A stretch of 64,000 bases of DNA, taken from IMG/VR virus record IMGVR_UViG_3300048850_000049, positions 55,864 through 119,863 of that record. The stretch is one strand, 5' to 3'. Below are positions 1 through 64,000 of this stretch, in pieces. Source of the stretch: a virus (lineage: Duplodnaviria > Heunggongvirae > Uroviricota > Caudoviricetes). Below the pieces are notes generated by a model. The model was not told the DNA's origin and did not search any database. It worked only from the letters and a program-made list of their open reading frames with translations. Each line of letters starts with the position of its first letter. The first letter of the stretch is position 1. Position numbers and translations under genes: made by a program.

Positions 1-222
1 AAGGCTTCGACGGCCAAGGCTACCGATGTCGGCGACGACTGGAACAAGGCTCGCACGGTTGATCTTATGCTGGGCATCAATGCGACTGATGCCGAGAAGG
101 CCGCAGGCGAGGCTCGTTTGACCTGGCTCTTGTCGCGTAACTCCGAGGACGGCTTCTCGCTGGCTATCAGGCAGGATCGTTCCAAGATGCAGTTCATCAA
201 GTCAGTGATCGGGCGCGTATAA
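1..222 (+). CDS. 3' end of upstream gene (last 73 codons), hypothetical protein
   Basis: Frame-1 open from the window edge to TAA 220-222, which overlaps the next ATG (TAATG coupling). Confidence 0.4.
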   Translation, partial: KASTAKATDVGDDWNKARTVDLMLGINATDAEKAAGEARLTWLLSRNSEDGFSLAIRQDRSKMQFIKSVIGRV

Positions 223-1337
223 TGGCAAGGCTGACTTTGGAGCAGATCCAGGAGGAGCTCGATATGGAGTTCCTGCTTGAGCGTGAGAGCGTCGCATTCC
301 GTGAGACGCGAGGCGTTTCCGGAACCCAGCTGAACATCAAGACCTGCCCGAATCCTGCCTGCCGGGATGAACGCTGGCGCACCTATTTCGGCGTTGATAC
401 TGGCCGAGGAAACTGTTTCGTCTGTGGTGAGAGTTTCAACAAGTTCCGTTTTATCAATTTCCACTTCGATCATGGCGATCATTGGCGCGCTACCTTCGAA
501 GCGTGTGAAGAGATCATGCGGGACCAGGGCTATCGTCCGAAGCGCAAGGCGATGGTTCAGGTTGATCACGGCGCCGTGGTGCTGCCGATCTCCCAGGCAC
601 TTCCCTTGGAAACGGGTGAGAACCTGGCCTATCTCGAACAGCGCGGCTTCGACGCCGAGATTGCCAAGTATTTTGAGCTTCGCTGGTGCCAGTTCGGTTG
701 GTGGAAGTTCATCGACGCGGACGGCGAAAGCAAGACGCAAAGCTTTAATGATCGGATCATCATCCCGGTTTTCGATCTCGACGGCACCTTGAAAACCTTT
801 CAGGGGCGCGACCTGACCGGAACGTCGCCGAAGAAATACCTATTTCCGATGGAGCTGCCTGGAACCGGTCGGTATCTGCTCAACGGTCACAATGCCGTTG
901 CGACGGAACATGTCTGCATGGGCGAGGGGGCTTTTGACGTTGCCGCGACTAAGCTGGCTTTCGATGCCGATCCGGAGCTGCGCAACATCGTCGCGATTGG
1001 ATCCTTCGGCAAGCATTTGTCTTACGGTGCTCCGGACGGCGATGACCAGCTCGGACGTTTCATCAAGCTCAAGGCAAGGGGCGTCAAGATCGTCACGATC
1101 ATGTGGGATGGGGAAAAGGCTGCTCTTTTGGCTGCACTTAGCGCCGCAAAGCTCCTTTCAGGTATCGGTCTCCAGGTTCGTATCGCCCTTCTGCCCTTCG
1201 ACAAGGATCCGAACGAGGTAACGGGTGATGTCGTCCGTAAGGCGTTCTACGCCGCAAAGGTCTGGACTCCCTCGCTCGATATCAAGTGGCGCTTGCGCAA
1301 TCCCTACCGCGATAACGTTCTCCATAGCACTGCGTAG
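222..1337 (+). CDS. DNA primase (Zn-ribbon + TOPRIM, DnaG-like)
   Basis: CxxC..CxxC ribbon (CPNPACRDE..CFVCGE) followed by a TOPRIM EGxxD motif (CMGEGAFDVAA). Confidence 0.6.
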   Translation: MARLTLEQIQEELDMEFLLERESVAFRETRGVSGTQLNIKTCPNPACRDERWRTYFGVDTGRGNCFVCGESFNKFRFINFHFDHGDHWRATFEACEEIMRDQGYRPKRKAMVQVDHGAVVLPISQALPLETGENLAYLEQRGFDAEIAKYFELRWCQFGWWKFIDADGESKTQSFNDRIIIPVFDLDGTLKTFQGRDLTGTSPKKYLFPMELPGTGRYLLNGHNAVATEHVCMGEGAFDVAATKLAFDADPELRNIVAIGSFGKHLSYGAPDGDDQLGRFIKLKARGVKIVTIMWDGEKAALLAALSAAKLLSGIGLQVRIALLPFDKDPNEVTGDVVRKAFYAAKVWTPSLDIKWRLRNPYRDNVLHSTA

Positions 1338-1342
1338 GGAAT

Positions 1343-1394
1343 AGTAAGGAAGCACTTACTTCCTGCCGCGTTCCAATGACGATCTCGCTATAAC
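1343..1394 (+). promoter_or_regulatory. Phage promoter class (palindrome GTAAGGAAGCACTTACTTCC, -35-like CTGCCGCGTTCCAATG, -10-like CGCTATAAC)
   Basis: Motif instance upstream of gene 1404. Confidence 0.5.
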
Positions 1395-1403
1395 TGAAAT
1401 CAG

Positions 1404-1988
1404 ATGAACGACAGACACGACCGGATGCGAGTGAAAGCCCGGAAGTATCTCGCGAAGAGGAAATCAATGTCTTATCCGATTAAAACGCGGTCGATCTCGC
1501 TCGACCATAGGGGCGGCACCAAGTCCTATCACCTCATGATTATTGAGGCTGCGAACGGGAATGCCGTCTTTATCAGTCGCTGGGGCAAGACCGGTCAGTT
1601 CGGCGAAATGAAGGTCGAAGAATACGACAGTCCTGCCAAGGCAATGAAGGCTTGGGAAAAGAAGGAGCGCGAAAAGACGCGAAACGGATACGGTCAGGCA
1701 GGTCCGGCGCGAGAAGGCCGCGCGGACACGTCTGACGAGTTCCCGAAGGCCGTCTCGCTGTCCATCTTCAACAAGATGGGTGCAAGTGCCGTCAAGCACC
1801 TCGACCCCGGCTTCGACACCGCAGGAATGCGTGAGGCTGATCCCGCCCAGTATGACGAGGAGACCGGCAGGAAGATCGATACGGCGCGCAAGGCTGACAT
1901 TAGCGAAGCGCTCGCGGCCGAAAAGGCTGCTTCTGAGAAAGCCGCTGCCGAGGCTTACGCCGACAATCCGATTTTTGGGAGGTTCTGA
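1404..1988 (+). CDS. WGR-domain protein; C-terminal PIFGRF tail
   Basis: RWGKTGQFGEMKVEEYDSPAKAMKAWEKKEREKTRNGY matches the WGR-domain pattern; ends ..NPIFGRF. Confidence 0.5.
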   Translation: MNDRHDRMRVKARKYLAKRKSMSYPIKTRSISLDHRGGTKSYHLMIIEAANGNAVFISRWGKTGQFGEMKVEEYDSPAKAMKAWEKKEREKTRNGYGQAGPAREGRADTSDEFPKAVSLSIFNKMGASAVKHLDPGFDTAGMREADPAQYDEETGRKIDTARKADISEALAAEKAASEKAAAEAYADNPIFGRF

Positions 1989-2536
1989 TGTCTGGACCCG
2001 TTTTGACGTTAATGAGCGCGAACAAGGCTTCGTTCACTTGCCCGATTTTCAATGTGGAAACCCGGGTTTCCCACTGCCTGCAGTTGCGCGACAAGGTTTG
2101 GGCAGGCTTCAAGCCTCCGATCCGCAAGGGCTGCCAGGCGTGCATGACGGCCGGCAAGTGCCCGATGGCGAAGATGGTCGACAAGATAATCTACGGCAAG
2201 CAGGGCAAGGATGCGCCCGAGCCTTACGCGTCGGCGGAGCCCAAGCAGGTCAAGCTGCGCGACGATCTCCTCGAACGTGTCCTGCCGGTCCTGGTCCGCC
2301 ACGAAACGATGTCCCGCTACGATGTGAGCGACAAGGAACGTGAACTGATCGAGTCCGCGAACGATCGCATCCGCAAGCAGATGCAGAATGCTCCGCTGGC
2401 TTCCAGCGACACGGTTTCAACGCCTTACCGCAGGTCTGCGCCGAAGAAGGTCGCACCGAAGCCGAGCAACACCAACAACCGCATCAACGAAGCTGCAGCT
2501 TCCGGCGATCTCGCCGCAGCCGTGAACGCAGCGTAA
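1988..2536 (+). CDS. Hypothetical Cys-rich protein; C-terminal SGDLAAAVNAA motif
   Basis: ATG overlaps the upstream TGA; N-terminal Cys cluster (CPIF..HC..C..C..C); the tail motif is shared with two other ORFs. Confidence 0.4.
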   Translation: MSGPVLTLMSANKASFTCPIFNVETRVSHCLQLRDKVWAGFKPPIRKGCQACMTAGKCPMAKMVDKIIYGKQGKDAPEPYASAEPKQVKLRDDLLERVLPVLVRHETMSRYDVSDKERELIESANDRIRKQMQNAPLASSDTVSTPYRRSAPKKVAPKPSNTNNRINEAAASGDLAAAVNAA

Positions 2537-2546
2537 GGAGAACCCG

Positions 2547-4064
2547 ATGAACGCATACGACGCAGCGCGCCTGATCGAGGAGATCGGCGCAACGTCCTCT
2601 CGCACGGAGAAGGAACGACTGACCAAGATTCTCGCAGATGCCGAGATTGGGAAGTTCATCCTACAGTGGGCTTATAACCCCTTCATCACCTTTGGGCTCA
2701 ATCCTGCGCTCAGTGAAAACGCCGGCAAGTTCAAGATTGAATTCAAGCCGAGCCTGGTCGAAGGGCTTTTGAAGCGCCTGTCGTCGCGTGAACTGACCGG
2801 CCATGCCGCAGAACGCGAGGTAGGTGAGGTTATGGGCGCGCTAGACGAAGACGGCGCACGGCTTCTCTTTCTCATCCTGTCGAAGGACTTGAAGTGCGGC
2901 ATCGCCGAGAACACGATCAATCAGGCTGTGCCTGGTCTCGTGCCGGTGTTCTCCGTGCAGCGCGCCCAGACCTACGAAGCAAAGCGCATGACCAGTGTGA
3001 TGAAGGGCGAGTATAAGCTCGACGGCAATCGCAACACGTTTCTGTGCAAGGATAATGACGGTGGGTTCTTTACGCGCACCGGAAAGCGTGTCGCGGCTCT
3101 CGATTTCATGGTTCCTCCTGTCATCAAGGCTGCCAAGGCAGTTGTGCAGCAGTCGGAGCTCCTGCAGCGTGTCATGGTCCGCAAGGGCGAGACCACGCTC
3201 AACTTCATGCTGGACGGCGAAGCAATGATGACGCTGTTCGAGGAGACCGGCGCATTCAGGCGCACTTCCGAAGATGCTCTCGGAGCGGAGCTTCATCTCT
3301 ACGACATGATGTCCTTTGACGATTTCGATGCGCCTGGCGCCGTCGGTGAGATCCTCGAAGTTCGCCGCACCTGGGTTGCCGAGTTCGTAAGGCTCGCCAA
3401 GATCGCACTCGCCGGCACGAAGGAAGCTGAAGCCATTCAGATCGTCCCGCAGTTCTTCGTCAATGACGATGCAGAGGTCCAGGCACTGTTCGACAGGGCT
3501 CGTTCAAAGACGCTCGCATCCTATCTGGCTCGCGGCAATGCCGAGCGTGAGAAGGATCTTCTGACCAAGACGATCGATAAGGCAACCGGCAAGCCGAAGG
3601 TGCTCGAGGGGATCGTCGTCAAGGATCCGAAGGCCAAGTATGAGAAGAAGAAGTCCTGGGTGTGGATGAAGCTGAAGGCGGAAGAAACCCTCGACCTTCG
3701 CATCACTGGCGCTTATCCCGGCAAGCCGCACACCGAGCTCCAGGACACGTTGGGTGGTATCCAGGTGGTGCACAAGGGCGTTCCGGTCAATGTAGGCGGT
3801 GGATACGAACGTCCTGAGCGCGACGAAATCTGGGCCTTGTGGAACGAGGACCGTCTCAACGGCACGATCGAGATCATTAAGGTCGCAAACGGCAAGAAGC
3901 TGATCTCCTACAATCCGAACCCTGGTTATACGCCGAAGCTGGTGTCGCGCCTTCTCGAGGTCGAATTTATGGAAGAGACGCCCGACGGCTCGCTTCGTCA
4001 TCCTCGCGCCATTCGCTTCCGCGACGATAAAGACGGTGAAGTCGAAGTGAAGGAGGCTGCATAG
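2547..4064 (+). CDS. ATP-dependent DNA ligase
   Basis: Adenylation motif I KxDGxR (EYKLDGNR); motifs IV/V EGIVVKD and WVWMKLK; RBS AGGAGAA upstream. Confidence 0.75.
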   Translation: MNAYDAARLIEEIGATSSRTEKERLTKILADAEIGKFILQWAYNPFITFGLNPALSENAGKFKIEFKPSLVEGLLKRLSSRELTGHAAEREVGEVMGALDEDGARLLFLILSKDLKCGIAENTINQAVPGLVPVFSVQRAQTYEAKRMTSVMKGEYKLDGNRNTFLCKDNDGGFFTRTGKRVAALDFMVPPVIKAAKAVVQQSELLQRVMVRKGETTLNFMLDGEAMMTLFEETGAFRRTSEDALGAELHLYDMMSFDDFDAPGAVGEILEVRRTWVAEFVRLAKIALAGTKEAEAIQIVPQFFVNDDAEVQALFDRARSKTLASYLARGNAEREKDLLTKTIDKATGKPKVLEGIVVKDPKAKYEKKKSWVWMKLKAEETLDLRITGAYPGKPHTELQDTLGGIQVVHKGVPVNVGGGYERPERDEIWALWNEDRLNGTIEIIKVANGKKLISYNPNPGYTPKLVSRLLEVEFMEETPDGSLRHPRAIRFRDDKDGEVEVKEAA

Positions 4065-4088
4065 CAACGTGACCCCTAAGTCGAGCGG

Positions 4089-4823
4089 CTATTCAGCAGC
4101 CCAAAACTGTAGCAACCCGCCGATCAACCCCATAATACCGGCAAGTCCCATTACGGGCCCGTCCTTATGGGTTGCAATTTGAAAAAGCACATGTTGTGCG
4201 CAAAACATAAAAGTCCAACCCACCGCACTAAAGACAATCCATAAAACAATTGAAAAATAGATGATCACAATTGCCCATAGTTCACCCATGAGGGGTGCGG
4301 TAATATACTGCCACGCTGGATCCCGGCAATGTTCAGCTGCCACACCCCAATAACAATTTGGCAAATAGTTAAGCCTCAACACTATTTCTCCTACAGCAAA
4401 CAATGTCATGCTCACCGCGACTGCTATCGACAGCTTCGTGAAAAATCTCCTGCGATTAGTTGCCTCTCCAAGGTAGCGAATTGCCTTCTTTGCGATGAAC
4501 GGATGCACTATCAACCCCAAGCCCATCATTGCCGCAAAATAAGCAACAGAGTTGGAGTCATGAAAGTCTGTTACGTCGTAATACATATGGACGTATACAG
4601 TCGTAGCCATTGCTGCTTGAAGCCACGGCGAGGATAGCGTGGACAAAAATCGACTTGTGGCATAACCGGCAGCCAAGTAGAGCCACAGGTCCTCCGACCG
4701 CCTTCTAATCCACTTCTTAGCTCCATCACTTAAAATGAAATCGAGGAGTTTAAGCCCAAATATAATGACGCCGCTCCACGCGATCACAATACCGATCAAT
4801 TGAGGTATATTCATAAGCGGCAA
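4089..4823 (-). CDS. Polytopic membrane protein, hypothetical (AT-rich island)
   Basis: Several hydrophobic helices; minority strand; local GC clearly lower than the surrounding sequence. Confidence 0.5.
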   Translation of the reverse strand: MPLMNIPQLIGIVIAWSGVIIFGLKLLDFILSDGAKKWIRRRSEDLWLYLAAGYATSRFLSTLSSPWLQAAMATTVYVHMYYDVTDFHDSNSVAYFAAMMGLGLIVHPFIAKKAIRYLGEATNRRRFFTKLSIAVAVSMTLFAVGEIVLRLNYLPNCYWGVAAEHCRDPAWQYITAPLMGELWAIVIIYFSIVLWIVFSAVGWTFMFCAQHVLFQIATHKDGPVMGLAGIMGLIGGLLQFWAAE

Positions 4824-4873
4824 CCCCCAACTCGACTTCTATTCTACTCCCACGTAAAAATCCGGTCGAGGCT

Positions 4874-5974
4874 TCAATGAGCCCTCCTTCGCCGCATGTA
4901 TCTCACGACTTCGGCGAGGTCGATCTGCCCGCGTTCGATCATCCGGACGTAATTTCGGTAGTATCCGCCTGGATTCTTGATCTTCATCGGCCCCGCCTGG
5001 TCCGCGGAATAGATTTCAAGCACCACAAAGAAGGCCGCGGCCGCTCGCATCGGCCCAATTTTCTCGACAGCCTCATCCCAGGCACTCCGGTGTATCCCAA
5101 TCGCGCCTCGCAAACCGGCCGCGGCCGATAGAAGTTCTCTATCGTTGGTGATCGTGTCGGTGTAACTCATTGCATCAGGGCAGGCAGCGCACAAATCTGG
5201 CAAGTTGATTTCGGATTCATTATCTCTTTGCCGTTTGTCACAAGACTGGTCAGGAGAATCTTTGTTGTTCTCAATGAGACGGCAGTTTTTGCCGCCACAG
5301 GCGGCATTATATTGATCCTCAAGGGTAGTTTTCAGACTTTGCCATAGAGAAAGCACAGGCTCGACCGGCTGCGATGACGTTCTACGCGGGGAGAGGGCGC
5401 TCAATCGCTCAAATTCGATCGTGAGCGCGTTCATATCGATGTTCTGACCGAGTGCGTCAAGCGCGCCCAGAAGCTCCTGAGAAGCTCTCCTGCAGATCGT
5501 AATCTGATCGAACAGAGCCATCCGCGCTCGCTGCAACTCCCGGATCGCATCGGTGCGCGCCTGCAGCTCATCTTTACGCGCCAGGAGGGGGGAGAGATCG
5601 AAGCCATAGGCATCAAGAATCTGTCCCTGCTTTGAGCGCACAGCGAAACGTTTGCCATTGGCGCTGTCTCGTGCAAGCACGCATCCTGCTCGGATCAGTT
5701 CACCCACGGCATACCTGATCGCGCGGTCGGAGAGTCCCGTTCGGTCGGAAAGGAACTCGTTTGACGGCCAGACCAGGTAAAGCCCGTTGACCGGCTCGCG
5801 AAAGAACCCGACCAGCTGCGAAAGGATCGATCTTGCGGAAGGGCGCAGGCCAAGAGCAATGGCTGCCAAGTGCGCGCTTTCAAATAGATCCTTCTTGGTG
5901 CCGGCATCCTCCGGCACGTAGGTATCCGCTGCCGGCGCAACGCGGCGCCAGCCTGAATGTCCCTCAGTTCTCAC
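4874..5974 (-). CDS. RepC-like winged-helix replication initiator / DNA-binding protein
   Basis: WPSNEFLSDRTGLSDRAIRYAVGELIRAGCVLARDSANGKRF and AYGFDLSPL resemble RepC (repABC family) N-terminal HTH motifs as I recall them. Confidence 0.5.
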   Translation of the reverse strand: MRTEGHSGWRRVAPAADTYVPEDAGTKKDLFESAHLAAIALGLRPSARSILSQLVGFFREPVNGLYLVWPSNEFLSDRTGLSDRAIRYAVGELIRAGCVLARDSANGKRFAVRSKQGQILDAYGFDLSPLLARKDELQARTDAIRELQRARMALFDQITICRRASQELLGALDALGQNIDMNALTIEFERLSALSPRRTSSQPVEPVLSLWQSLKTTLEDQYNAACGGKNCRLIENNKDSPDQSCDKRQRDNESEINLPDLCAACPDAMSYTDTITNDRELLSAAAGLRGAIGIHRSAWDEAVEKIGPMRAAAAFFVVLEIYSADQAGPMKIKNPGGYYRNYVRMIERGQIDLAEVVRYMRRRRAH

Positions 5975-6086
5975 AGTCCTATCCCTCGTTGGGACAAAGC
6001 TTCGCCGATCACCGAAATCGATGTTGACAGTGATTCGGAAAAGTGGGAAAACCTACTTGTTCACGGTGGTTCGCCACTTACTTATT

Positions 6087-6126
6087 AAAAGCCCTAGAGA
6101 CGCCAATCTCTGGGGCTTTTGCTTTG
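6087..6126. terminator. Bidirectional intrinsic terminator (AAAAGCCCTAGAGA..TCTCTGGGGCTTTT)
   Basis: GC-rich hairpin flanked by an A-run and a T-run, between the repC-like and RHH genes. Confidence 0.5.
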
Positions 6127-6131
6127 TCGGG

Positions 6132-6323
6132 TTAAGCTCCTAGTTCCTTGCTAAACTCACGCACTGCAATTTTAATCGCCTCAGACTGGTTTGCCGCGCC
6201 GAACTTCTTGGCTACGAGTTCCAGCGCTTTCTGATCATCCGGCGTGAGCCAAACGGTCGTATCGCGCATTCCTTCTTTCCGGCGTCGCTCCCGAGTGAGA
6301 GCCATTCTCTCTTTTGCAGTCAT
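6132..6323 (-). CDS. Ribbon-helix-helix (CopG/Arc-like) DNA-binding protein
   Basis: 63 aa, N-terminal basic beta-strand segment (ERMALTRERRRKEG..TVWLTPDD) then two helices; a bidirectional terminator lies downstream. Confidence 0.55.
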   Translation of the reverse strand: MTAKERMALTRERRRKEGMRDTTVWLTPDDQKALELVAKKFGAANQSEAIKIAVREFSKELGA

Positions 6324-6511
6324 GCCTGATTCTCGCTTGTCTTAGCAACTGTTGCTCCGATTCTGCGATCAGTGGCAAGGCGCTGGGGAATTTAGTCCAA
6401 CGGATTTCACTACACCCATTTGTATTACGCCAAAATCGGTCAGTAGCAGGCATTCACAATCGGGAATAAAATTTCATTGCTTTCATTCATAATTGAACAA
6501 AGGGGAAAGAA

Positions 6512-7618
6512 ATGCCAAATATTTTTCTTGAGGCTAATGGCCTTCTTAACACGACCGCTAAGCGCTCGCTCCAATATATCGTTCAAGCCTGTTCAGTGTT
6601 TTGTTTTACCGCAATTACAACTTCTACTCTATTGGCCCAGGACAATCCATTGGTGGCCGCGTGTCAGGCAGTATACGCGACCTCAACCGCAAATGTATCA
6701 ACCGAACGTCGACGCACGGCTGAATTAGAGACTCTACACGACGCCATGTGTAGCGCGGATATCGTGAAAGAAGGCTTTCAATTGGACGCTGGCCTAGAGG
6801 CAATTGTCTATGGTGTTCCCATAGCTGGCGATTTGGGGATCAACTCCACAAAAGATAGGCAGAATTATATCTGCAAGAACTTCGAATCTCTTCGCACAGC
6901 AACCGCGGCTCTTGATACATATTCTAAGACGATTGTCGTGGCGGCTCTGTCAAATTTCAACGGTTGTCTAGAACTCGCCTCCCGCGGCGTTTCTGTTCAG
7001 CCAGCGGTCGCAGCGCCCCAGTCACTGGTGGTTAAGCTAAGTCTTACAGATCCGGACGGTATGACACTCCAAGCATTCGCGAAAACCAACAACATGAATT
7101 GCATCAGTCCTCAAATCGAAGGAAAAGACAAAGTTATCGATCCGGCAAAAGAATATAGATTTAAAAACGACTTCTCTGTCGCCTGCACTCGGTCAGCAGA
7201 GAAAGGAGAGAAGGAATTTTATAAGCCCGGCCACGTAAACTTCACTACAAGCCGATCTAAGTATCCATTCACGTTCAGCCTGGCTGAAGATGAGCTGCTA
7301 GCACCCATGCTTGCCAGTCAGTCGAAAACACGTATTGACGAACTCGAAGGGATGGCGAATAGCGAAAAGGGGCGCGCCGATAAGAACCAAGCGGAGCTTA
7401 ACAAGGTAAACGCCTATACCGTGGTAACTCACGGATATGTTGTTGGACAATACAATCCTGGAGGCCGTGGAAGTCACTTCGGGTGTTACACCCTGGAAAG
7501 CGTGGCTCTAGCGCAACTCTGTCCTAACGCGGTCAAAACAGCGGTAACGCATCTCGGCTCATGGAGTGGCCACCAGTGCGGCTACGCCGCTTACACTGCG
7601 GCGTGTCTGATGCCCTGA
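6512..7618 (+). CDS. Secreted Cys-rich hypothetical protein (AT-rich island)
   Basis: Signal-peptide-like N-terminus (KRSLQYIVQACSVFCFTAITTSTLLAQ), many Cys, low-GC codon usage. Confidence 0.45.
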   Translation: MPNIFLEANGLLNTTAKRSLQYIVQACSVFCFTAITTSTLLAQDNPLVAACQAVYATSTANVSTERRRTAELETLHDAMCSADIVKEGFQLDAGLEAIVYGVPIAGDLGINSTKDRQNYICKNFESLRTATAALDTYSKTIVVAALSNFNGCLELASRGVSVQPAVAAPQSLVVKLSLTDPDGMTLQAFAKTNNMNCISPQIEGKDKVIDPAKEYRFKNDFSVACTRSAEKGEKEFYKPGHVNFTTSRSKYPFTFSLAEDELLAPMLASQSKTRIDELEGMANSEKGRADKNQAELNKVNAYTVVTHGYVVGQYNPGGRGSHFGCYTLESVALAQLCPNAVKTAVTHLGSWSGHQCGYAAYTAACLMP

Positions 7619-7712
7619 CAGGCGGAAGGTCCTTTACGCCGGCGGTATCCACCCGCCGGCAGTGAAAATCAGATAAGAGTTGTTATGGAACTGGCTTGGG
7701 TGGAGTTTCATA

Positions 7713-8300
7713 TCATGGAACCACGATCGACTTTTCCAAGCTTTCCAGTATTGCCTTGTGCCCGTTTATTTGCTTGTTCAAACGAACGATGGTGGTCTCT
7801 TTAATGCTGATGCGAAGAAACTCCACACCGATACAAAAGACGGCCTTGTTGTATTTTACGAAGCCCTTAGACCTAATCTCGTATTCGGGGATTGGCATCT
7901 TTGGACGCTGGAACCGCTCGATTTTTTCGCCGTTATAATTTTCGTGCGCCTTGCGACAGCAGTGCATCGACATAATCAGATCTTTGATGTCCGCTTTTAA
8001 GAAGTCCGCATGTTCCATATCATGAGCAAAGCGGTTTCTTAGCTTTCTGAGGATCCCGATATCCCTAAACTCATCGTCATTTATCAGCCCGAAGGCGCGA
8101 CAAATGCTGGACTTGCCTGAGAAGGTCGACAAAGGTCCATTTGAATCAAAAAGGTCAGTTGTCGCCTTTTGCGACATACCGTTCACCTGGCATTCATAGA
8201 GTAGCATCTGGCGGAGCTCAGCGTCGATTATAGAGGCCGCTAGAATGACGCAGCCACGATCTGACTCTTCCATAAGGTCGTATTTTAGCTCTTCGAACAT
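7713..8300 (-). CDS. HEPN-like (Rx4-6H) protein, Abi/DUF4145-like
   Basis: RKLRNRFAHD motif in a helical 195-aa protein; minority strand; AT-rich island. Confidence 0.5.
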   Translation of the reverse strand: MFEELKYDLMEESDRGCVILAASIIDAELRQMLLYECQVNGMSQKATTDLFDSNGPLSTFSGKSSICRAFGLINDDEFRDIGILRKLRNRFAHDMEHADFLKADIKDLIMSMHCCRKAHENYNGEKIERFQRPKMPIPEYEIRSKGFVKYNKAVFCIGVEFLRISIKETTIVRLNKQINGHKAILESLEKSIVVP

Positions 8301-8402
8301 ACCGGTCTCCGCTCCCCCATCAAAACCCTCTAAGAGCTCCTAGTCTCACATTATGAACAAATTAAAATTCGACAAGGCTTTTGTTTCAATTATGAGTGCA
8401 GA

Positions 8403-8479
8403 AAGTAAGTATGCATTGACTTACTTTTTTTTCAGTGGTCTAACGCTTCCGCTGCGATCCCGTGAGTGTCTCGCTATAA
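8403..8479 (+). promoter_or_regulatory. AAGTAAGT..ACTTACTT palindrome plus T8 (terminator-like), then -35-like GCGATCCCGTG and CGCTATAA
   Basis: Upstream of the XRE regulator gene 8532. Confidence 0.5.
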
Positions 8480-8531
8480 TTCAACTATCGAAAGCGAGAT
8501 GCAATTGATTGATAAAAACCGAACCGTATAA

Positions 8532-8963
8532 ATGGGGATTAAGAACATGACAGCGAAGACAGGAAACCAAACACGGTTTTCCACCTTCATAGAAAAGAAG
8601 CTGATGGAGAGCACAAAGACCCAAAAGGAAATTGCGCAAGCCGTCGGCTACAAGAACCAGAATATGATCACCATGCTTAAGCTTGGTGACGTAAAGCTCG
8701 CTCTCGATCGCGTGCCGGCAATGGCAAAAGCCCTTGATATGGATCCTTTGGATCTTTTCAAAATTGCCCTTACCCAATTCTATGACAACGAGTCCGTCTC
8801 CCTCCTCGTAGGGATCATTGAACGAGGCATTTCTCCGGCCGAGCGTAAGATCCTCGAAACCGTTCGGGAAGCCTCAGGAAGTGATACGCCGGAACTTACC
8901 CCAGAACGAGCCAAAAAGCTCGCGAAGGTCTTCGCCCCTGAAAAGGTGAAGGAGCCTGGATAG
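8532..8963 (+). CDS. XRE-family HTH transcriptional regulator
   Basis: QKEIAQAVGYKNQNMITMLKLGDVKL HTH; preceded by the phage promoter motif and followed by an intrinsic terminator. Confidence 0.6.
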   Translation: MGIKNMTAKTGNQTRFSTFIEKKLMESTKTQKEIAQAVGYKNQNMITMLKLGDVKLALDRVPAMAKALDMDPLDLFKIALTQFYDNESVSLLVGIIERGISPAERKILETVREASGSDTPELTPERAKKLAKVFAPEKVKEPG

Positions 8964-8993
8964 TTCACTCACGACCCACCGCGGTTCAACTGG

Positions 8994-9027
8994 AAGCCTG
9001 CTATAAGCCCAAGCAGGCTTTTCTTTT
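8994..9027 (+). terminator. Intrinsic terminator (GAAGCCTGC..GCAGGCTT plus TTCTTTTG)
   Basis: After the XRE gene stop. Confidence 0.55.
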
Positions 9028-9094
9028 GCGCCGTGACTTAAGTAATTACTGACTTATGCCTGACCACCCCTCCTCGTTCCCCAAGGATTCTACA

Positions 9095-9322
9095 ATGACC
9101 GAACGCACGCCCTTCCTTCGCAATCTGTCCCTCGCGAATGAGGACGCCTACATTCTGGCTTCCGAGCTGGAAGATAAAAAGACCGATGAGGTCAATGGCT
9201 GCACCATCTACTCCGGCAAGCACCCGGAATTTGGCAATATTCACATCGTTATTCCGGCGCTAGGCGACGCAAAGGCACTTTTTCCCTTTGAGCTGAAGCC
9301 TGTTGTTCTCCAGTCATTTTAA
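9095..9322 (+). CDS. Hypothetical small protein
   Basis: ATG with an AAGGA RBS; same orientation as the flanking genes. Confidence 0.3.
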   Translation: MTERTPFLRNLSLANEDAYILASELEDKKTDEVNGCTIYSGKHPEFGNIHIVIPALGDAKALFPFELKPVVLQSF

Positions 9323-9366
9323 GCGCAGAAGTAAGTAATCAAATACTTACAAGGAGTTAGCGAAGC

Positions 9367-11643
9367 ATGAACCGCGATATCATCGAACTGCGCGAGGTAG
9401 TTCAAAAGCTCGTTCCTCTGCTTTCTGGTAAAGGGTTGACGGTCACGCAGCGTGGCAGTCAGGCATATGTTTCAACCAACCCTCGCACGAAGCAGCCTGA
9501 GACCGTCAACATTCCCAATATTCCTGACTCCGCCCCGCCTGAGTTCGTCCAGGCGATCCAGGGCTTCATCGATCACGAAGTCGGTCACGTCCTTCATACC
9601 GACTGGAACTTCTACGGCGGCAAGGGCGGAATGTCAGTCGCGGATCTGCAGGATCCGAAGCGCCGCGCTTTTATGAACACGCACAACATCATCGAGGACG
9701 TGATGATCGAGCGGGAGATGTGCAAGACCTTCCCTGGCTCGGCTCGCAATATCTCAAGCACCCGCAAGTGGTTCCTTGAAAAGATCACCAATGAGGCTCT
9801 CAAGGCTACCAAGGATCCCAAGGAGCAGTTCCGCTACCTGATCGTCCCGATGATGCGCGCCATCGGCGGGCATGAGGAAATGCAGGATTTCATGGACGAC
9901 GGCAAGTGGTGGACGAATATCTACGTCCAGGAGCTGCTCACCAAAATGAAGCCTGCGACCATCGAACTCCTCAAGACCTGCACGAACACGGAAGAGACGC
10001 TTGTCATTTCCGAAGAGGTCCACGCGATCATCATGCCTTCTGCTGCTCCCGAAGCTCCGGTTCCGCCCAAGGAAAAGGAAGAAAAGAAGAAGGATGAGAG
10101 GGATGAAAAGAAAAAGAAGGGCAAGTCTGAGGACAAGCCCGAAAAGAAGGCTGACGAGGGCGACGGTGACGGAGAGCGTGATCATGAGGACACCAAGCCT
10201 GATGAGGACGGCGACGGCGATGCCAAGGACGACGAGAAGGATAAGGATGAGGAAGAAGATGCCGGCGCTGATGCTGGCGATGATGATGGCGCCGAGAAGG
10301 AGTCCGATGAGGCGGAATCCGGAGACGATGACGGCGACACGGATACTGACGAGCCGAGCAAGCCCGAGCCGAAAAATGCGGCTTCTGACGACGATGAGGC
10401 TGGTGAGGATGAAGCAGCTGCGGCAGGCGACGACGCCGATGACGACGCGGCTACCAGTTCAGGCGCTTCTGGTATCGGAGCTGAACCCGGCAACGCAGGC
10501 GATGGTGATGAGAGCGACGGTGATGCGGAAGGTGGCAATCCGCCGATCCGCACCGAAGGCGCCGATGGTGGTGGTGTAGGCACGATCGACGGTGGAGATG
10601 ACCACGAACGCCAGGGAGGAGGAGGCGGTGTCGGCAACGAGTCTGCCAAGTCCTTGTTCGACTATGAGGATGACGACTTTGACGAGGTTGATATGTCCTC
10701 GCAGATTGCGATCAAGATCTCCGACGAAGCCGTCCTCGCGATGGATCCCAAGCAGTATCTCGTATTCACTCGCGAAATGGATCAGATCCAGCCGGTCGAA
10801 GTGCCCGAGAAGATGAACAAGTCTTGGGTTCCGGCTATGGAAGACGAAACTCGCCTGATGACCTCAAAGATGTCGAAGGACATCGAACGCGCAATGGCTT
10901 CACAGAGCCACGTCATCCGCACGCCTGGTCACAAGACCGGCAAGCTGCACGCGCCGTCCCTCTTCCGCGTAACCCAGGGCGATCCGCGAGTATTCTCGCA
11001 GCGCCAGGAACACGTTTCAAAGGATACGGCCGTCTCGCTTGTCGTGGACAACTCCGGCTCGATGGGCGGACCCAAGATGAAGCTCGGCATGATCGCCAGT
11101 TACGCCCTCTCCTCGACGCTCGACCGTGTGAAGATCGCTCATGAGGTGATCGGCTTCACGACCGGCGGATACTGGAACGGCGTTCCCGACTCGATCCGTA
11201 GGGCAATGGCTGACGACGCTGCCAAGGCGGGCATTAACTGGGATCGGATGACGCCGATCATCATGCCTATCTACAAGTCCTTTGAAGAACGCATCACTGC
11301 AACGGTGAAGGCGCGCTTCGCCTATATGATGAATGCGCAAGCTGGTCTCAACGGCAACGTTGACGGCGAGTCCCTGCAGTATGCGGCTGAACGCCTGCTT
11401 AAGCGGCCGGAGAAGCGCAAGGTAATGCTGGTTCTGTCCGACGGACAGCCGGCAGGTTCCCACAAGTCGGGCCCTCACCTCTCGCATGTGGTCAAGGATC
11501 TGGAGCGCTTCGGCATCGAATGCGTCGGAATTGGCATCCTGGATGACAGCGTGAAGAAGTTTTATCCGAAATACACCGTCCTTCGGACTGTGGAGGATCT
11601 GCCTGGTCAGGTCATGGCCGAAATCAAGAAGATCCTCATGTAA
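9367..11643 (+). CDS. cobT: CobT-like vWA-domain protein with a long acidic tract
   Basis: C-terminal MIDAS motif DNSGSM (vWA); roughly 200-aa D/E-rich low-complexity middle; HEVGH motif near the N-terminus; paired with a CobS-like ATPase as in phage cobST pairs. Confidence 0.6.
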   Translation: MNRDIIELREVVQKLVPLLSGKGLTVTQRGSQAYVSTNPRTKQPETVNIPNIPDSAPPEFVQAIQGFIDHEVGHVLHTDWNFYGGKGGMSVADLQDPKRRAFMNTHNIIEDVMIEREMCKTFPGSARNISSTRKWFLEKITNEALKATKDPKEQFRYLIVPMMRAIGGHEEMQDFMDDGKWWTNIYVQELLTKMKPATIELLKTCTNTEETLVISEEVHAIIMPSAAPEAPVPPKEKEEKKKDERDEKKKKGKSEDKPEKKADEGDGDGERDHEDTKPDEDGDGDAKDDEKDKDEEEDAGADAGDDDGAEKESDEAESGDDDGDTDTDEPSKPEPKNAASDDDEAGEDEAAAAGDDADDDAATSSGASGIGAEPGNAGDGDESDGDAEGGNPPIRTEGADGGGVGTIDGGDDHERQGGGGGVGNESAKSLFDYEDDDFDEVDMSSQIAIKISDEAVLAMDPKQYLVFTREMDQIQPVEVPEKMNKSWVPAMEDETRLMTSKMSKDIERAMASQSHVIRTPGHKTGKLHAPSLFRVTQGDPRVFSQRQEHVSKDTAVSLVVDNSGSMGGPKMKLGMIASYALSSTLDRVKIAHEVIGFTTGGYWNGVPDSIRRAMADDAAKAGINWDRMTPIIMPIYKSFEERITATVKARFAYMMNAQAGLNGNVDGESLQYAAERLLKRPEKRKVMLVLSDGQPAGSHKSGPHLSHVVKDLERFGIECVGIGILDDSVKKFYPKYTVLRTVEDLPGQVMAEIKKILM
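10040..10690 (+). repeat. Coding low-complexity D/E-rich tract (about 215 aa) inside the cobT-like gene
   Basis: EEKKKDERDEKKKKGKSEDKPEKKADEGDGDGERDHEDTKPDEDGDGDAKDDEKDKDEEEDAG... Confidence 0.8.
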
Positions 11644-11650
11644 AAAAGTT

Positions 11651-11674
11651 AAGCGGGAGCTTACTTTCCCGCTT
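11651..11674 (+). terminator. Hairpin after the cobT stop (AAGCGGGA-GCTTACTT-TCCCGCTT), no downstream T-run
   Basis: 8-bp perfect stem. Confidence 0.3.
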
Positions 11675-11709
11675 GCATCCCACATCAGTTTTAAGTAAGC
11701 AATTACTTA
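11674..11709 (+). promoter_or_regulatory. Promoter variant (TTGCATCCCACATC .. TTTTAAG) plus palindrome TAAGTAAGCAATTACTTA
   Basis: Upstream of cobS 11750. Confidence 0.45.
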
Positions 11710-11749
11710 TGCGCAACGCGAAAGCGCTAACAGCTTAGAGGGAATATCA

Positions 11750-13054
11750 ATGAACCAGGTAGTTGAAACTGGTGCAGTCACCGCTGCACCGGACGGGAAG
11801 ATTTTGTGCCATATCGATAACGTTCGCGTTCACTCGATCCAGTCGCACATCCAGAAAAACCATAAGGGCTGGACGATCGAAAAGTATCAGGCCGATTTTC
11901 CTGGTGAACCGATTCTGTCGGACACTGCAAAAACGCTGCTCGCCAAGCGTGAGCAGGAAATGAGCGCCGCGGCTAGTGCTGCGCCGGCCGCTGCATCAGT
12001 TCAGGCGCAGATGGTCGCCGACGCGACCGGCATGTCCGCTCCCCAGGTCATCGTCAATCAAGCGTTCTTCCACGATCTATTCGAACTTGGCGCTGCACCT
12101 TCTGCGCTCTCGACCAAGGGTCAGCCCATCCCGGTCAAGACGCTCTCCGGGCATGACAGCCTCTCGGCCGATTACCTGCCCGAGATCGACAAGGCGTATG
12201 TGTTCAACATTGATCTTCTCAAGAAGGTCATTATCGGCTTGGAACTGAATATTCCCTCCTATCTATGGGGCTATCACGGCACCGGCAAGACGACGCTCCT
12301 GCAGCAGGCTGCAGCGCGCACCCGCCGTCCGTTCATGCGCGTCCAGCATACGATCAATATGCAGGAGTCGGACGTTCTTGGTCAGTGGACCGTGCGTTCG
12401 CGGCCCGTTGAGGTGGAGCAAATCGACCAGACCGGTGTCAAGCACATGGTTGTTCAGCAGCAGTCCGTCACCGAGTTCCAGCTTGGACCGTTGCCGCTCG
12501 CGATGATCAACGGCTGGGTCTACTGCGCCGATGAATACGATTTCGCGATGCCGTCTGTAACTGCGGTCTATCAGCCGGTTCTCGAAGGCCAGGCGCTGAT
12601 CATCAAGGATGCTCCTGCACACTTCCGCAAGATCGTCCCGCATCCGAACTTCCGCTTCGTTGCAACCGGCAACACCAACGGCATCGGTGACGAAACCGGT
12701 CTCTATCAAGGCACGCTTGTGCAGAACGCAGCCAACTATTCCCGCTTCGGCATCACTGTCGAGGTCGAATACATGGAAGCGAAGATCGAACAGGCGATCC
12801 TCACCTCCAAGACCGGCATCGACGCGGCGAACGCCTCGAAGATCGTCAAGATGGCGAATGAGGTGCGCAAGATGTTCCGCGATGGCAAGATCACCATGAC
12901 GATCTCGCCGCGTGAGCTGCTCCGCTGCGCTTCGCTCGGGATCGCTTACGGCGGTAACTGGACGCTCGGTATGGAGCTCGCTTTCGCAAACCGTCTGTCG
13001 CGCGTCGATAAGAAGGTTGTCCAGGAATACATGCAGCGGGTGTTCGGATCTTGA
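11750..13054 (+). CDS. cobS: CobS-like AAA+ ATPase (AAA_5/MoxR type)
   Basis: Walker A GYHGTGKTTLL; follows the vWA partner directly; RBS AGAGGGAA. Confidence 0.6.
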   Translation: MNQVVETGAVTAAPDGKILCHIDNVRVHSIQSHIQKNHKGWTIEKYQADFPGEPILSDTAKTLLAKREQEMSAAASAAPAAASVQAQMVADATGMSAPQVIVNQAFFHDLFELGAAPSALSTKGQPIPVKTLSGHDSLSADYLPEIDKAYVFNIDLLKKVIIGLELNIPSYLWGYHGTGKTTLLQQAAARTRRPFMRVQHTINMQESDVLGQWTVRSRPVEVEQIDQTGVKHMVVQQQSVTEFQLGPLPLAMINGWVYCADEYDFAMPSVTAVYQPVLEGQALIIKDAPAHFRKIVPHPNFRFVATGNTNGIGDETGLYQGTLVQNAANYSRFGITVEVEYMEAKIEQAILTSKTGIDAANASKIVKMANEVRKMFRDGKITMTISPRELLRCASLGIAYGGNWTLGMELAFANRLSRVDKKVVQEYMQRVFGS

Positions 13055-13056
13055 GT

Positions 13057-13710
13057 ATGACGCAGTATCGCGATCCGAAGGAAAGCCGCGCCCAGATTAA
13101 GGCTTTCGCTCACAAGGTTCTCCGCCGGGTGCATTCACTCGGCGCGAGGACGCAGACACTGGACGATGTTGAGGGCGAATTGTGGGTAGCATGGTGCCTC
13201 GCCTGTGAACGCTTCAATCCGGAAGCAGGCTGCGCCTTCTCGACCTATCTCTACACGGGTATGCGCCGGCACATTAATCGCTGGATCGAAAAGAATTTCG
13301 AGCGCTTCCACGATGAGACGGTCGCCGCGTCCCTAGACGCTTCCTATGGGTCAGAGATGTCTGAGGATGGTTCGGGCTCGACGCTCGGCGAGGCAGTCGC
13401 TGACACGCATATGCGTCAAGACCAGGAATACGAGCAGAAGGATTGCTTCGCTTACGCCCTCACCCGGTTGTCTGACCGCGCCAAGATGTTCCTGACCTTC
13501 CTTAAGGATCATCCGCCCGAGCTGATGGCGCAGATGAAGGATCTCGAAGCGAAAGCGAAGCACGCGAAGGAACTTGGCGTCACCTATGCCATGCCCAACC
13601 GTCTCACCAGCTTCATGATCTTCGATTTCATGGGCGCTACTCGCGTCGAACGGAAGCAAATTATGGACGAGGTTGCCCAGGTGGGGCAGCTGATTTCGAA
13701 CCAGGGTTAA
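13057..13710 (+). CDS. Sigma-70 family protein (region 2-like)
   Basis: ERFNPEAGCAFSTYLYTGMRRHINRWIEK resembles sigma region 2.1-2.4 (FNPE.G..FSTY....IR..I); start overlaps the cobS stop. Confidence 0.55.
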   Translation: MTQYRDPKESRAQIKAFAHKVLRRVHSLGARTQTLDDVEGELWVAWCLACERFNPEAGCAFSTYLYTGMRRHINRWIEKNFERFHDETVAASLDASYGSEMSEDGSGSTLGEAVADTHMRQDQEYEQKDCFAYALTRLSDRAKMFLTFLKDHPPELMAQMKDLEAKAKHAKELGVTYAMPNRLTSFMIFDFMGATRVERKQIMDEVAQVGQLISNQG

Positions 13711-13711
13711 G

Positions 13712-14260
13712 ATGACGACTATTCCTCAACTATCTCCAGGTTGCTTCGGCTCTGCCGTGGCGTTCAAAAAGGACGACACGGTATGCCGTGGCTGCAAGTT
13801 CGCGCAGCTATGTGAACCGGCACACCTGAATGCTCAAAAGGCTCTCCGCGATCGCTACGGCATCAAGACCACGCAGGAGGTTCTCACCGATCGAGCAAAG
13901 GCTCGTGCCGAAGAGAAGGCGCTGCGTGAGGCATCGCGGGACGCAGCTGCTTTGGTCCTGCCTAAAAAGACGCAGGAGCTGATCGATCGGCTGGATCGCG
14001 GTTCCTATGACGTGAAGGGCAAGCTCTCGCGCGGCGAGAATCCCTTTGGAGCATCAATGCGCTTCATGCAGATGGCAGCCCACATTCTCTTGAGAATGCC
14101 GGGCGATATCACCCGCGCCACGATCGCATCCGCCTACGTCCGAAAATTCGAATGGCAGCAGGGCACGGCTGACGCTCATGCGCGAATGGCAATCCAGGCG
14201 CTCGAGCACGTAGGCGCAATTATTAACAACGACGGCATCGTGTCGGTTCGGAGGAACTAA
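13712..14260 (+). CDS. Hypothetical protein
   Basis: Translationally coupled ORF with phage-like codon usage. Confidence 0.4.
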   Translation: MTTIPQLSPGCFGSAVAFKKDDTVCRGCKFAQLCEPAHLNAQKALRDRYGIKTTQEVLTDRAKARAEEKALREASRDAAALVLPKKTQELIDRLDRGSYDVKGKLSRGENPFGASMRFMQMAAHILLRMPGDITRATIASAYVRKFEWQQGTADAHARMAIQALEHVGAIINNDGIVSVRRN

Positions 14261-17200
14261 ATGCACTCAATTCTCGCAGCCCGCACTGACTTTTCAGTCG
14301 GTGAAAGCATCCTCACGACCAAGTTTCTCATCAAGAATGCGGTCGATGCGGGTGCCAAGGCAGTCGCGATGACGGATACCATGTCTGTCACCGGCATGAT
14401 CGACTTCACCGGCAAGGCGAAAGCTGCAGGATTGAAGCCTATTATCGGCGTCCGCCTGCGCCTGGTGGACAATCCGGAATGGCGTCCTGGCGACGGCGAG
14501 AAGAAGAAGGACATGCCGCGTCCCTACTTTCTGACGCTCTATGCGCTGAAAGAAGCTGGCATCAAGGCGATCTTCCGGCTGCTGACGCTCGCAAACGGCG
14601 CAAGTCGCTTTTATTACGAGCCGAAGCTCGGCTTCACGGATCTCTATGATGAACTGAGGGCCATCGAGGGTGACGAGTTGGCGATTGTCCTTGGCGATGC
14701 GCACTCGGTTCTGGAGCATCCTGACGCAGACGAGATCGTCCGCAATCTCAGCGCCGAGGTCACGCATCTTTATGCGCCGCTGATTCCTATCGACACGCCC
14801 TATTATGGGCGTCTTAACGAGATCGCCCTGCGGATTATCGCTGACACTTACGCCAAGCCGATTATCGTTCGTCCCGCCTTCTATGGTCAGGGCGAAGCTG
14901 ACACGCAGGAGATCATGACCGCGATCTCCGACAATCATAAGATTACCGATGGCTGGTTTAAGTCGCGTCACAACCGCGACATGCACGTCATGAGCCTGAC
15001 CGAACTCGTAGGTCAGATGAAGATTGCAGTCCAGCACCTTGAAAAGCGAGGCATTGTTGGCGCTGGCGCTGAGTTCAAGCAGGGGCTGCTCAACACGGGC
15101 GTTCTCGTCGCTGCCGTCGAATATGAATGGTCAAAGGCCGAGGTCTCGCTGCCTATCATGGCGCCTGATGAGTTCGCCGCTTTGCTGGAAGAATGCAAGA
15201 AGGGCTGGAAGATCCGCTTTGATGCTCCGGTCTTCGGACATCAACCGACGCCGGCCGAATTGTCGACCGTCTACAAGGAGCGGCTTGCCTACGAATTGCA
15301 GACGCTCAAGCGGCTCAACTTCTCGGGTTACTTCCTGCTCGTGCAGGACGTGGTGCAATTCGCCAAGAACAGCGACATTCTGGTTGGTCCTGGTCGTGGT
15401 TCCGTGGGCGGATCCCTTGTCGCTTATCTAATGGGCATTACCGAGTGCGATCCTATCCGGTTCGGGCTGCTTTTCGAGCGCTTCATCAATCCTGACCGTA
15501 TCGATCTTCCCGACGCCGATCTCGACTTCATGTCCGAGCGCCGGCACGAGATTTTCGAATACCTGGTCAAGAAGTATGGCGATGCGCGCGTCGCAGGCGT
15601 TTCGAACTTTGGAACGCTCGCTTCCGCCTCGTCAATCCGCGATGTTGGCCGCGTGACCAACATTCCTGAAAAGGACTATTCGGTCTCAAAGTTCGTGCCT
15701 AAGAAGAACGGTCAGAACATTCCCCTGCCCGACTGCCGCAAGGCAGTTCCCGAGATCGATGCGTTCGCTAACAACTATCCGGCTTTCTGGCCAATCATGG
15801 AACGGCTTGAAGGCACGATCCGCAACTTCGGACAGCACGCAGCTGGTGTGGTCGTCGGCGGAGTTGATCTTGTAGAGCGTGCCGTCATTGAACGGCGCAA
15901 GGACGGCTCTGTCGTCTGTTGGGACAAGCGCATCGTCGAGGATCAGGGCCTGGTCAAGATGGATATTCTTGGTCTTGTTACCCTCGATCTTATCAAGCTG
16001 ACGCTCGATTATGTTCGCGAACGTTCCGGCAAGCGTGTGGATATCAGCCGGATTCCCCTCGATGATGAGAAGGTTCTTGCGAACTTCGTCAAGGCGAACA
16101 CGACCGCGGTCTTTCAGTTCGAGTCCGGTGGTATGCGCCGGCTTCTGAAGGAACTCGGCTCGACCGGCTCGATCACGTTCGAGGATATCACCGCCGCAAC
16201 TGCTCTTTACCGTCCTGGTCCGATGGAATCGGGCATGATGGACAGCTTCTATCTGCGCAAGCAGGGGCATGAGACCATTGAATATGACCATCCGCTGATG
16301 GAGCCGGTGCTCGAGGAGACCTTCGGCGTCATCGTCTACCAGGAACAGGTCATGAAGATCTCCCAGGTGATTGCCGGCTACTCCGGTGCCGCTGCTGACA
16401 AGCTGCGCAAGATCATGGGTAAGAAGCTGCCCGAGGAAATGAAGAAGGAGCGCCAGAAGTTCTGCGATGGCTGCGTCGCCACGATTGCTTGCACCGAAGA
16501 ATGGGCAGGCGAGCTTTTCGACAAGATTGAAGGCTTCGCCGGCTACGGCTTCAACAAGAGCCACTCGGTCGAATACACGCTGATCTCCTACCAGGCGATG
16601 TGGCTCAAGACCTATCACGCCGTCGAGTTCTACGCGGCTGCCCTGACGCTTCTGAAGGAAGAAAAGCTGACTGGCATTATCCGCGATGCAAAGGCCCTCG
16701 GCATCGATGTATCCATGCCTGACATCAACATTTCGACCAACCGGTTCGAGATTGCGACGGACGCAAGGCTTGTGATGCCGTTCCAGCGTATCAAGGGACT
16801 GTCTCAGAAGGCGACTGACGCGATTATTAACGCTCGGGCGGCTGGTCCCTTCAAGGACAAGACCGACTTCCTCAATCGTGTGGAGAAGCGCGTCTGCAAC
16901 GTGAAGGTGCAAGGCGCTCTGGATCTTGTCGGCTCTTTTGCCCGCATCGAGCCTGGCCAGGTGGCCGCGAACGATCCGAGCCGCATCAAGGACCAGATCG
17001 AGCTCCTGCCCGGTCTCATCGCCGTCCATGTGCCTATCGATCATGAACTCAACCGCGACAAGGATACGAAGGTCGCGCTCGGCGAGCTGGTTGACGAATA
17101 TCGCGCAGCGCACGGTCCTGCCGCAACGGTCGCTGACGGATATCCGGTCAAGCCGTTCTTCGGCAAGGAAGCGTCTGCGATGGTGATCTCGGATGCTCCC

Positions 17201-17620
17201 GGCAATGAGGAAGATACGGGCGGCATCATGGGCTTCTCGATGTCAAACAACTCCGTCATCGAGGCGCTGGAAGAAAATAGCCTTGATAGAACGCATATTT
17301 ACTGGACGGCGCTCATCAAGCGTCCGAAGCGCGGCAAGCAGGTCACGCCTGACGAAATTGCGATGTATTGGCCGTATCTCGAAAAGGAGATCGAGATCCT
17401 GCAGCCGCCTATCATCGTGCTTCTCGGCTCGCAGACGGTTCGCCACTTCATGCCCGACTTCAAGGGCAAGGCGTCCGACATGGCCGGCAAGGTAGTCTAT
17501 TCGAAGAAGTATGACGCAAACCTGGTGATCGGCTTCTCGCCTGGCGAAATCTACCATGATCCGGACAAGCAGACGAACATGAATGAGGTCTTCTCCTCAG
17601 TTGCGGACATGCTGGCATGA
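14261..17620 (+). CDS. dnaE: DNA polymerase III alpha (compact DnaE) fused to a C-terminal degenerate UDG family-4-like domain
   Basis: N-terminal PHP (ILAARTDFSVGESIL..), GYGFNKSHSVEY polymerase core, HhH; C-terminal about 180 aa aligns to family-4 UDG (ISDAPGNEEDTGG, PIIVLLGSQ, GFSPGE) with GE->SD and HP->SP substitutions and no Fe-S cysteines. Confidence 0.8.
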   Translation: MHSILAARTDFSVGESILTTKFLIKNAVDAGAKAVAMTDTMSVTGMIDFTGKAKAAGLKPIIGVRLRLVDNPEWRPGDGEKKKDMPRPYFLTLYALKEAGIKAIFRLLTLANGASRFYYEPKLGFTDLYDELRAIEGDELAIVLGDAHSVLEHPDADEIVRNLSAEVTHLYAPLIPIDTPYYGRLNEIALRIIADTYAKPIIVRPAFYGQGEADTQEIMTAISDNHKITDGWFKSRHNRDMHVMSLTELVGQMKIAVQHLEKRGIVGAGAEFKQGLLNTGVLVAAVEYEWSKAEVSLPIMAPDEFAALLEECKKGWKIRFDAPVFGHQPTPAELSTVYKERLAYELQTLKRLNFSGYFLLVQDVVQFAKNSDILVGPGRGSVGGSLVAYLMGITECDPIRFGLLFERFINPDRIDLPDADLDFMSERRHEIFEYLVKKYGDARVAGVSNFGTLASASSIRDVGRVTNIPEKDYSVSKFVPKKNGQNIPLPDCRKAVPEIDAFANNYPAFWPIMERLEGTIRNFGQHAAGVVVGGVDLVERAVIERRKDGSVVCWDKRIVEDQGLVKMDILGLVTLDLIKLTLDYVRERSGKRVDISRIPLDDEKVLANFVKANTTAVFQFESGGMRRLLKELGSTGSITFEDITAATALYRPGPMESGMMDSFYLRKQGHETIEYDHPLMEPVLEETFGVIVYQEQVMKISQVIAGYSGAAADKLRKIMGKKLPEEMKKERQKFCDGCVATIACTEEWAGELFDKIEGFAGYGFNKSHSVEYTLISYQAMWLKTYHAVEFYAAALTLLKEEKLTGIIRDAKALGIDVSMPDINISTNRFEIATDARLVMPFQRIKGLSQKATDAIINARAAGPFKDKTDFLNRVEKRVCNVKVQGALDLVGSFARIEPGQVAANDPSRIKDQIELLPGLIAVHVPIDHELNRDKDTKVALGELVDEYRAAHGPAATVADGYPVKPFFGKEASAMVISDAPGNEEDTGGIMGFSMSNNSVIEALEENSLDRTHIYWTALIKRPKRGKQVTPDEIAMYWPYLEKEIEILQPPIIVLLGSQTVRHFMPDFKGKASDMAGKVVYSKKYDANLVIGFSPGEIYHDPDKQTNMNEVFSSVADMLA

Positions 17621-18243
17621 TGCCCCGGCCGGAACACTTTGTCCGGCTGGTGTCAGTGGAGCCGGAGAAGAAGACCCTGCTACAGAAGCTTGGAGATTTC
17701 GTCAGCGGGATCTTCAAGCCTGATACCGAGGCCGAAGATCGCCGCAACGCTGAATGGGCAAAGCTCCTAACGGCTAAGCAACCTGTGCCGCGGGCTCCTA
17801 TGCGAAGTCCGATGCTTATTCGGCCGCAGCAGGCGAAAATCTCAGGCAGTCCCACCAAGATTGGTTACGACGCCCCTCAACACCTGCCTGTCTGCGCAAG
17901 CGGAAACATCATTCTCTACGAGGACTTGGTTTTCGGAAGGTATTCAATGGAAGAATGGAACGACATGGAAGAGGAAGAACGCGAAGAGGTTCTCGAAGAG
18001 TGGAACGCCAACGTTGAAATGAGCGAACACGACAAGATTTCCAACCTCGCTACTTTCGGTATTCAGCCGCCCGTGCCTATCGATCCGCAAGAAGCTGCGG
18101 TTCGTCGTATGCACGAGAGGGCGGTTGCCAACAATCTCGCCCGCGACATGGAAGCCCACAAGAAGAAGCTGGAACTTGAGCTGGCAGAAGCCGAGGAGCG
18201 GGAGAAGCATTACACCGGCAACGCAATTTTCGGCGCGTTCTAA
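17617..18243 (+). CDS. Hypothetical protein with C-terminal AIFGAF tail
   Basis: ATG overlaps the dnaE stop (ATGA); ends ..GNAIFGAF. Confidence 0.45.
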   Translation: MMPRPEHFVRLVSVEPEKKTLLQKLGDFVSGIFKPDTEAEDRRNAEWAKLLTAKQPVPRAPMRSPMLIRPQQAKISGSPTKIGYDAPQHLPVCASGNIILYEDLVFGRYSMEEWNDMEEEEREEVLEEWNANVEMSEHDKISNLATFGIQPPVPIDPQEAAVRRMHERAVANNLARDMEAHKKKLELELAEAEEREKHYTGNAIFGAF

Positions 18244-18244
18244 A

Positions 18245-18275
18245 TGCGCGTCCCGAGCGCAGTCTCGCTATAATT
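18245..18275 (+). promoter_or_regulatory. Promoter (TGCGCGTCCCGAG .. TCGCTATAA), no palindrome
   Basis: Upstream of gene 18300. Confidence 0.45.
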
Positions 18276-18299
18276 TCACTCTCAACAAGGAAATAGAAC

Positions 18300-18866
18300 A
18301 TGACGACTCCGACGACGGCCGACGCCGCAAAGGAAGTTACGACCTATCCGGTCAGGGACTTTCTCGACGCTCATCAATTGAAGAAGGATCTCGCCTTCTC
18401 TCCCAACAACCTGACGGATGCCATGATTCAGCAGGCGTCGATGTTCTCGCATTATGGCGTGCTTGCGGCCGACGCATCCCGTCAGGTCGACGTGGTGAAG
18501 ATGCTGCTTGAGAATACCGAGGCAGCAGTTTCCCAGATCATCCGCGATGAAGTGGCAAAGGCCGGCGAAAAGGTGACTGAGGCCGGAATCGCAACCAAGA
18601 TCGCCCGTCATCAGCGCGTCGTATCGATGAAGAAGGCTTTGAACGAAGCCAAGCGCATCGAAGCCATCGGCAAGACCGCAGTTGAGTCCTTCCGGCACCG
18701 GCGTGACATGCTGGTGCAGCTCGGGCTCATCAGCCGTGAAGAAATGAAGGGTGAGCTTCGGATCGGCGAAAAGTCGGCCCGTGAACAGGCGGCCGAGACG
18801 TCCAAGGAGCTTGCTCTTTCGCGCCTTGCCCGGAAGAACACCGTAAGCGAAAATTCTGACAATTAA
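18300..18866 (+). CDS. Hypothetical protein
   Basis: Preceded by the GCTATAA promoter motif and an RBS. Confidence 0.45.
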   Translation: MTTPTTADAAKEVTTYPVRDFLDAHQLKKDLAFSPNNLTDAMIQQASMFSHYGVLAADASRQVDVVKMLLENTEAAVSQIIRDEVAKAGEKVTEAGIATKIARHQRVVSMKKALNEAKRIEAIGKTAVESFRHRRDMLVQLGLISREEMKGELRIGEKSAREQAAETSKELALSRLARKNTVSENSDN

Positions 18867-18867
18867 G

Positions 18868-18915
18868 TGCAATCCCTTTCATTTTGCGCTATAAAGTAAG
18901 TAAGCACTTACTTAG
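18868..18915 (+). promoter_or_regulatory. Promoter (GTGCAATCCC .. TTTGCGCTATAA) plus palindrome AGTAAGTAAGCACTTACTTAG
   Basis: Upstream of gene 18943. Confidence 0.55.
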
Positions 18916-18942
18916 TGTGAATCCTCTCTACTGGAGAATATC

Positions 18943-19206
18943 ATGAACAACCTGATCGAACTTTTACTCCGCCTCATTGGTCGCGAGCGTTCCATCGAAA
19001 CCATCACTTCCGCAGGAAACAAGGTCATCCGTGACCTGGACAATCTTGCCGCCCGTCACCAGGCAAAGCACGCCGCAGCCGCCAAGCGCGCTGCACTTGC
19101 TGCCGCCCAGGCCGAGCAGAACCGCTTTGCAGCGGAAGACGCAGCTGAACTCTCTTCCAACTGGAAGAACTCCGGATTGGTCCGCCCGAGCCGCAAGGCC
19201 GCGTAA
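18943..19206 (+). CDS. Hypothetical small helical protein
   Basis: Promoter motif plus palindrome upstream; RBS GGAGAA. Confidence 0.35.
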   Translation: MNNLIELLLRLIGRERSIETITSAGNKVIRDLDNLAARHQAKHAAAAKRAALAAAQAEQNRFAAEDAAELSSNWKNSGLVRPSRKAA

Positions 19207-19222
19207 TGGACTGATAAACTTA

Positions 19223-19279
19223 TGCGATCCCATGCCGAGGTCGCTATAAGTGAATTAGCTAAATAGCTATCTAGCTATG
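19223..19279 (+). promoter_or_regulatory. Promoter (TGCGATCCCATG .. CGCTATAA) plus a second operator type TTAGCTAAATAGCTATCTAGCTA
   Basis: Upstream of the SSB gene; the same TAGCTA-repeat operator recurs at 54861. Confidence 0.55.
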
Positions 19280-19287
19280 AAGCAGGA

Positions 19288-19322
19288 ACAAAGCACAAAG
19301 TCAAAAGAACAAAGGAACAAAG
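19288..19322 (+). repeat. (ACAAAG)x5 tandem-like repeat in the 5' leader of the SSB gene
   Basis: GAACAAAGCACAAAGTCAAAAGAACAAAGGAACAAAGC immediately before ATG 19324. Confidence 0.7.
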
Positions 19323-19323
19323 C

Positions 19324-20382
19324 ATGGCTCTTAGCCCCGAACTTAAGAAGATGGTCTCTGGCGCGAAGAATAAGTATTCTGGCGGTTCTGGAAAGACCAT
19401 CAAGCCCAAGGAAGGTCGCAACACCTACCGCATTCTGGCTCCGACCAGCGCCCAGGCTCCCTGGGTTCCTGCATCCGGTCAGTATTGGGCAGATCTTGGC
19501 GTTCACTGGATCAAGGCAGACGTAAACAGCAACAAGCCGCTCGTCGTCTGTGGCGACTGCGACACTGTTTATCAGCAGCCCTCCGTCCTGAACACCGCGA
19601 TCGAGATGGCGATTAACTCCGCTATCGATGAAGAGTCCAAGAAGCTCTACGAGGATTGGAAGGCTTCGAAGTCCGTCATCGTCAACGTGATCGACCGCTC
19701 GCTCGGTGAAGATCCGCAGGTTCTTGAACTGACGCCGACCACTTTCGGCAAGGTCATGGATCTGATCAACATCTACGACGACGCCGGCCAGGACATCACT
19801 AGTCCGCTTACCGGAACCGACATCATCGTGACCAAGACCGGCAAGGGTCTCAACACGAAGTATGACGTTGCCGTCTCGCCTGCCCCGAGTGCACCGCTTT
19901 CCGCGGACGTTCTCGGCCGCGTAACTGATCTGCACGCCTTCATTGCGCAGAACTACTTCCGCGGTGAAGAACAGAAGGCTCTGAACGCCATCGCCCAGAT
20001 TGCCGGCGTTGCTGTTCCTGCCCTGACCGGACCTTCCGGTGCGGCCGGTGTTCGCACTCCGACTGCTGCTCTGGCCTCTCCGTCTGCTACTGTTGCAGGC
20101 GCCCAGGTTGCAGCCGCTGTCGCAACTGCCCCTGCAGCTGTCGCTGCCGCCGCTGTGGCTCCGGCTGCCGCTGTTGCCGCTGCTCCTGCCGCAGAAGATC
20201 CTGCAATTGCTGCACGTCGCGCCGAAATTCTGCGTCGTCAGCAGGAAGCTGAAGCCGAGCTTGCCGCTCTGTCTCAGCCTGCAGTTGAACCTGCAGCTGC
20301 CGCGGCTCCCGCTGCCGGCATCTCCTCGCTGCCTGTTTCCGAACAGGACGCGATCCTCGCCGAACTCGATAACCTCGTGTAA
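19324..20382 (+). CDS. gp32-like ssDNA-binding protein with an Ala/Pro-rich insert and acidic C-terminal tail
   Basis: YRILAPTSAQAPW...GVHWIK..CGDCD..VYQQP...LYEDWKASKSVIVNVID resembles the T4 gp32 core (IRFLPSKNDEQAPF..H..C..C..; KEYSLVKRKTSYWANILVV); acidic C-terminus SEQDAILAELDNLV. Confidence 0.5.
   Translation: MALSPELKKMVSGAKNKYSGGSGKTIKPKEGRNTYRILAPTSAQAPWVPASGQYWADLGVHWIKADVNSNKPLVVCGDCDTVYQQPSVLNTAIEMAINSAIDEESKKLYEDWKASKSVIVNVIDRSLGEDPQVLELTPTTFGKVMDLINIYDDAGQDITSPLTGTDIIVTKTGKGLNTKYDVAVSPAPSAPLSADVLGRVTDLHAFIAQNYFRGEEQKALNAIAQIAGVAVPALTGPSGAAGVRTPTAALASPSATVAGAQVAAAVATAPAAVAAAAVAPAAAVAAAPAAEDPAIAARRAEILRRQQEAEAELAALSQPAVEPAAAAAPAAGISSLPVSEQDAILAELDNLV
19990..20340 (+). repeat. Coding Ala/Pro-rich low-complexity linker inside the SSB-like gene
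   Basis: PALTGPSGAAGVRTPTAALASPSATVAGAQVAAAVATAPAAVAAAAVAPAAAVAAAPAAE... Confidence 0.7.
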
Positions 20383-20392
20383 CGCGCTTCGT

Positions 20393-20442
20393 CCGGCGGG
20401 TTCCCCTCCCCGCCGGGCTTCCTCCATCGTCGCGGATGGAGG
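20393..20442 (+). terminator. Two tandem GC-rich hairpins after the SSB gene (CCGGCGGG..CCCGCCGG; CCTCCATC..GATGGAGG)
   Basis: Perfect 8-bp stems; no T-run. Confidence 0.35.
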
Positions 20443-20495
20443 GTCGATGGTGACGGCGCTCAATGCGTCGTCACCTTTCCCTTTGAGAGGTTTCA

Positions 20496-21446
20496 ATGTC
20501 CAAGAATTACATGCTGGTCGATGGCAACTCGCTGGGCCACTTTCACAATAACGCCGCTAGGCTGTCGATCGGCGAAATGCAGGTCCAGGCGATCTTCGGC
20601 TTTCTTCGCGCGCTGAGACAGCAGGTCGCGAACTATCAGAATTACACTCCGGTCGTCCTTTGGGATGGTGCGTCGTGGCGCAAGCTCATGTTCGCTGCCT
20701 ACAAGGAGAACCGCGACAAAAAGGAAACGAAGAACGAAGTAAAAATGCAAGCCATGAAGGACGCTTACAAGCTCCAGGTGCCATACATCAAGAAGGCTTT
20801 GCGTTTCCTCGGCATTCCCCAGGTCTGGGCCCTCAATATGGAAGCCGATGATCTCGGCGCCATCCTGACCGACCGTTACACCGCATCCGGCGCGAAGATC
20901 ATTCTTCTGACCGGCGATAAGGACTGGCTGCAGCTGGTTGGACCGGGTGTTGTCTGGCGCGACTTCGCCAATGATCGGCTGGTCAATGAGAAGAACTTTG
21001 CGGAATTCACCGGCGTCGACACCATCCGGCAGTTCATCGAGGTCAAGGCTCTAGCTGGCGACATGGGCGACAATATTGCTGGCGTAGGTGGCATCGGTCA
21101 GAAGGGCGCGGTTGATTTCATCAAGGAATATGGCTCCGTCGCCAACTTTACCAATGGCTGCATTCTCGAAAAGTCCATCGATGTCAGCAAGTTGCCGAAG
21201 AAGTATCGGAACTTGGTTGAAGATGAGGATAAGGCGATCACGTTCAATCGCAACATCGACCTGATGGACCTTCGCACCACGATGCGTCCCGCGCCCGTCA
21301 ACCTGCAGATCGATAAGGGCACGCCCGACAAGGAGAAGTTCCAGACGTTCTGCGACCTGCTCCTTTTCAAGTCGATCACCCAGGAGTTCGAGGAATGGCT
21401 CCGCGTATTCCCGCATTTCCGCGAGCAGTTCTCGCTCGCCGCTTAG
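20496..21446 (+). CDS. 5'-3' exonuclease / flap endonuclease (FEN, RNase H-like)
   Basis: LVDGNSLGHF and LLTGDKDWLQLV motifs typical of Pol I-type 5' nucleases. Confidence 0.8.
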   Translation: MSKNYMLVDGNSLGHFHNNAARLSIGEMQVQAIFGFLRALRQQVANYQNYTPVVLWDGASWRKLMFAAYKENRDKKETKNEVKMQAMKDAYKLQVPYIKKALRFLGIPQVWALNMEADDLGAILTDRYTASGAKIILLTGDKDWLQLVGPGVVWRDFANDRLVNEKNFAEFTGVDTIRQFIEVKALAGDMGDNIAGVGGIGQKGAVDFIKEYGSVANFTNGCILEKSIDVSKLPKKYRNLVEDEDKAITFNRNIDLMDLRTTMRPAPVNLQIDKGTPDKEKFQTFCDLLLFKSITQEFEEWLRVFPHFREQFSLAA

Positions 21447-21465
21447 ATTCAACGAAGGAGAAAGT

Positions 21466-22572
21466 ATGAGTAGTCCCGCAGATATTATGAAGGCGCTGAC
21501 CGGCGTCATCGGCGACAACGACGAAGAGGCAACCGTCAAGCATTATCTCGACACCGGCTTCCCGCCGCTCAACAACGCCTCGGCTTCCGATTGGAACGGT
21601 GGATTGCCTGTTGGGCGCGTGATCGAGATCGCCGGTCCTCCGTCATCCGGCAAGACCGCAATCGCAACCAAGGCAATGGCTGCGGCACAGGCTGCAGGCG
21701 GTGTTGCTGGCTTTATGGACCATGAGCGGTCGTTCTCGATGGGTTTGGCACCGAAGCTCGGTCTCGATATCACGCCTGGCCGCCTGATCTACAAGAAGCC
21801 GCAGACGTTCGAGGATTCAGTTGCGATCTTCCACCTGGCCGTCAAGACGATCCGCGATAAGAAGCTGATCGCCAAGGATGCACCGATCTGTTGGGTATTC
21901 GACAGCCTTGCCGCAATGGTCCCTCAGTCTGTTTTGACGGACTCGAAGGGCAAGGAGCGCGATGCGACTGACCGCAACATGAACGACAACACGGCACTTG
22001 CCCGTGCAACGTCGGCGCATTTCCCGGCGATCGCCATGATTGCAGAGCAGTATGACGTTCTGGTCATCTTCCTCAATCAGATCCGCACCAAGATCGGCGT
22101 TGTGTTCGGTGATCCGCGCAAGACGACGGGTGGCGACAGCCCTGCTTTCTACTTCTCGCAGCGTCTCTGGCTTTCGGCCGCACAGATCCAGGACTCGGTG
22201 ACGAAGGAAGTCATCGGCATGAAGGTTACGGGTTCGTTCGTCAAGAACAAGGTCGCCCGTCCCTTTGCAAAGGCATCCTGGCGCTTCATGTTCATGCCCG
22301 ACGGAACTGGACGCTTTGACGCCGAAGGCAGCCTGGTAGACTTCCTTGTCGATCAGAAGCTGCTTCCGACCGTCAAGCCGGACGGCAAGGATTGCCGCAA
22401 GGGCTATGTGATGTGGGATGGTAAGGAAGTCTCGCGTAACGCGCTCGGCAAGGTCATCGAGGCGGAAGGTGCTGCTGGCTATAACAAGCTGAAGGCATTG
22501 CTGCCGGCCAAGTATGAGGCGCCGGTCGTCTCTGAGGTCGAAATGGACGAGCTTGCAGCCGAAGCAGCCTAA
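21466..22572 (+). CDS. recA: RecA recombinase
   Basis: GRVIEIAGPPSSGKT Walker A; VIFLNQIRTKIGVVFGDPRKTTGG matches the RecA L2/ATPase core. Confidence 0.85.
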   Translation: MSSPADIMKALTGVIGDNDEEATVKHYLDTGFPPLNNASASDWNGGLPVGRVIEIAGPPSSGKTAIATKAMAAAQAAGGVAGFMDHERSFSMGLAPKLGLDITPGRLIYKKPQTFEDSVAIFHLAVKTIRDKKLIAKDAPICWVFDSLAAMVPQSVLTDSKGKERDATDRNMNDNTALARATSAHFPAIAMIAEQYDVLVIFLNQIRTKIGVVFGDPRKTTGGDSPAFYFSQRLWLSAAQIQDSVTKEVIGMKVTGSFVKNKVARPFAKASWRFMFMPDGTGRFDAEGSLVDFLVDQKLLPTVKPDGKDCRKGYVMWDGKEVSRNALGKVIEAEGAAGYNKLKALLPAKYEAPVVSEVEMDELAAEAA

Positions 22573-22600
22573 TCCCTGCATTCCCTCGCCCGACTTGCTA
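22566..22600 (+). promoter_or_regulatory. Promoter (CTGCATTCCCTCG .. TGCTATAA)
   Basis: Upstream of gene 22636. Confidence 0.45.
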
Positions 22601-22635
22601 TAAGTGAAAAATCGAAACAGCAGGTCGGGCGTGAA

Positions 22636-23181
22636 ATGAAGGTAATATCCATCTGGCAGCCCTTTTCGAGCTTACTCGTGAAGGGCTTTAAGATTTTTGA
22701 AACAAGAACCTGGCCTGTGCCGGCTTCTGTCGTTGGTCAAACAATTGGTATTGCATCAACCAAGGGCATCAAGTCGGCACAGCGCGCCTACTTCGACGAT
22801 GAAAACTTCCTGAAATTCTATGCGGCCACAGCTATGCCGCAACTTGAGGATTTGCCGTGCGGCTATCTCCTCGGAACGGTCAAAGTCGACTCTTGTGAGT
22901 TGATGACGCCGGAGTTCATGGAAGAGGTCTCTGATGAAGAACAGGCATACGGTCATTGGGAAGAAGGTAACTACGCCTGGCGGATGACCGACCGGCGCGT
23001 TCTTGACCATCCTATCCCGATCCGCGGCGCGCAGGGCCTCTTTGAATGGAACGGAGTCCTACCCGATGGCAGCGAAACGAGCATTTCCGAAACCGCCGCA
23101 GCGCAAGTGGATCAGCAAGGGAGTCCTTTGGGAGTTCAAGAAACGCCGAACCATTATCGGCACGGGCTCCGCCTTGTCTAA
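22636..23181 (+). CDS. ASCH (PUA-like) domain protein
   Basis: MKVISIWQPFSSLLVKGFKIFETRTW is a typical ASCH N-terminus; the C-terminal about 45 aa look out-of-frame-like. Confidence 0.5.
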   Translation: MKVISIWQPFSSLLVKGFKIFETRTWPVPASVVGQTIGIASTKGIKSAQRAYFDDENFLKFYAATAMPQLEDLPCGYLLGTVKVDSCELMTPEFMEEVSDEEQAYGHWEEGNYAWRMTDRRVLDHPIPIRGAQGLFEWNGVLPDGSETSISETAAAQVDQQGSPLGVQETPNHYRHGLRLV

Positions 23182-23503
23182 TGGGGATCTGATCTACACC
23201 GCCCGCCGCTGGCGTGGCGAAATCTGGTGCGGAGGAGAGCCCTCTATATCGGCTGCTATGTTTAAGGGTAAGGATGGCTGGGCGCTGGATCACGACCATG
23301 TTCTTGAACTGCGGCTCAAGAAGGTGAAATGGGTGGCATTTCAGGAGCGAGAACGCGATGGCAACCGTTATCTGGTGCCGTTCGAAGCGTTCACCAATCC
23401 GGCTTATCATCAGATGATGAACTTTCGCGATCGTGGTGGAGAGTTGCAGCACTACGTCAACATGCGCCATTTCCGCATCAAGCCCGGCGTCGTTAAGTTT
23501 TAA
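23066..23503 (+). CDS. Hypothetical protein (start uncertain; overlaps the ASCH 3' end)
   Basis: Protein-like composition from about aa 20 onward; 5' boundary ambiguous. Confidence 0.3.
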   Translation: MAAKRAFPKPPQRKWISKGVLWEFKKRRTIIGTGSALSNGDLIYTARRWRGEIWCGGEPSISAAMFKGKDGWALDHDHVLELRLKKVKWVAFQERERDGNRYLVPFEAFTNPAYHQMMNFRDRGGELQHYVNMRHFRIKPGVVKF

Positions 23504-23520
23504 GTTCCGCGCACAACCTG

Positions 23521-23575
23521 ACGCATCCCAACTCGTCATTTGCTATAACAAGATTAATCAGTAATTACTTACTTA
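23521..23575 (+). promoter_or_regulatory. Promoter (ACGCATCCCAAC .. TGCTATAA) plus palindrome CAGTAATTACTTACTTA
   Basis: Upstream of gene 23588. Confidence 0.5.
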
Positions 23576-23587
23576 AATGAGGTCGTC

Positions 23588-23872
23588 GTGAAAGAAGATA
23601 TTATCGAGGTTGGAGGCGTTACGCACATCAAGGTGCGTCATCTCATAAACAGTTATCAGCACCATACTCAGCTCTCCATTTCCACTAATGGCCTGATGAA
23701 GCGTCTTGGCCCTCGACTGCGCAAGCGGTTTGGTATCGCGCCGCTCTGCGAGGGAAAGATGTCAGGCTTGTTCATTCCCGAATCCAAGGTTGTTGACCTT
23801 CTCACGTGGCTCTCCAAGCGCCACAGCGCCGAGGAATACAATGAATTGGTAATGAAGGAATTCGCAGCATGA
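23588..23872 (+). CDS. Hypothetical protein (GTG start)
   Basis: Promoter motif plus palindrome upstream; RBS GAGG. Confidence 0.35.
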   Translation: MKEDIIEVGGVTHIKVRHLINSYQHHTQLSISTNGLMKRLGPRLRKRFGIAPLCEGKMSGLFIPESKVVDLLTWLSKRHSAEEYNELVMKEFAA

Positions 23873-24960
23873 TTTTCGCCGTCGTAGCCGACATTCACGC
23901 CCATAACTCGACGGTCTATTCAGGAACCGGCTCCGATGGGATCAACACGCGCCTCGCGCTCATCCTGAAGGAACTGCGCCGGACGGCAGCAACGCTTACC
24001 GCGGCGGGTGGCAAGACCATGTTCATCGCCGGAGACATCTTTCACACGCGCGGCTCGATCGATCCCGAGGTGCTTAATCCGCTGAGGTCGGCAGTTGAGG
24101 AGATCCTCGAAGCAGGAACCGACATCATCGCCATCCCTGGCAATCACGACCTGAAATCCGCAGATAGCCGGGCGCTGTCCTCACAGATCGAGAACCTCGC
24201 CCAGATCTCCATCACGGGCGGTCAGTTCCGGGTGTTCAACCAGGTGACGAGCATCAACATCGGCGACGAGTATTTTGGCTTCGTGCCTTGGCGCTCAAGC
24301 CGCGCCGACTTCCTTGAGGACATCGGCGATCTCTCGGCGCATCCGGCACACAAGAAGATGCACGTTTTCATCCACGCAGGTATCGACGGCGTGCTGTCGG
24401 GAATGCCGGCAAGTGGCCTGACTGACGGCGATCTTGCTGCTTTGGGGTTCAAGCGCATCTATGCTGGTCACTATCACAATCATGTCGTCTTCCCTGGCAG
24501 CAAGGTCGTGTCGGTTGGCGCGACCACGCATCACAACTGGGGCGACGTTGGAACGCGCGCAGGATTCCTCATCGTCGATACCGACAAGGATACGGTCACG
24601 TTTCACGATACGCTGGCGCCGAAGTTCTGTGACCTGACCGGGTTGGATGAGGTCGAGATGGAGCTGGAGTGCAAGGGCAATTACGTGCGCTTCCGTGGCC
24701 CGACCATGACGCAGAATGAGATCAACGAGTTCCGGGACCAGCTCCGCAAGTGGGGCGCACTCGGCGTCTCGATCGAGGTTCCGAAAGCGACGGTTGCAAC
24801 CCGGTCGGCTAGTCCCGTCAAGGGCGTGACGCTTGAGCAGTCCGTCGCGAACTACGTCGATGCCAAGAAGGATATTCCCGCCTCGATCGACAAGGTGCGG
24901 CTCAAGCAGCGCGCGGCCGAAGTCCTCGAACAGTCCAAGCTCGCTTTCGTAGAAGCCTGA
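23869..24960 (+). CDS. sbcD: SbcD/Mre11-like nuclease (gp47-like)
   Basis: Calcineurin-like phosphoesterase motifs DIHAH, GDIFH, GNHD. Confidence 0.75.
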   Translation: MIFAVVADIHAHNSTVYSGTGSDGINTRLALILKELRRTAATLTAAGGKTMFIAGDIFHTRGSIDPEVLNPLRSAVEEILEAGTDIIAIPGNHDLKSADSRALSSQIENLAQISITGGQFRVFNQVTSINIGDEYFGFVPWRSSRADFLEDIGDLSAHPAHKKMHVFIHAGIDGVLSGMPASGLTDGDLAALGFKRIYAGHYHNHVVFPGSKVVSVGATTHHNWGDVGTRAGFLIVDTDKDTVTFHDTLAPKFCDLTGLDEVEMELECKGNYVRFRGPTMTQNEINEFRDQLRKWGALGVSIEVPKATVATRSASPVKGVTLEQSVANYVDAKKDIPASIDKVRLKQRAAEVLEQSKLAFVEA

Positions 24961-25024
24961 CGCAATCCAAGCGCTGATATGTCAAAACATATTAACGCAC
25001 TGAAAACGCATAGGAAAATAGATC

Positions 25025-25366
25025 ATGCAGCTCTACACCGTCCACTTTTCGACCAAGCAGATCGTGTCGCAGTTCAACGCGAAAGGTCAAAAGACTGGCG
25101 AGTATCAGCTGGATTATCCGCAGACGCTGCACGCCCTGCCGCTGACGACGGCGCAGCAGTATAAGACCTGCGATAACTACAGCATCGAGCCTTACTTCAT
25201 CGAGGCGCACAAGCAGGCCGTCAACTCCTTCAAGCCCAAGTCCCGGCCGGATTATTCCGGTGCAGCCAAGCGCGGCAAGACCTTCACGAAGAAGGCAGCC
25301 AAGTCTAGCGTCAGCCATGCAGCCGAGACCGGCGATCTGGCAGCGGCACTGAACGAGGCTTACTAA
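25025..25366 (+). CDS. Hypothetical protein with C-terminal ETGDLAAALNEAY motif
   Basis: RBS plus ATG; tail motif shared with two other ORFs. Confidence 0.4.
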   Translation: MQLYTVHFSTKQIVSQFNAKGQKTGEYQLDYPQTLHALPLTTAQQYKTCDNYSIEPYFIEAHKQAVNSFKPKSRPDYSGAAKRGKTFTKKAAKSSVSHAAETGDLAAALNEAY

Positions 25367-25590
25367 TGGCTAAGAACTCAGCTGCCCGCAACGAACGCCG
25401 TCGTGCGATGGAGGACGCCTGGGAAGCTGAGGCATTGGCTAAGGCAGAGGAGCAGGCGCGCAAGGATGGCACGCCGCTCGAATTTCTCATCGATGAGGTC
25501 CGCTCCTGGGAGGAAGTTCAATACGTCCTCAAGAGGCTGGCGAAAGCCGTGGCTCTGCAAACCGAGCTACTGAAGAGGGTTGAACTCTAA
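25366..25590 (+). CDS. Hypothetical small protein
   Basis: TAATG coupling at both ends. Confidence 0.4.
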   Translation: MAKNSAARNERRRAMEDAWEAEALAKAEEQARKDGTPLEFLIDEVRSWEEVQYVLKRLAKAVALQTELLKRVEL

Positions 25591-25777
25591 TGCCGCAAGA
25601 GCTTTCCCATGCTGCGAAGAAGGATCTGCTCTGGGAGCATGTCCAGAAATTCATCGACGACCAGATATCCATTGCGCCGAGACCGTCGGCCAGAGTGACA
25701 ACGTTATCCTCAATGCCTACGAATTTATCGAGGGCTGCTGCGATATCGTCGGTTACAAAGAACCCGAGGACGACTAA
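25590..25777 (+). CDS. Small hypothetical gene with an apparent -1 frame change midway (possible frameshift or sequencing indel)
   Basis: Frame A (from 25590) is protein-like for about 30 codons and then becomes R/S/P-rich; the -1 frame is protein-like from about 25680 to the stop at 25777 (..ILNAYEFIEGCCDIVGYKEPEDD). Confidence 0.3.
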
Positions 25778-25780
25778 TCC

Positions 25781-27718
25781 ATGAAGTTCCCCGAACTCAA
25801 TATCAAAAATTTCCTCGCCCTCACCGAGGCGAAGATCAAGCTCTCGGATCGAGGCTTGGTTCTCATCCAGGGCGAGAACAAGGCTGATACCTCGGCCAAT
25901 TCGAACGGCGCCGGCAAGTCATCCATTCCAGACGCACTTTGCTGGTGCTGGTTTGGCACGACGGCTCGCGGTGTATCCGGCGACGAGGTGGTCAATCGTG
26001 ATGCGAAAAAGGATTGCGTCGTCGAGTCCGTGGTTCAGGACGGTCATATGACCTACACCGCGACCAGGCACCGCAAGCACAAGACCGGCAAGAACACCTT
26101 CACGCTGAAGTCCTTCGACGGCATGAAGGAAATCGATCTTACCAAGGGCACCGAGAAGCTGACCCAGGAGGTTGCGAGCGCCATCATCGGCTGTTCTCTC
26201 GAAGTGTTCTCGGGCTCGATCTACGCGGGCCAGGATGAGATGCCTGACCTTCCGGCAATGACCGACAAGCAGTTGAAGATGCTGATCGAGGAAGCTGCCG
26301 GCGTCACGGTGCTCGAGGCTGCCTATAAGAAGGCTCGTGAGGATCACGGCACGGCGACGACCGCTTTGACCGAAGCCCGGACCAATGTCGACAAGGCAGA
26401 GAGCCAGGCAGCGTTCATGCGCTCGCAGCTGGTCTCCGTAAAGGGCGAGGTTGGCTCCTGGGAAGGCTTGAAGGTCTTCCGGATGGATAACGTCAAGTCG
26501 GACATCAACGCGATCGTGCCCAAGCTCCGGCAGCTTATGGATGATATCGCAGCCATCGATCCCGCTGACCTTGAGGCGAAGATCAAGGATTGCGATGTAA
26601 AGATCGTCGCGGTCGCCGCGGAGCAGACTGAACTTGCACGGCTCCTCGCGAGCGCTTCAAAAGCCGAAAGCAGGCTTCGCATCGCGGAAAGCAATTACAC
26701 GCGGATGCAGCGTGAACATGCCTCTATCAAGATCGAAGTTGATGGCATTGTTCATAGGGTCGGTTGTCCTTGCAATGAATGCGGCCGTCCTCTTACTCCC
26801 GCCGAACTCGCAGACGCGACCAAGGCAGCCGAAGGAAGGCTTACGAGCAAGCATACCGAACTGATGAATGCGGAGTCGGAAAAGGAGGCTGCAGAAGCTG
26901 AATTTAACGACGCTCAGCGTGAACGGGACGAATATGCTGCATCGATGACTGACATCAGCGCGGTCAGCGCCCAGCGTCTTGTATTCGAACGTGGCCTTGC
27001 TGTTTACAACGGTCTCGTATCGCAGCAGAGCGTGCTGACCAGCCAGGCTCGAACCCTTCGCGATCAGCTTTTAGCCATTCAGGCCGAGACCAATCCGCAT
27101 GAAGCGACGGTCAAGAAGCTCGAAACGTCCCTCACCGCTCTTGAGGACAGTCTCGTCAGTCTGCGCAAGCAGGTCTTGGTAGAAGAGGAGACCGTCGCGC
27201 TTGAGGCAGAGGTAGTCAAGATCTATTCGCCGGCCGGCGTCCGCGCCCATGTCCTCGATGACGTGACGCCGTTCCTTAATACGCAGTCCGCCAAGTATCT
27301 CGTCACTCTGTCCGACGGCAACATCGAAGCCACCTGGAACACGCTGACGCCGGATGCGAAGGGTAATCTGAAGGAGAAGTTCACCATCGACGTGACCAAC
27401 GCGACGGGCGGCGAAAGCTTCAAGAGCATGTCGGGCGGTGAGAAGCGGAAGGTGCGTATCGCTACGGCGCTCGCGCTGCAGGATCTGGTCGCTACCCGCG
27501 CATCAAAGCCCATTGACCTGTTCATCGGCGATGAAATCGATGACGCGCTCGATCCGGCCGGTCTGGAACGGCTCATGATGATCCTCGAGGAGAAGGCTCG
27601 CGAACGTGGATCGGTCTTTGTGATCTCCCATAACGAGCTCCGCGACCACATCAAGCAGGTTCTCCTGGTTGAGAAGCTGCCGAACAAGACCACGAGGATT
27701 ACGGAGATTGCAGCATGA
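25781..27718 (+). CDS. sbcC: SbcC/Rad50-like ATPase (gp46-like)
   Basis: Walker A GAGKSS, zinc hook CPCNEC, signature MSGGEKRK, Walker B LFIGDEID. Confidence 0.8.
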   Translation: MKFPELNIKNFLALTEAKIKLSDRGLVLIQGENKADTSANSNGAGKSSIPDALCWCWFGTTARGVSGDEVVNRDAKKDCVVESVVQDGHMTYTATRHRKHKTGKNTFTLKSFDGMKEIDLTKGTEKLTQEVASAIIGCSLEVFSGSIYAGQDEMPDLPAMTDKQLKMLIEEAAGVTVLEAAYKKAREDHGTATTALTEARTNVDKAESQAAFMRSQLVSVKGEVGSWEGLKVFRMDNVKSDINAIVPKLRQLMDDIAAIDPADLEAKIKDCDVKIVAVAAEQTELARLLASASKAESRLRIAESNYTRMQREHASIKIEVDGIVHRVGCPCNECGRPLTPAELADATKAAEGRLTSKHTELMNAESEKEAAEAEFNDAQRERDEYAASMTDISAVSAQRLVFERGLAVYNGLVSQQSVLTSQARTLRDQLLAIQAETNPHEATVKKLETSLTALEDSLVSLRKQVLVEEETVALEAEVVKIYSPAGVRAHVLDDVTPFLNTQSAKYLVTLSDGNIEATWNTLTPDAKGNLKEKFTIDVTNATGGESFKSMSGGEKRKVRIATALALQDLVATRASKPIDLFIGDEIDDALDPAGLERLMMILEEKARERGSVFVISHNELRDHIKQVLLVEKLPNKTTRITEIAA

Positions 27719-28143
27719 ACGAGGAAATCAAGTTCGAACCCGCCTATCCCGGCGATCTGACCGAGCTGTTGAGGTTCGCGTTCTCGGCAGGCGGTGAATA
27801 TAGGCACCCGCTCGACATGACCGAAGCTGATAAGGAGCGCTGGAAGGAATACGCCAAGACTCCCGTTCCGCGCTCGACCTATCAGCGCGTCGAACATGCA
27901 CTCGCACATTCTGTCATCACCGACGAAATGGTCGAGCGCGCCGCTAAGGCTCTCGAAAAGAAGACCATGCAGGACACTTACGAGTGGACCGACGAGGAAT
28001 TCGAGATCTGGTGGAACAAAGATTCCCGTTTCATCGCGAGGAAGCGTGTTTGGGCATTCTTCGAAGGCACGGAGAGGGAAAAGTGTCTGTATGAGGCACG
28101 TATTCTCCTTGAGGCGGCATTTAATTCGGAGAAAAAGGCATGA
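27715..28143 (+). CDS. Hypothetical protein
   Basis: Coupled ORF. Confidence 0.4.
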   Translation: MNEEIKFEPAYPGDLTELLRFAFSAGGEYRHPLDMTEADKERWKEYAKTPVPRSTYQRVEHALAHSVITDEMVERAAKALEKKTMQDTYEWTDEEFEIWWNKDSRFIARKRVWAFFEGTEREKCLYEARILLEAAFNSEKKA

Positions 28144-28439
28144 ACCGACGCGAACACCTTTTGACCATCCTCGGCGAAGAAGGCGTCGAAGTCTCGCAGC
28201 GTTGCTCGAAAGCATTGCGGTTTGGTCTTGATGAGGTTCAGCCCGGCCAGGAGCTGACCAATGCGCAGCGCATCCGTGGTGAATATATCGACCTGCTCGC
28301 AGTCATGCGGATGCTTGTAGAGGAAGGCGCTATCGAGCCTTTGACGGATCCTTCCTTCATGCAGGCTATGGAAGACAAGCGACAGAAGGTCGAGAAGTTC
28401 CTCGAATACTCCCGGCAGTGCGGAACGCTCACCGAATAG
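28140..28439 (+). CDS. Hypothetical protein
   Basis: Coupled ORF. Confidence 0.4.
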   Translation: MNRREHLLTILGEEGVEVSQRCSKALRFGLDEVQPGQELTNAQRIRGEYIDLLAVMRMLVEEGAIEPLTDPSFMQAMEDKRQKVEKFLEYSRQCGTLTE

Positions 28440-28452
28440 GCGCAACAATCAG

Positions 28453-28499
28453 CGCAGTCCCGATAGATTTGCGCTATAAAGTAAGTAAGCACTTATTTA
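28453..28499 (+). promoter_or_regulatory. Promoter (CGCAGTCCCGAT .. TTTGCGCTATAA) plus palindrome AGTAAGTAAGCACTTATTTAC
   Basis: Upstream of gene 28513. Confidence 0.55.
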
Positions 28500-28512
28500 C
28501 TAGGAGATCGAA

Positions 28513-29007
28513 ATGGCAAAAGCAAAAGAGGACCTGAGCCCCGAGGCAAAGAGGATCATGGAAGAGATCGGCAACGAAGTCGTTGCGGCTCTGAAGGGTG
28601 AGTTCTTTGAGGTCGAAGGCGCGCCGATGTCGGTCGTCAAGTATGAGGATAACCGCATTCGTCAAAAGCCTCTCATGCCGACCTGGCTCTTTCAGTTCGA
28701 ATACGCCTACGTCGGCGGAATGGGCCGCATTCAGTTCGGTCTCTCGCCGGAAGACGCGCAGGAATACAAGTTCATCGAAATGAACCCGAAGGAGCTTGAT
28801 CGCGCGTTTCCGCTTGTCGGCGCAGCAGTCGCAAAGCACTACGGCGTTGAAGGTGAGAACCTGAAGATCCTGCTGGACGAAATCTTCGCCAAGCGCATCG
28901 ACACCGTGGCCGCTGCACAGGAGAAGGCGCGTGAAGAGGCTGCTGCATCCTACGAGGCAAATCCGATCTTTGGAGCCTTCTTAATTCCCAACTTTGGAGC
29001 CTTTTAA
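28513..29007 (+). CDS. Hypothetical protein with a tandem C-terminal NPIFGAF-LIPNFGAF tail
   Basis: Promoter plus palindrome upstream; RBS AGGAG; duplicated FGAF tail. Confidence 0.45.
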   Translation: MAKAKEDLSPEAKRIMEEIGNEVVAALKGEFFEVEGAPMSVVKYEDNRIRQKPLMPTWLFQFEYAYVGGMGRIQFGLSPEDAQEYKFIEMNPKELDRAFPLVGAAVAKHYGVEGENLKILLDEIFAKRIDTVAAAQEKAREEAAASYEANPIFGAFLIPNFGAF

Positions 29008-29582
29008 TGGCTAAGATTATGGTCGCAGGGCTCGATGGATCCCTTCGCAACTTTGGTATCGCTCGCATGTGGCTCGATACCGTCACCCTCGATTTGTCGG
29101 TCCAGGATCTGATCCTAATCAAGACCGAAAAGTCCAAGGACAAACAGGTTCGCAGGTCATCAGATTATCTCAGCGCCGCGATCGCGCTTAAGGAAGGCTG
29201 CCAGAAGGCCATGTTGGGTGTCACCACTGCGTTCTACGAGGTTCCGGCAGGTGGTCAGGATTACAACGCCGTCATGGGCTTTGGGATCGTTATCGGCACC
29301 TATGCGAGCCTTGCTGTTCCGGGCGCAGAGGTTTCTCCTGGCGAAACCAAGAAGGCTGCAGTTGGCACGAAGACGGCTTCGAAGCAGGAGATGATTGAAT
29401 GGGCGATGGAGAAGTTTCCCGAGGCACCCTGGCGCACCCGCAAGCTCAAGGGCGAAATCGTGCCGACCAATGACAATGAGCATCTGGCCGACGCTGTGGC
29501 GATTGTCCATGCTGGGATTATGACGCCTAGTTTCAAGCAAACGCTCGCCATCCTGAACCAGAGCTTTCCCATTGCGGCGTAA
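29007..29582 (+). CDS. ruvC: RuvC-like Holliday junction resolvase
   Basis: IMVAGLDGSLRNFGIA (RuvC N-terminal DxG motif) and NDNEHLADAVAIVHAG (RuvC C-terminal catalytic D/E-containing helix). Confidence 0.65.
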   Translation: MAKIMVAGLDGSLRNFGIARMWLDTVTLDLSVQDLILIKTEKSKDKQVRRSSDYLSAAIALKEGCQKAMLGVTTAFYEVPAGGQDYNAVMGFGIVIGTYASLAVPGAEVSPGETKKAAVGTKTASKQEMIEWAMEKFPEAPWRTRKLKGEIVPTNDNEHLADAVAIVHAGIMTPSFKQTLAILNQSFPIAA

Positions 29583-29598
29583 TTAATTTTTGTCAAGT

Positions 29599-29654
29599 CT
29601 AGTAAGTAATCACTTACTTATCTATCCTGTGAACCCAACCATCGTGTTGGGTTC
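29599..29654 (+). promoter_or_regulatory. Operator-type palindrome AGTAAGTAATCACTTACTTA followed by a 9-bp-stem leader hairpin GAACCCAAC-CATCGT-GTTGGGTTC
   Basis: Upstream of the nrdB-nrdA-grx operon; no T-run after the hairpin. Confidence 0.4.
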
Positions 29655-29683
29655 AATCAACTCAAATACCGACGGAACAGACC

Positions 29684-30649
29684 ATGCTTTTTGAACGCCA
29701 GGTCGAACGCCTTCCCGACCTCTATCCATGGGCGCAAGACTATATCGAAGCTATGCAGGAAGGCTTTTGGACTGCGAAGAAGTTCACCTTCGACAGCGAT
29801 GCCACTGACTACGAACTCAACCTCACCGACCAGGAACGGCTGATTACCAAGCGCTGTCTCGCCGCGATCGCGCAGATCGAGGTAGCGGTCAAGAAGTTCT
29901 GGACCAGGCTCGGCGATAATCTGCCTCATCCATCGATCACCGATCTTGGCATCACGATGGGCTACATCGAGGTCATTCACAACAATGCCTACGAGAAGTT
30001 GCTCCGGAAGCTCGGCCTGACCAATGTGTTCAAGGAGAACATGTCGGTCCCTGCCCTCGCCGGCCGCGTCGCTTATCTCAATAAGCACAATGACAAGACC
30101 TACGGCGACGACCGCAAGCAGTATATCTACAGCCTGATCCTCTTCACGCTGTTTGTGGAAAATGTCAGCCTTTTCAGCCAGTTCTACATCGTTCTTTGGC
30201 TCAATCGGTTCGACAACCGCTTCAAGGATCTAGCGCAGCAGGTGAAATACACCCGCAATGAGGAGTTGCTCCACGCCCAGGCCGGCACGCGGATCATCAA
30301 TACCCTCCGCAAGGAATACCCGGAGCTGTTTGACGACGAGCTCCGCGCCAAGATTCAGGAAGAGTGTGCCGTCGCTTATGACGCCGAGGCCAAGCTGATT
30401 GACTGGATGATCGGCGACTATGACCGGCCGAGGCTCAATGCAGAAATCCTCAAGGGCTATGTCGCACAGCGGCTGAACGAAAGCCTCGAGGGTATTGGCT
30501 ACGAGCCGATGTTCACCGTCACCGAAGAGCAGAAGGCTGAGACCTTCTGGATGACCGAAGGGCTTCTGGCACCTTCGAAGGTCGATTTCTTCCACTCAGA
30601 ACCCACCGAATACCAGCAGGCCGACCAGCCTGATGACGATGAATTTTAA
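29684..30649 (+). CDS. nrdB: Ribonucleotide reductase class I beta subunit (R2)
   Basis: Ferritin-like ExxH pairs (IEVIHNNAY; NEELLHAQAG) and FVENVSLFSQFY. Confidence 0.75.
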   Translation: MLFERQVERLPDLYPWAQDYIEAMQEGFWTAKKFTFDSDATDYELNLTDQERLITKRCLAAIAQIEVAVKKFWTRLGDNLPHPSITDLGITMGYIEVIHNNAYEKLLRKLGLTNVFKENMSVPALAGRVAYLNKHNDKTYGDDRKQYIYSLILFTLFVENVSLFSQFYIVLWLNRFDNRFKDLAQQVKYTRNEELLHAQAGTRIINTLRKEYPELFDDELRAKIQEECAVAYDAEAKLIDWMIGDYDRPRLNAEILKGYVAQRLNESLEGIGYEPMFTVTEEQKAETFWMTEGLLAPSKVDFFHSEPTEYQQADQPDDDEF

Positions 30650-30662
30650 TAAGGAAATGGAA

Positions 30663-32345
30663 ATGCGTGAAGACTACGCCTGGCTGAACCAGGAATCCCT
30701 TACTACGCTTTCTCGCGGCTATTTGCGGGACGGCATCAAGCGTGAAGATCTGAAGGACGCGGCGATCGCTCGCGTCAATGAGATTGTCGACACCGCTGAG
30801 CAGATCCTCGGCCGGAAGCTGCCGACGCTGCGGCACGGCATCAAGCGCGGGTGGGTATCGCCCGCCTCCCCTGTCTGGTCGAACTTCGGCGCAGGTCGTG
30901 GTTTGCCGATCTCATGCAACGGCTCCTTTATGGACGACGACATGGACTCGATCCTGTTCAAGAACGCCGAAATCGGCGCGATGACCAAGGAAGGTGCCGG
31001 CACGTCGCTCTACATGGGCAAGCTGCGCGGCTTCGGCAAGGCGATCCGTGGTGGTGGGGTTTCGGAAGGGCCGACGCACTTCGCACGTCTGCCGCAGGAA
31101 CAGGTTACGGTCGTCTCACAGGGCAATACCCGTCGCGGCAACTGTGCCGTCTACCTCGACATCGAGCATGACGACATCGACCGCTGGATGGAGATGCGTT
31201 CGACCGCAGGCGGCGTGCATCACCCGATCCAGCATCTGTCCTTTGGTGTCGTCATCGGCGACGAGTGGATGAACGCCATGCTGGCCGAGGAAAAGGGCGG
31301 CCCGAAGCGCAAGCTGATGGCGAAGATCCGCAACAAGCGCCGTGAGACTGGCTTCCCCTACATCGTTTTCCGCGACAATGCGAACAAGGCACGGCCTGAA
31401 GTTCTCAAGCGGTTGAAGCTTTATATCTACGCCTCGAATCTCTGCACCGAGATCATGCTGCACTCCGGCCCGGACGAAAGCTTCGTCTGTGATCTCTCGT
31501 CCGTGAACCTTCTCTATTACGATGAATGGAAGGGAACGAATTTCGTTCGGGAGATGATCTATCTCCTCGATGCGGTCATGACCGAATACATCGAGAAGAC
31601 CGCAGGTAAGCGCCTTCTGGCGGACGCACATCGCTTTGCTGTCCGTTGGCGCGCACTTGGCCTCGGAACGCTTGGCTGGCACTCTTATCTGCAGTCGCGG
31701 ATGATCCCGATCGAAAGCGACGATGCTCGCCGTCTGAACATCGAGATCCATGAATATGTCGGCGCAGAGTCCCACGCAGCTTCGAAGGAACTGGCGCAGC
31801 TCTTTGGCGAACCGGAAGGTCTGATTGGAACGGGCTATCGCAACCTAACGGTTAACGCGATCGCGCCGACCACTTCGTCCTCGATCATCTGCGGCCAGGT
31901 CTCGCAGTCCATCGAGCCTTGGGAAGCGGTTGTCTTTGAGAACGACAACGCCAAGAGCGTTTTCACCAACTACAACCCGATCTTCGTCGATCTGCTCAAG
32001 GCACGCGGCAAGAACACGGCCGAGGTCTGGACTTCGATCCTGCAGGCAGGCGGCCGCGTCAGTCATCTGGAATTCCTCTCACCGCTTGAAAAGGAAGTGT
32101 TCAAGCCGTGGGTTGAAATTAACCAGGAGGAGCTGGTCCGTCAGAACGCAGACCGTCAGAAGTTCATCGACCAGGGCATCTCCTTTAACGTCAAGATGCC
32201 GGCAGAGGCTTCGATGAAGGACGATATCGACCTGATCGTGCTCGGATGGAAGCTTGGGCTCAAGTCCTTCTATTACCGCAAGGGTGTCAACAAGGCGCAG
32301 GAGCTCGCTCGCGCGAACGCTTCCTGTGCGGCATGTGAGGCGTAA
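30663..32345 (+). CDS. nrdA: Ribonucleotide reductase class I alpha subunit (no ATP-cone)
   Basis: Active-site NLCTEIML; C-terminal CAACEA cysteine pair; RBS AAGGA 7 nt upstream. Confidence 0.8.
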   Translation: MREDYAWLNQESLTTLSRGYLRDGIKREDLKDAAIARVNEIVDTAEQILGRKLPTLRHGIKRGWVSPASPVWSNFGAGRGLPISCNGSFMDDDMDSILFKNAEIGAMTKEGAGTSLYMGKLRGFGKAIRGGGVSEGPTHFARLPQEQVTVVSQGNTRRGNCAVYLDIEHDDIDRWMEMRSTAGGVHHPIQHLSFGVVIGDEWMNAMLAEEKGGPKRKLMAKIRNKRRETGFPYIVFRDNANKARPEVLKRLKLYIYASNLCTEIMLHSGPDESFVCDLSSVNLLYYDEWKGTNFVREMIYLLDAVMTEYIEKTAGKRLLADAHRFAVRWRALGLGTLGWHSYLQSRMIPIESDDARRLNIEIHEYVGAESHAASKELAQLFGEPEGLIGTGYRNLTVNAIAPTTSSSIICGQVSQSIEPWEAVVFENDNAKSVFTNYNPIFVDLLKARGKNTAEVWTSILQAGGRVSHLEFLSPLEKEVFKPWVEINQEELVRQNADRQKFIDQGISFNVKMPAEASMKDDIDLIVLGWKLGLKSFYYRKGVNKAQELARANASCAACEA

Positions 32346-32348
32346 GAA

Positions 32349-32567
32349 ATGGCGTATCTCATCATGACGAGGCCGGGTTGCTCCTATTGCGTCAAGGCAA
32401 AGACGCTCCTCAAGAACAACAAGCTGCCCTTTGCGATCACCGATCACGACACTCCTGAAAAGGTCGAGACGTTTAAGGCGGCTGGCTACAAGACCTTCCC
32501 TCAGGTGTTTCACGACGGGGTTCTGGTCGGCGGTTATGACCAGCTGGTCGAATACCTGGAATTCTGA
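32349..32567 (+). CDS. Glutaredoxin/NrdH-like redoxin
   Basis: 72 aa with a CSYC active site. Confidence 0.7.
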   Translation: MAYLIMTRPGCSYCVKAKTLLKNNKLPFAITDHDTPEKVETFKAAGYKTFPQVFHDGVLVGGYDQLVEYLEF

Positions 32568-32568
32568 A

Positions 32569-32597
32569 AGGGGCGCTTCGGCGCCTCTCTCTTTTTG
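32569..32597 (+). terminator. Intrinsic terminator (AGGGGCGC-TTCG-GCGCCTCT plus CTCTTTTTG)
   Basis: After the glutaredoxin stop. Confidence 0.55.
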
Positions 32598-32645
32598 TGC
32601 AGTCCCGAGAACATTTCGCTATAAGTTAAGTAAGCACTTACTGAC
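32598..32645 (+). promoter_or_regulatory. Promoter (TGCAGTCCCGAG .. CGCTATAA) plus palindrome GTTAAGTAAGCACTTACTGAC
   Basis: Upstream of gene 32655; overlaps the upstream terminator. Confidence 0.55.
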
Positions 32646-32654
32646 GAGGCAATT

Positions 32655-33062
32655 ATGACTGATGAAGAACTGGAGAGGCGCGGAAAGCAGGTGTTCGACA
32701 AGTTCAGCACCGCTGACAAGGACGCTCTCAAGTGGTTCTTGACCGGCCAGATCCAGAACATTCTCGCGAATGAACATGGCATCGGCGGAAAGAAGGATAT
32801 CGCCAGCCAGGTGGATCGCCGGGTTGAGGCACGGATCGCTTCATTCGCCAGCGACGACAAGCTGATGCAGCGCCTGGCTACGCTCCTCGCAAAGGATCGG
32901 CGCATCGACTTCGCCAAGCTCATCACAGACGCGGCCCGACACGAGGCACAAGACGCCATCAAGAAGGCTGCCGGCACTGCCGCAAGCCGCGTCAAGGTTC
33001 ACGTCTTCATAGAGCCGGATCCCAACGAACCGGCAGAAACCACCGCTTTTGGAGCATTTTAA
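32655..33062 (+). CDS. Hypothetical protein with C-terminal TAFGAF tail
   Basis: Promoter plus palindrome upstream; ends ..ETTAFGAF. Confidence 0.45.
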   Translation: MTDEELERRGKQVFDKFSTADKDALKWFLTGQIQNILANEHGIGGKKDIASQVDRRVEARIASFASDDKLMQRLATLLAKDRRIDFAKLITDAARHEAQDAIKKAAGTAASRVKVHVFIEPDPNEPAETTAFGAF

Positions 33063-33069
33063 GGAGAAA

Positions 33070-33363
33070 ATGATGTTCAACTTCCTGCGTCGGCCTGCGC
33101 CGATCAATTTAACCGTCAATATCAGCGGCGCGGAAATCGCAAAGCAGGCAGATGTCCGGATTTCCGAGCTTCTGACCGACAACAACGCCAAGCTGCAGAC
33201 CATCCGTGACCAGAAGGCTTTGATTGCCCGCCTGGTGGACGCTGCAGACGCCGGCGAGAATCTCCTCATCGAAAAGAGCGAGTTCACCGGCTACTGCGGT
33301 TCAAACCTCGAGAAGGCTACCTTCGAGGCTATCCGTGACGGAAAGACGTTCCTCAATGTCTAA
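33070..33363 (+). CDS. Hypothetical protein
   Basis: AGGAG RBS then ATG at 33070. Confidence 0.4.
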   Translation: MMFNFLRRPAPINLTVNISGAEIAKQADVRISELLTDNNAKLQTIRDQKALIARLVDAADAGENLLIEKSEFTGYCGSNLEKATFEAIRDGKTFLNV

Positions 33364-33370
33364 GGAACGT

Positions 33371-34315
33371 ATGTTCGCGAAGGTCGTGCTTGCAAGCAAG
33401 CCGACCAACGGCGCTCTGCCGCTCTTCTCAATCCACATGCACTATCCGGACATCATCCACGGCGAAGTGCTGACGCACCGGAAGTTTGGACGAAATGCCC
33501 GTTCCATGCGGGCAACGCCCATCAAGACCTTGCTCGAGGAGATCCGCAAGGATCCGTTTGTGCCCTGGCACTGGGGTAAGAACCAGAAGGGAATGCAGGC
33601 AAGCGAGGAAAACAACTCGTTGGTCTCTGTCCCGACCTTCAACGGCGGATGCGAGGATCTTACGCGGGAAGACGCATGGCTGCGTGGCCGTGATTTTGCT
33701 GCGATGGTTGCAGAAGGCTACGCGCTTTCCGACTATCATAAGCAGGTCGCAAACCGCATCATCGCGCCCTACACCTGGAAGCATACGCTGATCAGCTCGA
33801 CCAGCTGGGCGAACTTCCTTCATCTGCGCGATCATGAGGATGCCGAACCGCATTTCCACGATCTTGCGGCTTTGGTCCGTGAAGCTCTGGCCGGCGCACA
33901 GTTCCAGCTCCTCGAGCATGGCGACTGGCACCTCCCGTATGTCACTCCGCAGGAAAAGAAGTTCCACAGCCTCGACGTTTTGCGAAAGCTGTCCGTAGCC
34001 CGCTGCGCCCGTATCTCCTACGCGCCGTTCGACGGCAATCCGTCGGTCGATCGGGAACTTGAACGCTACGACCTTCTGGTTGGATCCTCACCGCTTCACG
34101 CTTCGCCCACCGAGCATCAGGCCACTCCGGACAGTCAGTCAACCTACCGGCTTCAGGTGAAGACTTTCGAAGGCGGAAATGGGTTCGATCGCTGGGAGAC
34201 TGTCTCGGAAGACAACAGCTGGAACCACTCCGATCTTTCCGGAAACTTCGATCCTGGCTGGATCCAGTTCCGCAAGACCCTTCCTCTCGAATTCATCAAG
34301 GATATAGCAGCATGA
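33371..34315 (+). CDS. Divergent ThyX-like (flavin-dependent thymidylate synthase family) protein with a C-terminal extension
   Basis: THRKFGRNARSMRA versus the ThyX RHRxxSxxxxSxRY motif, and SWANFLHLRDHEDAE versus ThyX NARSLMNFLNLRADSHAQ; AAGGA RBS. Confidence 0.4.
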   Translation: MFAKVVLASKPTNGALPLFSIHMHYPDIIHGEVLTHRKFGRNARSMRATPIKTLLEEIRKDPFVPWHWGKNQKGMQASEENNSLVSVPTFNGGCEDLTREDAWLRGRDFAAMVAEGYALSDYHKQVANRIIAPYTWKHTLISSTSWANFLHLRDHEDAEPHFHDLAALVREALAGAQFQLLEHGDWHLPYVTPQEKKFHSLDVLRKLSVARCARISYAPFDGNPSVDRELERYDLLVGSSPLHASPTEHQATPDSQSTYRLQVKTFEGGNGFDRWETVSEDNSWNHSDLSGNFDPGWIQFRKTLPLEFIKDIAA

Positions 34316-34569
34316 AGAAGTTCGCCCTTCTCGCGGCAGTTGCCGCAACCTCGCTCCTCGCCGGCTGCGGTGTGGATCCGGACAATGCTCGCCGCGCCCT
34401 GGAAGCGCAGGGCATCACCAACGTCCAGATCGGCGGACATGCCTTCTTCGGTTGCGACAAGAATGATCAGTTCGCGTCCAATTTCACCGGCGTCGGCGTC
34501 AATGGCAAGCCTATCTCCGGCGTTCTGTGCGGCGGGATCTTCAAGGGCATCACCGTTCGCTATGACTAA
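34312..34569 (+). CDS. Small lipoprotein
   Basis: Signal peptide plus lipobox LLAGC. Confidence 0.55.
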   Translation: MKKFALLAAVAATSLLAGCGVDPDNARRALEAQGITNVQIGGHAFFGCDKNDQFASNFTGVGVNGKPISGVLCGGIFKGITVRYD

Positions 34570-34768
34570 TCGCAGCGAGACTTCCTCCCACACCGCCTTT
34601 GAGATCGTGGAGCAGCGTAACGGCTTCCACTATCGCTGGCCCGCAGACGACGAGACCGCGCTTCTTCGCGGTCCCTTCCCCAATCGTGGCGCGGCTGAAA
34701 CCGCAGCCATGAAGACGATCGAAGAATTTCTAGCCGAAAGCGTCCTGTCGGCGTTTGGCATCAACTAA
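34562..34768 (+). CDS. Hypothetical small protein
   Basis: ATG overlaps the upstream stop. Confidence 0.35.
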   Translation: MTNRSETSSHTAFEIVEQRNGFHYRWPADDETALLRGPFPNRGAAETAAMKTIEEFLAESVLSAFGIN

Positions 34769-34780
34769 GGAGAATACAAA

Positions 34781-35251
34781 ATGGGCGGATCAACTTCCAA
34801 TATCTACATGGTGCCCTACCGGCTTTTGACGGCCTGGGCGAAGGCTCCCGCTTATAGCTCTGCCGAAGCTGCAGGCGCTGATCTTTACGCCGACCTCTCG
34901 ACTCTGGACACGGAACTCATGGAAACGACCATCCAGCCCGGCAAGCGGCTCCTGGTGAAGACCGGCGTCGCCATCGAATTGCCGACTGGATCCTACGCCA
35001 AGATCGAAGGGCGCTCCGGACTTGCTAACAAGCACGGCATCTGTGTCCTCGGCGGTGTGATCGACAGCGATTATCGCGGCGACGTTGGCGTCATCCTTCT
35101 GAACACCGGCGAAGAGCCGTTCACGTTCAAGCACGGCGACCGGATCGCTCAGCTGGTCATTCATCCCTATCTCGTCGGTCACTTTGAAGAAGCCGACGCG
35201 CTGACTCACAGCGATCGTGGTGCAGCTGGTTTCGGTTCCTCGGGGTCATAA
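34781..35251 (+). CDS. dut: dUTPase
   Basis: RSGLANKHGI, GVIDSDYRGDVGVILLN and RGAAGFGSSG dUTPase motifs. Confidence 0.9.
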   Translation: MGGSTSNIYMVPYRLLTAWAKAPAYSSAEAAGADLYADLSTLDTELMETTIQPGKRLLVKTGVAIELPTGSYAKIEGRSGLANKHGICVLGGVIDSDYRGDVGVILLNTGEEPFTFKHGDRIAQLVIHPYLVGHFEEADALTHSDRGAAGFGSSGS

Positions 35252-35871
35252 TGCTGTTCGGCTTGACCGGTTCCAGCGGCACTGGAAAGACCACGCTCGC
35301 AAAGCGGGTTGCAGAGGAATTGGGCATTACTTTCATGCCCACTTCTATCACTGAATGCGCCAAGCGGCATGGATTCGACGCAGTAGCGCCGATGACGATT
35401 CAGACGCGCATTGCCCTACAGATGAAGCTGCTCGAGGACCACGTTTCGATGGTTATGGATGCAGATCGTCCGCTCATCGTGGACAGGACGCCGATCGACA
35501 TGATCGGCTATCTGCTCGCGGAGATCGATATGCACTCCAATCATCGTATGCTCTCTGAGGATATCGTTGCGGCCGAGGAATATGTCGATCTTTGCCTCGA
35601 GACCACGGCGAAGCTCTACGACTACATCTTCGTCCTGGGCCAGCTGGAGCATTACGAGATCAAGGACAGTCGGCCGGCTAACAACCGCGCCTACCAGACC
35701 CATACCCAGCTTATCATGCAGGGTGCATTGAGCCGTCTGTGGGGCCGGGTGAACTTTTCGATCGTCCGCCAGCAGGAGCTGGAGATCCGTCACGAATACG
35801 TCCACGACGCAATCGTGAAGCGTATGGATGACATTTCTCGGGAAAGGGCTTCATCGGCTCACATTCACTAA
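35251..35871 (+). CDS. P-loop NTPase, predicted nucleotide/nucleoside kinase
   Basis: Walker A GSSGTGKTT at the N-terminus; sits inside the nucleotide-metabolism cluster. Confidence 0.5.
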   Translation: MLFGLTGSSGTGKTTLAKRVAEELGITFMPTSITECAKRHGFDAVAPMTIQTRIALQMKLLEDHVSMVMDADRPLIVDRTPIDMIGYLLAEIDMHSNHRMLSEDIVAAEEYVDLCLETTAKLYDYIFVLGQLEHYEIKDSRPANNRAYQTHTQLIMQGALSRLWGRVNFSIVRQQELEIRHEYVHDAIVKRMDDISRERASSAHIH

Positions 35872-35890
35872 CTTCCCGCGAACAACCTAA

Positions 35891-35945
35891 TGCGCTCCAA
35901 CGAGCGCATCGCTATAACTCTGAATGTAAGTAAGCACATACTGAC
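35891..35945 (+). promoter_or_regulatory. Promoter (TGCGCTCCAAC .. GCTATAAC) plus an imperfect palindrome
   Basis: Upstream of gene 36056. Confidence 0.45.
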
Positions 35946-36055
35946 AAGCACGAGGCGACAAACATGAGTTTACGTTTCGCACAGGCCGCGTTCGCCGCCT
36001 CATTCTGCTTCATTGTCGGTCTTGTTCTTTTTCAATTCTAATCCAGGAGCCATGA

Positions 36056-36478
36056 ATGCCCGATACAAACGACCAGAGTGCCGCTGAGGTGGTGAAAGTC
36101 GAACCGACGCTTGCCATTATCCGCGGTGAGCGTGAAGAGTCCGCTGCAGCCGCTGAGAAGGCTAAGGCTGAACGCGAGGAAAACTACCGTTTGCAGCTGA
36201 AGCGCTCCGCTTTGGGCCGCGTTTTCGACATGTCCCAGGACGTGGACAAGAAGCTCGCTGAGATCAAGGCGCAGAAGAAGCTCCTCAAGAGCTTGCGCGA
36301 TGATCTGGCCGCTGCCGAAAAGGACGAAAGCCTGACGGTTGGCGATCTGAATGTCCTGATCGATCGCGGCGTCGAAGCTGTATATGGGAGCAAGGTCCAT
36401 ACCGGCGGGATCGTTTTCAATCCGATTTCTATTCTTGCGCGCTCGCCGCTTGAAGATTTGGTCTATCGGGTTTCTTAA
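36056..36478 (+). CDS. Hypothetical coiled-coil protein
   Basis: AGGAG RBS; charged helical sequence. Confidence 0.4.
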   Translation: MPDTNDQSAAEVVKVEPTLAIIRGEREESAAAAEKAKAEREENYRLQLKRSALGRVFDMSQDVDKKLAEIKAQKKLLKSLRDDLAAAEKDESLTVGDLNVLIDRGVEAVYGSKVHTGGIVFNPISILARSPLEDLVYRVS

Positions 36479-36491
36479 CCGGTAGGCTTTG

Positions 36492-36538
36492 GAGATCCGG
36501 ACTAAAACGCCGGATCTTCTCTTCCGGGTAGCTCCCGG
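36492..36538 (+). terminator. Two hairpins (GAGATCCGG..CCGGATCTT; CCGGG-TAGCT-CCCGG)
   Basis: After gene 36056..36478, before the tRNA-like region. Confidence 0.35.
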
Positions 36539-36573
36539 TAATCAGCAGAACGAGAATTGATAGGGGTCGTTAC

Positions 36574-36641
36574 GCCCCGGTAGCACAGGGCCGTGCAGTG
36601 GTTGAAAGCCAAAGGTCGTGGTTCGACTCCACGCCGGGGAT
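36574..36641 (+). tRNA. tRNA-like element 1 (acceptor/D/T arms; no canonical anticodon stem found by eye)
   Basis: 6-bp acceptor CCCCGG/CCGGGG, U8A9, D-stem GCAC/GUGC, T-arm CGUGG-UUCGACU-CCACG. Confidence 0.35.
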
Positions 36642-36859
36642 GCCTATCAAGCCCGCAAGGGTGCTGTAAAACGAGGCGTCATAACCCACGCCTATCGTCT
36701 GCAAAGCCGGAGTAGCGCTCCGGCAACGAATAAAGATCGTGGCACACGGCAGTCCGCTCATTGCGATTGGAAGCCAGGTGCCCGTTCTCGAGCCCCTGCT
36801 TTGTATCGCGTTAGTCAGGCTAGTAGGTTCACCGTATGGGGACCGGCTCCGAGTTAAGT

Positions 36860-36990
36860 CCCGCCGCTCGAAGGCTAAAGGATGGACTGTTCGAAACGTC
36901 CTTCTGGTGCCAGGGGTGGCCCTAGAGAGAGCAAGTGACCAAGGCTCACGCAAGGCCAAGGTCCAAGAGGTTCGATTCCTCGGCGGGGCA
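36860..36990 (+). ncRNA. Structured RNA region with a tRNA-type T-arm (GAGG-UUCGAUU-CCUC); 5' boundary unresolved
   Basis: T-arm at 36966-36982 followed by 3' strand CGGCGGG; the only complementary 5' strand (CCCGCCG) lies at 36860, giving about 130 nt, which is too long for a normal tRNA. Confidence 0.25.
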
Positions 36991-37145
36991 TCACATTCGC
37001 CCGAATGGGCAAAAGTTTGAGGAAGTGGGGAGGTAGCGTGCTCCGCGGGATTTGAGACACTGATGCGCTTGTGTCTCTCGGCGAACAACCGCCCGCCCTC
37101 ATTACCGTCGGACGAACGGCCCTTCCCTGGGTCGCCGACGGTCAT

Positions 37146-37213
37146 GCTGAGGTCGTCTAGCTGGTTAGGACGCAACGTATACCGAAACGTGGGTTCGACT
37201 CCCACCCTCAGCC
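37146..37213 (+). tRNA. tRNA-like element 3 (7-bp acceptor, D-arm, T-arm; anticodon arm not canonical)
   Basis: GCUGAGG/CCUCAGC acceptor, D-stem CGUC/GACG with loop UAGCUGGUUAG, T-arm GUGGG-UUCGACU-CCCAC. Confidence 0.35.
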
Positions 37214-37227
37214 CAACCACACATCCC

Positions 37228-37285
37228 CTGCCGCATTCCACTTCGACATTTGCTACTTTGAGTAATCAGTAAGCACTTACTTAAC
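37228..37285 (+). promoter_or_regulatory. Promoter variant (CTGCCGCATTCCAC .. TGCTACTTT) plus palindrome AGTAATCAGTAAGCACTTACTTAAC
   Basis: Upstream of the lipoprotein gene 37301. Confidence 0.45.
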
Positions 37286-37300
37286 GAAAGGAATTCAGAC

Positions 37301-37543
37301 ATGAAGAAGTCACTTATCTCCGTCGGCGTGATGCTGGCGCTTAGCGCCTGCTCTACAACGGGTTTCCAGCCCAATGACAAATACGAGACGGTCGCCGGCT
37401 ATCCGTTCAAGACGAACCTGAGCTGCACGCGCACCAAGCCGGTCGGCCTGTTTGATCCCAAGTGCGACTATCCCCGTCTCGGCTTCAAGGGCTTCTCGCC
37501 CATGCCCGATTTCAGCGTCGGAAGTGGCGTCAGCGGCAGCTAA
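37301..37543 (+). CDS. Small lipoprotein
   Basis: MKKSLISVGVMLALSAC signal plus lipobox. Confidence 0.5.
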   Translation: MKKSLISVGVMLALSACSTTGFQPNDKYETVAGYPFKTNLSCTRTKPVGLFDPKCDYPRLGFKGFSPMPDFSVGSGVSGS

Positions 37544-37587
37544 GTCAACTGGCGCGCTCTTCGGGGCGCGCCACCCTCACTCATTAC

Positions 37588-37645
37588 CTACCGCATCCCA
37601 ACAATTGCTGCGCTATAACGATGTCAGTAAGTAGTTACTTAAGAG
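37588..37645 (+). promoter_or_regulatory. Promoter (CTACCGCATCCCAAC .. CGCTATAAC) plus palindrome CAGTAAGTAGTTACTTAAG
   Basis: Upstream of the GHKL ATPase gene. Confidence 0.55.
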
Positions 37646-37651
37646 GCACAA

Positions 37652-40018
37652 ATGCAGGTTTCCACAATCGCAGAGCTTGATACGCACGCCGTTATTGGCG
37701 GTGGGCAAGCCCAGGCTTTCGGAATGTCCGACAGCGCTGAATTCTTCACCGTTCTTTCCGACACCCTTTATCGCGACAAGAAGCGCGCCGTGATCCGCGA
37801 AGTGATCTGCAACGCCCATGATGCTCACGTCATGGTCGGTAAAACCGATGTGCCGCTGGAAATCACGCTCACCGAAAACGAGCTAACCATCAAGGATTTC
37901 GGGCCTGGCATCGCCAAGGACAAGATCGGTCCCGTCTACTGCGTTTATGGCGCATCGACCAAGGTCAAGGATGCAACTCAGACCGGTGGCTTCGGGCTCG
38001 GCTGCAAGGCGCCGTTTGCGTATTCCGACCACTTCACGGTTACGAGCTGCATCGATGGGTTCCGCACGCTTTGGGCGATCTCTCGCGGCGGGGCTGCAAC
38101 CGATGGTAAGCCGGACTTTCGTGCGATGGTGTCCGTGCCCTCGACTGAAACTGGTATCACCGTGTCGATCCCGCTCAAGAACAGCGGCGATGTGCAGGTG
38201 TTTACGACGCTCATCAAGGAAGTGGTCCGCAACGGCGGGATGCTCGCCAAGCTCAATGGCGAACGCCTGGAGCGCTTCGACTACACCGAGGCTCGCAAGA
38301 ATGGTTTCGCAATCGCACCGCGCGGCAGCTACTCGTCATTCCGCGAGTCCCGCGTCTATCTGCTCTACGCGACCGTTCTCTATCCGGTTCTGACGACCGA
38401 TGAAGAGATTATGGCGAAGGTCGACGATTTTGACCGCCTGATCGAAAGCAATGGCCGCGCTGTGCTTATTGCCAAGCCGAACACGATTGGCGTGCAGCCC
38501 TCGCGTGAAGGTCTCTCCTACTCCGAGCTGACGACCGGCACGCTCCACTCTCTGCTCGATCAGGCGATCGCGACGTTGAAGGCGACTGGCCCTCTCATCG
38601 CTCGCAAGATCGTTCGGGCACATGCCAGGTCGATAATGAAGGATCGTTACGCCCTTACGGTCTCATCGCCCACGTCCTCCAATACGCCCTGCCGTGAATT
38701 GCTGTCGGATCCCAAGGTTATTGCTGAACGTGCCGTCCGGGAGCGCCTGTCCAACTACCTTCCGGACGCGCAACGCAGGAAGATTGCGATAAGCGAGATG
38801 GCGAAGAAGTTTCGTGATGATCGCCGCATTTTCAGGCGCGGCGCGGCCGACTATCGGTTCAACCTGGAACGAGAGCGGTTCGATCACTCCCGAAGGCTGA
38901 TTTTGCGCCTGGCTTCGAAGGCAGACGTTCTCGACAACGTGGTTCTTTTCACGAAGGATTCCGGTTACGTCCGCTGGGTAGGTTCCAAGATCGATGAAAA
39001 GCGCTTCAATCGCCCGATGATCCAGCGCTTGATTATCGGACCTTCTCGCAAGCTGGTCGATGAACAGCTTCGCAAGGAGTTCGATAGCAAGAGCCGCTCC
39101 GCCTATGACGATCAATCCAGCGACATCATTCCGGCTCTCATTCTCAACGCGCCGAGCGAGAAGCTGCTTATGTCAGTCCTTGAGATTGCAGAAGCTCTCA
39201 AGATCCCGACGACGCTGTTGGAATTTCCGAAGCGCAAGAAGTCGGCCAAGATTGGTGATCTGTTCACCGGACTGCTCGACCTTACGCACAATTCCAAAAA
39301 CTACACCTGGCGCGCGGTTAAGGCGAATGTGAGTGAGCCGAAGCACTATATACGCGCCTACGGCACGCAGGAGCGCCTTGAGCTAGGTTTTGCCCGTTAC
39401 AGCGAGGACAAGTCCGCGTTCAAGAAGATCGAGAATATGTTTCCCGGCACCGTCGTCGCCTGGACCGTCAAGCAAGAAGCCAAGTTAAAGTCGAAGGGTA
39501 TTCCGAACCTCGACGTGGTGATCGCTAAGGAGCTGAAGGCGCTCGAAAACAGCCGTGAGGTTCAGTATGCGACGATGATGCAGGGTGGTCACTTCATCTC
39601 CTCGCAGGAGTATCGTCACTCCATCTCCGGCAAGATTGCAGTTATGTGTTCGCAGTCCCTGACCATGTGCAAGTTTTTCTTCCCCGATCGCGCCAAGTTG
39701 GGCGACAAGACCGATCGTTTGCACAAGCTCTGCGAAATCGCCGGCATGATCGGCAATGAACGTGGCTATGCGTGTCCAAATGGCACTATCGCCCGCGAGA
39801 CGATGAAGAATATCGCAACGAAGGCGAAGATCACGTTCAAGGACATGATTATGGATAGCAGGGCGGTCGAAAAGAAGTTCGACTACATGCGACTGATCGC
39901 CAACATCAATTACAGCCCGGCCGATGACGAGCAGATCCTCGGCCTCATTAAGTTCCTCGCCAAGCAGGCGAAGGCTGCCTCATCTGCAAACACTGAAACC
40001 CAGAAGGAAGCTGCATAA
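37652..40018 (+). CDS. GHKL-family ATPase (HATPase_c-like N-terminal domain), 788 aa
   Basis: N-box VICNAHDA, G1 KDFGPGI and G2 TGGFGLG motifs at the N-terminus; long uncharacterised C-terminal region. Confidence 0.55.
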   Translation: MQVSTIAELDTHAVIGGGQAQAFGMSDSAEFFTVLSDTLYRDKKRAVIREVICNAHDAHVMVGKTDVPLEITLTENELTIKDFGPGIAKDKIGPVYCVYGASTKVKDATQTGGFGLGCKAPFAYSDHFTVTSCIDGFRTLWAISRGGAATDGKPDFRAMVSVPSTETGITVSIPLKNSGDVQVFTTLIKEVVRNGGMLAKLNGERLERFDYTEARKNGFAIAPRGSYSSFRESRVYLLYATVLYPVLTTDEEIMAKVDDFDRLIESNGRAVLIAKPNTIGVQPSREGLSYSELTTGTLHSLLDQAIATLKATGPLIARKIVRAHARSIMKDRYALTVSSPTSSNTPCRELLSDPKVIAERAVRERLSNYLPDAQRRKIAISEMAKKFRDDRRIFRRGAADYRFNLERERFDHSRRLILRLASKADVLDNVVLFTKDSGYVRWVGSKIDEKRFNRPMIQRLIIGPSRKLVDEQLRKEFDSKSRSAYDDQSSDIIPALILNAPSEKLLMSVLEIAEALKIPTTLLEFPKRKKSAKIGDLFTGLLDLTHNSKNYTWRAVKANVSEPKHYIRAYGTQERLELGFARYSEDKSAFKKIENMFPGTVVAWTVKQEAKLKSKGIPNLDVVIAKELKALENSREVQYATMMQGGHFISSQEYRHSISGKIAVMCSQSLTMCKFFFPDRAKLGDKTDRLHKLCEIAGMIGNERGYACPNGTIARETMKNIATKAKITFKDMIMDSRAVEKKFDYMRLIANINYSPADDEQILGLIKFLAKQAKAASSANTETQKEAA

Positions 40019-41490
40019 TGGCAAACATTCGCATTGCCGCTGCTATCGCAAGTCAGCACGGCATTACGCTCTACCTCGAAAACGGCAAGGAAATGAACCT
40101 GCCGACGACGAGCTGGCGCACCAAGGCTATTCTCGATGATATTCTCAAGCGCCTTTCGGTAGGTGAGATCGTTGAAATCGATCCGGAAACCTATTCGATC
40201 GAGGCTCGCGTCGAGAAGGAAACGAAGGGGTTGCTTCGCTTCACGAAGAAGACCAAGAGCTTCGTAGCCGGTCTGTTCGGCAAGAACGCCGCAAATGACG
40301 ACTTTGTTTCTGTCGTTCTCGCGCCTGCTGATCCGGTCAAGAAGTTCTCTGCATCCGTGGCTCCCGCTGCCGTTAGCGTCCAGGAAGAGGAAACTGAGCT
40401 GGTCGCTATTGTGACGAATAAGGCAACTGGCAAGGAAACCATGATTCCTGGCGTCGCTGCGCTTGAAAAGCACGTCGAGTCCGCCGTCATGAACAACAAT
40501 GTCGCCGGATTGCAGCGCTTCATGGAGCGTCTGGCCTCAATGCAGGCTAAGCGGTCGCACACGGTTCAGGAGCTCTTGCGCTTCATGGAACGCGGTGATC
40601 TTCCGATCGCTGATGACGGCTGCATCGTCGCCTACAAGGTCTTGCAGTCCAGCGGCTCGAATGGCTACTTCGTCGATTGCCACACGAAGCGCATTCAGCA
40701 GCGTGTCGGGTCGAAGGTGCAGCAGGCCGAAAGCCTGATTGACCAGGATAGGCGCCATGAATGCTCCACCGGTCTGCATATCGCCCGCCGTGGTTACTTG
40801 AAGCAGTTTGGCGGTGACATCATCACCATCGTCAAGGTCGCTCCGGAAGATGTGGTTGCAGTTCCGAATTACGACGCCAACAAGATGCGCGCGGCGTCAT
40901 ATCATATCGTCGGGCAGCTTCCGTCTGAAATTCATAGCGTCCTGCGTGCTGACAAGCCGATGACCGGGAACGTGGTCGCGGCAAAGATCCTCGCAGACGT
41001 GATCGCCGGCAACCATATCGGTGTTGTTGAAACGGTCAGCATCACGGAAGCGAATGGGGGAAGCTTCATTGTCACGCCTGTCAGCGACGGTGGAACGTTC
41101 GTGTCGGGCCAGGCAGGCTTCGCCAGGGCGTTGGATGCTCCGGTCGATGGTCTGAAGCCTGCCGACATTCGCGCCGCTGTAGAGGCCAATGTCGCAGCGA
41201 AGAAGGAAGAGATCAAGAAGGTCAAGGCTGTGAAGAGTGCGGCTGAGACCGGCGACCTCGCCGCTGCTCTGAGCGTGTCCGCGGCTCCCGCGAAGGCTAA
41301 GAAGCCGAAGCCTGAACCGAAGAAGAAGTTGGTCGCTACCAAGCCTAACAATCTCGACGCCGAGCAGCTTCCTACGAAGCACCTTCAGGCTCTGGAAATG
41401 CGCAAGAGCGGAATGTCCAACCGTGCGATCGAGGCTGAGCTCCATATCTGCCGCAAGACCTTGAAGAAGCTCTTCGACAAGCACGGCTGA
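40018..41490 (+). CDS. Hypothetical protein with a C-terminal LuxR/GerE-type HTH
   Basis: TAATG coupling to the GHKL gene; C-terminal LQALEMRKSGMSNRAIEAELHICRKTLKKLFDK; internal AAETGDLAAAL motif and a K/P-rich linker. Confidence 0.5.
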   Translation: MANIRIAAAIASQHGITLYLENGKEMNLPTTSWRTKAILDDILKRLSVGEIVEIDPETYSIEARVEKETKGLLRFTKKTKSFVAGLFGKNAANDDFVSVVLAPADPVKKFSASVAPAAVSVQEEETELVAIVTNKATGKETMIPGVAALEKHVESAVMNNNVAGLQRFMERLASMQAKRSHTVQELLRFMERGDLPIADDGCIVAYKVLQSSGSNGYFVDCHTKRIQQRVGSKVQQAESLIDQDRRHECSTGLHIARRGYLKQFGGDIITIVKVAPEDVVAVPNYDANKMRAASYHIVGQLPSEIHSVLRADKPMTGNVVAAKILADVIAGNHIGVVETVSITEANGGSFIVTPVSDGGTFVSGQAGFARALDAPVDGLKPADIRAAVEANVAAKKEEIKKVKAVKSAAETGDLAAALSVSAAPAKAKKPKPEPKKKLVATKPNNLDAEQLPTKHLQALEMRKSGMSNRAIEAELHICRKTLKKLFDKHG

Positions 41491-41521
41491 TAACTCCCGA
41501 CAATATAGCGCGCAAAATCGA

Positions 41522-41568
41522 AGCACTCCCTCGACTTGCGCGCTATAAAGTAAGTAAGCACTTAATTA
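41522..41568 (+). promoter_or_regulatory. Promoter (GCACTCCCTCGAC .. GCGCTATAA) plus palindrome AGTAAGTAAGCACTTAATTAT
   Basis: Upstream of the RNA ligase gene. Confidence 0.55.
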
Positions 41569-41572
41569 TAAT

Positions 41573-42187
41573 GTGGAGAATGCAGTGACCATCACCATTC
41601 CTGATCGCGAATTCAAGTCCTTCGAAAAGATCAACCGCGCCAAGACCGGCTTCGGTTGTGTCATGACCGAGAAGCTCGACGGTTCAAACGCCCAGATCCT
41701 CATCGAGGACGGCAAGATCGTCGGCGTCGGATCCCGTCAGCGCTGGATCAAGCCTGGTAAGGAACACGACAACTTCGGATTTGCCGCCTGGGTTGAGCGA
41801 AACGAGGAAGAACTCCTCCGGCTCGGCGACGGCGCTCACTTCGGTGAATGGTATGGGTCCGGCATTCAGCGCGCATACGGTCTGACTGGCGGTGACAAGC
41901 GCTTCGCTCTGTTCAACACGGGTCGCTGGTCAAACGATGAGATCCGCCCTGCCTGCTGCGAATGCGTGCCTGTCCTGTTTGCCGGCGAGTTCACTCGCGA
42001 GAACGTCAACATGGTCATGCGGAATCTCGCCGAAGAGGGTTCGCGCCATGTGCCCGGTTTCATGCGCCCCGAAGGAATCGTCATTTTCATCCCTGGCTCA
42101 CGTTCGCTCCTCAAGGAAACTTTCGAGTTCTCCGACGGCAAGTGGAAGGCCGATAACGCAAATGCCTCAGCTGTCGCTGTCGCTTAA
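41573..42187 (+). CDS. Rnl2-like RNA ligase nucleotidyltransferase domain protein
   Basis: Motif I TEKLDGSN, motif III HFGEWYGSGIQ (compare T4 Rnl2 FGEFAGPGIQ), motif IV EGIVIF; GTG start. Confidence 0.6.
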   Translation: MENAVTITIPDREFKSFEKINRAKTGFGCVMTEKLDGSNAQILIEDGKIVGVGSRQRWIKPGKEHDNFGFAAWVERNEEELLRLGDGAHFGEWYGSGIQRAYGLTGGDKRFALFNTGRWSNDEIRPACCECVPVLFAGEFTRENVNMVMRNLAEEGSRHVPGFMRPEGIVIFIPGSRSLLKETFEFSDGKWKADNANASAVAVA

Positions 42188-42196
42188 GGAACAATC

Positions 42197-42880
42197 ATGA
42201 CGATCACTCACCGTCACAGCGGCATCAACACCCCGACGACGGCTCCCGTCGCCACTGGTCGCGGACCTTACATGCACTCCTCCAACGGCCGGAAGATTTA
42301 TCCGTTCGATCCGCGCCCGGAGGAATTGAACATCAACGTGATCGCGCACCACCTGGCCTGCAATAATCGCTGGAACGGCGCAACGCAGCACAAGCGGTTC
42401 AAGTCGCGCATCTCCTTCTCCGTTGCAGAGCATTCGGTCCTGGTCGCAAGGTATATGGTCGAACACCTGAAGCGTCCTGACCTGGAGCTGGAAGCGTTAA
42501 TGCACGACGCACCGGAATATCTCCTTTCTGACATGATCCGGCCGATCAAGCACGATCCGCGCGTCTATCCGGTTTACAAGCCGCTTGAAGACAGGGCCGA
42601 GAAGGTGATCGCTGAGCGGTTTGGCCTGATCTATCCGCTTCCGCCCGAGGTCAAGATGGCTGACGAGGCTGTCTGCGCGGCCGAGGCCATTCAGATCGTT
42701 CCCAAGGATGAGCGCGACGAATGGATCTCCGGCAAGATGCACGATGATAGCCGGGTTGCTCCTTACGAAATCCAGATGCTCGGCGCCTACGCCGCGAAGG
42801 AATTGTTCCTGGTCGCCTATGAAGAAGCCATTCGTCGCCGGCCTGACTTCCACATGCTTCCGTCTTCTGTTGAGCTATAA
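42197..42880 (+). CDS. HD-domain phosphohydrolase (YfbR-like 5'-deoxynucleotidase family)
   Basis: H..SVAEHS ... LMHDAPE HD motifs. Confidence 0.6.
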   Translation: MTITHRHSGINTPTTAPVATGRGPYMHSSNGRKIYPFDPRPEELNINVIAHHLACNNRWNGATQHKRFKSRISFSVAEHSVLVARYMVEHLKRPDLELEALMHDAPEYLLSDMIRPIKHDPRVYPVYKPLEDRAEKVIAERFGLIYPLPPEVKMADEAVCAAEAIQIVPKDERDEWISGKMHDDSRVAPYEIQMLGAYAAKELFLVAYEEAIRRRPDFHMLPSSVEL

Positions 42881-42900
42881 CATAAGTAAGAAAATACTTA
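42853..42900 (+). promoter_or_regulatory. Promoter (CATGCTTCCGTC .. AGCTATAAC) plus palindrome TAAGTAAGAAAATACTTA
   Basis: Overlaps the 3' end of the HD-domain gene; upstream of 42914. Confidence 0.5.
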
Positions 42901-42913
42901 TGCAGAGGTTTAA

Positions 42914-43165
42914 ATGATCGACGCTGATAACTGGCCGAGTTTGGGCGCTGAACTCGGCCGCAAGACTGCCGGCGTCATCGAAAGATGGATGGCGCAATAC
43001 GAAGCCGGCCGACTGACGTTCAGGGAATTCTACCTCATCGTCAACGCGCTTTACGACACGACCAGCGGCCTCGCGCCGCAAGATATCAGCGACATGCTGG
43101 CAACGATTGAAAAGGAACTGCGAAATGAGGCATCGAGTCGAAAGAAGGCACAAGCTGCATTGTGA
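42914..43165 (+). CDS. Hypothetical protein
   Basis: Promoter plus palindrome upstream. Confidence 0.4.
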   Translation: MIDADNWPSLGAELGRKTAGVIERWMAQYEAGRLTFREFYLIVNALYDTTSGLAPQDISDMLATIEKELRNEASSRKKAQAAL

Positions 43166-43421
43166 CAGCTGCCATGAAGAGGTCGAAATCGATCGCGTGA
43201 GCCTTGCCTGGGTGGATACGCCCTGCCCCGTCTGCCAGTCCAACATGCTGCCCGAAGAGGACTTCCGCGAATACTGCCGCGTTGAACATCGTTTGGTCTG
43301 GATGGAGCGCTTCGCCCGGTTTCTCAACTTCTTCGGGCTGCTGCCCGCTGGTGGACTTAGCCGCACGACCATCAAGCACGGCGAAACTGTGACCAGGCTC
43401 CGCGAGGGCAGCCTGCTTTGA
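43125..43421 (+). CDS. Hypothetical zinc-ribbon protein
   Basis: CDSCHEE...CPVCQ; AAGGA RBS. Confidence 0.35.
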   Translation: MRHRVERRHKLHCDSCHEEVEIDRVSLAWVDTPCPVCQSNMLPEEDFREYCRVEHRLVWMERFARFLNFFGLLPAGGLSRTTIKHGETVTRLREGSLL

Positions 43422-43993
43422 GCAAGTTTCCAAAGGACAAGTGGATTATGATGGCGGTGCGAAACCGCTATCTAATTCCCCATGAGGACGGCACCATTCA
43501 GCGCGCCAACAAGGCCGACGCAAAAGGTGTTGTAGATCCTGCCAGGGGTTATTCGCAGGTCGCCGTTCAGATTCACAAGAAGTCGGGTCGCGTTTACTTC
43601 AATATGACCTATCTGGGCTTCACGAAGTCCGTCCTGGTCAACAGGGTAATAGCGCTCGCCTTCCGCCCGAACCCGCTCGATCTGCCGCAGGTGAATCACG
43701 TCGACGGCGACAAAGAGCACAACTATCTCCGGCAGCCAACCAAGGAGCTGCGCGCCAAGTGGGGCGAGTATCAACTCGAATGGTCCAGCGGCTCAGATAA
43801 CGAGAAGCACGCCCATCGAACCGGTCTTAAGTCCGGCCGTGGCAGCGCCAATTCGAATGCAAAGCTGACGGCGCCGGAAGTAATCGAAATTCGTGCCAGC
43901 CAGTTATCCGTTCCTGAACTCATGGCAAAGCACGGCGTCAGCCGTTCAACCATCACCAACATTTTAAATGAGACCACCTGGAGTCACATCTGA
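43418..43993 (+). CDS. HNH homing endonuclease
   Basis: VNHVDGDKEHN HNH motif plus a C-terminal NUMOD-like HTH (AKHGVSRSTITNIL). Confidence 0.75.
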   Translation: MSKFPKDKWIMMAVRNRYLIPHEDGTIQRANKADAKGVVDPARGYSQVAVQIHKKSGRVYFNMTYLGFTKSVLVNRVIALAFRPNPLDLPQVNHVDGDKEHNYLRQPTKELRAKWGEYQLEWSSGSDNEKHAHRTGLKSGRGSANSNAKLTAPEVIEIRASQLSVPELMAKHGVSRSTITNILNETTWSHI

Positions 43994-44280
43994 TGGCATT
44001 CGCGGCTCGTAACGAGGATGGCTGGCGCCTCTGCTATCGCATGGGAAGAACCATCAAGCACGTTTGCTCTGCAGAGGCTCCAGGAGTCGATATCAGGTTC
44101 TCGTCGCAGACTGTGACGAAGAAGTGCGCCGACGCGCTCAATGACCGGTTCTGGGCCGAATACGAGCGACATGAACGCTTGGCACACGGGCAGGAAAACC
44201 CCTGCTACGCCGGAATGCTCGAAATCATCTTCGAACACGGCGGATTATCATCCGCAGACTACGAAAGGGTAAAACCATGA
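43993..44280 (+). CDS. Hypothetical protein
   Basis: ATGA coupling. Confidence 0.4.
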   Translation: MAFAARNEDGWRLCYRMGRTIKHVCSAEAPGVDIRFSSQTVTKKCADALNDRFWAEYERHERLAHGQENPCYAGMLEIIFEHGGLSSADYERVKP

Positions 44281-44840
44281 GCCTTCCGATTATCGCAGGT
44301 CTCGATTGGGAAACGACGGGCAAGTTCGAGCCGGACCATCGCATTATCGAAGCCTATATCGGGCTATATCGCGGTGGAAAGCGGATCTGGTCTTATGAGC
44401 AGCGCATCGACCCGCAGCGTTCAATCTCCGCGGATGCTCAGCGCGTTCACAAGATTTCGTCATCCGATCTGATTGGAATGCCCATCTGGTCAGCCGTGGC
44501 TCCCACGATCAATTCGATCCTTGCCCGCTGTGATTTCGTGGTCGCTCACAACGGCAATGAGTTCGATAGGCCGTTTGCCGAACAGGAGATGACTCGGATC
44601 GGTCTCACCCTGACCGAGAAGCCGTGGGTCGATACGATGCAGGATGGTCTTTGGGCCACCTCTGACGGCAAGAAGCCTCGCCTGGGCGAACTCGCCTTTG
44701 CTTGCGGCGTCGAATACGACCCCTCGATGGCTCATGCCGCGGCCTATGACGTTGACCGCATGATGGAGTGCTACTTCAAGGGCCTGGAATGGGGCTTCTA
44801 TACGCAGCCGAAGCTGGAAGGCTTCGCACTCGCTGCGTAA
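44277..44840 (+). CDS. DnaQ-like 3'-5' exonuclease (DEDDh)
   Basis: Exo I GLDWETTG, Exo II VVAHNGNEFDRPF, Exo III HAAAYDV. Confidence 0.75.
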   Translation: MSLPIIAGLDWETTGKFEPDHRIIEAYIGLYRGGKRIWSYEQRIDPQRSISADAQRVHKISSSDLIGMPIWSAVAPTINSILARCDFVVAHNGNEFDRPFAEQEMTRIGLTLTEKPWVDTMQDGLWATSDGKKPRLGELAFACGVEYDPSMAHAAAYDVDRMMECYFKGLEWGFYTQPKLEGFALAA

Positions 44841-44845
44841 CTCTC

Positions 44846-44880
44846 CTGCCGCATCCCAAAGCTGTCTGCGATACAACTAA
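44846..44880 (+). promoter_or_regulatory. Promoter variant (CTGCCGCATCCCAA .. GCGATACAAC)
   Basis: Upstream of gene 44922. Confidence 0.4.
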
Positions 44881-44921
44881 AACATAGAAAACGCAGTCAC
44901 TTAGGAACAGGAGCTAACGAA

Positions 44922-45686
44922 ATGACCAACGCAGCAACGGACGTGAATACATTGGCAGCCGCAGAAATCGACGCGCTCGACGCCGTTCTTGCCGACTTCG
45001 ATCTCGAAGGCGGTGAAGAAGTCATCGGCGAGGAAATTCTCGAGGCTGATGCCGGTGAAGCCGAAGTGATTGAGGAGGCGACCGTTCTTGGGGACGATGC
45101 CCTCGCCGATCTCGACCTCGCTCTCAACCGCAGCGAGATCTACGAGGAACAGACCTCTGACGCCATCGCAAGCGTTGAGCCGGTCGATCCGACGGCTGCC
45201 AAGGCGCCGAAGAAGCCTCGCGTCGCAAAGGCAGCCGGTGCTGCCGCATCGACCCGCACGCCTCGCGACATGAACTCCGTCGCATCCGAGTTCTTCGTTC
45301 TGCGCGGCGACGTGTCGACTATGAGCGACGAAGATAAGGACGCGGCCAAGGCGGCAACCATCGCCACGAAGCCTGCCCAGGTGAAGATCGCCGAGAAGTT
45401 CGAGAACCTCTTCACTGCGCTCTCCGTCAACAAGGCACCGTCCACCTACGTGATGATCGCCTTCGCGCTGCTTGAGGCGAAGAAGTCCGTCACTTCCGGC
45501 GATATCGTCGGCGCCTACAAGGCATCTGGCCTCGGCGAAGGCACTGCTCGCTCGCAGTCCGGTCAGATCATGCACCTCTTTGCGACTGTCGGGATCGCCA
45601 CGCGCTCCAGCCAGACGCTCACCTTGAACGCTGACAGCCTCGTTGCTGAGCGTTTGCGTAGCCTGCCGGTCGTCGCCGCAAGCTGA
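44922..45686 (+). CDS. Hypothetical protein with an acidic N-terminal region
   Basis: Promoter variant upstream; D/E-rich N-terminus. Confidence 0.45.
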   Translation: MTNAATDVNTLAAAEIDALDAVLADFDLEGGEEVIGEEILEADAGEAEVIEEATVLGDDALADLDLALNRSEIYEEQTSDAIASVEPVDPTAAKAPKKPRVAKAAGAAASTRTPRDMNSVASEFFVLRGDVSTMSDEDKDAAKAATIATKPAQVKIAEKFENLFTALSVNKAPSTYVMIAFALLEAKKSVTSGDIVGAYKASGLGEGTARSQSGQIMHLFATVGIATRSSQTLTLNADSLVAERLRSLPVVAAS

Positions 45687-45743
45687 TAGGCCGCTACGCA
45701 AAGCGGGCGGTGAATCCCACCAGGTTCATCGCCCGCTCACTAC

Positions 45744-45795
45744 CTACCGCACTCCAAATTCAATCGCGCTATAAACTAAGTAAGAAATTACTTAG
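45744..45795 (+). promoter_or_regulatory. Promoter (CTACCGCACTCCAA .. CGCGCTATAAAC) plus palindrome CTAAGTAAGAAATTACTTAG
   Basis: Ends 1 nt before ATG 45797. Confidence 0.55.
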
Positions 45796-45796
45796 C

Positions 45797-46045
45797 ATGA
45801 GGATGCAGATCGTGAGCACTCGTAAATTCCTTCAGCGTTTAGCCCTTGGTGTGAGCCTCTATCTCTGTGGATACGCGCTGACCTTCGGCTACGTCTGGAA
45901 CGAAAAATACGTTCTCGCCAAGCAAGATTGGCCGAGCCTCGGTGAAAATGTCTGGCAGTCGAGCGCGAATATGCCTGCTCATTTTACCGGCTGCATCTGG
46001 CCGCTCTATTGGCTGGTTCGTGCTGGAATCGAGGTGACGAAGTGA
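45797..46045 (+). CDS. Small membrane protein
   Basis: Promoter plus palindrome immediately upstream; two hydrophobic helices. Confidence 0.4.
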   Translation: MRMQIVSTRKFLQRLALGVSLYLCGYALTFGYVWNEKYVLAKQDWPSLGENVWQSSANMPAHFTGCIWPLYWLVRAGIEVTK

Positions 46046-46305
46046 CCTTAAGCTCTCTCGCGCTCACCGCTTCACTGCTGGTCAACACGTTCTATCCGAT
46101 CTGCGTCAGCCTTGCTGATGAGGTCGTAACGACCGTTCAGGAGGAGCTGGATGCCAAATCCTCCGAGCAGGCTGTCGCCATCGAGGAAGTTTACAGCGTC
46201 GAGCCTTCATCGCCCTGGATCTGCACCGCGACCGGGTTCGGGTCCAAGCCTCGCTGCTACGCAAGGCCATTGATGCTGGAAGAGGATGCTACCAATGTGG
46301 ATTAA
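46042..46305 (+). CDS. Hypothetical protein (GTG start overlapping the upstream stop)
   Basis: GTGA start/stop overlap. Confidence 0.3.
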   Translation: MTLSSLALTASLLVNTFYPICVSLADEVVTTVQEELDAKSSEQAVAIEEVYSVEPSSPWICTATGFGSKPRCYARPLMLEEDATNVD

Positions 46306-46768
46306 TCTCCCCAAGGAAGATCTCGACCTGCTCTGGTCGCTCCTGACGACGAGCGCTGATGCGGAACGCAAAGATGCCGCGCTCTTCTGGCGCCGCGAGG
46401 ACGGTGAATTGTCGAAGCGCCTGAATTTGCGCGCGGACAAATACGTCAACATCGCCAACACGATTCAAAAGGCGCAAGCCGTCGATCCCTCTGATGCAGC
46501 CTATCGTGCAGCGGCTCAGGCTCAAGCAGACGATGAGCTTGAGGTGGACGAGGACGCGATCGTGTCCGTTGGATCTGATCCGGGTGCCTTCGTTCAAGCC
46601 TGGATTTGGATCTCCAACGAAGAAGCCGGAATTAAGGACGACGACGAAGATACTTGCCGCACCTGCGGCGAGGAATACCCGGAGGGCGGTGACGGGTTCG
46701 ATGGCGAATGCCCGAACTGCGCCGACAAGACCGACCAGAAGCTTCACCCTGAGAATTACGAGGACTGA
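46286..46768 (+). CDS. Hypothetical acidic protein with a C-terminal CxxC..CxxC ribbon
   Basis: CRTCGEE...CPNCAD. Confidence 0.4.
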   Translation: MLPMWINLPKEDLDLLWSLLTTSADAERKDAALFWRREDGELSKRLNLRADKYVNIANTIQKAQAVDPSDAAYRAAAQAQADDELEVDEDAIVSVGSDPGAFVQAWIWISNEEAGIKDDDEDTCRTCGEEYPEGGDGFDGECPNCADKTDQKLHPENYED

Positions 46769-47119
46769 ATGACCGACATTTTCGTGTTTGGTTCGAACCT
46801 TGCCGGCCGTCATGGCGCAGGTGCCGCTCGTTATGCGCTTGAGAAGAAAGGCGCCGTCCTCTTCCAGGGCGAAGGCTTGCAGGGCGAATCCTATGGCATT
46901 GCAACCAAGGATGACTGGTTGCGCACCCGTGGCCTCGTCGAAATCGAGCGCTCCGTGATCGAGTTCATCCGCTTTGCCGAGCTTCATCCCGAGCTGACCT
47001 TCGACGTGACGCCGATCGGCTGCGGTCTCGCCGGCTACAAGCGTGAACAAATCCGCCCGATGTTCGCCGATATGCCGGCAAACTGCCGCTTCAACGCAAC
47101 TTGGGAGGATCCAGACTGA
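46769..47119 (+). CDS. Hypothetical protein with a Rossmann-like FGSNLAGRHGAGAA motif (macro/SLOG-like?)
   Basis: ATGA coupling; motif resemblance only. Confidence 0.35.
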   Translation: MTDIFVFGSNLAGRHGAGAARYALEKKGAVLFQGEGLQGESYGIATKDDWLRTRGLVEIERSVIEFIRFAELHPELTFDVTPIGCGLAGYKREQIRPMFADMPANCRFNATWEDPD

Positions 47120-47535
47120 TGTCGCGCCGTTTCCCAAAGCTTCGGGTCAATAAGAAGGGCATGGCTGTTCTATCTGGGATTCATATCCGAGACCTACAGT
47201 CGATCTTCACCTCTGCCTCGATCCATCATTATGAGACGGAGCGCACTATCAAGGCCAAGGCCGAAAAGGTGGAGCGCGACGCCCAGGAGGACAATCTCGG
47301 CCTCGCCGATGTTATCCGCGAGAACTATAAGAGCGACCAGACCTGGGCAAGGCGAATGCGCCTGCTGATCAATGCATTGGAAACGCCAGGCTACAACCAT
47401 GGCTACGACAACATTCCTGTCATTCAGCTAGATGGCCTCGGCCGTTTCTGTCGGCTCCGCGCCGTCAAGGAAGAGCGCAAGGGTCGCTTGGTCATCGAGG
47501 ATATCATGAAGAGTTTCGGCAAGGGGCGCTCTTAA
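47101..47535 (+). CDS. Hypothetical protein
   Basis: Coupled ORF. Confidence 0.4.
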   Translation: MGGSRLMSRRFPKLRVNKKGMAVLSGIHIRDLQSIFTSASIHHYETERTIKAKAEKVERDAQEDNLGLADVIRENYKSDQTWARRMRLLINALETPGYNHGYDNIPVIQLDGLGRFCRLRAVKEERKGRLVIEDIMKSFGKGRS

Positions 47536-47536
47536 C

Positions 47537-47570
47537 CTACCGCGCTCCAACAGCATTCACGCTATAACTT
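47537..47570 (+). promoter_or_regulatory. Promoter (CTACCGCGCTCCAAC .. CGCTATAAC), no palindrome
   Basis: Upstream of the 663-aa gene. Confidence 0.5.
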
Positions 47571-47647
47571 AATCACTAACGAAATCAAAGACTTGTCGCA
47601 TTGCGCGGCGTGTCTTTGCTCGTCCAAATCACGGAGTAAAGACCCGA

Positions 47648-49639
47648 ATGAGTGCCGATTTTCCAAAGTTTGCGAAGGCGATTGAAGCCCACTTCAACGA
47701 GATGGCAAAGGGCGATCTTTATATCGTCGATGCCGTTGATCTGTTCGACCGATATCTGGCTGCCTTTCCTGAAGGCACCAACCCGATTTACCGCGTTCGC
47801 ACCGAGCATGACGGCTCCTATGACAAGCAGTTCATCCGGAACGTCGGTCATGTCGTCAAGATCAAGGGCTCGAAGATCGAAACCCTCTGGGACGTGAAGG
47901 GCTTGCCGCATCCATATGATGTCGTCGCCGCTGCGCTTGCCAATTATATTCGCTCCTTGCCGATCCGGTCGATCTTCAAGACCAAGGAAGGCAAGTTCTC
48001 GATGGAATCCAACATCGAGTTGAAGGACGGCGTTACGACGAAGTTCAACCACTTCTTCTGCGTTGTGCCGAACTCGCACCGCTCCGCTACGCCGGAAGCT
48101 GACAAGGGCACGAAGACCACGAACATCGGCGTCTTCCGTCGCGGCCTCGAGGAGCTGACCGCAGACGCTCTCGAAACGGTTCTCGACCTGATCAAGAGCA
48201 ACGGGCTCTATCGCGGCGACGAACACAAGCGCGCTGTTACCGAATTCCTCGCTCTGCACCGTGCCTACCCGCGCGGTGGCTCCCAGGCTGAGAAGGACGT
48301 ATTTCTCTGGTCGAATATCTTCATGCCGGCCGCACTCTTCCGCAACACCGTCATTGGCACGCTGATTGTGGATATTTCCGCCGGCATCGATCTTGAGGCC
48401 GCTGTCCGCAAGTTCGAAAGCAAGGTCGCTCCCGAAAACTACAAGCGCCCCACGGCTCTGATTACGCCCAAGATGATCGATGACGGTCTCGCCAAGCTGC
48501 GTGAACTCGGTCTTGAGTCCGCTGTCGAGCGCCGCTTCGCCAAGATCTCCGACGTGTCCGTCAACAACGTCCTGTTCGTTGACAACTCGGTCAAGGGCCA
48601 GATGAAGGGTGGTCTGGAAGGTCTGCTCAACGAGGCTGTGAAGCCTGCCACGGTCGACATCAAGCACGCCGAAGAGATCACGATGGATGACTTCCTGGCG
48701 CGCATCGTGCCGCAGGCGTCCTCGATCGACCTTCTCCTGCAGAACACGCACCTCGCAAACTTCATGAGCCTGACTGCACCGGTCGATCCGGCAGCCGGAC
48801 AGTTGTTCAAGTGGGCAAATGGCTTCGCCTGGTCCTATGACGGCGACGTAACCGACAGTCTGAAGGAGCGTGTCAAGGCTGCAGGCGGCAACGTCAAGGC
48901 TGACTTCCGTATCTCACTTGGTTGGTTCAACTTCGACGACCTCGATATTCACGTCCGCTGGCCGGGTGGCCCCGAAATCTACTACGCCAACAAGCAGGGT
49001 CATCAGGACGTTGATATGAACGTTTCGCCTGACAGCCGCAAGGCAGTCGAGAACGTGGTCTTCAATGGCCGCGACGTGAAGGATGGCGAATACATCGTCA
49101 TGGTTCACAACTTCACGAAGCGCGAGTCCACCGATGTCGGGTTCGAGCTTGAAGTTGAGAGCCGCGGCGTAATTCATCGCTTCACCCACAGCAAGGCTGT
49201 TCCCTCTCGCGCTGTGGTCGTCGCTCTGTCGATCACGGTCAAGGGCGGCGTTGTCACCGGCGTCAAGACTGGCCTTAACGTCACGGGTGGCTCGTTCGCC
49301 CAGGAAAAGTGGGGCGTCAGCACTGAAACGCTCGTTCCTGTCGACACGCTCATGGCGTCTCCGAACCACTGGGACGGTCAGGGCGTCGGCAACAAGCATT
49401 GGTTCTTCCTCTTGAAGAACTGCCTCAATCCGGGCTCTGCACGCGGCATCTACAACGAGTTCCTCAAGTCCGAACTCGATCCGCACCGCAAGGTGTTCGA
49501 GGTGCTTGGCGCCAAGTCCAAGGCGCCGTTCGTCACTGAACAGCTGTCCGGTGTCGGCTTCTCATCCACTCGCGACGACCAGGTGAAGGTCGTCGTTAAG
49601 GGCAATCGCATCAACAAGGCATTCAACATCAGCTTCTAA
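47648..49639 (+). CDS. Large conserved hypothetical protein (663 aa)
   Basis: Promoter motif upstream; long, clean ORF. Confidence 0.5.
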   Translation: MSADFPKFAKAIEAHFNEMAKGDLYIVDAVDLFDRYLAAFPEGTNPIYRVRTEHDGSYDKQFIRNVGHVVKIKGSKIETLWDVKGLPHPYDVVAAALANYIRSLPIRSIFKTKEGKFSMESNIELKDGVTTKFNHFFCVVPNSHRSATPEADKGTKTTNIGVFRRGLEELTADALETVLDLIKSNGLYRGDEHKRAVTEFLALHRAYPRGGSQAEKDVFLWSNIFMPAALFRNTVIGTLIVDISAGIDLEAAVRKFESKVAPENYKRPTALITPKMIDDGLAKLRELGLESAVERRFAKISDVSVNNVLFVDNSVKGQMKGGLEGLLNEAVKPATVDIKHAEEITMDDFLARIVPQASSIDLLLQNTHLANFMSLTAPVDPAAGQLFKWANGFAWSYDGDVTDSLKERVKAAGGNVKADFRISLGWFNFDDLDIHVRWPGGPEIYYANKQGHQDVDMNVSPDSRKAVENVVFNGRDVKDGEYIVMVHNFTKRESTDVGFELEVESRGVIHRFTHSKAVPSRAVVVALSITVKGGVVTGVKTGLNVTGGSFAQEKWGVSTETLVPVDTLMASPNHWDGQGVGNKHWFFLLKNCLNPGSARGIYNEFLKSELDPHRKVFEVLGAKSKAPFVTEQLSGVGFSSTRDDQVKVVVKGNRINKAFNISF

Positions 49640-49649
49640 GGAGAGCAAC

Positions 49650-50072
49650 ATGAACCTTTTCGAAATCGCTTCGCGCAAGAAGCTCCGTTTTCCCTCCGTT
49701 AAGGGCGATCTAACTGCAGAACAGCTGTGGGATCTTCCCCTGACCATCACGTCCGCAACCCGCGACGTGAAGGCCGACCTCGACACCATCGCCCGCTCCG
49801 TCAATGCGGAACTCAAGTCGGTGACGGAAGAGACCTTTGTCGCTGTGAAGCCCGATCCGCGCAAGCCGGACCTGGAAACGAAGCTTGAGATCCTCAAGCA
49901 CATCATCGCCTTTAAGGTGAAGGTCTCAGAGGATGCCAAGGCAAGCGCCGAACGCGCTGAAAAGCGCCGGAAGCTGGTCGAGGCTCTTGCTTCGAAGGAA
50001 GACCAGGCGCTCGCCACGATGTCGAAGGAGGACATCCTCAAGCAGCTGGCCGAACTTGAGGCCAACGGCTGA
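49650..50072 (+). CDS. Hypothetical protein
   Basis: RBS AAGGAGAG. Confidence 0.45.
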   Translation: MNLFEIASRKKLRFPSVKGDLTAEQLWDLPLTITSATRDVKADLDTIARSVNAELKSVTEETFVAVKPDPRKPDLETKLEILKHIIAFKVKVSEDAKASAERAEKRRKLVEALASKEDQALATMSKEDILKQLAELEANG

Positions 50073-50115
50073 TCCCACTTGCGGCTCACACTCGATGGGC
50101 CGCAACTCCCCTCTC

Positions 50116-50150
50116 GGAAGCGTTCATCACCTGATGCGCTTCCGTTTTCA
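50116..50150 (+). terminator. Intrinsic terminator (GGAAGCG..CGCTTCC plus GTTTTCATTTG) that overlaps the next promoter
   Basis: After gene 49650..50072. Confidence 0.45.
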
Positions 50151-50185
50151 TTTGCGCTATAAGATCAGTAAGAACTTACTTACTC
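50133..50185 (+). promoter_or_regulatory. Promoter (GATGCGCTTCCG .. TTTGCGCTATAAG) plus palindrome CAGTAAGAACTTACTTACTC
   Basis: Upstream of gene 50200 and the nadM-nadV genes. Confidence 0.55.
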
Positions 50186-50199
50186 AGCAAGGGAAAGCA

Positions 50200-50412
50200 A
50201 TGAGCGATACCATTCAGATCACCGGCACCATCAAGAATGCGCGGTTCTTCGATATCGGCAGCAAGCAGATCGTCTGCGGCCAGATCTACGGCGATGCCGG
50301 CAACCGCTTCGAAGATGGCACGCAGATCAACACGTCCGAGGTCATCAGCGTTGATGGCGATCTCGTGACGACCCGCAATTCGGTCTATCGGATCGAACGG
50401 AGGGCCGCTTAA
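50200..50412 (+). CDS. Hypothetical small protein
   Basis: Promoter plus palindrome upstream. Confidence 0.4.
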   Translation: MSDTIQITGTIKNARFFDIGSKQIVCGQIYGDAGNRFEDGTQINTSEVISVDGDLVTTRNSVYRIERRAA

Positions 50413-51453
50413 ATGCGGGACTACCATTACGGCGTGTATATCGGCCGGTTTCAGCCGCTGCATGTCGGGCATGAGACTATCATCCGCGAGGCGCTTGAGC
50501 GGGTCGAGACCCTGATCATCGTCGTAGGTTCGAGCTTCGTGTCGCGCACGCCGGTCAACCCGTTCTCCTTTACCGAGCGCGAGCAAATGCTGCGCATGGT
50601 CTTCGGGCACGAGATTGCGTCAGGCCGGATCATCATTCTCCCGCTCTACGACTATGAGCATGACCATGCTTGGATCTCGAACCTTAAGTCCGTGGTCAAT
50701 GAGGCTATTCTCGATCATGCCAATCAAGGCGGTGTTCGTTTGCATGGCACTCGCGACTTCAAGGTTGCGCTGACCGGATACGGTAAGGACGCCTCGTCCT
50801 ACTATCTCAAGATGTTCCCCAACTGGGACAGCATCCAGATCGAGACGCAGCACGGCACGATCAATGCGTCCGATATCCGCTACGACTACCTGCGCCGGCT
50901 CCCGCGTTACCCGAGCCACGCTGTCAATCCGCGTGTGAACTTGTGGCTGGAAGGCTTTTCGCTCAGCGAGGAGTTCAAGCACCTGGTCGCGGAAAAGCAG
51001 CAGCTGCAGGACGATAAGGTGGCGTTCGGCGCGGGTCCGTTCCTGACGGCTGACGCTCTTGTGACCTGGCGCGGCAAGGTTCTCCTCGTCACGCGGGGCG
51101 GCAAGATTGGCTACGGCCTGTTCGCCATGCCGGGCGGCTTCGTCAATCCGGGTGAGCGCATGTTCGACGCCGCGCTGCGCGAGCTCCAGGAGGAGACCAA
51201 GATCGAGGGCGTGAACATCGATGACTTCTACGCCGGTCACATGCTCGCGGACAATCCGAAGCGCTCCCTGCGCGGGCGCGTCGTTTCGATGGTCTTCCAC
51301 TTTGATATCCCGAGCGATGTCGAGGTCCAGAAGCCCGAAGGCTCCGACGATGCCAGGCACGCCGATTGGTATTCATTCGAGGAGCTGAACACCTCTCAGT
51401 TCTTCGACGACCATCACACTCTCATCTCCAACATGTTGAAGGACGCCGCATAA
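50413..51453 (+). CDS. nadM: Bifunctional NMN adenylyltransferase (NadM-type) / Nudix hydrolase
   Basis: GRFQPLHVGH nucleotidyltransferase motif; C-terminal Nudix box GGFVNPGERMFDAALRELQEETKIEG. Confidence 0.8.
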   Translation: MRDYHYGVYIGRFQPLHVGHETIIREALERVETLIIVVGSSFVSRTPVNPFSFTEREQMLRMVFGHEIASGRIIILPLYDYEHDHAWISNLKSVVNEAILDHANQGGVRLHGTRDFKVALTGYGKDASSYYLKMFPNWDSIQIETQHGTINASDIRYDYLRRLPRYPSHAVNPRVNLWLEGFSLSEEFKHLVAEKQQLQDDKVAFGAGPFLTADALVTWRGKVLLVTRGGKIGYGLFAMPGGFVNPGERMFDAALRELQEETKIEGVNIDDFYAGHMLADNPKRSLRGRVVSMVFHFDIPSDVEVQKPEGSDDARHADWYSFEELNTSQFFDDHHTLISNMLKDAA

Positions 51454-52892
51454 TGGCAAGCAACATCATCCTTGCGACCGACAGTTACAAGCACAGCCAC
51501 TTCCTGCAGTATCCCGCCGGCGCAAAGCACGTTTCGAGCTACATCGAGGCGCGCATCGGTGCGGACCATAAGCAGGTGACGCAGTTCTTCGGGATCGACG
51601 CTTATATTCTCGAGAACCTCATGAGTCCGCTCTGCAGCGACGACATCGCCGAGGCGAAGGAGCTTCTTGAGGCGCACGGTCTGCCGTTCAACGAGGTTGA
51701 TTGGAACTATATCCGCGATCATCACGAAGGCTATCTGCCGATCGAGATCCAGGCGCTACCTGAAGGTCTGGTCGTGCCGCGCGGTATTCCCCTCATCCAG
51801 GTGCGCAACACTGATCCGAAGCTTCCCTGGCTGACCAGCTTCATCGAGACGGGATTGCTTCGCGCCGTTTGGTATCCGTCCTCCGTGGCAACTCTGTCGT
51901 TCCTGACCAAGGCGATTATCTGGGAAGCCCTGCAGCGCACGTCCGACGATCCGGACGGTCAGATCGGCTTCAAGCTGCATGACTTCGGTGCGCGCGGTTG
52001 TTCGTCGGCCGAAACTGCCGCTCTCGGCGGTATGGCGCATCTGCTGAACTTCAAGGGCTCGGATACGCTTGAAGCCATTCATGCAGTCCAGCGCTACTAC
52101 TGCACTTCGGACATGCCCGGGTTTTCCATTCCGGCGTCTGAACATTCGACCATGACCAGCTGGGGCAAGGATCGCGAGAGCGAAGCCTACGCGAACATGA
52201 TGGACACGTTCGGCAGCGGCATGTTCTCGATCGTGTCCGACAGCTACGACATCTTCAACGCCGTCGAGAACATCTTCGGCAATGAGTTGAAGGATAAGAT
52301 CCTGAACCTCGAAGGCAAGCTGATCGTGCGGCCGGACAGCGGAAATCCCGTTCTGACGCCGATCGCCGTTCTTGAAAAGCTTTGGGCGAGCTTCGGTGGG
52401 TCGGTCAACTCGAAGGGCTATAAGGTTCTGAACCCGAAGATCGGTCTGATCCAGGGCGACGGCATGAACGCTCACTCGATTGCCGCACTTGTGGCCGGCG
52501 TCGCCGCTGCAGGATTCTCGGTAGACAACATCGCTTTCGGTATGGGCGGTGGACTGCTCCAGGGCCACATGCGCGATGATATGCGTTTTGCCATGAAGGC
52601 CAACGCCATCGACTTCGGTGAAGGCTGGGTTGACGTGCAGAAGAAGCCTGCGTCGGATCCCACGAAGACCTCGAAGGCCGGTCGTCAGGCTGTTTACCGT
52701 GTTGGCACCGAGTATTTCGATTGCCGCGAGGACCAGCTGCCGCAGGGCGAGGTCAATCTCCTTGAGACTGTCTACCGCGATGGCGAGTGCTTCTTGAGCG
52801 AAGAGTGGTCCGACCTGACCAAGCGCGCCCACGAAGAGCTTCTGACGTTCCACGGCGAGGCGTTCTATGAGCGGAAGGAGGCGGCTGAATAA
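51453..52892 (+). CDS. nadV: Nicotinamide phosphoribosyltransferase (NAMPT/NadV)
   Basis: ILATDSYKHSHF N-terminus, GFKLHDFGARG, overall NAMPT-like. Confidence 0.8.
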   Translation: MASNIILATDSYKHSHFLQYPAGAKHVSSYIEARIGADHKQVTQFFGIDAYILENLMSPLCSDDIAEAKELLEAHGLPFNEVDWNYIRDHHEGYLPIEIQALPEGLVVPRGIPLIQVRNTDPKLPWLTSFIETGLLRAVWYPSSVATLSFLTKAIIWEALQRTSDDPDGQIGFKLHDFGARGCSSAETAALGGMAHLLNFKGSDTLEAIHAVQRYYCTSDMPGFSIPASEHSTMTSWGKDRESEAYANMMDTFGSGMFSIVSDSYDIFNAVENIFGNELKDKILNLEGKLIVRPDSGNPVLTPIAVLEKLWASFGGSVNSKGYKVLNPKIGLIQGDGMNAHSIAALVAGVAAAGFSVDNIAFGMGGGLLQGHMRDDMRFAMKANAIDFGEGWVDVQKKPASDPTKTSKAGRQAVYRVGTEYFDCREDQLPQGEVNLLETVYRDGECFLSEEWSDLTKRAHEELLTFHGEAFYERKEAAE

Positions 52893-52908
52893 GCCGCTCA
52901 CTCCCTTC

Positions 52909-52950
52909 AGCACTCCGTCACGATCAACGCTATAAGTAATTCATTACTTA
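52909..52950 (+). promoter_or_regulatory. Promoter (AGCACTCCGTCAC .. CGCTATAAG) plus palindrome AGTAATTCATTACTTA
   Basis: Upstream of the small-TM/SPFH module. Confidence 0.5.
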
Positions 52951-52960
52951 ACTCTCTCAG

Positions 52961-53095
52961 GAGCAGACAATGAACACCATCAACGATGACCGCAAGGCGT
53001 TCAACGGCAACTACGGCCCGCTGATCATTGGCGTGGTTTACGCCACTGGCGTGCTCATCGCCTTTGTCGGCAACGCGCTCTTTGGCGCCAGCTGA
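52961..53095 (+). CDS. Small single-TM protein (44 aa)
   Basis: Promoter plus palindrome upstream; RBS GGAGCAG. Confidence 0.35.
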   Translation, partial: EQTMNTINDDRKAFNGNYGPLIIGVVYATGVLIAFVGNALFGAS

Positions 53096-53205
53096 TGCTG
53101 AAGGTCATCGGAGCGACCGTCGTCGCAATCATCATCGCAATGGGTGTCGTCAAGGCACTCGAAATCGCCCGCAAGCGCGTGGGTAACAACGAAAAGAAGG
53201 ACTAA
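53095..53205 (+). CDS. Small single-TM protein (36 aa)
   Basis: TGATG coupling; hydrophobic core. Confidence 0.35.
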   Translation: MLKVIGATVVAIIIAMGVVKALEIARKRVGNNEKKD

Positions 53206-53206
53206 C

Positions 53207-54061
53207 ATGAACCTGTTCAAGATTATTCCGGCGGCAATCGTCGGGCTCCTCTTCATTGGCATTGCCGGTGGATCATTCTTCACCGTCGACGAAGGCGAGA
53301 GGGCCGTCGTTGTTAGTCAGGGCAAGATTTCCGGCGTCTATGGCGCAGGATTCCACGGCAAGACGCCGTTCATCGCTGACACTCACTACATCTCCACGCG
53401 CACTCAGGCCGTCGAGTTTCCGGAAGAGCCGGTCTACACTGCCGATCGTCAGACGGCGACCGTGAGCTTCTCTGTCAACTATGCCGCGGTGCCGACCGAC
53501 AAGGAGATCACTGCGATCTATCGCGACTTCCAGACCCTTGAAGGTCTCGAAACGCGGGCCTTGAAGCGTCAGATCCGCGAGCAGATCAAGAATATCTTCG
53601 GCACGTTCACCGCTGACATCGCTATCCGCGAACGTGGGCGTCTGAACAACGAGGTCGCTGCAGCTATTGCTGATCTTGGTGGTGGGCTGATTAAGATCGA
53701 AGGCGTCAATATCGAGAATATCAACTTCTCCGATGGCGTCGAACGTGCGGCTGAGGAACGCGCCCAGGCCGAAATGAAGGTCCAGACCAAGAAGCAGGAG
53801 CTGGATATCGCAAGGAAGGATGCTGAAATCACTGTGGCTAAGGCTCAGGCGACTGCCGACAGTCAGCTTGCCCAGGCAAAGGCTACTGCCGAAGGTGTTC
53901 GTCTGACCGGTGAAGCCGAGGCTGCCGCTATTAAGGCGAAGTCCGAAGCTTTGCGTGAAAGCCCGAACCTGGTCGAACTGACCAAGGCTGAGCGCTGGGA
54001 TGGAAAGCTGCCGACGAGCTTCGTGCCTGGGTCTGCGATCCCGTTCGTCAACATCAAGTAA
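53207..54061 (+). CDS. SPFH/band-7 (prohibitin/HflK-like) membrane protein
   Basis: N-terminal TM then SPFH core and a coiled-coil AEERAQAEMKVQTKKQELDIARKDAEITVAKAQA; a strong terminator follows. Confidence 0.7.
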   Translation: MNLFKIIPAAIVGLLFIGIAGGSFFTVDEGERAVVVSQGKISGVYGAGFHGKTPFIADTHYISTRTQAVEFPEEPVYTADRQTATVSFSVNYAAVPTDKEITAIYRDFQTLEGLETRALKRQIREQIKNIFGTFTADIAIRERGRLNNEVAAAIADLGGGLIKIEGVNIENINFSDGVERAAEERAQAEMKVQTKKQELDIARKDAEITVAKAQATADSQLAQAKATAEGVRLTGEAEAAAIKAKSEALRESPNLVELTKAERWDGKLPTSFVPGSAIPFVNIK

Positions 54062-54085
54062 TCCGCGGCTCCCGCTGCGAATTGA

Positions 54086-54113
54086 GAGGCGCCCTTGTGG
54101 CGCCTTTTTCTTT
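54086..54113 (+). terminator. Strong intrinsic terminator (GAGGCGCC-CTTGT-GGCGCCTC plus TTTTTCTTTG)
   Basis: After the SPFH gene. Confidence 0.65.
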
Positions 54114-54146
54114 GTCCGAGAGTCCCGTCCAAACCCGGCAATTGTC

Positions 54147-54180
54147 CTGCCGCACTCCAATTCTTAATTCGATAAAATGA
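54147..54180 (+). promoter_or_regulatory. Promoter variant (CTGCCGCACTCCAA .. CGATAAAA)
   Basis: Upstream of gene 54212. Confidence 0.45.
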
Positions 54181-54211
54181 TCTTGTCAGCAACATCGGCG
54201 GAGATCGAAAA

Positions 54212-54523
54212 ATGTATTTCTATAGCGACAATGCTCCAAAGGGCTCATCAGACATAAACGTTTGGAAGATGAACGGGTCAAAGGGTTATCTTCGGCACTT
54301 TGATAACTACCTGTTTCTGCAGTTTATTGCGAAAGAGGGGACTCGGGATGAGAGGGCGTCCGTAGAGAAGGAAATTATCATTTGTGAGCGTAAGCTCGCA
54401 TTCTGGGAACGCCATCCGAATTACGACGCGGATTTGGTCAAGCGCGAGAAAGAACGCAAGATCCGCGAATGGCGTCAGGCTCCGGGTGGCGCAACGTGTT
54501 CAGGAAATACCTCGGCACCGTAA
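54212..54523 (+). CDS. Hypothetical protein (AT-rich island)
   Basis: Promoter variant at 54147-54180; the 3' tail converges on and overlaps a minus-strand gene. Confidence 0.4.
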   Translation: MYFYSDNAPKGSSDINVWKMNGSKGYLRHFDNYLFLQFIAKEGTRDERASVEKEIIICERKLAFWERHPNYDADLVKREKERKIREWRQAPGGATCSGNTSAP

Positions 54524-54684
54524 ATGAGCGTCTCCTTGCTCAGTTGTTCGAGGTCGGTTTCGGTCTGGCTACGGAAGGACGCCAGGCTGAAAACAATGCT
54601 GTTCTTGGAAAGATAGAGTTGGATGGCCGACTCAATGGCCCGCCGGACTCCTTCGGCATGGTGATAGAACTCTACGTGATGCAT
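54475..54684 (-). CDS. Small hypothetical protein, paralog of 55723..55920 (MHxxEF...GAEVFP)
   Basis: ATGCAT start with an AGGA RBS; equal-length alignment with about 33% identity to the second copy. Confidence 0.4.
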   Translation of the reverse strand: MHHVEFYHHAEGVRRAIESAIQLYLSKNSIVFSLASFRSQTETDLEQLSKETLIYGAEVFPEHVAPPGA

Positions 54685-54860
54685 TTATTCCTGTCCTGTT
54701 AATGCTTGTAGGATGACATTCCTATACGCTGGGTAAACAGAGTCAACCGTGATTCATCGGTTTTATTGTGGAAGAGAAGAAGCCTGCCGCAAACCAAGCT
54801 GCGCTGAGATACATTTAAACATGTCAAACATCAAGAGTCGGAGCGAAAAGATTTAGCCAT

Positions 54861-54879
54861 ATAGCTATTTAGCTAGTAT
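54861..54879 (+). promoter_or_regulatory. TAGCTA-repeat operator ATAGCTATTTAGCTAGTAT (second copy of the 19255 element)
   Basis: Upstream of gene 55015. Confidence 0.4.
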
Positions 54880-55014
54880 ATTGCTCCGATTGAGTAAAAG
54901 GAGCAGAGACAATGGTGAATCCTGTAGCGAAATCATTACGATCCCCGATGTTGCGGCAGCAGAAGTTGAAGCCCCGCAAGGGGCGTGGATCCTATACCCG
55001 GAAGGATAAAAACA

Positions 55015-55419
55015 ATGAAAATCAACAAACTCGACCGCGCAGAACACCGCCTGCTTTCGACGGCGATGATTGCAGCCCTTAAAGATGTTGGGGATAAGTT
55101 CGGCGTCGACTTCACCGCAGCCGGCGGGGTCATCGGTATGGGCGATGGCGTCGTGAAGATCGGTGTCAAGATCCGGGATACCGGCAATGGTGTTTCCGGC
55201 GCGAAGCGGGATTGGAACATCTGGGCAGAGCGCTACGGTTTGACCAAGGAAATGTTCGGCGAGACTATCGTTCTCCAGAACACCGCCTACAAGATCGTAG
55301 GAATCAAGCCCGGCAGCCCGAAATACACGGTCCAGATCGAACGGCTCTACGACAAGAAGATTTTCGGCACCACTGTATTGTCAGTCACCCGCGCGTTGCC
55401 TAAGAAGATCGCTGCTTAA
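55015..55419 (+). CDS. Hypothetical protein
   Basis: TAGCTA-repeat operator upstream; RBS GAAGGA. Confidence 0.45.
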   Translation: MKINKLDRAEHRLLSTAMIAALKDVGDKFGVDFTAAGGVIGMGDGVVKIGVKIRDTGNGVSGAKRDWNIWAERYGLTKEMFGETIVLQNTAYKIVGIKPGSPKYTVQIERLYDKKIFGTTVLSVTRALPKKIAA

Positions 55420-55440
55420 TCACTTAAACAGAGATCACCC

Positions 55441-55692
55441 ATGCACCAGCTTGCCTATATTGCCGTCGTAATGACTATACTTGGAGGAGGAGACAAGCCG
55501 GAGACGCAGCTTGTCCCTCAGGGCATATGGGAACAGGCTGAATGCTTGGCCTGGCAGAAGGACATGGAGAGCACGAAGCCGACAGCGGTGAACGCTGCCG
55601 GCCGACCGGTGATCGCCAAGCAATATATCTGCCAATTGGTATCAGTGAATGATCTGCAGGGCTTTATCGATAAGATCAAAAAGCCTCAGTAA
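55441..55692 (+). CDS. Small hypothetical protein with an N-terminal TM
   Basis: A bidirectional terminator follows. Confidence 0.4.
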   Translation: MHQLAYIAVVMTILGGGDKPETQLVPQGIWEQAECLAWQKDMESTKPTAVNAAGRPVIAKQYICQLVSVNDLQGFIDKIKKPQ

Positions 55693-55698
55693 ACGCTT

Positions 55699-55722
55699 AT
55701 GGCCCGACATCGGGCCATTTTG
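55699..55722. terminator. Bidirectional intrinsic terminator (ATGGCCCGA-CA-TCGGGCCAT plus TTTTG)
   Basis: Between convergent genes 55441..55692 (+) and 55723..55920 (-). Confidence 0.6.
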
Positions 55723-55920
55723 CTATTCCTGGCTGATCGGGAAGACTTCTGCGCCGACGAAGAACGCCTCTCTCAATATCTGATCGAGGTTAACTTCGCT
55801 CGCCTCGAGAAACTGGACTACATCAAAGGAGTATTTCCTTTGCGCAAAGTGATGTTCCACGACATTAAGAACAGCAGCCCTCAATTCAGTCAGCTGCCCT
55901 TCAAATTCACACCTATGCAT
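55723..55920 (-). CDS. Small hypothetical protein, paralog of 54475..54684
   Basis: ATGCAT start with an AAGGAAAA RBS; shares a terminator with the convergent + gene. Confidence 0.4.
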   Translation of the reverse strand: MHRCEFEGQLTELRAAVLNVVEHHFAQRKYSFDVVQFLEASEVNLDQILREAFFVGAEVFPISQE

Positions 55921-56053
55921 AGCGTATTTTCCTTTTACACCCCTCCCCTTAAACCTTTGGTTTAAAGCGGAACTCGCGCGGCAGGTATTAGCTCAAATTG
56001 ATGTATTGGCAATAGGCATGTTTGCGGCATCAGTCGCAAGAAAGTCAGATTCT

Positions 56054-56090
56054 GTGCGTTTCCTACACTGGCACGCTATAAGTAATATAT
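56054..56090 (+). promoter_or_regulatory. Promoter (TGCGTTTCCTAC .. CGCTATAAG)
   Basis: Upstream of gene 56133. Confidence 0.45.
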
Positions 56091-56132
56091 ATGCAACAAC
56101 AAGAACAGCTTGAGCGCTGATGGAGATTTTTA

Positions 56133-56456
56133 ATGACTGACTCGAAGGGTATGTTTTCAAAGGCGCTAACCCTGGAAGAAAGACGGCCGATTATCGAGGC
56201 GGGCGATGTTGCACTTTTGTTGAAGAAGGACGGAACCGCTCAGGCGTTAACTTTTGGCTATGATTGCAGCAAGTTATCGCAGCCCAACGCGGTTTTGACC
56301 GATGAAGATAACCATATGGTCGAACAGGGTAAGAAGCTGTTTGCCCTGGCTTTTGCGGCCAGCCATCCGAAGCTTCTCCAGGTGTTGATGGATATCGCTT
56401 CCGACCCTGATGTCGTGGATGTTGAGACCCTTAAGGCTGCAACTGTCCGTCATTAG
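56133..56456 (+). CDS. Hypothetical protein
   Basis: Promoter motif upstream. Confidence 0.4.
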   Translation: MTDSKGMFSKALTLEERRPIIEAGDVALLLKKDGTAQALTFGYDCSKLSQPNAVLTDEDNHMVEQGKKLFALAFAASHPKLLQVLMDIASDPDVVDVETLKAATVRH

Positions 56457-56475
56457 TAACGATTGCGTGATCGCC

Positions 56476-56727
56476 ATGAATGTTATCAACCGACAGCGGC
56501 TCGAGTTTGCAGCCGCTGGGTTTCTCAATGAGATGCGCAAGCAATGGGTGCAGATGCACCCCGAGGATCCCTGCCCCATTAAGTCTCTTGCTGAATATCC
56601 GCCGGCGCAACGTTCTGCTCTGATGGCCGGTATTCAAAAGTCGATCCAGTTCGCCGGCACTGACACCGATGTCGCCTTTGCGGCCTGGGTAGAGCGAAGG
56701 GAAGAAGAGAAGGCGCGCACGACCTGA
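56476..56727 (+). CDS. Hypothetical protein
   Basis: ORF on the coding strand. Confidence 0.4.
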   Translation: MNVINRQRLEFAAAGFLNEMRKQWVQMHPEDPCPIKSLAEYPPAQRSALMAGIQKSIQFAGTDTDVAFAAWVERREEEKARTT

Positions 56728-56774
56728 CGCAATCCCATTTTCTTTTGCGCTATAACATAAGTAATCGCTTACTT
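56726..56774 (+). promoter_or_regulatory. Promoter (ACGCAATCCCAT .. TTTGCGCTATAAC) plus palindrome TAAGTAATCGCTTACTTA
   Basis: Upstream of gene 56793. Confidence 0.55.
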
Positions 56775-56792
56775 ACTGCAGGAGACTCCCCC

Positions 56793-57110
56793 ATGTTAAT
56801 GCCTTTGCTTCTTCAGATGGCGCTCGGATCCGGCAAGGTCCAGGTCGTCGAGACTGAGGATGAATATCGCCTGATGGCCCCTGCCCTCGGCGTGAAGATC
56901 AAGCTGGCAGCGGTCAAGAAGGAAGACTACTACCAGATGATCCGCACACCTGAGATGCCTGCGACGCTCACAGAGGCAATTGCACAGCGGGCAGAGCAGA
57001 TGGCGCTCGATGCGCCGAAGCCTCTCCTGGCCGTTGCTGGTGACTCCCAGCAAGTATCCGAGGCGCCTCGCCCGCCGAAGGGCAAGCCCACGCTCACGGT
57101 GGTGAAATGA
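56793..57110 (+). CDS. Hypothetical protein
   Basis: Promoter plus palindrome upstream; RBS GGAGA. Confidence 0.4.
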   Translation: MLMPLLLQMALGSGKVQVVETEDEYRLMAPALGVKIKLAAVKKEDYYQMIRTPEMPATLTEAIAQRAEQMALDAPKPLLAVAGDSQQVSEAPRPPKGKPTLTVVK

Positions 57111-57334
57111 GCGCCCGTCTGATCACAGAGATTGAGCGCCGGGCCAAGGCTCGCCCCAACACGGGCAAGCCTGCCTATGTGACCATCATCACCCAGTCTG
57201 GCGACTTCAAGGGCATCATTGGCAAGCTTGATACGGGCTCCGGCTATGTGGAGCTCGATTGCAGCTACACGTCCAGTGGAATCCTGCTAATTAACCTCGA
57301 CAAGATCGTCGCTGTGCGTCCGGGATGGTCCTGA
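57107..57334 (+). CDS. Hypothetical small protein
   Basis: ATGA coupling. Confidence 0.35.
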   Translation: MSARLITEIERRAKARPNTGKPAYVTIITQSGDFKGIIGKLDTGSGYVELDCSYTSSGILLINLDKIVAVRPGWS

Positions 57335-57888
57335 TGGCGCTAACCGAACTCTCTGAATGGCTCAACTTGGCAGACAAGCCGGGCTTCAGCGTTGGCGAGC
57401 TGGCGCCGTTCCTCGCCATGTCACGCGGCAACGGCAAGTCCACGTTCATGCGCGACTTCATGCAGGAGATAATCACGTCCGCAGAAGCCGAGCCTATCAA
57501 TCAAATCGTCGTCGGCACGCGCGGCATCCTTTCGATGATTGACGAGCTGCAGCCGGCCATCAAGTTTGAGCCTGACCTAATCAAGAGGTTCTCCGATCCG
57601 GATTGGCCGGCAGCGGACGTGACCGTCACTCTCGAAAAGCTCGACAAGAAGGATCCACGGCATCCTAACCCTGAAGCCGGCACCATTCGGCGTTTTTACG
57701 TGAATGCAAGTGGCCGTCGATCCAATCAGAAGAACAAGACGGCTGCGCTCAATCATGGCAAGCGAACGCATGAGCGCCTGGTCGCAGCCCTCGTCAAGGA
57801 TCGTGACGACAGGATCGCCGCTGAGAAGCGCGAGCTGCTGGAGCGTCACGCCTACCTCAACAGCTTACCAACCTTTGGAGATTACTGA
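57325..57888 (+). CDS. Hypothetical protein (ends ..LPTFGDY, a variant of the FGAF tail)
   Basis: Coupled ORF. Confidence 0.4.
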   Translation: MVLMALTELSEWLNLADKPGFSVGELAPFLAMSRGNGKSTFMRDFMQEIITSAEAEPINQIVVGTRGILSMIDELQPAIKFEPDLIKRFSDPDWPAADVTVTLEKLDKKDPRHPNPEAGTIRRFYVNASGRRSNQKNKTAALNHGKRTHERLVAALVKDRDDRIAAEKRELLERHAYLNSLPTFGDY

Positions 57889-58100
57889 TGCCCCTGCTGA
57901 ACCTTGAGGATCGCGTTTACTCGACCGTTCGCACCGAATGCGAGATCACCTTTGACGAGGGCGTTCCGCACGATCTCTACATCGAGGAGATCGAGCGAGT
58001 CCGGACTCAGATGGAGCGCCAGATCCCGCTCCTGGTCCAGAAGCGCGTTCTTGAGCGCCGTTTGGCCGTCATCGATCAGATGCTGGAGAGTGCGGCATGA
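57888..58100 (+). CDS. Hypothetical small protein
   Basis: Coupled ORF. Confidence 0.35.
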   Translation: MPLLNLEDRVYSTVRTECEITFDEGVPHDLYIEEIERVRTQMERQIPLLVQKRVLERRLAVIDQMLESAA

Positions 58101-58435
58101 CAGAGGAGCAACGCAAGGCGCGCATCCGCGAACTGAATGATGAACTGCGCACCGGCGCCCAGCCGCTCAACGGCAAGGTTATCGTAACCGGAAGATTGGC
58201 TCAGATGGACGCTAACCTGCAATATATGGTTGCACGGAACGCCGCCCGGTTCAACGCCTTCAGCGAGGATAACGATCCCCATGGCGAGCATGACTGCGCG
58301 GTCTTCGAGGTCGGCGACCGGTTCATGTTCAAAATCGACTACTACGCCTTGGACGAGGAGACCCTTTCGGAGCACCCGGAAGATCCAAACGTCACGATCA
58401 GGGTTATGTCCCTCTTCTACGCGGACGATTATTGA
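58097..58435 (+). CDS. Hypothetical protein
   Basis: Coupled ORF. Confidence 0.4.
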   Translation: MTEEQRKARIRELNDELRTGAQPLNGKVIVTGRLAQMDANLQYMVARNAARFNAFSEDNDPHGEHDCAVFEVGDRFMFKIDYYALDEETLSEHPEDPNVTIRVMSLFYADDY

Positions 58436-58452
58436 TGTCCGAGCGGGGTTCG

Positions 58453-58513
58453 CTCACTTCCAAGCGCAAGCCGAATTCTTTTGCGCTATAAGTTAAGTAA
58501 TTGCTTACTTATA
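58453..58513 (+). promoter_or_regulatory. Promoter (CTCACTTCCAAGCGC .. TTTGCGCTATAAG) plus palindrome GTTAAGTAATTGCTTACTTATA
   Basis: Upstream of gene 58561. Confidence 0.55.
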
Positions 58514-58560
58514 AAGGACTTACAGATGCTTAATCCACCACTGAGGCACAAGGTTTTCCA

Positions 58561-58812
58561 ATGAGCGTTCAAAAACGAAAGCGCGACCTTCTGAAAATGG
58601 CGCGCGCTATCTGTCCGAAGGCCACGGTGGATCACACGAGCGGGTCACACCTGGTCGTCACCATCTTTGGGCCGGAAGGCAGTCGCAAGATATTTTGCGC
58701 CGCTACAGCGTCCGATCATCGCGATTCCAAGAACGTGAAGCGCGACCTGATGGGCGCGGCCCGTGCAGTAGGCATTGTTGCTAACCGTAATGATCCTCCC
58801 GCTTCCCAATAG
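58561..58812 (+). CDS. Hypothetical protein
   Basis: Promoter plus palindrome at 58453-58513. Confidence 0.4.
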   Translation: MSVQKRKRDLLKMARAICPKATVDHTSGSHLVVTIFGPEGSRKIFCAATASDHRDSKNVKRDLMGAARAVGIVANRNDPPASQ

Positions 58813-58855
58813 CGTTCTTGCTACTTTTTACATCTGCAATTCAGGAGATTTGAGC

Positions 58856-59410
58856 ATGGCCCAGTATTCCGTTCACGGCAGCAGCATGATCCAAAAAGCG
58901 TTTGCGTTCGCTTATGGCGCGCACGGCGCGATTGACCAGCGCCGTAAATACACCAATGAGCCATATATTGTGCATCCCAAGGCCGTCGCTGAATTGGTGC
59001 AGTCGGTTGCGACACACATCTGGCAACAGGTTGTTGTGGCTTGGCTCCACGATACCGTCGAAGACACGGCGATCACGCTGCGCGACATCGAGGAGATGTT
59101 CGGTGGCGATATTGCTATGGGTGTTATGCACCTGACCAATGTCGGGCATGAGATGGGCAATCGCGCCAAGCGGTTCGAATTGAACCTCACCCGGCTGATG
59201 AATGCGCCAGATTGGGTGAAGACCGTCAAGGTTGCGGATCTGATCGACAATACCAGGACCATCGTCGAAAACGATCCGCAGTTCGCCGTTCTCTATCTGC
59301 GCGAGAAGGCCGTCACCCTTGAAGCGATTAAGGGCGCGGACGCTGATCTGTGGCAGAGGGCATGGCAGCAGCTTGAGAAGGAGCGCGCATCGCTCAAGGT
59401 GCCGGCATGA
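58856..59410 (+). CDS. Small alarmone hydrolase (SpoT/RelA-type HD domain, Mesh1-like)
   Basis: NEPYIVHPKAVAELV ... WLHDTVEDTAIT ... FGGDIAMGVMHLTN match the (p)ppGpp hydrolase HD motifs; RBS AGGAGA. Confidence 0.7.
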   Translation: MAQYSVHGSSMIQKAFAFAYGAHGAIDQRRKYTNEPYIVHPKAVAELVQSVATHIWQQVVVAWLHDTVEDTAITLRDIEEMFGGDIAMGVMHLTNVGHEMGNRAKRFELNLTRLMNAPDWVKTVKVADLIDNTRTIVENDPQFAVLYLREKAVTLEAIKGADADLWQRAWQQLEKERASLKVPA

Positions 59411-59790
59411 AGCTGACACAAGCTGAAATGAATACGCTACGCCAATGCTGGCTTATGACCGAAGGCAAGGCATGGGAGCCCCGACGCGGAACAAATTCCA
59501 AGGGCATAAAACGATTGGTCGAAGCCGGATATATTCGTGTCGTTGACGGTCGTTGCGGATTTGAACTTCTCAAAGACGCAATGGTTGATTGGACCGAAGC
59601 GGGGCGCGCAGCGCTCGCCGCGTCGTCAGTTAAGCCGCTGGAGTTGTTCGATCCCAAGGACGAAGAAGCGATAAAGTGGATCACCGAGAACCTGTCCGGG
59701 TTGCGGCGCGATGACGGATCGATCGAATATACCCTCGTGGCCGTTGTCCGAGCCTTCCAGGCGGGCAAGCATGAGGCAGCGGACTCATGA
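59407..59790 (+). CDS. Hypothetical protein
   Basis: ATGA coupling. Confidence 0.4.
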   Translation: MKLTQAEMNTLRQCWLMTEGKAWEPRRGTNSKGIKRLVEAGYIRVVDGRCGFELLKDAMVDWTEAGRAALAASSVKPLELFDPKDEEAIKWITENLSGLRRDDGSIEYTLVAVVRAFQAGKHEAADS

Positions 59791-60323
59791 GAGGCGATAT
59801 CATTGTCCACGATATCTATACCTTGCCGGACGCAGTAACCACGCTGCAGGTGATCTCCATCGAGGATTCTTCTCTCAGCACGCCGCAGTTTTATGTCCGA
59901 TTGAAAGAGGGCGATGAATGTGCGGATGAACCGTTTGAGGACTATCCGCAAGCCTGTGCGCATTGGCGTAACTGCCTGCGTCAGATGGGTATTGTTGTTC
60001 CGTATCAGGCGCCGGTCGCCGAGATCAATCTTAAAGGCGAGATTGATGCCCAAGAGAAGACCGCGACTGAGGTCTACTACCACTACCATTCGCTTCTAGC
60101 GGCCCAGAGACAGCCCAATGACGAGGCGACCAGGATCCGTGACTGCATGATCCAGGATCCCGACTTTGTTCGCTTCGCGCAGGATATCCTGCTTATTGTG
60201 CCAGAGAAGGCCCATGACTGGATTAGTGCCTCAATGCGCGTGTGCTGCAAGAGGGTTGCCGCTCTCCAGCGGATGACAGAATTCAAGGCGCTCGAGGTCA
60301 TACCGGGTTTCGGCTCCTTCTGA
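59787..60323 (+). CDS. Hypothetical protein
   Basis: ATGA coupling. Confidence 0.4.
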   Translation: MRGDIIVHDIYTLPDAVTTLQVISIEDSSLSTPQFYVRLKEGDECADEPFEDYPQACAHWRNCLRQMGIVVPYQAPVAEINLKGEIDAQEKTATEVYYHYHSLLAAQRQPNDEATRIRDCMIQDPDFVRFAQDILLIVPEKAHDWISASMRVCCKRVAALQRMTEFKALEVIPGFGSF

Positions 60324-60350
60324 TGGGAACACGCTTCGAGCGATCATCAC

Positions 60351-60385
60351 CTACCGCACTCCAACGCTGTAATTGCTAAAACTGT
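60351..60385 (+). promoter_or_regulatory. Promoter variant (CTACCGCACTCCAAC .. TGCTAAAAC)
   Basis: Upstream of gene 60416. Confidence 0.45.
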
Positions 60386-60415
60386 AAACAGATACAGCAT
60401 GAAGCAGAGTGAGGT

Positions 60416-60826
60416 TTGAAAATGGTAAGCGTGCCGAACATCGAGCGCGTTATAGCGTCAATCAAGGGCGAACTGCCCGAGACGCAACACCTGGGGTTCA
60501 ACATGGGCGGCTATGTCAGCCGCACCAGCTTCAACCTTCCTGACCATTCCGGCCGCAACTGCGCCTGGGTTGGTTGTATCGCCGGTCACGCCTACACGCT
60601 CAGCACTGGTGAGCTGCCTGACACCGTAGCCAACACTCTGCCGGATCCGATCGACAAGATCGCAGGCGAGTTCCTTCAAATCGATGAGAACCAGGCGCGC
60701 GAACTCTTCTTCGACCTGCCTTCGTTCATCACCCTCGCATTCGTTCCGCAGAGTGTCGCCCTCGAGGTGCTTGAGCGCCTGAAGGAAGCTGGAACGATCG
60801 AGTGGGAGAAAGTTGCAAATGCCTGA
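60416..60826 (+). CDS. Hypothetical protein
   Basis: Promoter variant at 60351-60385. Confidence 0.4.
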   Translation: MKMVSVPNIERVIASIKGELPETQHLGFNMGGYVSRTSFNLPDHSGRNCAWVGCIAGHAYTLSTGELPDTVANTLPDPIDKIAGEFLQIDENQARELFFDLPSFITLAFVPQSVALEVLERLKEAGTIEWEKVANA

Positions 60827-61109
60827 TCTCCAGCCAGGTTGGACCCAGATGAAAGGTATCTCCGGCGCTGGCTGGGATATCTGGCTGGGAACGGGTCCTC
60901 ACATGCCGGAAGGTTCACGCTTCGCCATGTTTCGCCGGCGGATCGCGGATGAGGAGACCTACACCAAGGGCCTCACCTACCCGACGCTGACTACGGCCGA
61001 GGAAGCGCTCACGCAGATCAAGCACCAGTTCCACCTGGGCAAATACCAATTCGACGACCTCTTTCCCAATGAAGTCGTTATCGACCATCCCTACTTCGGA
61101 GCCTTTTGA
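60813..61109 (+). CDS. Hypothetical protein with C-terminal HPYFGAF tail
   Basis: Ends ..VIDHPYFGAF. Confidence 0.4.
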   Translation: MQMPDLQPGWTQMKGISGAGWDIWLGTGPHMPEGSRFAMFRRRIADEETYTKGLTYPTLTTAEEALTQIKHQFHLGKYQFDDLFPNEVVIDHPYFGAF

Positions 61110-61309
61110 TGAAGATCCAGTCAACCTTCTGCCTGCTCGATGTAAAGCGGGGCCGCAAGAAGCTCGCCAAGTTCTTTAACTTCGAGGCCGCGCCGGAAGG
61201 GCTGCGCATTCCAGTGACCATCACCGGCTACGTGACGGGCGTCTGGGGCAACGATGACGGCGAGAGCCAGGAGTTCACCGTCGAAGTCACTAAGGCGAAA
61301 TTGTCATGA
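61106..61309 (+). CDS. Hypothetical small protein
   Basis: ATGA coupling. Confidence 0.35.
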   Translation: MMKIQSTFCLLDVKRGRKKLAKFFNFEAAPEGLRIPVTITGYVTGVWGNDDGESQEFTVEVTKAKLS

Positions 61310-61665
61310 ACGCCTATGTGATCCTCACCACGAACGGCGACGACACCTTCATGACGATCGTCAATCAGAAGACCTGGGATTGGTTTCAGAAGCGCATCAA
61401 TGACCCTCATCTGGTTACGGAAGATCCGCCTGAGGCCCAGATCGTCGGCTGCATGGAAGCTAACGAATGCACACGGCTTGAGGCGCTGAGTTACCTCAAA
61501 GGTAATCCCGACAGCCGATCGCATGACAACGACATTGCCCTGATGCTCGTCGGTGACGAGTTCAACGGCGAACACTTCACCGAAGGCAGTCTGCCGGCGC
61601 TGTTCGCATTTCTCTCCCAGCGCGGCATCACCCTGGCCGACCAATACATAGGAATGGTTTACTGA
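61306..61665 (+). CDS. Hypothetical protein
   Basis: Coupled ORF. Confidence 0.4.
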   Translation: MNAYVILTTNGDDTFMTIVNQKTWDWFQKRINDPHLVTEDPPEAQIVGCMEANECTRLEALSYLKGNPDSRSHDNDIALMLVGDEFNGEHFTEGSLPALFAFLSQRGITLADQYIGMVY

Positions 61666-61970
61666 TGAAGATCTACCTCGCAGCCGTTCACCACAAGCAT
61701 GGTGTCAATCTCTACGCCGGCGCCTCGAAGGATGAGCTCCTTGGCAAGCTCGCCGGCTATGTCCGCGAACAAGGCGGCCCGGAAGAGTGGTGCGGATCCT
61801 ACGCACCGGTCAGTCAGGCAGCAATTGACGCCATGCCTGATGAGGATCTGGTCGAGAATTACTTCCAGGATCATCCGTCAGAGTATGTGACGGAGGATTC
61901 GGATGAGATCAGCGAGTCCGTCTGGTTTGTGAGCATGGGGAATCCTGAGCCTAGAAAGGCACCGTTATGA
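61665..61970 (+). CDS. Hypothetical protein
   Basis: Coupled ORF. Confidence 0.4.
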   Translation: MKIYLAAVHHKHGVNLYAGASKDELLGKLAGYVREQGGPEEWCGSYAPVSQAAIDAMPDEDLVENYFQDHPSEYVTEDSDEISESVWFVSMGNPEPRKAPL

Positions 61971-62518
61971 CCGAGGTTCCGTTTGTTCATGCAGAGCCTT
62001 TCCAGAGCCATCGTGCGGCTATGTCCTTCATCACTGCCAACTACCCGCCCAACACGGTGACGCTTGAACCCGTTCAGAGCGGCGATAACGTCAATTGGCG
62101 CATTGTGCCATTGGGCGAAACCCCTCCCCTGCTAGATTGGACGAAGACCGAGGAGCTCACCTTCTCTTCTAAGGACTTGCACAACATGCAGCGCCATCTG
62201 GCAAGGGCGCCGGATCCCGCTGAGGCGTTGAAGCAGCTCATGGCAGAGAAGATCGATGAGAAGGCGGTCCAGGAAGCTCAGCGCCGCATGGAGCGCATGA
62301 CTAAGGATGCTGCGCGTATCAGCGCCACTGACCGCTGGTGGGACAAGCGCCAGCTGTTTGTGAAGTCTCAGCCCTGGATCACGGAAAGCACGGGACAGAT
62401 GCGCTCGGGCGTCATCGCACCACACGACATTCTGACGGTCGCGGTAAATGGAAATGGACTGACCCTCGAGAAGTTCGACACGATCGAGGATCTGGTCAAG
62501 ATTTGGAGCGTGGACTGA
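61967..62518 (+). CDS. Hypothetical protein
   Basis: Coupled ORF. Confidence 0.4.
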   Translation: MTEVPFVHAEPFQSHRAAMSFITANYPPNTVTLEPVQSGDNVNWRIVPLGETPPLLDWTKTEELTFSSKDLHNMQRHLARAPDPAEALKQLMAEKIDEKAVQEAQRRMERMTKDAARISATDRWWDKRQLFVKSQPWITESTGQMRSGVIAPHDILTVAVNGNGLTLEKFDTIEDLVKIWSVD

Positions 62519-62781
62519 TGAACCTGAATGGACACAAGGAATGGCGCAACAAGGTGATCGATCATTATGGCTCGATCGACGCCTTTGAGGATGCGCGCAC
62601 CATCCGCACCATGCTCCGGTTTCTTCATGAGAAATCCTTTGAGGATGAGCGGATCGCCAGCGAAGCGACCCCTGCTGGGCTCAAGATGTGGCGCGAAGCA
62701 TTTGCCGAGGAACGCGCCGAGATCGTCACCTATAAGAAGGAGCTCGAGGATTGGCTTACGAAGCGGGGCTTGGCGCTCTAA
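62518..62781 (+). CDS. Hypothetical protein (last gene of the + strand run)
   Basis: TGATG coupling; a hairpin follows. Confidence 0.4.
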   Translation: MNLNGHKEWRNKVIDHYGSIDAFEDARTIRTMLRFLHEKSFEDERIASEATPAGLKMWREAFAEERAEIVTYKKELEDWLTKRGLAL

Positions 62782-62802
62782 GTGATTCGTAATTCGAAGT
62801 GA

Positions 62803-62822
62803 TTAGGGCGCTACAGCCCTAA
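62803..62822 (+). terminator. Hairpin TTAGGGC-GCTACA-GCCCTAA after the last + strand gene
   Basis: Weak T content downstream. Confidence 0.3.
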
Positions 62823-63114
62823 GTTTGGCCTCTGTCGTGCCCTCTTTTGGTCATTTTTCCTCCACGTTGCATTTGCGCAACAACGGCTTGTTTCGGGCCA
62901 AAACTGACCATTTTTGCCGCTTTTTGAACCAGATGCGTTCCAAAGATACCTATTCGGAAGCCCAAGGCTGCCCGAATCAGGAGTTTTCTAAAATCCTTCG
63001 TTGATCTCTCGTTAATGCCCCTCATCCAAACGTGTTGCACGATCTCGAAGCTTCGGCGAATTTCCGTATTGGTAAGAATTCGACCTGGGGAAGGTCACAC
63101 GAGCGGGAGGGCAA

Positions 63115-64000
63115 ATGCCTAAGTCAATTACATCAATCGTCGGTAGTGCGCTGCTAATCACCAGCATCGCCACGTCTGCACAGGCCGGTGGCCTCGAGCG
63201 CAATGGCTATAACTGGGACCTGCTCTTCGATCAGGAACGCTTCGCTTCGGAAGCCGGCGTCATCTACGTCATGCCGGATCGCAGAATAAAGAATGCCGAG
63301 GACACAAATCCAGCCAATGGTTTGGGGTCCGATGGTATTAATGGCGGAGCTCGCTCCGTAGACGAGACGCCTAATTACACTGTGCCGCGCTTCGGTGCGA
63401 AGGTCGGTCTCACTCCTGAAGCCGACTGCCTGGCGACCTACAGCCAGCCATGGGGCGTTCATACCAATCCCGGCTATGATTGGGTTGGCGCGAACGAAAA
63501 CATCGAAACCAAGATCAAGAGCGACGATTACGGACTGACCTGCTCCTACAAGTTCGACATGACCAAGGGCTATGTTCGTGCCATCGGCGGTGTCTCTTAT
63601 CAGGAAGTCTCAGGCTACAAGCGTCGACTCGTCAATGGCCTGCTCGCACAGACGCCGTTTGCCGGATTGGGCTTTGACGGAACCGGACTTCTCGACCTCG
63701 AGGCGGATGGTTGGGGCTGGCGCGTTGGTGCTTCCTACGAAATCCCTGAAATCGCGTTCCGCGCAAGTCTTATCTACAACGCGGAAGTCGATCTCGGGCA
63801 GATCAACGGCACGGTCGACCTGACGGAAATACCGGCCATCCTGGCAGGCCCGACCGGCAATCCATTCGTGGGCCAGGTAACCGACGTTTACGGCACCGCG
63901 ACTATGCCTCAGTCCGTGGAATTCAAGTGGCAGACGGGTATTGCTCCTGATTGGCTGGCATTCGGAACGGTGAAGTGGGTCGACTGGAGCGTTCTCCAGG
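63115..64000 (+). CDS. FadL/OmpP1/TodX-family outer-membrane protein (5' partial; continues past the window)
   Basis: Signal peptide ..SIATSAQA then GGLERNGYNWDLLF, typical of the FadL family; RBS GGGAGGG; about 330 bp non-coding region upstream. Confidence 0.55.
   Translation, partial: MPKSITSIVGSALLITSIATSAQAGGLERNGYNWDLLFDQERFASEAGVIYVMPDRRIKNAEDTNPANGLGSDGINGGARSVDETPNYTVPRFGAKVGLTPEADCLATYSQPWGVHTNPGYDWVGANENIETKIKSDDYGLTCSYKFDMTKGYVRAIGGVSYQEVSGYKRRLVNGLLAQTPFAGLGFDGTGLLDLEADGWGWRVGASYEIPEIAFRASLIYNAEVDLGQINGTVDLTEIPAILAGPTGNPFVGQVTDVYGTATMPQSVEFKWQTGIAPDWLAFGTVKWVDWSVLQ

Follow-up and report, generated by a model that had tools for sequence, protein, structure and literature searches.

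A conserved bipartite motif in the replication arm of a Rhizobiaceae phage-plasmid and its interpretation as a class of early/middle promoters

A bipartite sequence motif recurs at 26 sites, each shortly before a + strand gene start, in the window of 64,000 nucleotides analysed here, the replication/nucleotide-metabolism arm of a Rhizobiaceae siphophage-plasmid of ~120 kb. Our analysis bears out the motif and shows that related genomes conserve it. Its one-strand bias, its placement at gene starts and the conservation of its boxes support the proposal of a preliminary description that its copies behave as promoters and would delimit the region's transcription units. As the best overall explanation, to which we give about an even chance, we regard them as promoters of an early/middle arm (replication, recombination, nucleotide metabolism and small ORFs) that combine recognition by host SigA with a phage-specific upstream signal and an operator.

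Anatomy, frequency and conservation of the motif

All promoter positions are counted from a start site inferred to lie 7 nt past the -10, and share that status. On this scale the extended -10, yGCTATAAc, spans -15 to -7, and the core of the upstream block, GCRnTCC, lies at about -33 to -27 with invariant G-33, C-32, T-29, C-28 and C-27; 17 nt separate the hexamer nnGCRn from TATAAn. The upstream element frequently reads CCTRCCGCAYTCCAAC, and weaker conservation (CGCkCAyyaCCT) reaches about -51; the full CCTRCCGCAYYCCAAC is present in only about half of the sites, while the remainder keep only the core. The gap between CCAAC and GCTATAAC, earlier given as 7-9 nt, is in fact fixed at 9 nt, with 10 nt at two sites (50156 and 56749). 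The -10 block matches the alphaproteobacterial housekeeping consensus, which in Caulobacter reportedly reads GCTANAWC. As had been claimed, the upstream block is not host-like: its invariant bases have just one G in common with the host -35, CTTGAC. The sigma-70 consensus of S. meliloti is CTTGAC-N17-CTATAT (PMC2873474).

GCTATAAC alone occurs nine times on the + strand and once on the - strand, against 0.37 expected. A two-block weight matrix finds 22 copies on + and none on - (0.3 in dinucleotide shuffles, both strands combined). The regular expression GCRN[TCG]CC-N12-G[CA]TA[TAC]AA finds 19 and none, against 0.05 in shuffles; it is simpler than the matrix, though not independent of the sites, because it was written after they had been seen. 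The curated list, with all 26 sites on +, bears out the claim of 25 or more copies on that strand, and the five examples given for it (37588, 45744, 47537, 54147, 60351) all have the upstream element. Of the 26 sites, 23 lie outside called genes; the distance from the other three to a gene end or to an over-extended ORF start is 6-45 nt. At 23 sites the G of GCTATAA is followed at 36-95 nt by a start codon that has a Shine-Dalgarno-like sequence. A site at 4361 was rejected as a false positive, and the copies of GCTATAAC at 22478 and 63206, which lie in coding sequence without an upstream box, were excluded. A scan of the arm for E. coli-type promoters gave no enrichment and placed none at a + strand gene start, and a host-consensus scan gave 25 hits on + and 26 on -, none of them at a + strand gene start except one overlapping the motif site at 56075.

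The nearest relatives are RHph_X66 (X66), V1VFA-S (V1), B1VFA and Sinorhizobium pLM21S1. The three complete relatives X66, V1VFA-S and pLM21S1 carry 20, 19 and 21 copies on + and none on -, all restricted to the replication arm, with none in the partition/packaging/head/tail/lysis arm. At orthologous sites both boxes are kept and the spacer and flanks have diverged: between the window and the relatives, identity reaches 0.9-1.0 throughout the -10 block and wherever the upstream core is invariant, against 0.29-0.63 for the spacer and ~0.2-0.6 for the flanks (measured from the G of GCTATAA, sequence beyond ~40 nt on the upstream side or beyond 27 nt on the downstream side). The motif is retained in relatives whose sigma-family protein is only 45-51% identical. 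In RHEph10, from the same host genus, that protein is only 35% identical, the -10 has changed to GCTATTY and motif copies are few. Across 596 Gb of bacterial genomes the strict class-A pattern has 16 matches, which is chance level, one of the 16 coming from Rhizobium. Since only one G matches the host -35 and the strict pattern is at chance in bacterial genomes, it would be unusual for the host polymerase to read the upstream element unaided.

The sites along the arm

Each site is given below by its extent, with the position of the G of GCTATAA in brackets; all are on the + strand. Many had been described as sitting on the T-run of a terminator, which holds for three or four of them (8473, 9000, 32618, 54171) and not for the rest, about eight of which lie after G+C-rich hairpins without a T-run. 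Site 8448..8480 (8473), TCCGCTGCGATCCCG-N10-GCTATAAT with a weak box, is preceded by an A+T-rich hairpin with T8 at 8403-8432 and followed by an XRE HTH gene (ATG 8532). At 8975..9056 (9000), CCCACCGCGGTTCAA-N10-GCTATAAG, the -10 falls inside the loop of a hairpin terminator (about 8992-9022, with a T-run) whose arms covary in X66, V1 and pLM21S1; a palindrome at 9039-9056 and an operon of the 9056/9095 ORF, CobT, CobS, sigma and dnaE follow. Site 32593..32644 (32618), TTTTGTGCAGTCCCG-N10-GCTATAAG, lies on the T-run of the terminator at 32569-32588, with a palindrome at 32627-32644 and ATG 32655. Site 54146..54193 (54171), CCTGCCGCACTCCAA-N10-GATAAAAT, comes after the terminator at 54084-54108 and has TCAGCAAC downstream, before ATG 54212.

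A palindrome likewise follows the boxes at 18863..18914 (18888), TTAAGTGCAATCCCT-N10-GCTATAAA, where it reads TAAGTAAGCACTTACTTA (18897-18914; ATG 18943); at 23517..23575 (23542), CCTGACGCATCCCAA-N10-GCTATAAC (palindrome 23558-23575; GTG 23588); and at 28448..28499 (28473), ATCAGCGCAGTCCCG-N10-GCTATAAA (28482-28499; ATG 28513). It is imperfect (35927-35944) at 35886..35944 (35911), CCTAATGCGCTCCAA-N10-GCTATAAC, which precedes a short ORF (ATG 35964) and a gene at 36056. Site 37227..37283 (37252), CCTGCCGCATTCCAC-N10-GCTACTTT, has a weak -10, a palindrome at 37266-37283 and ATG 37301. An rIIA-like gene (ATG 37652) follows 37587..37641 (37612), CCTACCGCATCCCAA-N10-GCTATAAC, with its palindrome at 37624-37641, and an RNA ligase gene (GTG 41585) follows 41517..41568 (41542), ATCGAAGCACTCCCT-N10-GCTATAAA, with a palindrome at 41551-41568. 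The box is weak at 42849..42900 (42874), TCCACATGCTTCCGT-N10-GCTATAAC (palindrome 42883-42900; ATG 42914). Further along lie 45743..45794 (45768), CCTACCGCACTCCAA-N10-GCTATAAA (45777-45794; GTG 45812), and 52904..52950 (52929), CCTTCAGCACTCCGT-N10-GCTATAAG, whose palindrome (52933-52950) overlaps the -10 (ATG 52970). The two sites with a gap of 10, where the box is one base further upstream, are 50131..50182 (50156), (C)CTGATGCGCTTCCGT-N10-GCTATAAG (palindrome 50165-50182; ATG 50200), and 56724..56775 (56749), (C)CTGACGCAATCCCAT-N10-GCTATAAC (56758-56775; ATG 56793). Behind 58460..58511 (58485), CCAAGCGCAAGCCGA-N10-GCTATAAG, with a palindrome at 58494-58511, the next gene starts at 58528 or 58561.

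The remaining sites begin with 1362..1394 (1387), CCTGCCGCGTTCCAA-N10-GCTATAAC, before a WGR-domain gene (ATG 1467), a site with orthologues at X66 53489, V1 69649 and pLM21S1 114674, and 18242..18274 (18267), AAATGCGCGTCCCGA-N10-GCTATAAT (ATG 18300). Site 19218..19275 (19243), ACTTATGCGATCCCA-N10-GCTATAAG, precedes a gp32-like SSB gene (ATG 19324) whose leader carries TAGCTA repeats. At 22572..22632 (22597), ATCCCTGCATTCCCT-N10-GCTATAAG, an inverted repeat, CGCCCGAC...GTCGGGCG, flanks the -10 and covaries in X66 and V1; the gene behind it (ATG 22636) encodes an ASCH domain, a name taken from the X66 orthologue. The others are 44845..44877 (44870), CCTGCCGCATCCCAA-N10-GATACAAC (ATG 44922); 47536..47568 (47561), CCTACCGCGCTCCAA-N10-GCTATAAC (ATG 47648); the weak site 56050..56082 (56075), TTCTGTGCGTTTCCT-N10-GCTATAAG (ATG 56133); 58795..58827 (58820), CCTCCCGCTTCCCAA-N10-GCTACTTT, with a weak -10 (ATG 58856); and 60350..60382 (60375), CCTACCGCACTCCAA-N10-GCTAAAAC (ATG 60422).

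The palindrome and its candidate binder

The 18-bp palindrome TAAGTAA-N4-TTACTTA, present at 15 of the 26 sites, is an operator-like third element beyond the two boxes and was absent from the preliminary description. Ten of the 15 copies begin exactly 9 nt past the G of GCTATAA, in one register with the centre near +4, over the predicted start site, and for this reason the palindrome looks like an operator. Its arms are constant and its central 4 nt variable, and deviations are one-armed and without compensation. As an RNA hairpin it would be weak (-1 to -3.8 kcal/mol), with the left arm mostly upstream of the predicted start. In the late arm of the relatives the same palindrome occupies the 17-nt spacer of TTGCAA...TACAAT promoters, where it would be untranscribed.

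Copies also occur apart from the motif. TAAGTAAGCAATTACTTA at 11692..11709, without GCTATAA and with TGCATCCCA before it, precedes the gene for CobS (ATG 11750), after which comes the sigma gene; this copy is conserved at X66 62953, V1 78518 and pLM21S1 5075. A stand-alone copy, TAAGTAATCACTTACTTA, is found at 29603..29620 upstream of the RNR beta gene (29684), and an imperfect one, TAAGTAATCAAATACTTA, at 9332..9349 shortly before the CobT gene (9367). Some palindromes lie in promoterless gene junctions (9332; X66 15579 and 33057), and these would also fit an RNA role.

The candidate binder is an XRE-family HTH protein encoded at 8532..8963 on the + strand (Pfam HTH_3), the sole recognisable DNA-binding regulator in the window apart from RepC and the sigma-family protein; in RHEph10 its recognition helix differs, and the palindrome differs too. 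In the most likely mechanism the palindrome would serve as the operator of a dimeric HTH protein, possibly this one, which when bound could shut the entire arm, as would be required while the prophage persists as a plasmid or when late genes take over.

Candidate readers of the motif and known systems

We suggest that the promoters are used by bacterial multi-subunit RNA polymerase and that the host SigA holoenzyme would open them via the consensus extended -10. The upstream element would then be a phage-idiosyncratic -35-region signal that marks the class and may dock a phage factor; whether the host holoenzyme, alone or with a helper, reads this box is in our judgement evenly balanced. T4 early promoters offer an analogy: they have a -35 of their own, GTTTAC, and yet are read by host sigma-70. 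The phage sigma, as the product of a motif-headed operon, would act later and elsewhere. Counting against this explanation, the phage encodes a two-domain sigma of which the motif is the one identified candidate target.

This sigma-70-family protein, implied in the preliminary description and confirmed here, is the phage's candidate for reading the motif and is encoded at 13051..13710 on the + strand (Pfam Sigma70_r2, E = 2.5e-9). It comprises a sigma2 domain, a disordered linker and a sigma4-like helical domain. Its match to the NCBIfam sigma70-ECF superfamily is below the family cut-off, its AlphaFold model has a pLDDT of 78, and its top Foldseek matches are all sigma factors. All 38 homologue clusters with a given source organism are from Rhizobiaceae, the longest contigs being about 115-122 kb. 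Were it to replace SigA, its sigma4-like domain would read GCRnTCC and its sigma2 domain GCTATAA, and the motif would mark a middle class needing prior synthesis of the sigma, a possibility that we entertain tentatively. Both domains are present, the protein is confined like the motif to this phage-plasmid lineage, a layout in two parts that is not palindromic and keeps a fixed spacer is what sigma recognition typically shows, and the upstream core differs from the host -35. The genes served correspond to the T4 middle-control set (gp32-like SSB, RecA, RNR, rIIA/B, ligases and an SbcCD-like nuclease pair of the Metallophos and SMC/AAA_23 families). Sigma and motif have both diverged in RHEph10 although the host genus is the same, and the changed -10 and scarce copies beside a diverged sigma are more readily accounted for by a phage protein that reads the -10; a domain-by-domain comparison of the two sigmas, however, shows no pattern tracking which box changed. 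The sigma gene itself belongs to the XRE/CobT/CobS/sigma/dnaE block, downstream of the motif at 8473 and at 9000, and a scan of the window, host-type promoters included, detected no promoter of another type upstream of it, which argues against a class dependent on its product. The strongest motif copies moreover head the region of small ORFs with which the V1VFA-S record begins. The -10 is the host housekeeping consensus, whereas region 2.3 of the phage sigma, FSTYLY (FSTYLYTGMRRHINR), is ECF-like and lacks what we take to be the equivalents of W433, W434, Q437 and T440 of E. coli sigma-70; without the residues that group-1 sigmas use there, the protein looks unsuited to TATAAT. The earlier attribution to a phage or phage-modified sigma therefore retains the non-host -35 and the presence of the gene in its favour, and is possible but unproven because the gene lies within a motif-headed operon and its -10-reading region is ECF-like.

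Alternatively, SigA would read the -10 while a phage activator of no recognisable family binds the asymmetric element from -51 to -25, by sigma appropriation or class-II activation, which we consider improbable. Such an activator would replace the -35 contact like MotA/AsiA at T4 middle promoters or Lpa at P1 late promoters. A host-type -10 with a non-host box centred near -30 and reaching -51, beyond a sigma4 footprint, would suit it, as would the many window ORFs without family assignment, e.g., 13712-14260, which is conserved adjoining the sigma gene. Yet neither a joint scan of 78 ORFs nor per-protein scans yielded MotA, AsiA or any further activator family, the box has neither dyad nor direct repeat, and the earliest genes pose the same bootstrapping problem. 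It is very improbable that the sites are not primarily promoters, acting instead as RNA-level processing or stabilising hairpins or as PeSL-like shuffling points for recombination, with an incidental likeness to a -10. Several sites do come after G+C-rich hairpins or terminators, palindromes are found in promoterless junctions too, and in T4-like phages PeSL cassettes combine terminator and promoter in composite repeats that flank small ORFs (PMC4122927). Against this stand the two conserved blocks with fixed spacing and a variable spacer, located upstream of the hairpin rather than inside it, and the weakness of hairpins that match no Rfam family. As PeSLs are themselves promoters, this reading supplements the promoter interpretation rather than replacing it.

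Among known systems, the alphaproteobacterial SigA/RpoD promoters share the 17-nt spacer, and GCTATAAC fits CTATAT at five of six positions and GCTANAWC exactly. The housekeeping promoter of Caulobacter is TTGACgS-N10-14-GCtANAWC. The -35 hexamer of the motif, in contrast, has only the G of (C)TTGAC in common, and the motif has an extra invariant TCC at -29 to -27 and conservation to about -51. ECF-sigma promoters (GGAAC-N16-17-CGT/GTC) come into question because of the ECF-like region 2 and size of the candidate phage sigma; the motif, however, has no AAC at the right distance (CCAAC is just 9 nt from the -10 block), and its -10 is TATAA-like rather than CGT/GTC-like. T4 middle promoters (MotA box and host -10) and early promoters (GTTTAC -35) likewise join a host-type -10 to a phage-specific box near -30, in dozens of dispersed copies before the same kinds of genes (SSB, recombination, RNR, rII, ligases), but the box here is unrelated to TTTGCTTTA, and in place of a detectable MotA/AsiA homologue there is a sigma-family gene of its own. 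PeSL (promoter-early stem-loop) cassettes are similar as repeated units of stem-loop/terminator and promoter before many small ORFs on one strand; they differ in phage lineage and sequence, and here the palindrome is downstream of the -10, not upstream like a terminator. With the dispersed C1 operators of P1, also a phage-plasmid, the elements share ~40 copies in each genome of a single short operator-like sequence, which overlap many lytic promoters in both arms; those of P1 are asymmetric 17-mers, whereas the elements described here are 18-bp palindromes.

Genome family and gene content

The closest DNA matches of the window by megablast are RHph_X66 (X66), V1VFA-S (V1) and B1VFA at ~77% identity, which place it in the replication/nucleotide-metabolism arm of a Rhizobium siphophage; remoter kin are ~117 kb plasmids of Sinorhizobium sp. 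LM21, Shinella and Pararhizobium. The searchable literature on these relatives consists mainly of genome records and one announcement, and we found in it no paper describing their promoters or regulation. The announcement notes parA, parB, repC, terminal repeats and a related plasmid, a combination which implies a phage-plasmid lifestyle.

Nearly all genes of the window lie on the + strand. They were called by a codon-usage score instead of greedy longest-ORF calling, because the latter produces shadow ORFs on the - strand in DNA of 56% G+C. Pfam matches comprise a primase, a ligase, CobT, CobS, a protein with sigma-70 region 2 (13051-13710), a gp32-like SSB, a 5'-3' exonuclease, RecA, a dUTPase, an RNA ligase, NAD-salvage enzymes, RepC and one XRE HTH protein, while ribonucleotide reductase and rIIA/rIIB take their names from orthologues annotated in the relatives. 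The DNA polymerase III alpha (14261-17620) carries a C-terminal domain of the uracil-DNA-glycosylase superfamily (residues 967-1098).

The stretch 4089-8300 is a plasmid-replication/control module. It has a reduced G+C content (~51%) and genes on the - strand, and its content is unlike that of the corresponding place in X66. RepC (4874-5974), an MtlR-like protein (7713-8300) and, where the relatives have their ribbon-helix-helix gene, a 72-aa ORF are encoded on its - strand, and a 368-aa ORF of no family on its + strand. ARAGORN called a tRNA-Phe at 36574-36641 (+), in the interval that separates gene 36056 from promoter 37252, where the relatives have a tRNA-Cys; its second call, a tRNA-Trp at 34358-34435 (-), lies inside a + strand coding region and is probably spurious.

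A two-part promoter class on one strand

The repeated element is a real, lineage-specific promoter class of the early/middle arm of the phage-plasmid. It consists of an extended -10 of host type and a private upstream box, to which most copies add an operator-like palindrome. We found no earlier description of such a class for this lineage in the literature searched, and Rfam returned no family. Counting from the G of GCTATAA as position 0, by which the sites are also named, information is concentrated in two peaks, an upstream core G(-19), C(-18), R(-17), n, T(-15), C(-14), C(-13) and the -10 block G(0)-C-T-A-T-A-A. In the -10 matrix the bases at positions 0 to +6 occur in G 22, C 20, T 21, A 22, T 16, A 19 and A 20 out of 22 sites. 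The core falls at -33 to -27 relative to the presumed transcription start. About half of the sites contain the longer upstream sequence CCTRCCGCAYTCCAAC (class A), and the remainder have kTGCRnTCCC (class B); the box is shifted by one base in two sites.

Several searches agree on the strand bias. The -10 sequence GCTATAAC occurs nine times on the + strand and once on the - strand of the window against 0.37 expected, and a core regular expression matches 19 times on + and never on - (0.05 expected). A weight matrix anchored on GCTATAA and iterated yields 23 sites on + and none on -, and a two-block matrix which allows a shift of 1-2 nt finds 22 and 0, compared with 0.3 in shuffled sequences for both strands summed. 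Three sites missed by matrix scans were added, namely 18267, which came from the core pattern, then 42874, and lastly 58820, which came from the first matrix scan; this brings the curated list to 26. The preliminary description of at least 25 copies, all on the + strand, is thereby borne out, and the upstream element is present at all five of its example sites; its gap of 7-9 nt did not hold as a range, since every full copy has 9 nt between CCAAC and GCTATAAC. Left out were a first-matrix match at 4361, which combines a poor -10 (GGCAAATA) with a position in a - strand ORF region, and the copies of GCTATAAC at 22478 and 63206, which are in coding sequence and have no upstream box.

Outside called genes lie 23 of the 26 sites, and 23 have a Shine-Dalgarno-like sequence and start codon downstream, 36-95 nt from the G of GCTATAA. 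Three to four sites adjoin T-run terminators and about eight come after G+C-rich hairpins. Within class A a subclass with GCTAAAAC or GATAAAAT has no palindrome and instead conserves (CA)TCAGCAAC(G) ~12-20 nt past the -10. It is found in the window (54186-54193 and 60385-60400), in X66 (116301, 116740 and 119007), in V1 (740, 11128, 11565 and 13524) and in the Sinorhizobium plasmid pLM21S1 (57378, 58488 and 59063). Its copies precede small ORFs close to the beginning of the V1VFA-S record, and it may represent the earliest temporal class.

Run on the relatives, this same matrix again hits the + strand alone, at 20 sites in RHph_X66, 19 in V1VFA-S and 21 in pLM21S1. In each of these three genomes the sites stretch from the DnaB/primase genes across the replication/nucleotide genes into the small-ORF block, and there are none in the arm with ParA/ParB, terminase, head, tail and lysis genes. 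In ungapped alignments of 18 orthologous groups anchored on the -10, the window agrees with its relatives at an identity of 0.9-1.0 throughout the -10 block and where the upstream core is invariant; the figure is 0.29-0.63 in the spacer, and ~0.2-0.6 in the flanks more than ~40 nt upstream or more than 27 nt downstream of the G. A shoulder of conservation, CGCkCAyyaCCT, reaches to ~37 nt upstream of the G and is in part the 3' arm of the G+C-rich hairpins which precede many sites. Three metagenomic relatives, with sigma proteins 45-51% identical to that of the window, keep GCATTCC-N12-GCTATAA, CCAAC-N9-GCTATAAC and the palindrome. RHEph10, from a sister clade, has a -10 of the form GCTATTY after GCRnCCC.

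Scans for other promoter types gave no competing candidates. The rhizobial consensus matches the window 25 times on + and 26 times on -, a strand-symmetric chance level, and none of the matches is at a + strand gene start except one, which overlaps the motif site 56075. E. coli-type promoters likewise occur at chance level without enrichment or strand bias, and none is found at + strand gene starts. The motif is therefore the sole promoter candidate of the arm, in agreement with the earlier proposal that it defines the transcription units of the region, and it also offers, for the 64 kb arm, a ready map of transcription units and cleanly separates two genome arms which use different promoter types.

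The palindrome and other local structures

Downstream of the -10, 15 of the 26 sites carry TAAGTAA-N4-TTACTTA, which in 10 of the 15 begins precisely 9 nt past the G of GCTATAA. Constant arms enclose four variable central bases, and deviations are confined to one arm, are kept between genomes and are not compensated. If transcription starts ~7 nt past the -10, the palindrome spans ~-5 to +13, with its left arm mostly untranscribed. Each relative has ~40 copies, spread over both genome arms; in the structural arm they occupy the 17-nt spacer of sigma-70-like promoters, such as TTGCAA-GTAAGTAAGTCCTTACT-TACAAT upstream of the portal gene. Constant half-sites, fixed spacing, a variable centre and a fixed position over promoter elements are the features of a repressor operator for an HTH dimer, as in a P1 C1-like network. 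A role as a 5' RNA hairpin, which copies in promoter-less junctions (9332; X66 15579 and 33057) might suggest, is disfavoured by the weak predicted folds (-1 to -3.8 kcal/mol), by the position of the left arm mostly upstream of the predicted start and by the uncompensated arm changes. Because of its fixed offset, constant arms, weak RNA fold, uncompensated changes and spacer position in the structural arm, the palindrome looks like the operator of a dimeric HTH protein. The XRE protein at 8532-8963 (+), the only recognisable protein of dimeric-HTH type in the window, is the candidate binder, with the palindrome site TAAGTAAGCACTTACTTA as its proposed target.

In RHEph10 a different 18-bp palindrome, TCAATCAATATTGATTGA, is found at the same kinds of places (for example 112700-112745, 13500-13566 and 65271-65300), and the first recognition-helix residues of the XRE orthologue differ. 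Upstream of the RHEph10 portal gene, one copy is embedded in a TTGACG-N17-TACCAT promoter.

Individual sites show further structures. Promoter 9000 has its -10 within the loop of an intrinsic terminator (hairpin AGCCTGC...GCAGGCT with a T-run, 8992-9030), so that the terminator of the XRE gene and the promoter of the sigma operon share bases; the hairpin arms covary in three relatives. The -10 of promoter 22597 is bracketed by an inverted repeat, CGCCCGAC...GTCGGGCG (22584-22632), whose counterpart in X66 and V1 has the arms GTGCCCAGCT...AGCTGGGCAC, and pairing is thus kept through different sequence. The leader of the gp32-like SSB gene contains three TAGCTA units (TAGCTAAATAGCTATCTAGCTAT; 19252-19275), which are conserved in X66 (~20485-20515), V1 (~36050-36080) and pLM21S1 (~12773-12800), occur also in other intergenic regions of X66, and are replaced by TTAGCGA/TCGCTAA repeats in the SSB leader of RHEph10. 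By analogy with T4 gene 32 these units may be a site of SSB autoregulation, or else a second dispersed protein-binding code.

Outside the window, the terminase-operon promoter of the relatives (palindrome and TATAAT) is flanked by 19-bp inverted repeats, TTCCCGTCCATTCACTGTC ... GACAGTGAAAGGACGGGAA (X66 18676-18780 and 49093-49140; V1 ~21420-21470), of which the right-hand element is repeated upstream of phoH. They may serve in late control and might be targeted by the phage sigma. V1 20437-20660, within a 1.2 kb non-coding stretch, has clustered GACCTTTACA-like repeats of either orientation, which look like iterons of an origin or packaging site.

Candidate readers of the motif and known systems

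The Caulobacter -10 has the consensus GCTANAWC, to which GCTATAAC is an exact fit. With CTTGAC-N17-CTATAT as the sigma-70 consensus of S. meliloti (PMC2873474), the -10 block agrees with the host type in either form, and a host -35 CTTGAC is absent 16-18 nt upstream of the -10 at the motif sites. The hexamer found 17 nt upstream is nnGCRn (CCGCAY or kTGCRn), which has a single G in common with CTTGAC, in line with the earlier remark that the -35 part is not TTGACA-like. Across 596 Gb of bacterial genomes the strict class-A pattern has 16 matches, about the number expected by chance, and thus does not represent a common type of host promoter; the one match from Rhizobium looks like another member of the phage-plasmid lineage. 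We give an even chance to the reading in which the host holoenzyme would open these promoters through the -10, with the private box as the class signal and the palindrome as the operator.

The preliminary description had proposed recognition by a phage-encoded or phage-modified sigma. Such a phage sigma is real: the protein 13051-13710 matches Sigma70_r2, has in its structure model a disordered linker that joins a confident sigma2 domain to a helical C-terminal domain, and has full-length sigma factors as all of its top fold matches. Its homologues are limited to this lineage of elements of ~115-122 kb in Rhizobium, Sinorhizobium/Ensifer and Agrobacterium. That it reads the motif is suggested by the very existence of a conserved box of non-host type, by the fact that no other target has been identified for it, and by RHEph10, which has the same host genus and a sigma of 35% identity but few motif copies with an altered -10 and palindrome. 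Nevertheless, the sigma gene itself lies behind motif sites 8473 and 9000, and upstream of it we found only these two and a palindrome at 11692, and no promoter of another type. The strongest motif copies are found before the small ORFs with which the V1VFA-S record begins, at what may be the end that enters the cell first. Region 2.3 of the sigma reads FSTYLY and is ECF-like, lacking the Trp pair and Q/T residues which group-1 sigmas such as E. coli sigma-70 use on TATAAT. Moreover, a phage-private -35 is compatible with reading by the host sigma-70, as in T4 early promoters, which have their own -35, GTTTAC. A domain-by-domain comparison of the window and RHEph10 sigmas revealed no co-variation with the changed -10. 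On balance we consider it possible, but rather doubtful, that the phage sigma is the reader.

Recognition of the box by an activator of no identified family seems very unlikely to us; Pfam searches of the window, with 78 ORFs together and ORFs singly, found no MotA/AsiA-like family. The 182-aa ORF directly behind the sigma gene (13712-14260) has no match in Pfam or NCBIfam, keeps its position in X66, V1, pLM21S1, RHEph10 and the metagenomic relatives, and could be a partner or antagonist of the sigma.

A more far-reaching scheme, which as a whole we judge unlikely, has the whole lytic programme of the phage-plasmid lineage running on two private codes. In the one, the ECF-like phage sigma would read a host-like TATAA -10 together with the GCRnTCC box; in the other, a single palindromic operator at ~40 promoters, over the start site in the replication arm and in the -35/-10 spacer in the structural arm, would let one HTH dimer silence the plasmid-prophage or time the early-to-late switch. 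Both codes would have been replaced in RHEph10, which, with the same host genus, offers a natural comparison for the evolution of phage-specific promoter codes. Two protein-DNA pairs can be tested: the bipartite motif with either the sigma or SigA, and the palindrome with the XRE protein. Reading of a host-like -10 by the phage sigma would be unusual for an ECF-like sigma, and unaided reading of the box by the host SigA would widen the known range of rhizobial -35 recognition.

Compared with known systems, the motif differs from ECF-sigma promoters (-35 AAC, a 16-17 nt spacer and -10 CGT/GTC). The idea of CCAAC as an ECF-type -35 was given up, since no conserved sequence follows its AAC at 16-17 nt; CCAAC itself stops 9 nt short of GCTATAA. 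Promoters of T7-like single-subunit RNA polymerases form one block of ~20 nt abutting the start, whereas the motif has two blocks and a non-conserved spacer; Pfam found no RNA polymerase family in the window. The likeness to T4 middle promoters lies in a host-type -10 and the replacement of the -35 by a box near -30, as judged from inferred positions, yet the MotA box (a/t)(a/t)(a/t)TGCTTtA is unlike either CCTRCCGCAYTCCAAC or TGCRnTCCC. PeSL cassettes are repeated composites of a stem-loop/terminator and an early promoter at ORF boundaries (PMC4122927). In its way of working the motif is akin to the T4 middle and early promoters and to the dispersed operator network of P1, and may be akin to these cassettes as well, but by its sequence and by the proteins involved it stands outside the T4, PeSL and P1 families.

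What the first reader, a model, noticed from the sequence alone, without database searches (positions are those of the whole stretch)
4065..6330. Minority-strand island with a RepC-like initiator, an RHH protein and a membrane protein inside the phage replication module
Genes 4089..4823, 4874..5974 and 6132..6323 are the only sizeable - strand block in the first 50 kb. Part of the block is AT-richer, and it is bracketed by terminators. The 366-aa protein shows winged-helix motifs recalled from rhizobial RepC (repABC plasmid initiator). If this is real, the element could maintain itself as a plasmid prophage (a phage-plasmid). Otherwise the island is an imported plasmid module acting as a moron.
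Basis: partly seen in the sequence, partly recalled or inferred. Interest (0 to 1): 0.65.

Follow-up and report, generated by a model that had tools for sequence, protein, structure and literature searches.

The report
RepC plasmid replicon of a rhizobial phage-plasmid
The reverse-strand island is the plasmid-type replication unit (a small repressor-like gene, a predicted antisense RNA and the RepC initiator) of a new member of an already described family of ~117-kb rhizobial phages that can live as plasmids, plus one unrelated membrane-protein gene inserted beside it.

Summary
ORF 4874..5974(-) is a true RepC: it passes Pfam RP-C and RP-C_C and the NCBIfam RepABC_RepC equivalog cut-offs.

The window is collinear, at 70-77% nt identity, with pLM21S1 of Sinorhizobium. 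It belongs to the RHEph10/pLM21S1/B1VFA group. Members of this group are known both as virions and as circular 115-119 kb plasmids, and they have been published as RepC-carrying phage-plasmids. The lifestyle reading is therefore supported but not new.

What I add:
- The conserved unit is RHH gene, predicted ~67-nt antisense RNA, then solo repC with an internal A+T-rich origin signature. It is a "repC-family" replicon, not repABC. Ordinary rhizobial plasmids carry the same unit.
- The leader plus repC (4874..6134) is a sharply bounded cassette. It is 82% identical to a Phyllobacterium element, although the backbone is of pLM21S1 type, so the replicon allele was swapped.
- Three GANTC sites are positionally conserved in the two promoter-like regions.
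- The membrane-protein gene (4089..4814) is an AT-richer ORFan absent from all relatives, so it is a separate accessory insertion.

"Bracketed by terminators" is not confirmed. The only strong hairpin lies inside the island. Replication itself is untested.

The parts
4089..4814 (-). ORFan multi-pass membrane protein of 241 aa from the ATG at 4814. The ORF list gives 4089..4823 from a TTG. It is a window-specific accessory gene, not part of the conserved replicon.
   Evidence: It has five hydrophobic segments. It has no Pfam, PHROG, NCBIfam or PADLOC hit. Only 2 relatives exist among 5.8 billion proteins, and one of them is the same element. It is absent from all 15 related loci. GC3 is 0.50. 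The AF2 model has pLDDT 46 and is unusable.
4841..4869 (-). Promoter-like site (TCGACC-N17-TAGAAT) in the repC-membrane gene spacer. It may be the membrane gene's own promoter.
   Evidence: Consensus scan only. Sequence. Weak evidence.
4874..5974 (-). repC, a replication initiator of the RepC family, 366 aa, with a GTG start.
   Evidence: Pfam RP-C 5.7e-38 and RP-C_C 7.9e-18. NCBIfam NF040974 scores 206.7 bits against a cut-off of 150. phrog_22671 matches at 2e-62. It is 88% identical to the RepC of the Phyllobacterium element, with dN/dS of 0.095.
5125..5350 (.). A+T-rich dip inside repC (repC nt ~625-850), the putative oriV. It holds two GANTC sites (5214, 5256).
   Evidence: GC is 44-48% here against 55-65% in the rest of repC. 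A dip at repC nt ~650-800 occurs in 10 of 11 family repC genes. It lies at the same relative place as the essential A+T region of p42d repC (nt 450-850, PMC3155836). No iterons were found. Function is inferred.
5982..5994 (-). Small hairpin UCCC-AACGA-GGGA that would sequester the repC Shine-Dalgarno sequence.
   Evidence: Read from the sequence. Equivalent pairing of the conserved GCTTTGYCC motif with the SD is visible in most relatives. Inferred.
5993..6000 (-). 3' arm (GCUUUGUC) of a long-range helix in the RHH-repC leader RNA.
   Evidence: It pairs 8/8 with 6121..6128. A perfect 8-bp complement sits at the same place in 9 of 15 loci, in three compensatory variants. Tool count: 71% of cells paired, 4 pairs changed on both sides, and 4-10 of 500 shuffles did as well. 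Moderate support.
6010..6023 (-). Leader hairpin 3 (CAUCG-AUUU-CGGUG), next to the antisense -35 box.
   Evidence: A hairpin of different sequence occupies the same position in the family loci, with U.G pairs in the sense orientation (read by eye).
6024..6052 (+). Antisense promoter-like element: TTGACA (6024..6029), 17 nt, GAAAAC (6047..6052). A GANTC site (6032..6036, reading TGATTCG) lies in the spacer.
   Evidence: TTGAC is invariant in 14/14 aligned loci, as are the A residues of the -10-like hexamer. The -10 is non-canonical, and the E. coli-type scan did not list it.
6059..6126 (+). Predicted counter-transcribed RNA of ~67 nt, antisense to the repC leader. It has a 5' stem-loop at 6065..6078 (GGUGG-UUCG-CCACU), a terminator hairpin and a U tail.
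   Evidence: MFE is -28.1 kcal/mol with z = -4.36. The same two-hairpin layout follows the promoter in the relatives where the whole RNA was extracted, about 8 of 14; an automatic cut shortened the rest. No Rfam family matches. No expression data.
6087..6120 (.). Intrinsic-terminator hairpin: 14-bp stem, 6-nt loop.
   Evidence: Inverted repeat I7. Across 12 sequences, 13 pairs are 92% paired and 8 show compensatory changes; 0-1 of 500 shuffles did as well. There are 15 G.U cells against 4 A.C cells, and the longer conserved U tract (CUUUUGCUUUG) is on the + strand. Both points favour function on the strand antisense to repC.
6121..6128 (-). 5' arm (GACAAAGC) of the long-range leader helix. It is also the complement of the ctRNA 3' tail.
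6132..6323 (-). Small ribbon-helix-helix protein (63 aa), a probable CopG-like transcriptional regulator of the RHH-repC unit.
   Evidence: A homologue lies at the same place in all 13 family loci aligned. The family profile hits the RHH domain of NikR at E = 1.2e-3. Pfam RHH_1 matches in 5/13 members (best 1.6e-4) and RHH_8 at 2e-4 in one. The window protein itself scores 14.1 bits, below the cut-off of 20.5. NCBIfam UrfF "plasmid repression protein F" matches at 3.9e-4, below cut-off.
6350..6378 (-). Promoter-like element upstream of the RHH gene: TTGCCA, 17 nt, GCAACA. GANTC at 6359..6363 lies in the spacer, and a second GANTC at 6328..6332 lies just before the RHH start.
   Evidence: A TTGCCA-like box and the GAATC are present at the same relative place in 14/14 loci. 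The second GANTC is present in 14/14 with a variable middle base. Function is inferred.
4874..6134 (-). Exchangeable replicon cassette: leader, ctRNA and repC.
   Evidence: blastn against the Phyllobacterium element gives one 82%-identical block. It runs from the repC stop codon to the RHH stop codon. Flanking genes are far more diverged: ligase 51%, RHH 39%, HTH 34% aa.

Best explanation
The island is the plasmid-maintenance replicon of a temperate siphophage-plasmid of the RHEph10/pLM21S1/B1VFA group, with one unrelated accessory gene beside it.

The replicon is of the solo "repC-family" type, not repABC. RepC (4874..5974) is the initiator. It probably opens an A+T-rich origin inside its own coding sequence (about 5125..5350) and probably acts in cis, as in p42d and Ti plasmids.

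repC is probably expressed as the distal gene of an RHH-repC transcript that starts at a promoter around 6350..6378. Expression would be held low by three layers:
1. The small RHH protein acts as a CopG-like autorepressor.
2. A terminator hairpin (6087..6120) sits between the two genes and must be read through.
3. A ~67-nt counter-transcribed RNA (about 6059..6126, + strand) pairs with the leader. That pairing would break a long-range helix (6121..6128 with 5993..6000), which would free the GCUUUGUCCC segment to sequester the repC ribosome-binding site and/or favour termination.

Conserved GANTC sites in both promoter-like regions suggest coupling to the host CcrM/GcrA cell-cycle methylation system, as described for repABC replicons.

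The leader plus repC, which would carry the incompatibility determinants, is a discrete cassette. In this element it was replaced by an allele of a different RepC clade.

The membrane gene (4089..4814) is a later, compositionally foreign insertion of unknown role. My guess is a lysogen-expressed accessory function such as superinfection exclusion.

Shown: RepC identity, synteny, family membership, cassette boundaries, hairpin covariation, the GC dip, and GANTC conservation.
Inferred: origin function, cis action, ctRNA expression and mechanism, RHH repression, the methylation link, and the role of the membrane protein.
For: RepC identity:
- Pfam, NCBIfam and PHROG scores are all above their cut-offs.

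Family membership:
- The window is collinear with pLM21S1 from 113.3 kb through the record start to 54.0 kb, at 66-79% nt identity. Window 4063..8561 is the only long unaligned stretch.
- The order ligase / repC / RHH / HTH / CobT / CobS / sigma / dnaE is the same in 5 circular plasmids, 6 phages and 3 IMG/VR contigs.
- One of those contigs is a 118,187-bp whole contig of Phyllobacterium myrsinacearum AN3.
- Published descriptions: PMC4447125, PMC5537653, PMC7969092, PMC12509600.

Solo-repC type:
- The gene upstream is an RHH, not repA/repB.
- The nearest non-phage RepCs (pRL22b3 and a Microvirga plasmid) are also solo.
- They carry the same RHH ORF, hairpin, antisense TTGACA and GCTTTGCC motif.

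Origin:
- The GC dip falls at repC nt 625-850. This matches the p42d data in PMC3155836.
- No iterons were found.

ctRNA:
- An invariant TTGAC lies 17 nt from a -10-like hexamer on the antisense strand in 14/14 loci.
- The terminator hairpin has 8 of 13 pairs with compensatory changes and a G.U bias for the + strand.
- The predicted RNA folds with z = -4.36.
- Precedent exists for a ctRNA in both repABC and repC-family replicons (PMC3155836, PMC10194956).

Operon and long-range helix.

GANTC:
- Three sites are positionally conserved in 14/14 loci.
- The site in the antisense promoter reads TGATTCG, which matches YGAKTCG (motif from PMC9976885).
- repABC loci are known to carry GANTC in the same three kinds of place (PMC11514494).

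Cassette swap:
- RepC tree and identity matrix.
- A sharp 82% block covers 4874..6134.
- repC dN/dS is 0.095.
Against: - No experiment shows that this fragment replicates, and none could be run.
- The window holds no partition genes. pLM21S1 ParA and ParB have no match in it. They would lie outside the 64 kb, so plasmid maintenance of this particular element is inferred from relatives.
- pLM21S1 was not inducible with mitomycin C (PMC4447125). Conversely, no lysogen has been reported for the plaque-isolated relatives. No single member has been shown to do both.
- In R. beringeri pRlX6 the repC is annotated in two pieces, yet the element is a plasmid. This is either a sequencing error or a sign that RepC is dispensable there.
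- The -10 of the antisense promoter is non-canonical (GAAAAC), and the consensus scan did not find it.
- No Rfam ctRNA family matches.
- The hairpin could simply be a bidirectional terminator.
- Support for the long-range helix is only moderate.
- GANTC enrichment by count is weak: 3 sites in 469 nt against about 0.8 expected at the window's density. The conserved sites could belong to operators unrelated to methylation.
- The window's own RHH score is below Pfam's cut-off.
Confidence: 0.75

Rival explanations
1. RepC is only the origin-recognition protein for lytic phage DNA replication, a lambda-O-like role that recruits the phage's own DnaB, primase and DnaE. On this view the element is a virulent phage that never persists as a plasmid.
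For: - Six relatives were isolated as plaque formers (PMC12509600).
- The genome encodes a full replisome next to repC: primase, ligase, DnaE-UDG, a gp32-like SSB and a RecA-like protein.
- No other initiator is apparent.
- RepC also hits the PHROG "replication initiation O-like" families weakly.
Against: - Five relatives are circular plasmids in finished bacterial genomes, and one is a whole 118-kb contig of an isolate.
- The family carries parA/parB (PMC12509600).
- Low-expression features fit copy-number control rather than a lytic burst. These are the GTG start, the terminator before repC, the antisense promoter and the SD-sequestering hairpin.
- The two roles are not mutually exclusive.
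Confidence: 0.12
2. There is no antisense RNA. The hairpin at 6087..6120 is just a bidirectional terminator ending the RHH gene. repC has its own promoter downstream and is regulated only by proteins (the RHH and/or the divergent HTH repressor). The conserved TTGAC and GANTC motifs are operator sequences.
For: - The hairpin is flanked by A and T runs on both sides, so it can terminate both ways.
- The -10 is non-canonical, and the promoter scan did not list it.
- No Rfam ctRNA match was found.
- There are no transcript data.
Against: - No conserved sense-strand promoter is visible between the hairpin and repC.
- TTGAC, the 17-nt spacing and the A residues of the -10 are invariant across sequences that otherwise share only 48% column identity.
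- The G.U bias (15 against 4 cells) and the longer conserved U tract favour the antisense strand.
- A long-range helix spans the hairpin, which implies one RHH-repC leader RNA.
- All studied repABC and repC-family replicons use a ctRNA at this place (PMC3155836, PMC10194956).
Confidence: 0.2
3. The whole island (RHH, repC and the membrane gene) is a recently imported plasmid fragment carried as a passive moron, or a decaying relic with no role in the phage's biology.
For: - Part of the island is AT-richer.
- The repC allele is of a different clade from the backbone's relatives.
- The region does not align at DNA level with pLM21S1.
Against: - RHH-repC sits at the same position and orientation in all 14 related elements.
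- repC is intact, with dN/dS of 0.095.
- The regulatory elements are conserved with compensatory changes.
- Only the membrane gene is element-specific and compositionally foreign.
Confidence: 0.04
4. The RHH protein is the antitoxin of a toxin-antitoxin addiction module rather than a replication regulator.
For: Weak hits to MazE-like (4/13 members), RelB (1/13) and ParD antitoxin RHH families.
Against: - No toxin-like ORF is adjacent in any of the 14 loci. The next gene is always repC.
- The gene is tied to repC also on ordinary plasmids.
- All of these hits are below the curated cut-offs.
Confidence: 0.03

Closest known systems
pLM21S1 of Sinorhizobium sp. LM21 and Rhizobium phages RHEph10, B1VFA, V1VFA-S and RHph_X66 (published phage-plasmid group; PMC4447125, PMC12509600)
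   Same: - The window is collinear with pLM21S1 over the whole 64 kb at 66-79% nt identity.
- The replication-module order is the same, with repC and RHH on the opposite strand after the ligase.
- The nadV/nadM-type region is collinear with that of pLM21S1.
   Different: - RepC is only 42-44% identical to that of its closest backbone relatives (pLM21S1, X66, B1VFA) and belongs to another RepC clade.
- Three genes are unique to this element: 4089..4814, 6512..7618 and 7713..8300.
- No megablast match to any deposited phage exists for 3500..9000.
Solo "repC-family" replicons of rhizobial plasmids (pRmeGR4a type; PMC10194956 citing Izquierdo 2005). Examples seen here: pRL22b3 of R. leguminosarum and a Microvirga ossetica plasmid.
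   Same: - repC is not in an operon with repA/repB.
- An antisense RNA gene is expected just upstream of repC.
- The same RHH ORF, terminator hairpin, antisense TTGACA and GCTTTGCC motif are present.
- pRL22b3 aligns at 67-69% nt with the phage-plasmids across RHH..repC.
   Different: - Here the replicon sits in a phage genome and is apparently its only replicon. PMC10194956 states that repC-family modules are always found on plasmids that also carry a repABC cluster.
- Whether pRmeGR4a itself has the RHH gene was not checked.
repABC replicons (p42d of R. etli, pTi, A. tumefaciens Ch2)
   Same: - The RepC initiator has RP-C and RP-C_C domains.
- An A+T-rich origin signature lies inside repC at the same relative position, with no iterons (PMC3155836).
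- An antisense RNA is encoded in the spacer before repC.
- The leader has alternative structures.
- GANTC sites lie in the operon promoter, the antisense promoter and repC (PMC11514494).
   Different: - There are no adjacent repA/repB. Partition genes lie about 70 kb away in relatives.
- The upstream gene is a 63-aa RHH.
- The predicted RNA (~67 nt) is not detected by any Rfam model.
copG-RNAII-repB control circuit of pMV158 (recalled from my own knowledge, not checked here)
   Same: The logic is the same: a small RHH repressor gene lies first in the operon, an antisense RNA is encoded in the spacer, and the initiator gene lies last. That gives dual transcriptional and post-transcriptional copy-number control.
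   Different: This is a resemblance in logic only. pMV158 is an unrelated rolling-circle replicon of Gram-positive bacteria, with no sequence relationship and a different initiator.

Membership tests
RepC replication initiator (Pfam RP-C / RP-C_C; NCBIfam NF040974 RepABC_RepC) | N-terminal RP-C domain above the Pfam gathering score | tested here: met
   PF03428 scores 130.9 bits against a cut-off of 24.4, over residues 17-169.
RepC replication initiator (Pfam RP-C / RP-C_C; NCBIfam NF040974 RepABC_RepC) | C-terminal RP-C_C region above the gathering score | tested here: met
   PF11800 scores 65.1 bits against a cut-off of 32.6, over residues 258-357.
RepC replication initiator (Pfam RP-C / RP-C_C; NCBIfam NF040974 RepABC_RepC) | NCBIfam equivalog model above its curated cut-off | tested here: met
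   NF040974 scores 206.7 bits against a cut-off of 150.
RepC replication initiator (Pfam RP-C / RP-C_C; NCBIfam NF040974 RepABC_RepC) | Origin inside repC: a central A+T-rich region without iterons | tested here: met
   A GC dip to 44-48% falls at repC nt 625-850 and is conserved in 10/11 family genes. No iterons were found. This tests composition only; origin activity was not tested.
RepC replication initiator (Pfam RP-C / RP-C_C; NCBIfam NF040974 RepABC_RepC) | Necessary and sufficient for autonomous replication, acting in cis | not testable with these tools
   This needs cloning in a suicide vector and transfer to a rhizobial host.
repABC operon | repA (ParA) and repB (ParB) immediately upstream of repC in one operon | tested here: not met
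   The upstream gene is a 63-aa RHH. pLM21S1 ParA and ParB have no match anywhere in the window. I therefore do not file this as repABC.
Solo repC-family replicon (pRmeGR4a type) | repC not linked to repA/repB | tested here: met
   The same holds in the nearest plasmid relatives.
Solo repC-family replicon (pRmeGR4a type) | Antisense RNA gene upstream of repC that controls repC and determines incompatibility | tested here: inconclusive
   A conserved antisense promoter-like element and a covarying terminator hairpin predict a ~67-nt RNA. There are no expression or incompatibility data.
Rfam ctRNA families (e.g. ctRNA_p42d) | Match to a curated covariance model | tested here: not met
   No match at gathering score in the window or in 9 related loci. 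No ctRNA model appeared even at E up to 10 in 3900..6700.
RHEph10/pLM21S1 phage-plasmid group | Genome collinearity and shared gene content with described members | tested here: met
   Collinear blastn blocks cover most of the 64 kb at 66-79% identity. The phage replisome, CobT/CobS and sigma genes are present.
RHEph10/pLM21S1 phage-plasmid group | Exists as an extrachromosomal circular replicon in a host and also forms virions | not testable with these tools
   This is shown only for relatives, and separately: plasmids, virions.
RHEph10/pLM21S1 phage-plasmid group | Partition genes (parA/parB) and no integrase | not testable with these tools
   In pLM21S1 the par genes lie at 69.6-75 kb. That is outside the part covered by the window, which reaches the equivalent of 54 kb. 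Ten large ORFs of the window were scanned and none is an integrase.
Ribbon-helix-helix (CopG/Arc/MetJ) regulators | RHH sequence signature above a curated threshold | tested here: inconclusive
   The window protein scores 14.1 bits on RHH_1 against a cut-off of 20.5. The family profile hits the NikR RHH domain at E = 1.2e-3. RHH_1 matches 5/13 members (best 1.6e-4), and RHH_8 matches one at 2e-4. A beta-strand (TTVWL) followed by the NxSEAI helix-cap pattern is visible in the alignment.

The most novel reading that the evidence does not exclude
The 1.26-kb leader, antisense-RNA and repC segment (4874..6134) behaves as a precisely bounded, exchangeable incompatibility cassette. It moves between phage-plasmid lineages and between phage-plasmids and ordinary, including conjugative, rhizobial plasmids. 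Such exchange would let a phage-plasmid change its incompatibility group while keeping its backbone. In addition, the phage-plasmid's replication would be timed by the host CcrM/GcrA methylation cycle through three positionally conserved GANTC sites. That would be a cell-cycle-entrained prophage replicon.
Probability: 0.4. Interest if true: 0.5.

Novelty: new member of a known kind. Interest (0 to 1): 0.3.

Why it matters
- The window adds a divergent member to a small and little-studied group of alphaproteobacterial phage-plasmids. No deposited phage matches the replicon region at megablast level.
- It gives that group's replicon a concrete anatomy that can be tested directly: RHH gene, predicted antisense RNA, structured leader, and solo repC with an internal origin.
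- The clean cassette boundaries give a simple model for how phage-plasmids avoid incompatibility with the many repABC and repC replicons of rhizobial hosts.
- The link to ordinary rhizobial plasmids shows where phage-plasmids exchange parts with plasmids.
- The central claim, a RepC-bearing phage that can live as a plasmid, has been in the literature since 2015, so a specialist would not be surprised.

Tried and rejected
- Megablast of 3500..9000 against the phage collection found no match. Protein-level searches were needed instead.
- Rfam found no family in the window or in 9 related loci. At E up to 10 there was only a chance-level His_leader hit (E = 2.3) that picks up the terminator hairpin. 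I rejected it as a leader peptide attenuator.
- A search for iterons or direct repeats in 4000..9400 found only short two-copy chance families.
- PADLOC gave no hit for the membrane protein, the two inserted genes, the RHH or the HTH.
- The membrane protein has no hit in any family library and only two relatives in the large protein database. The AlphaFold model has pLDDT 46, so I ran no fold search.
- The 6512..7618 protein has no family hit and no tblastn match in plasmids. The MtlR-like protein gave only distant hits at 29-37% identity.
- GANTC inside the A+T-rich part of repC occurs in the window and some relatives but not consistently. I do not claim it as a conserved feature.
- My first automatic hairpin finder mis-assigned hairpins because it allowed G.T pairs, and then crashed. 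I replaced it with fixed-position arms.
- The sigma-70 consensus scan did not list the antisense promoter. I kept the promoter on comparative grounds only and flagged it as such.

Full report

The three minus-strand ORFs are there: 4089..4823 (244 aa, TTG start), 4874..5974 (366 aa, GTG start) and 6132..6323 (63 aa). For the first ORF, the ATG at 4814 is the likelier start. It has a GGGGG run 9 nt upstream, and two public assemblies call the 241-aa product.

A census of all minus-strand ORFs of 90 aa or more shows that almost all are antisense shadows of longer plus-strand genes. The exceptions in the first 50 kb are these ORFs and 7713..8300.

The stretch 4051..4800 is AT-richer, at 45-49% GC against about 57% in the flanks.

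"Bracketed by terminators" does not hold. No terminator-like site lies in the 24 nt between the convergent ligase and membrane genes, or in 6324..6511. The only strong hairpin, 6087..6120, is inside the island.

**2. What the proteins are**

The 366-aa protein is a RepC:
- Pfam RP-C scores 130.9 bits and RP-C_C 65.1 bits, both far above the gathering scores.
- The NCBIfam equivalog RepABC_RepC scores 206.7 bits against a cut-off of 150.
- phrog_22671 "replication protein" matches at 2e-62.

The 63-aa protein is probably a ribbon-helix-helix regulator.
- Its own Pfam score is below the cut-off (RHH_1, 14.1 bits against 20.5).
- Homologues sit at the same place in 13 related loci.
- The family profile finds the RHH domain of NikR (E = 1.2e-3).
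- RHH_1 matches 5 of the 13 members, and RHH_8 matches one.

The 241-aa protein has five hydrophobic segments. It has no hit in Pfam, PHROGs, NCBIfam or PADLOC. It has only two relatives among 5.8 billion proteins. One is the same element, on a 119,863-bp contig.

**3. What the element is**

The flanking genes are a phage replisome:
- primase, WGR protein and ATP-dependent ligase on one side;
- an HTH regulator, CobT- and CobS-like proteins, a sigma factor, DnaE fused to a UDG domain, a gp32-like SSB and a RecA-like protein on the other.

RepC finds 44%-identical proteins in ten Rhizobium phage records of 115-122 kb (RHEph10, RHph_N1_10, X66, B1VFA, V1VFA-S and others). Its best plasmid hits are circular, non-mobilizable 115-119 kb "plasmids" of Shinella, Sinorhizobium sp. 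LM21 (pLM21S1), Rhizobium beringeri and Pararhizobium. A 117-kb Methylobacterium plasmid lies further down the list.

The window is collinear with pLM21S1 from 113.3 kb through the record origin to 54.0 kb, at 66-79% nt identity. The only long gap is window 4063..8561.

Every relative has the same arrangement. The ligase is followed by repC and a small RHH gene on the opposite strand. A divergent HTH gene then heads the CobT-CobS-sigma-dnaE block.

This group is already published:
- pLM21S1 is "a plasmid-like prophage" with "a RepC-like replication system" and no integrase. It and RHEph10 are proposed archetypes of a new group (PMC4447125; also PMC5537653 and PMC7969092).
- B1VFA and V1VFA-S are "possible prophage-plasmids" with parA, parB and repC (PMC12509600).

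**4. The island is not one unit**

tblastn of the window's proteins against 15 related loci finds RepC, RHH, HTH and ligase everywhere. It finds the membrane protein, the 6512..7618 protein and the MtlR-like protein nowhere except in a second assembly of the same element.

These three genes are AT-richer. The membrane gene has GC3 of 0.50 against about 0.70 for backbone genes.

They are insertions on either side of the conserved RHH-repC core. The HTH/RHH divergent spacer also holds other extra ORFs in X66, pRlX6 and the Phyllobacterium element, so it looks like an insertion hot spot.

**5. Type of replicon**

The gene upstream of repC is the RHH, not repA/repB. pLM21S1's ParA and ParB have no match in the window. 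In pLM21S1 they lie about 70 kb from repC. This is a solo "repC-family" replicon, a type known in rhizobia and controlled by an antisense RNA (PMC10194956).

The nearest non-phage RepCs are also solo. They are on pRL22b3, a 276-kb conjugative R. leguminosarum plasmid, and on a 594-kb Microvirga plasmid. Upstream of each I found:
- an unannotated RHH ORF;
- the same terminator hairpin (identical in pRL22b3 and RHEph10);
- an antisense TTGACA;
- the same GCTTTGCC or GCGTTGCC motif.

pRL22b3 aligns at 67-69% nt with X66, B1VFA, pLM21S1 and RHEph10 from about the RHH gene through repC. The cassette is therefore a plasmid replicon type that phage-plasmids share with ordinary plasmids.

**6. Origin**

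No iterons occur in or around repC. Inside repC the GC content falls to 44-48% at 5125..5350, which is repC nt 625-850. Ten of eleven family repC genes have their GC minimum at nt ~650-800.

In p42d the origin lies in an A+T-rich region at repC nt 450-850. Silent G+C-raising mutations at nt 658-822 abolish replication. No iterons or DnaA boxes are present, and RepC acts in cis (PMC3155836).

The window shows the same signature. Origin function remains an inference.

**7. The RHH-repC spacer (5975..6131)**

Aligning the spacer of 14 loci (48% mean column identity) shows an invariant TTGAC on the strand antisense to repC. A hexamer follows 17 nt later, and its three A residues are invariant: GAAAAC in the window, GATAAC in most relatives. 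Coordinates are 6024..6029 and 6047..6052.

Transcription from there would give a ~67-nt RNA, about 6059..6126. It would have a 5' stem-loop (6065..6078, with a UUCG loop) and a terminator hairpin (6087..6120) followed by CUUUUGCUUUG. It folds at -28.1 kcal/mol with z = -4.36.

The relatives where the whole RNA was extracted (about 8 of 14) show the same two-hairpin layout, with lengths of 67-102 nt. In the rest an automatic cut shortened the sequence that was folded.

The terminator hairpin is well supported. Across 12 sequences its 13 pairs are 92% paired, and 8 pairs show compensatory changes. Only 0-1 of 500 shuffles did as well, and slid registers drop to 26-72% paired.

Two features point to the plus strand as the functional one:
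- There are 15 G.U cells against 4 A.C cells.
- The U tract is longer and conserved on that side.

No Rfam model detects this RNA, in the window or in nine related loci. It is a prediction with precedent, not a member of a curated family.

**8. The sense leader**

Three further elements sit between the antisense promoter and repC on the sense strand:
- a hairpin of variable sequence directly 3' of GTCAA (6010..6023), with U.G pairs in the sense orientation;
- a conserved GCTTTGYCC motif;
- a short hairpin in which that motif's YCC(C) pairs with the Shine-Dalgarno sequence (5982..5994).

The minimum-energy fold of the leader pairs GACAAAGC (6121..6128) with GCUUUGUC (5993..6000). The first arm lies immediately 5' of the terminator hairpin.

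Nine of 15 loci have a perfect 8-bp complement at that position. It comes in three compensatory variants: GACAAAGC/GCTTTGTC, GGCAAAGC/GCTTTGCC and GACAAAGG/CCTTTGTC. pRL22b3 has AACGC/GCGTT. With fixed-position arms the tool gives 71% of cells paired and 4 pairs changed on both sides, and 4-10 of 500 shuffles did as well. I rate this as moderate support.

If the helix is real, the RNA must run from the end of the RHH gene to repC. That implies an RHH-repC operon read through the hairpin.

It also suggests a mechanism. The antisense RNA's 3' tail is complementary to the 5' arm. Pairing would release GCUUUGUCCC to close on the ribosome-binding site. This parallels p42d, where ctRNA binding refolds the repB-repC leader (PMC3155836).

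**9. GANTC sites**

Three GANTC sites are positionally conserved in all 14 loci:
- one in the spacer of the promoter-like element upstream of the RHH gene (window 6359);
- one just before the RHH start (6328), with a variable middle base across loci;
- one in or next to the antisense promoter (6032), which reads TGATTCG on the antisense strand and so fits YGAKTCG.

YGAKTCG is the subset of methylated GANTC sites bound by GcrA, and GcrA boxes typically centre near -20 (PMC9976885). repABC loci are reported to be GANTC-rich in the operon promoter, the repE (antisense RNA) promoter and the origin in repC. CcrM and GcrA control repC expression in A. tumefaciens (PMC11514494).

The window as a whole is GANTC-poor, at 1.77 per kb against 3.8 expected from composition. 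repC has 4.5 per kb. Enrichment by count is weak, so the argument rests on positional conservation. The sites inside repC are not consistently placed across the family. Coupling to methylation is a hypothesis.

**10. Cassette exchange**

The window's ligase (72%) and HTH (70%) are closest to pLM21S1, B1VFA and X66. Its RepC is only 42-44% identical to theirs. It is 88% identical to the RepC of a 118,187-bp contig of Phyllobacterium myrsinacearum AN3, whose ligase, HTH and RHH are only 51%, 34% and 39% identical.

In the RepC tree the conjugative-plasmid RepC of pRL22b3 is closer to pLM21S1's (61%) than the window's is.

blastn between the window and the Phyllobacterium element gives one 82% block covering window 4874..6134. 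That runs from the repC stop codon to the RHH stop codon. repC is under purifying selection (dN/dS 0.095).

So the leader, antisense RNA and repC were exchanged as a unit. In repABC and repC-family replicons these are the elements that determine incompatibility (PMC3155836, PMC10194956).

**11. Caveats**

- Nothing here shows replication.
- The partition genes, the virion genes and the contig ends lie outside the window.
- pLM21S1 was not inducible with mitomycin C (PMC4447125).
- No lysogens are reported for the plaque-isolated relatives.
- pRlX6 carries repC in two pieces.
- The antisense -10 is non-canonical and was not found by the consensus scan.
- The membrane protein's role is unknown. 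The structure model was unusable, with pLDDT 46.

**12. Verdict**

This is a real RepC replicon in a new, divergent member of a known phage-plasmid group. The terminator claim and the "single island" view do not.

Novelty is low for the headline. The replicon anatomy, the cassette swap and the conserved GANTC sites are of moderate novelty, and all are directly testable.

Noticed in passing
window 6512..7618 (+) and 7713..8300 (-): Two AT-richer genes are inserted between the RHH gene and the divergent HTH gene, and no relative has them. One is a 368-aa ORFan with an N-terminal signal-like segment. The other is a 195-aa protein with an MtlR-type domain (Pfam 2e-9; phrog_22031, function unknown). 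There are no PADLOC hits. The HTH/RHH spacer also holds different extra ORFs in X66, pRlX6 and the Phyllobacterium element, so it looks like an insertion hot spot.
   Followed up: partly
L020 about 3150..3360 (pRL22b3) and L021 about 3080..3290 (Microvirga plasmid): Both ordinary plasmids have an RHH ORF directly upstream of a solo repC that is not in the plasmid gene tables shown by the tool. It is homologous to the phage-plasmid RHH. The terminator-hairpin sequence of pRL22b3 is identical to that of phage RHEph10.
   Followed up: partly
L005 4001..5147 (R. beringeri pRlX6): repC is annotated as two CDS, with a frameshift near residue 266, in an element deposited as a circular plasmid. This is either a sequencing error or a sign that RepC is dispensable there.
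   Followed up: no
window 54600..55000: This is a second divergent, AT-rich intergenic region, next to a small minus-strand ORF ending near 54685. Six GANTC sites lie within about 300 nt, and the 1-kb bin 54001-55000 holds 8, the densest in the window. It may be another methylation-sensitive control region.
   Followed up: no
whole window: GANTC is under-represented about twofold: 1.77 per kb against 3.8 expected from base composition. pLM21S1 has 1.2 per kb.
   Followed up: partly
window 14261..17620 (+): The DnaE-type polymerase carries a C-terminal uracil-DNA-glycosylase domain (Pfam UDG, 1e-11, residues 967-1098). RHEph10's polymerase is annotated the same way.
   Followed up: no
window 34358..34435 (-) and 36574..36641 (+): tRNA-Trp(CCA) and tRNA-Phe(GAA) genes. 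The 223-aa minus-strand ORF 36570..37241 overlaps the tRNA-Phe and has a non-coding-like codon-position GC pattern, so it is probably not a gene.
   Followed up: partly
L021 4742..5092 and window 1404..1988: A WGR-domain protein gene lies directly downstream of the solo repC on the Microvirga plasmid. A WGR-domain protein also belongs to the phage replication module three genes from repC. This may be a recurring association or a coincidence.
   Followed up: no
window 50413..53373: This region is collinear with the NUDIX (nadM-like) and nicotinate/nicotinamide phosphoribosyltransferase (nadV-like) genes of pLM21S1. The NAD-salvage module described for pLM21S1 therefore appears to be present here too.
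   Followed up: no
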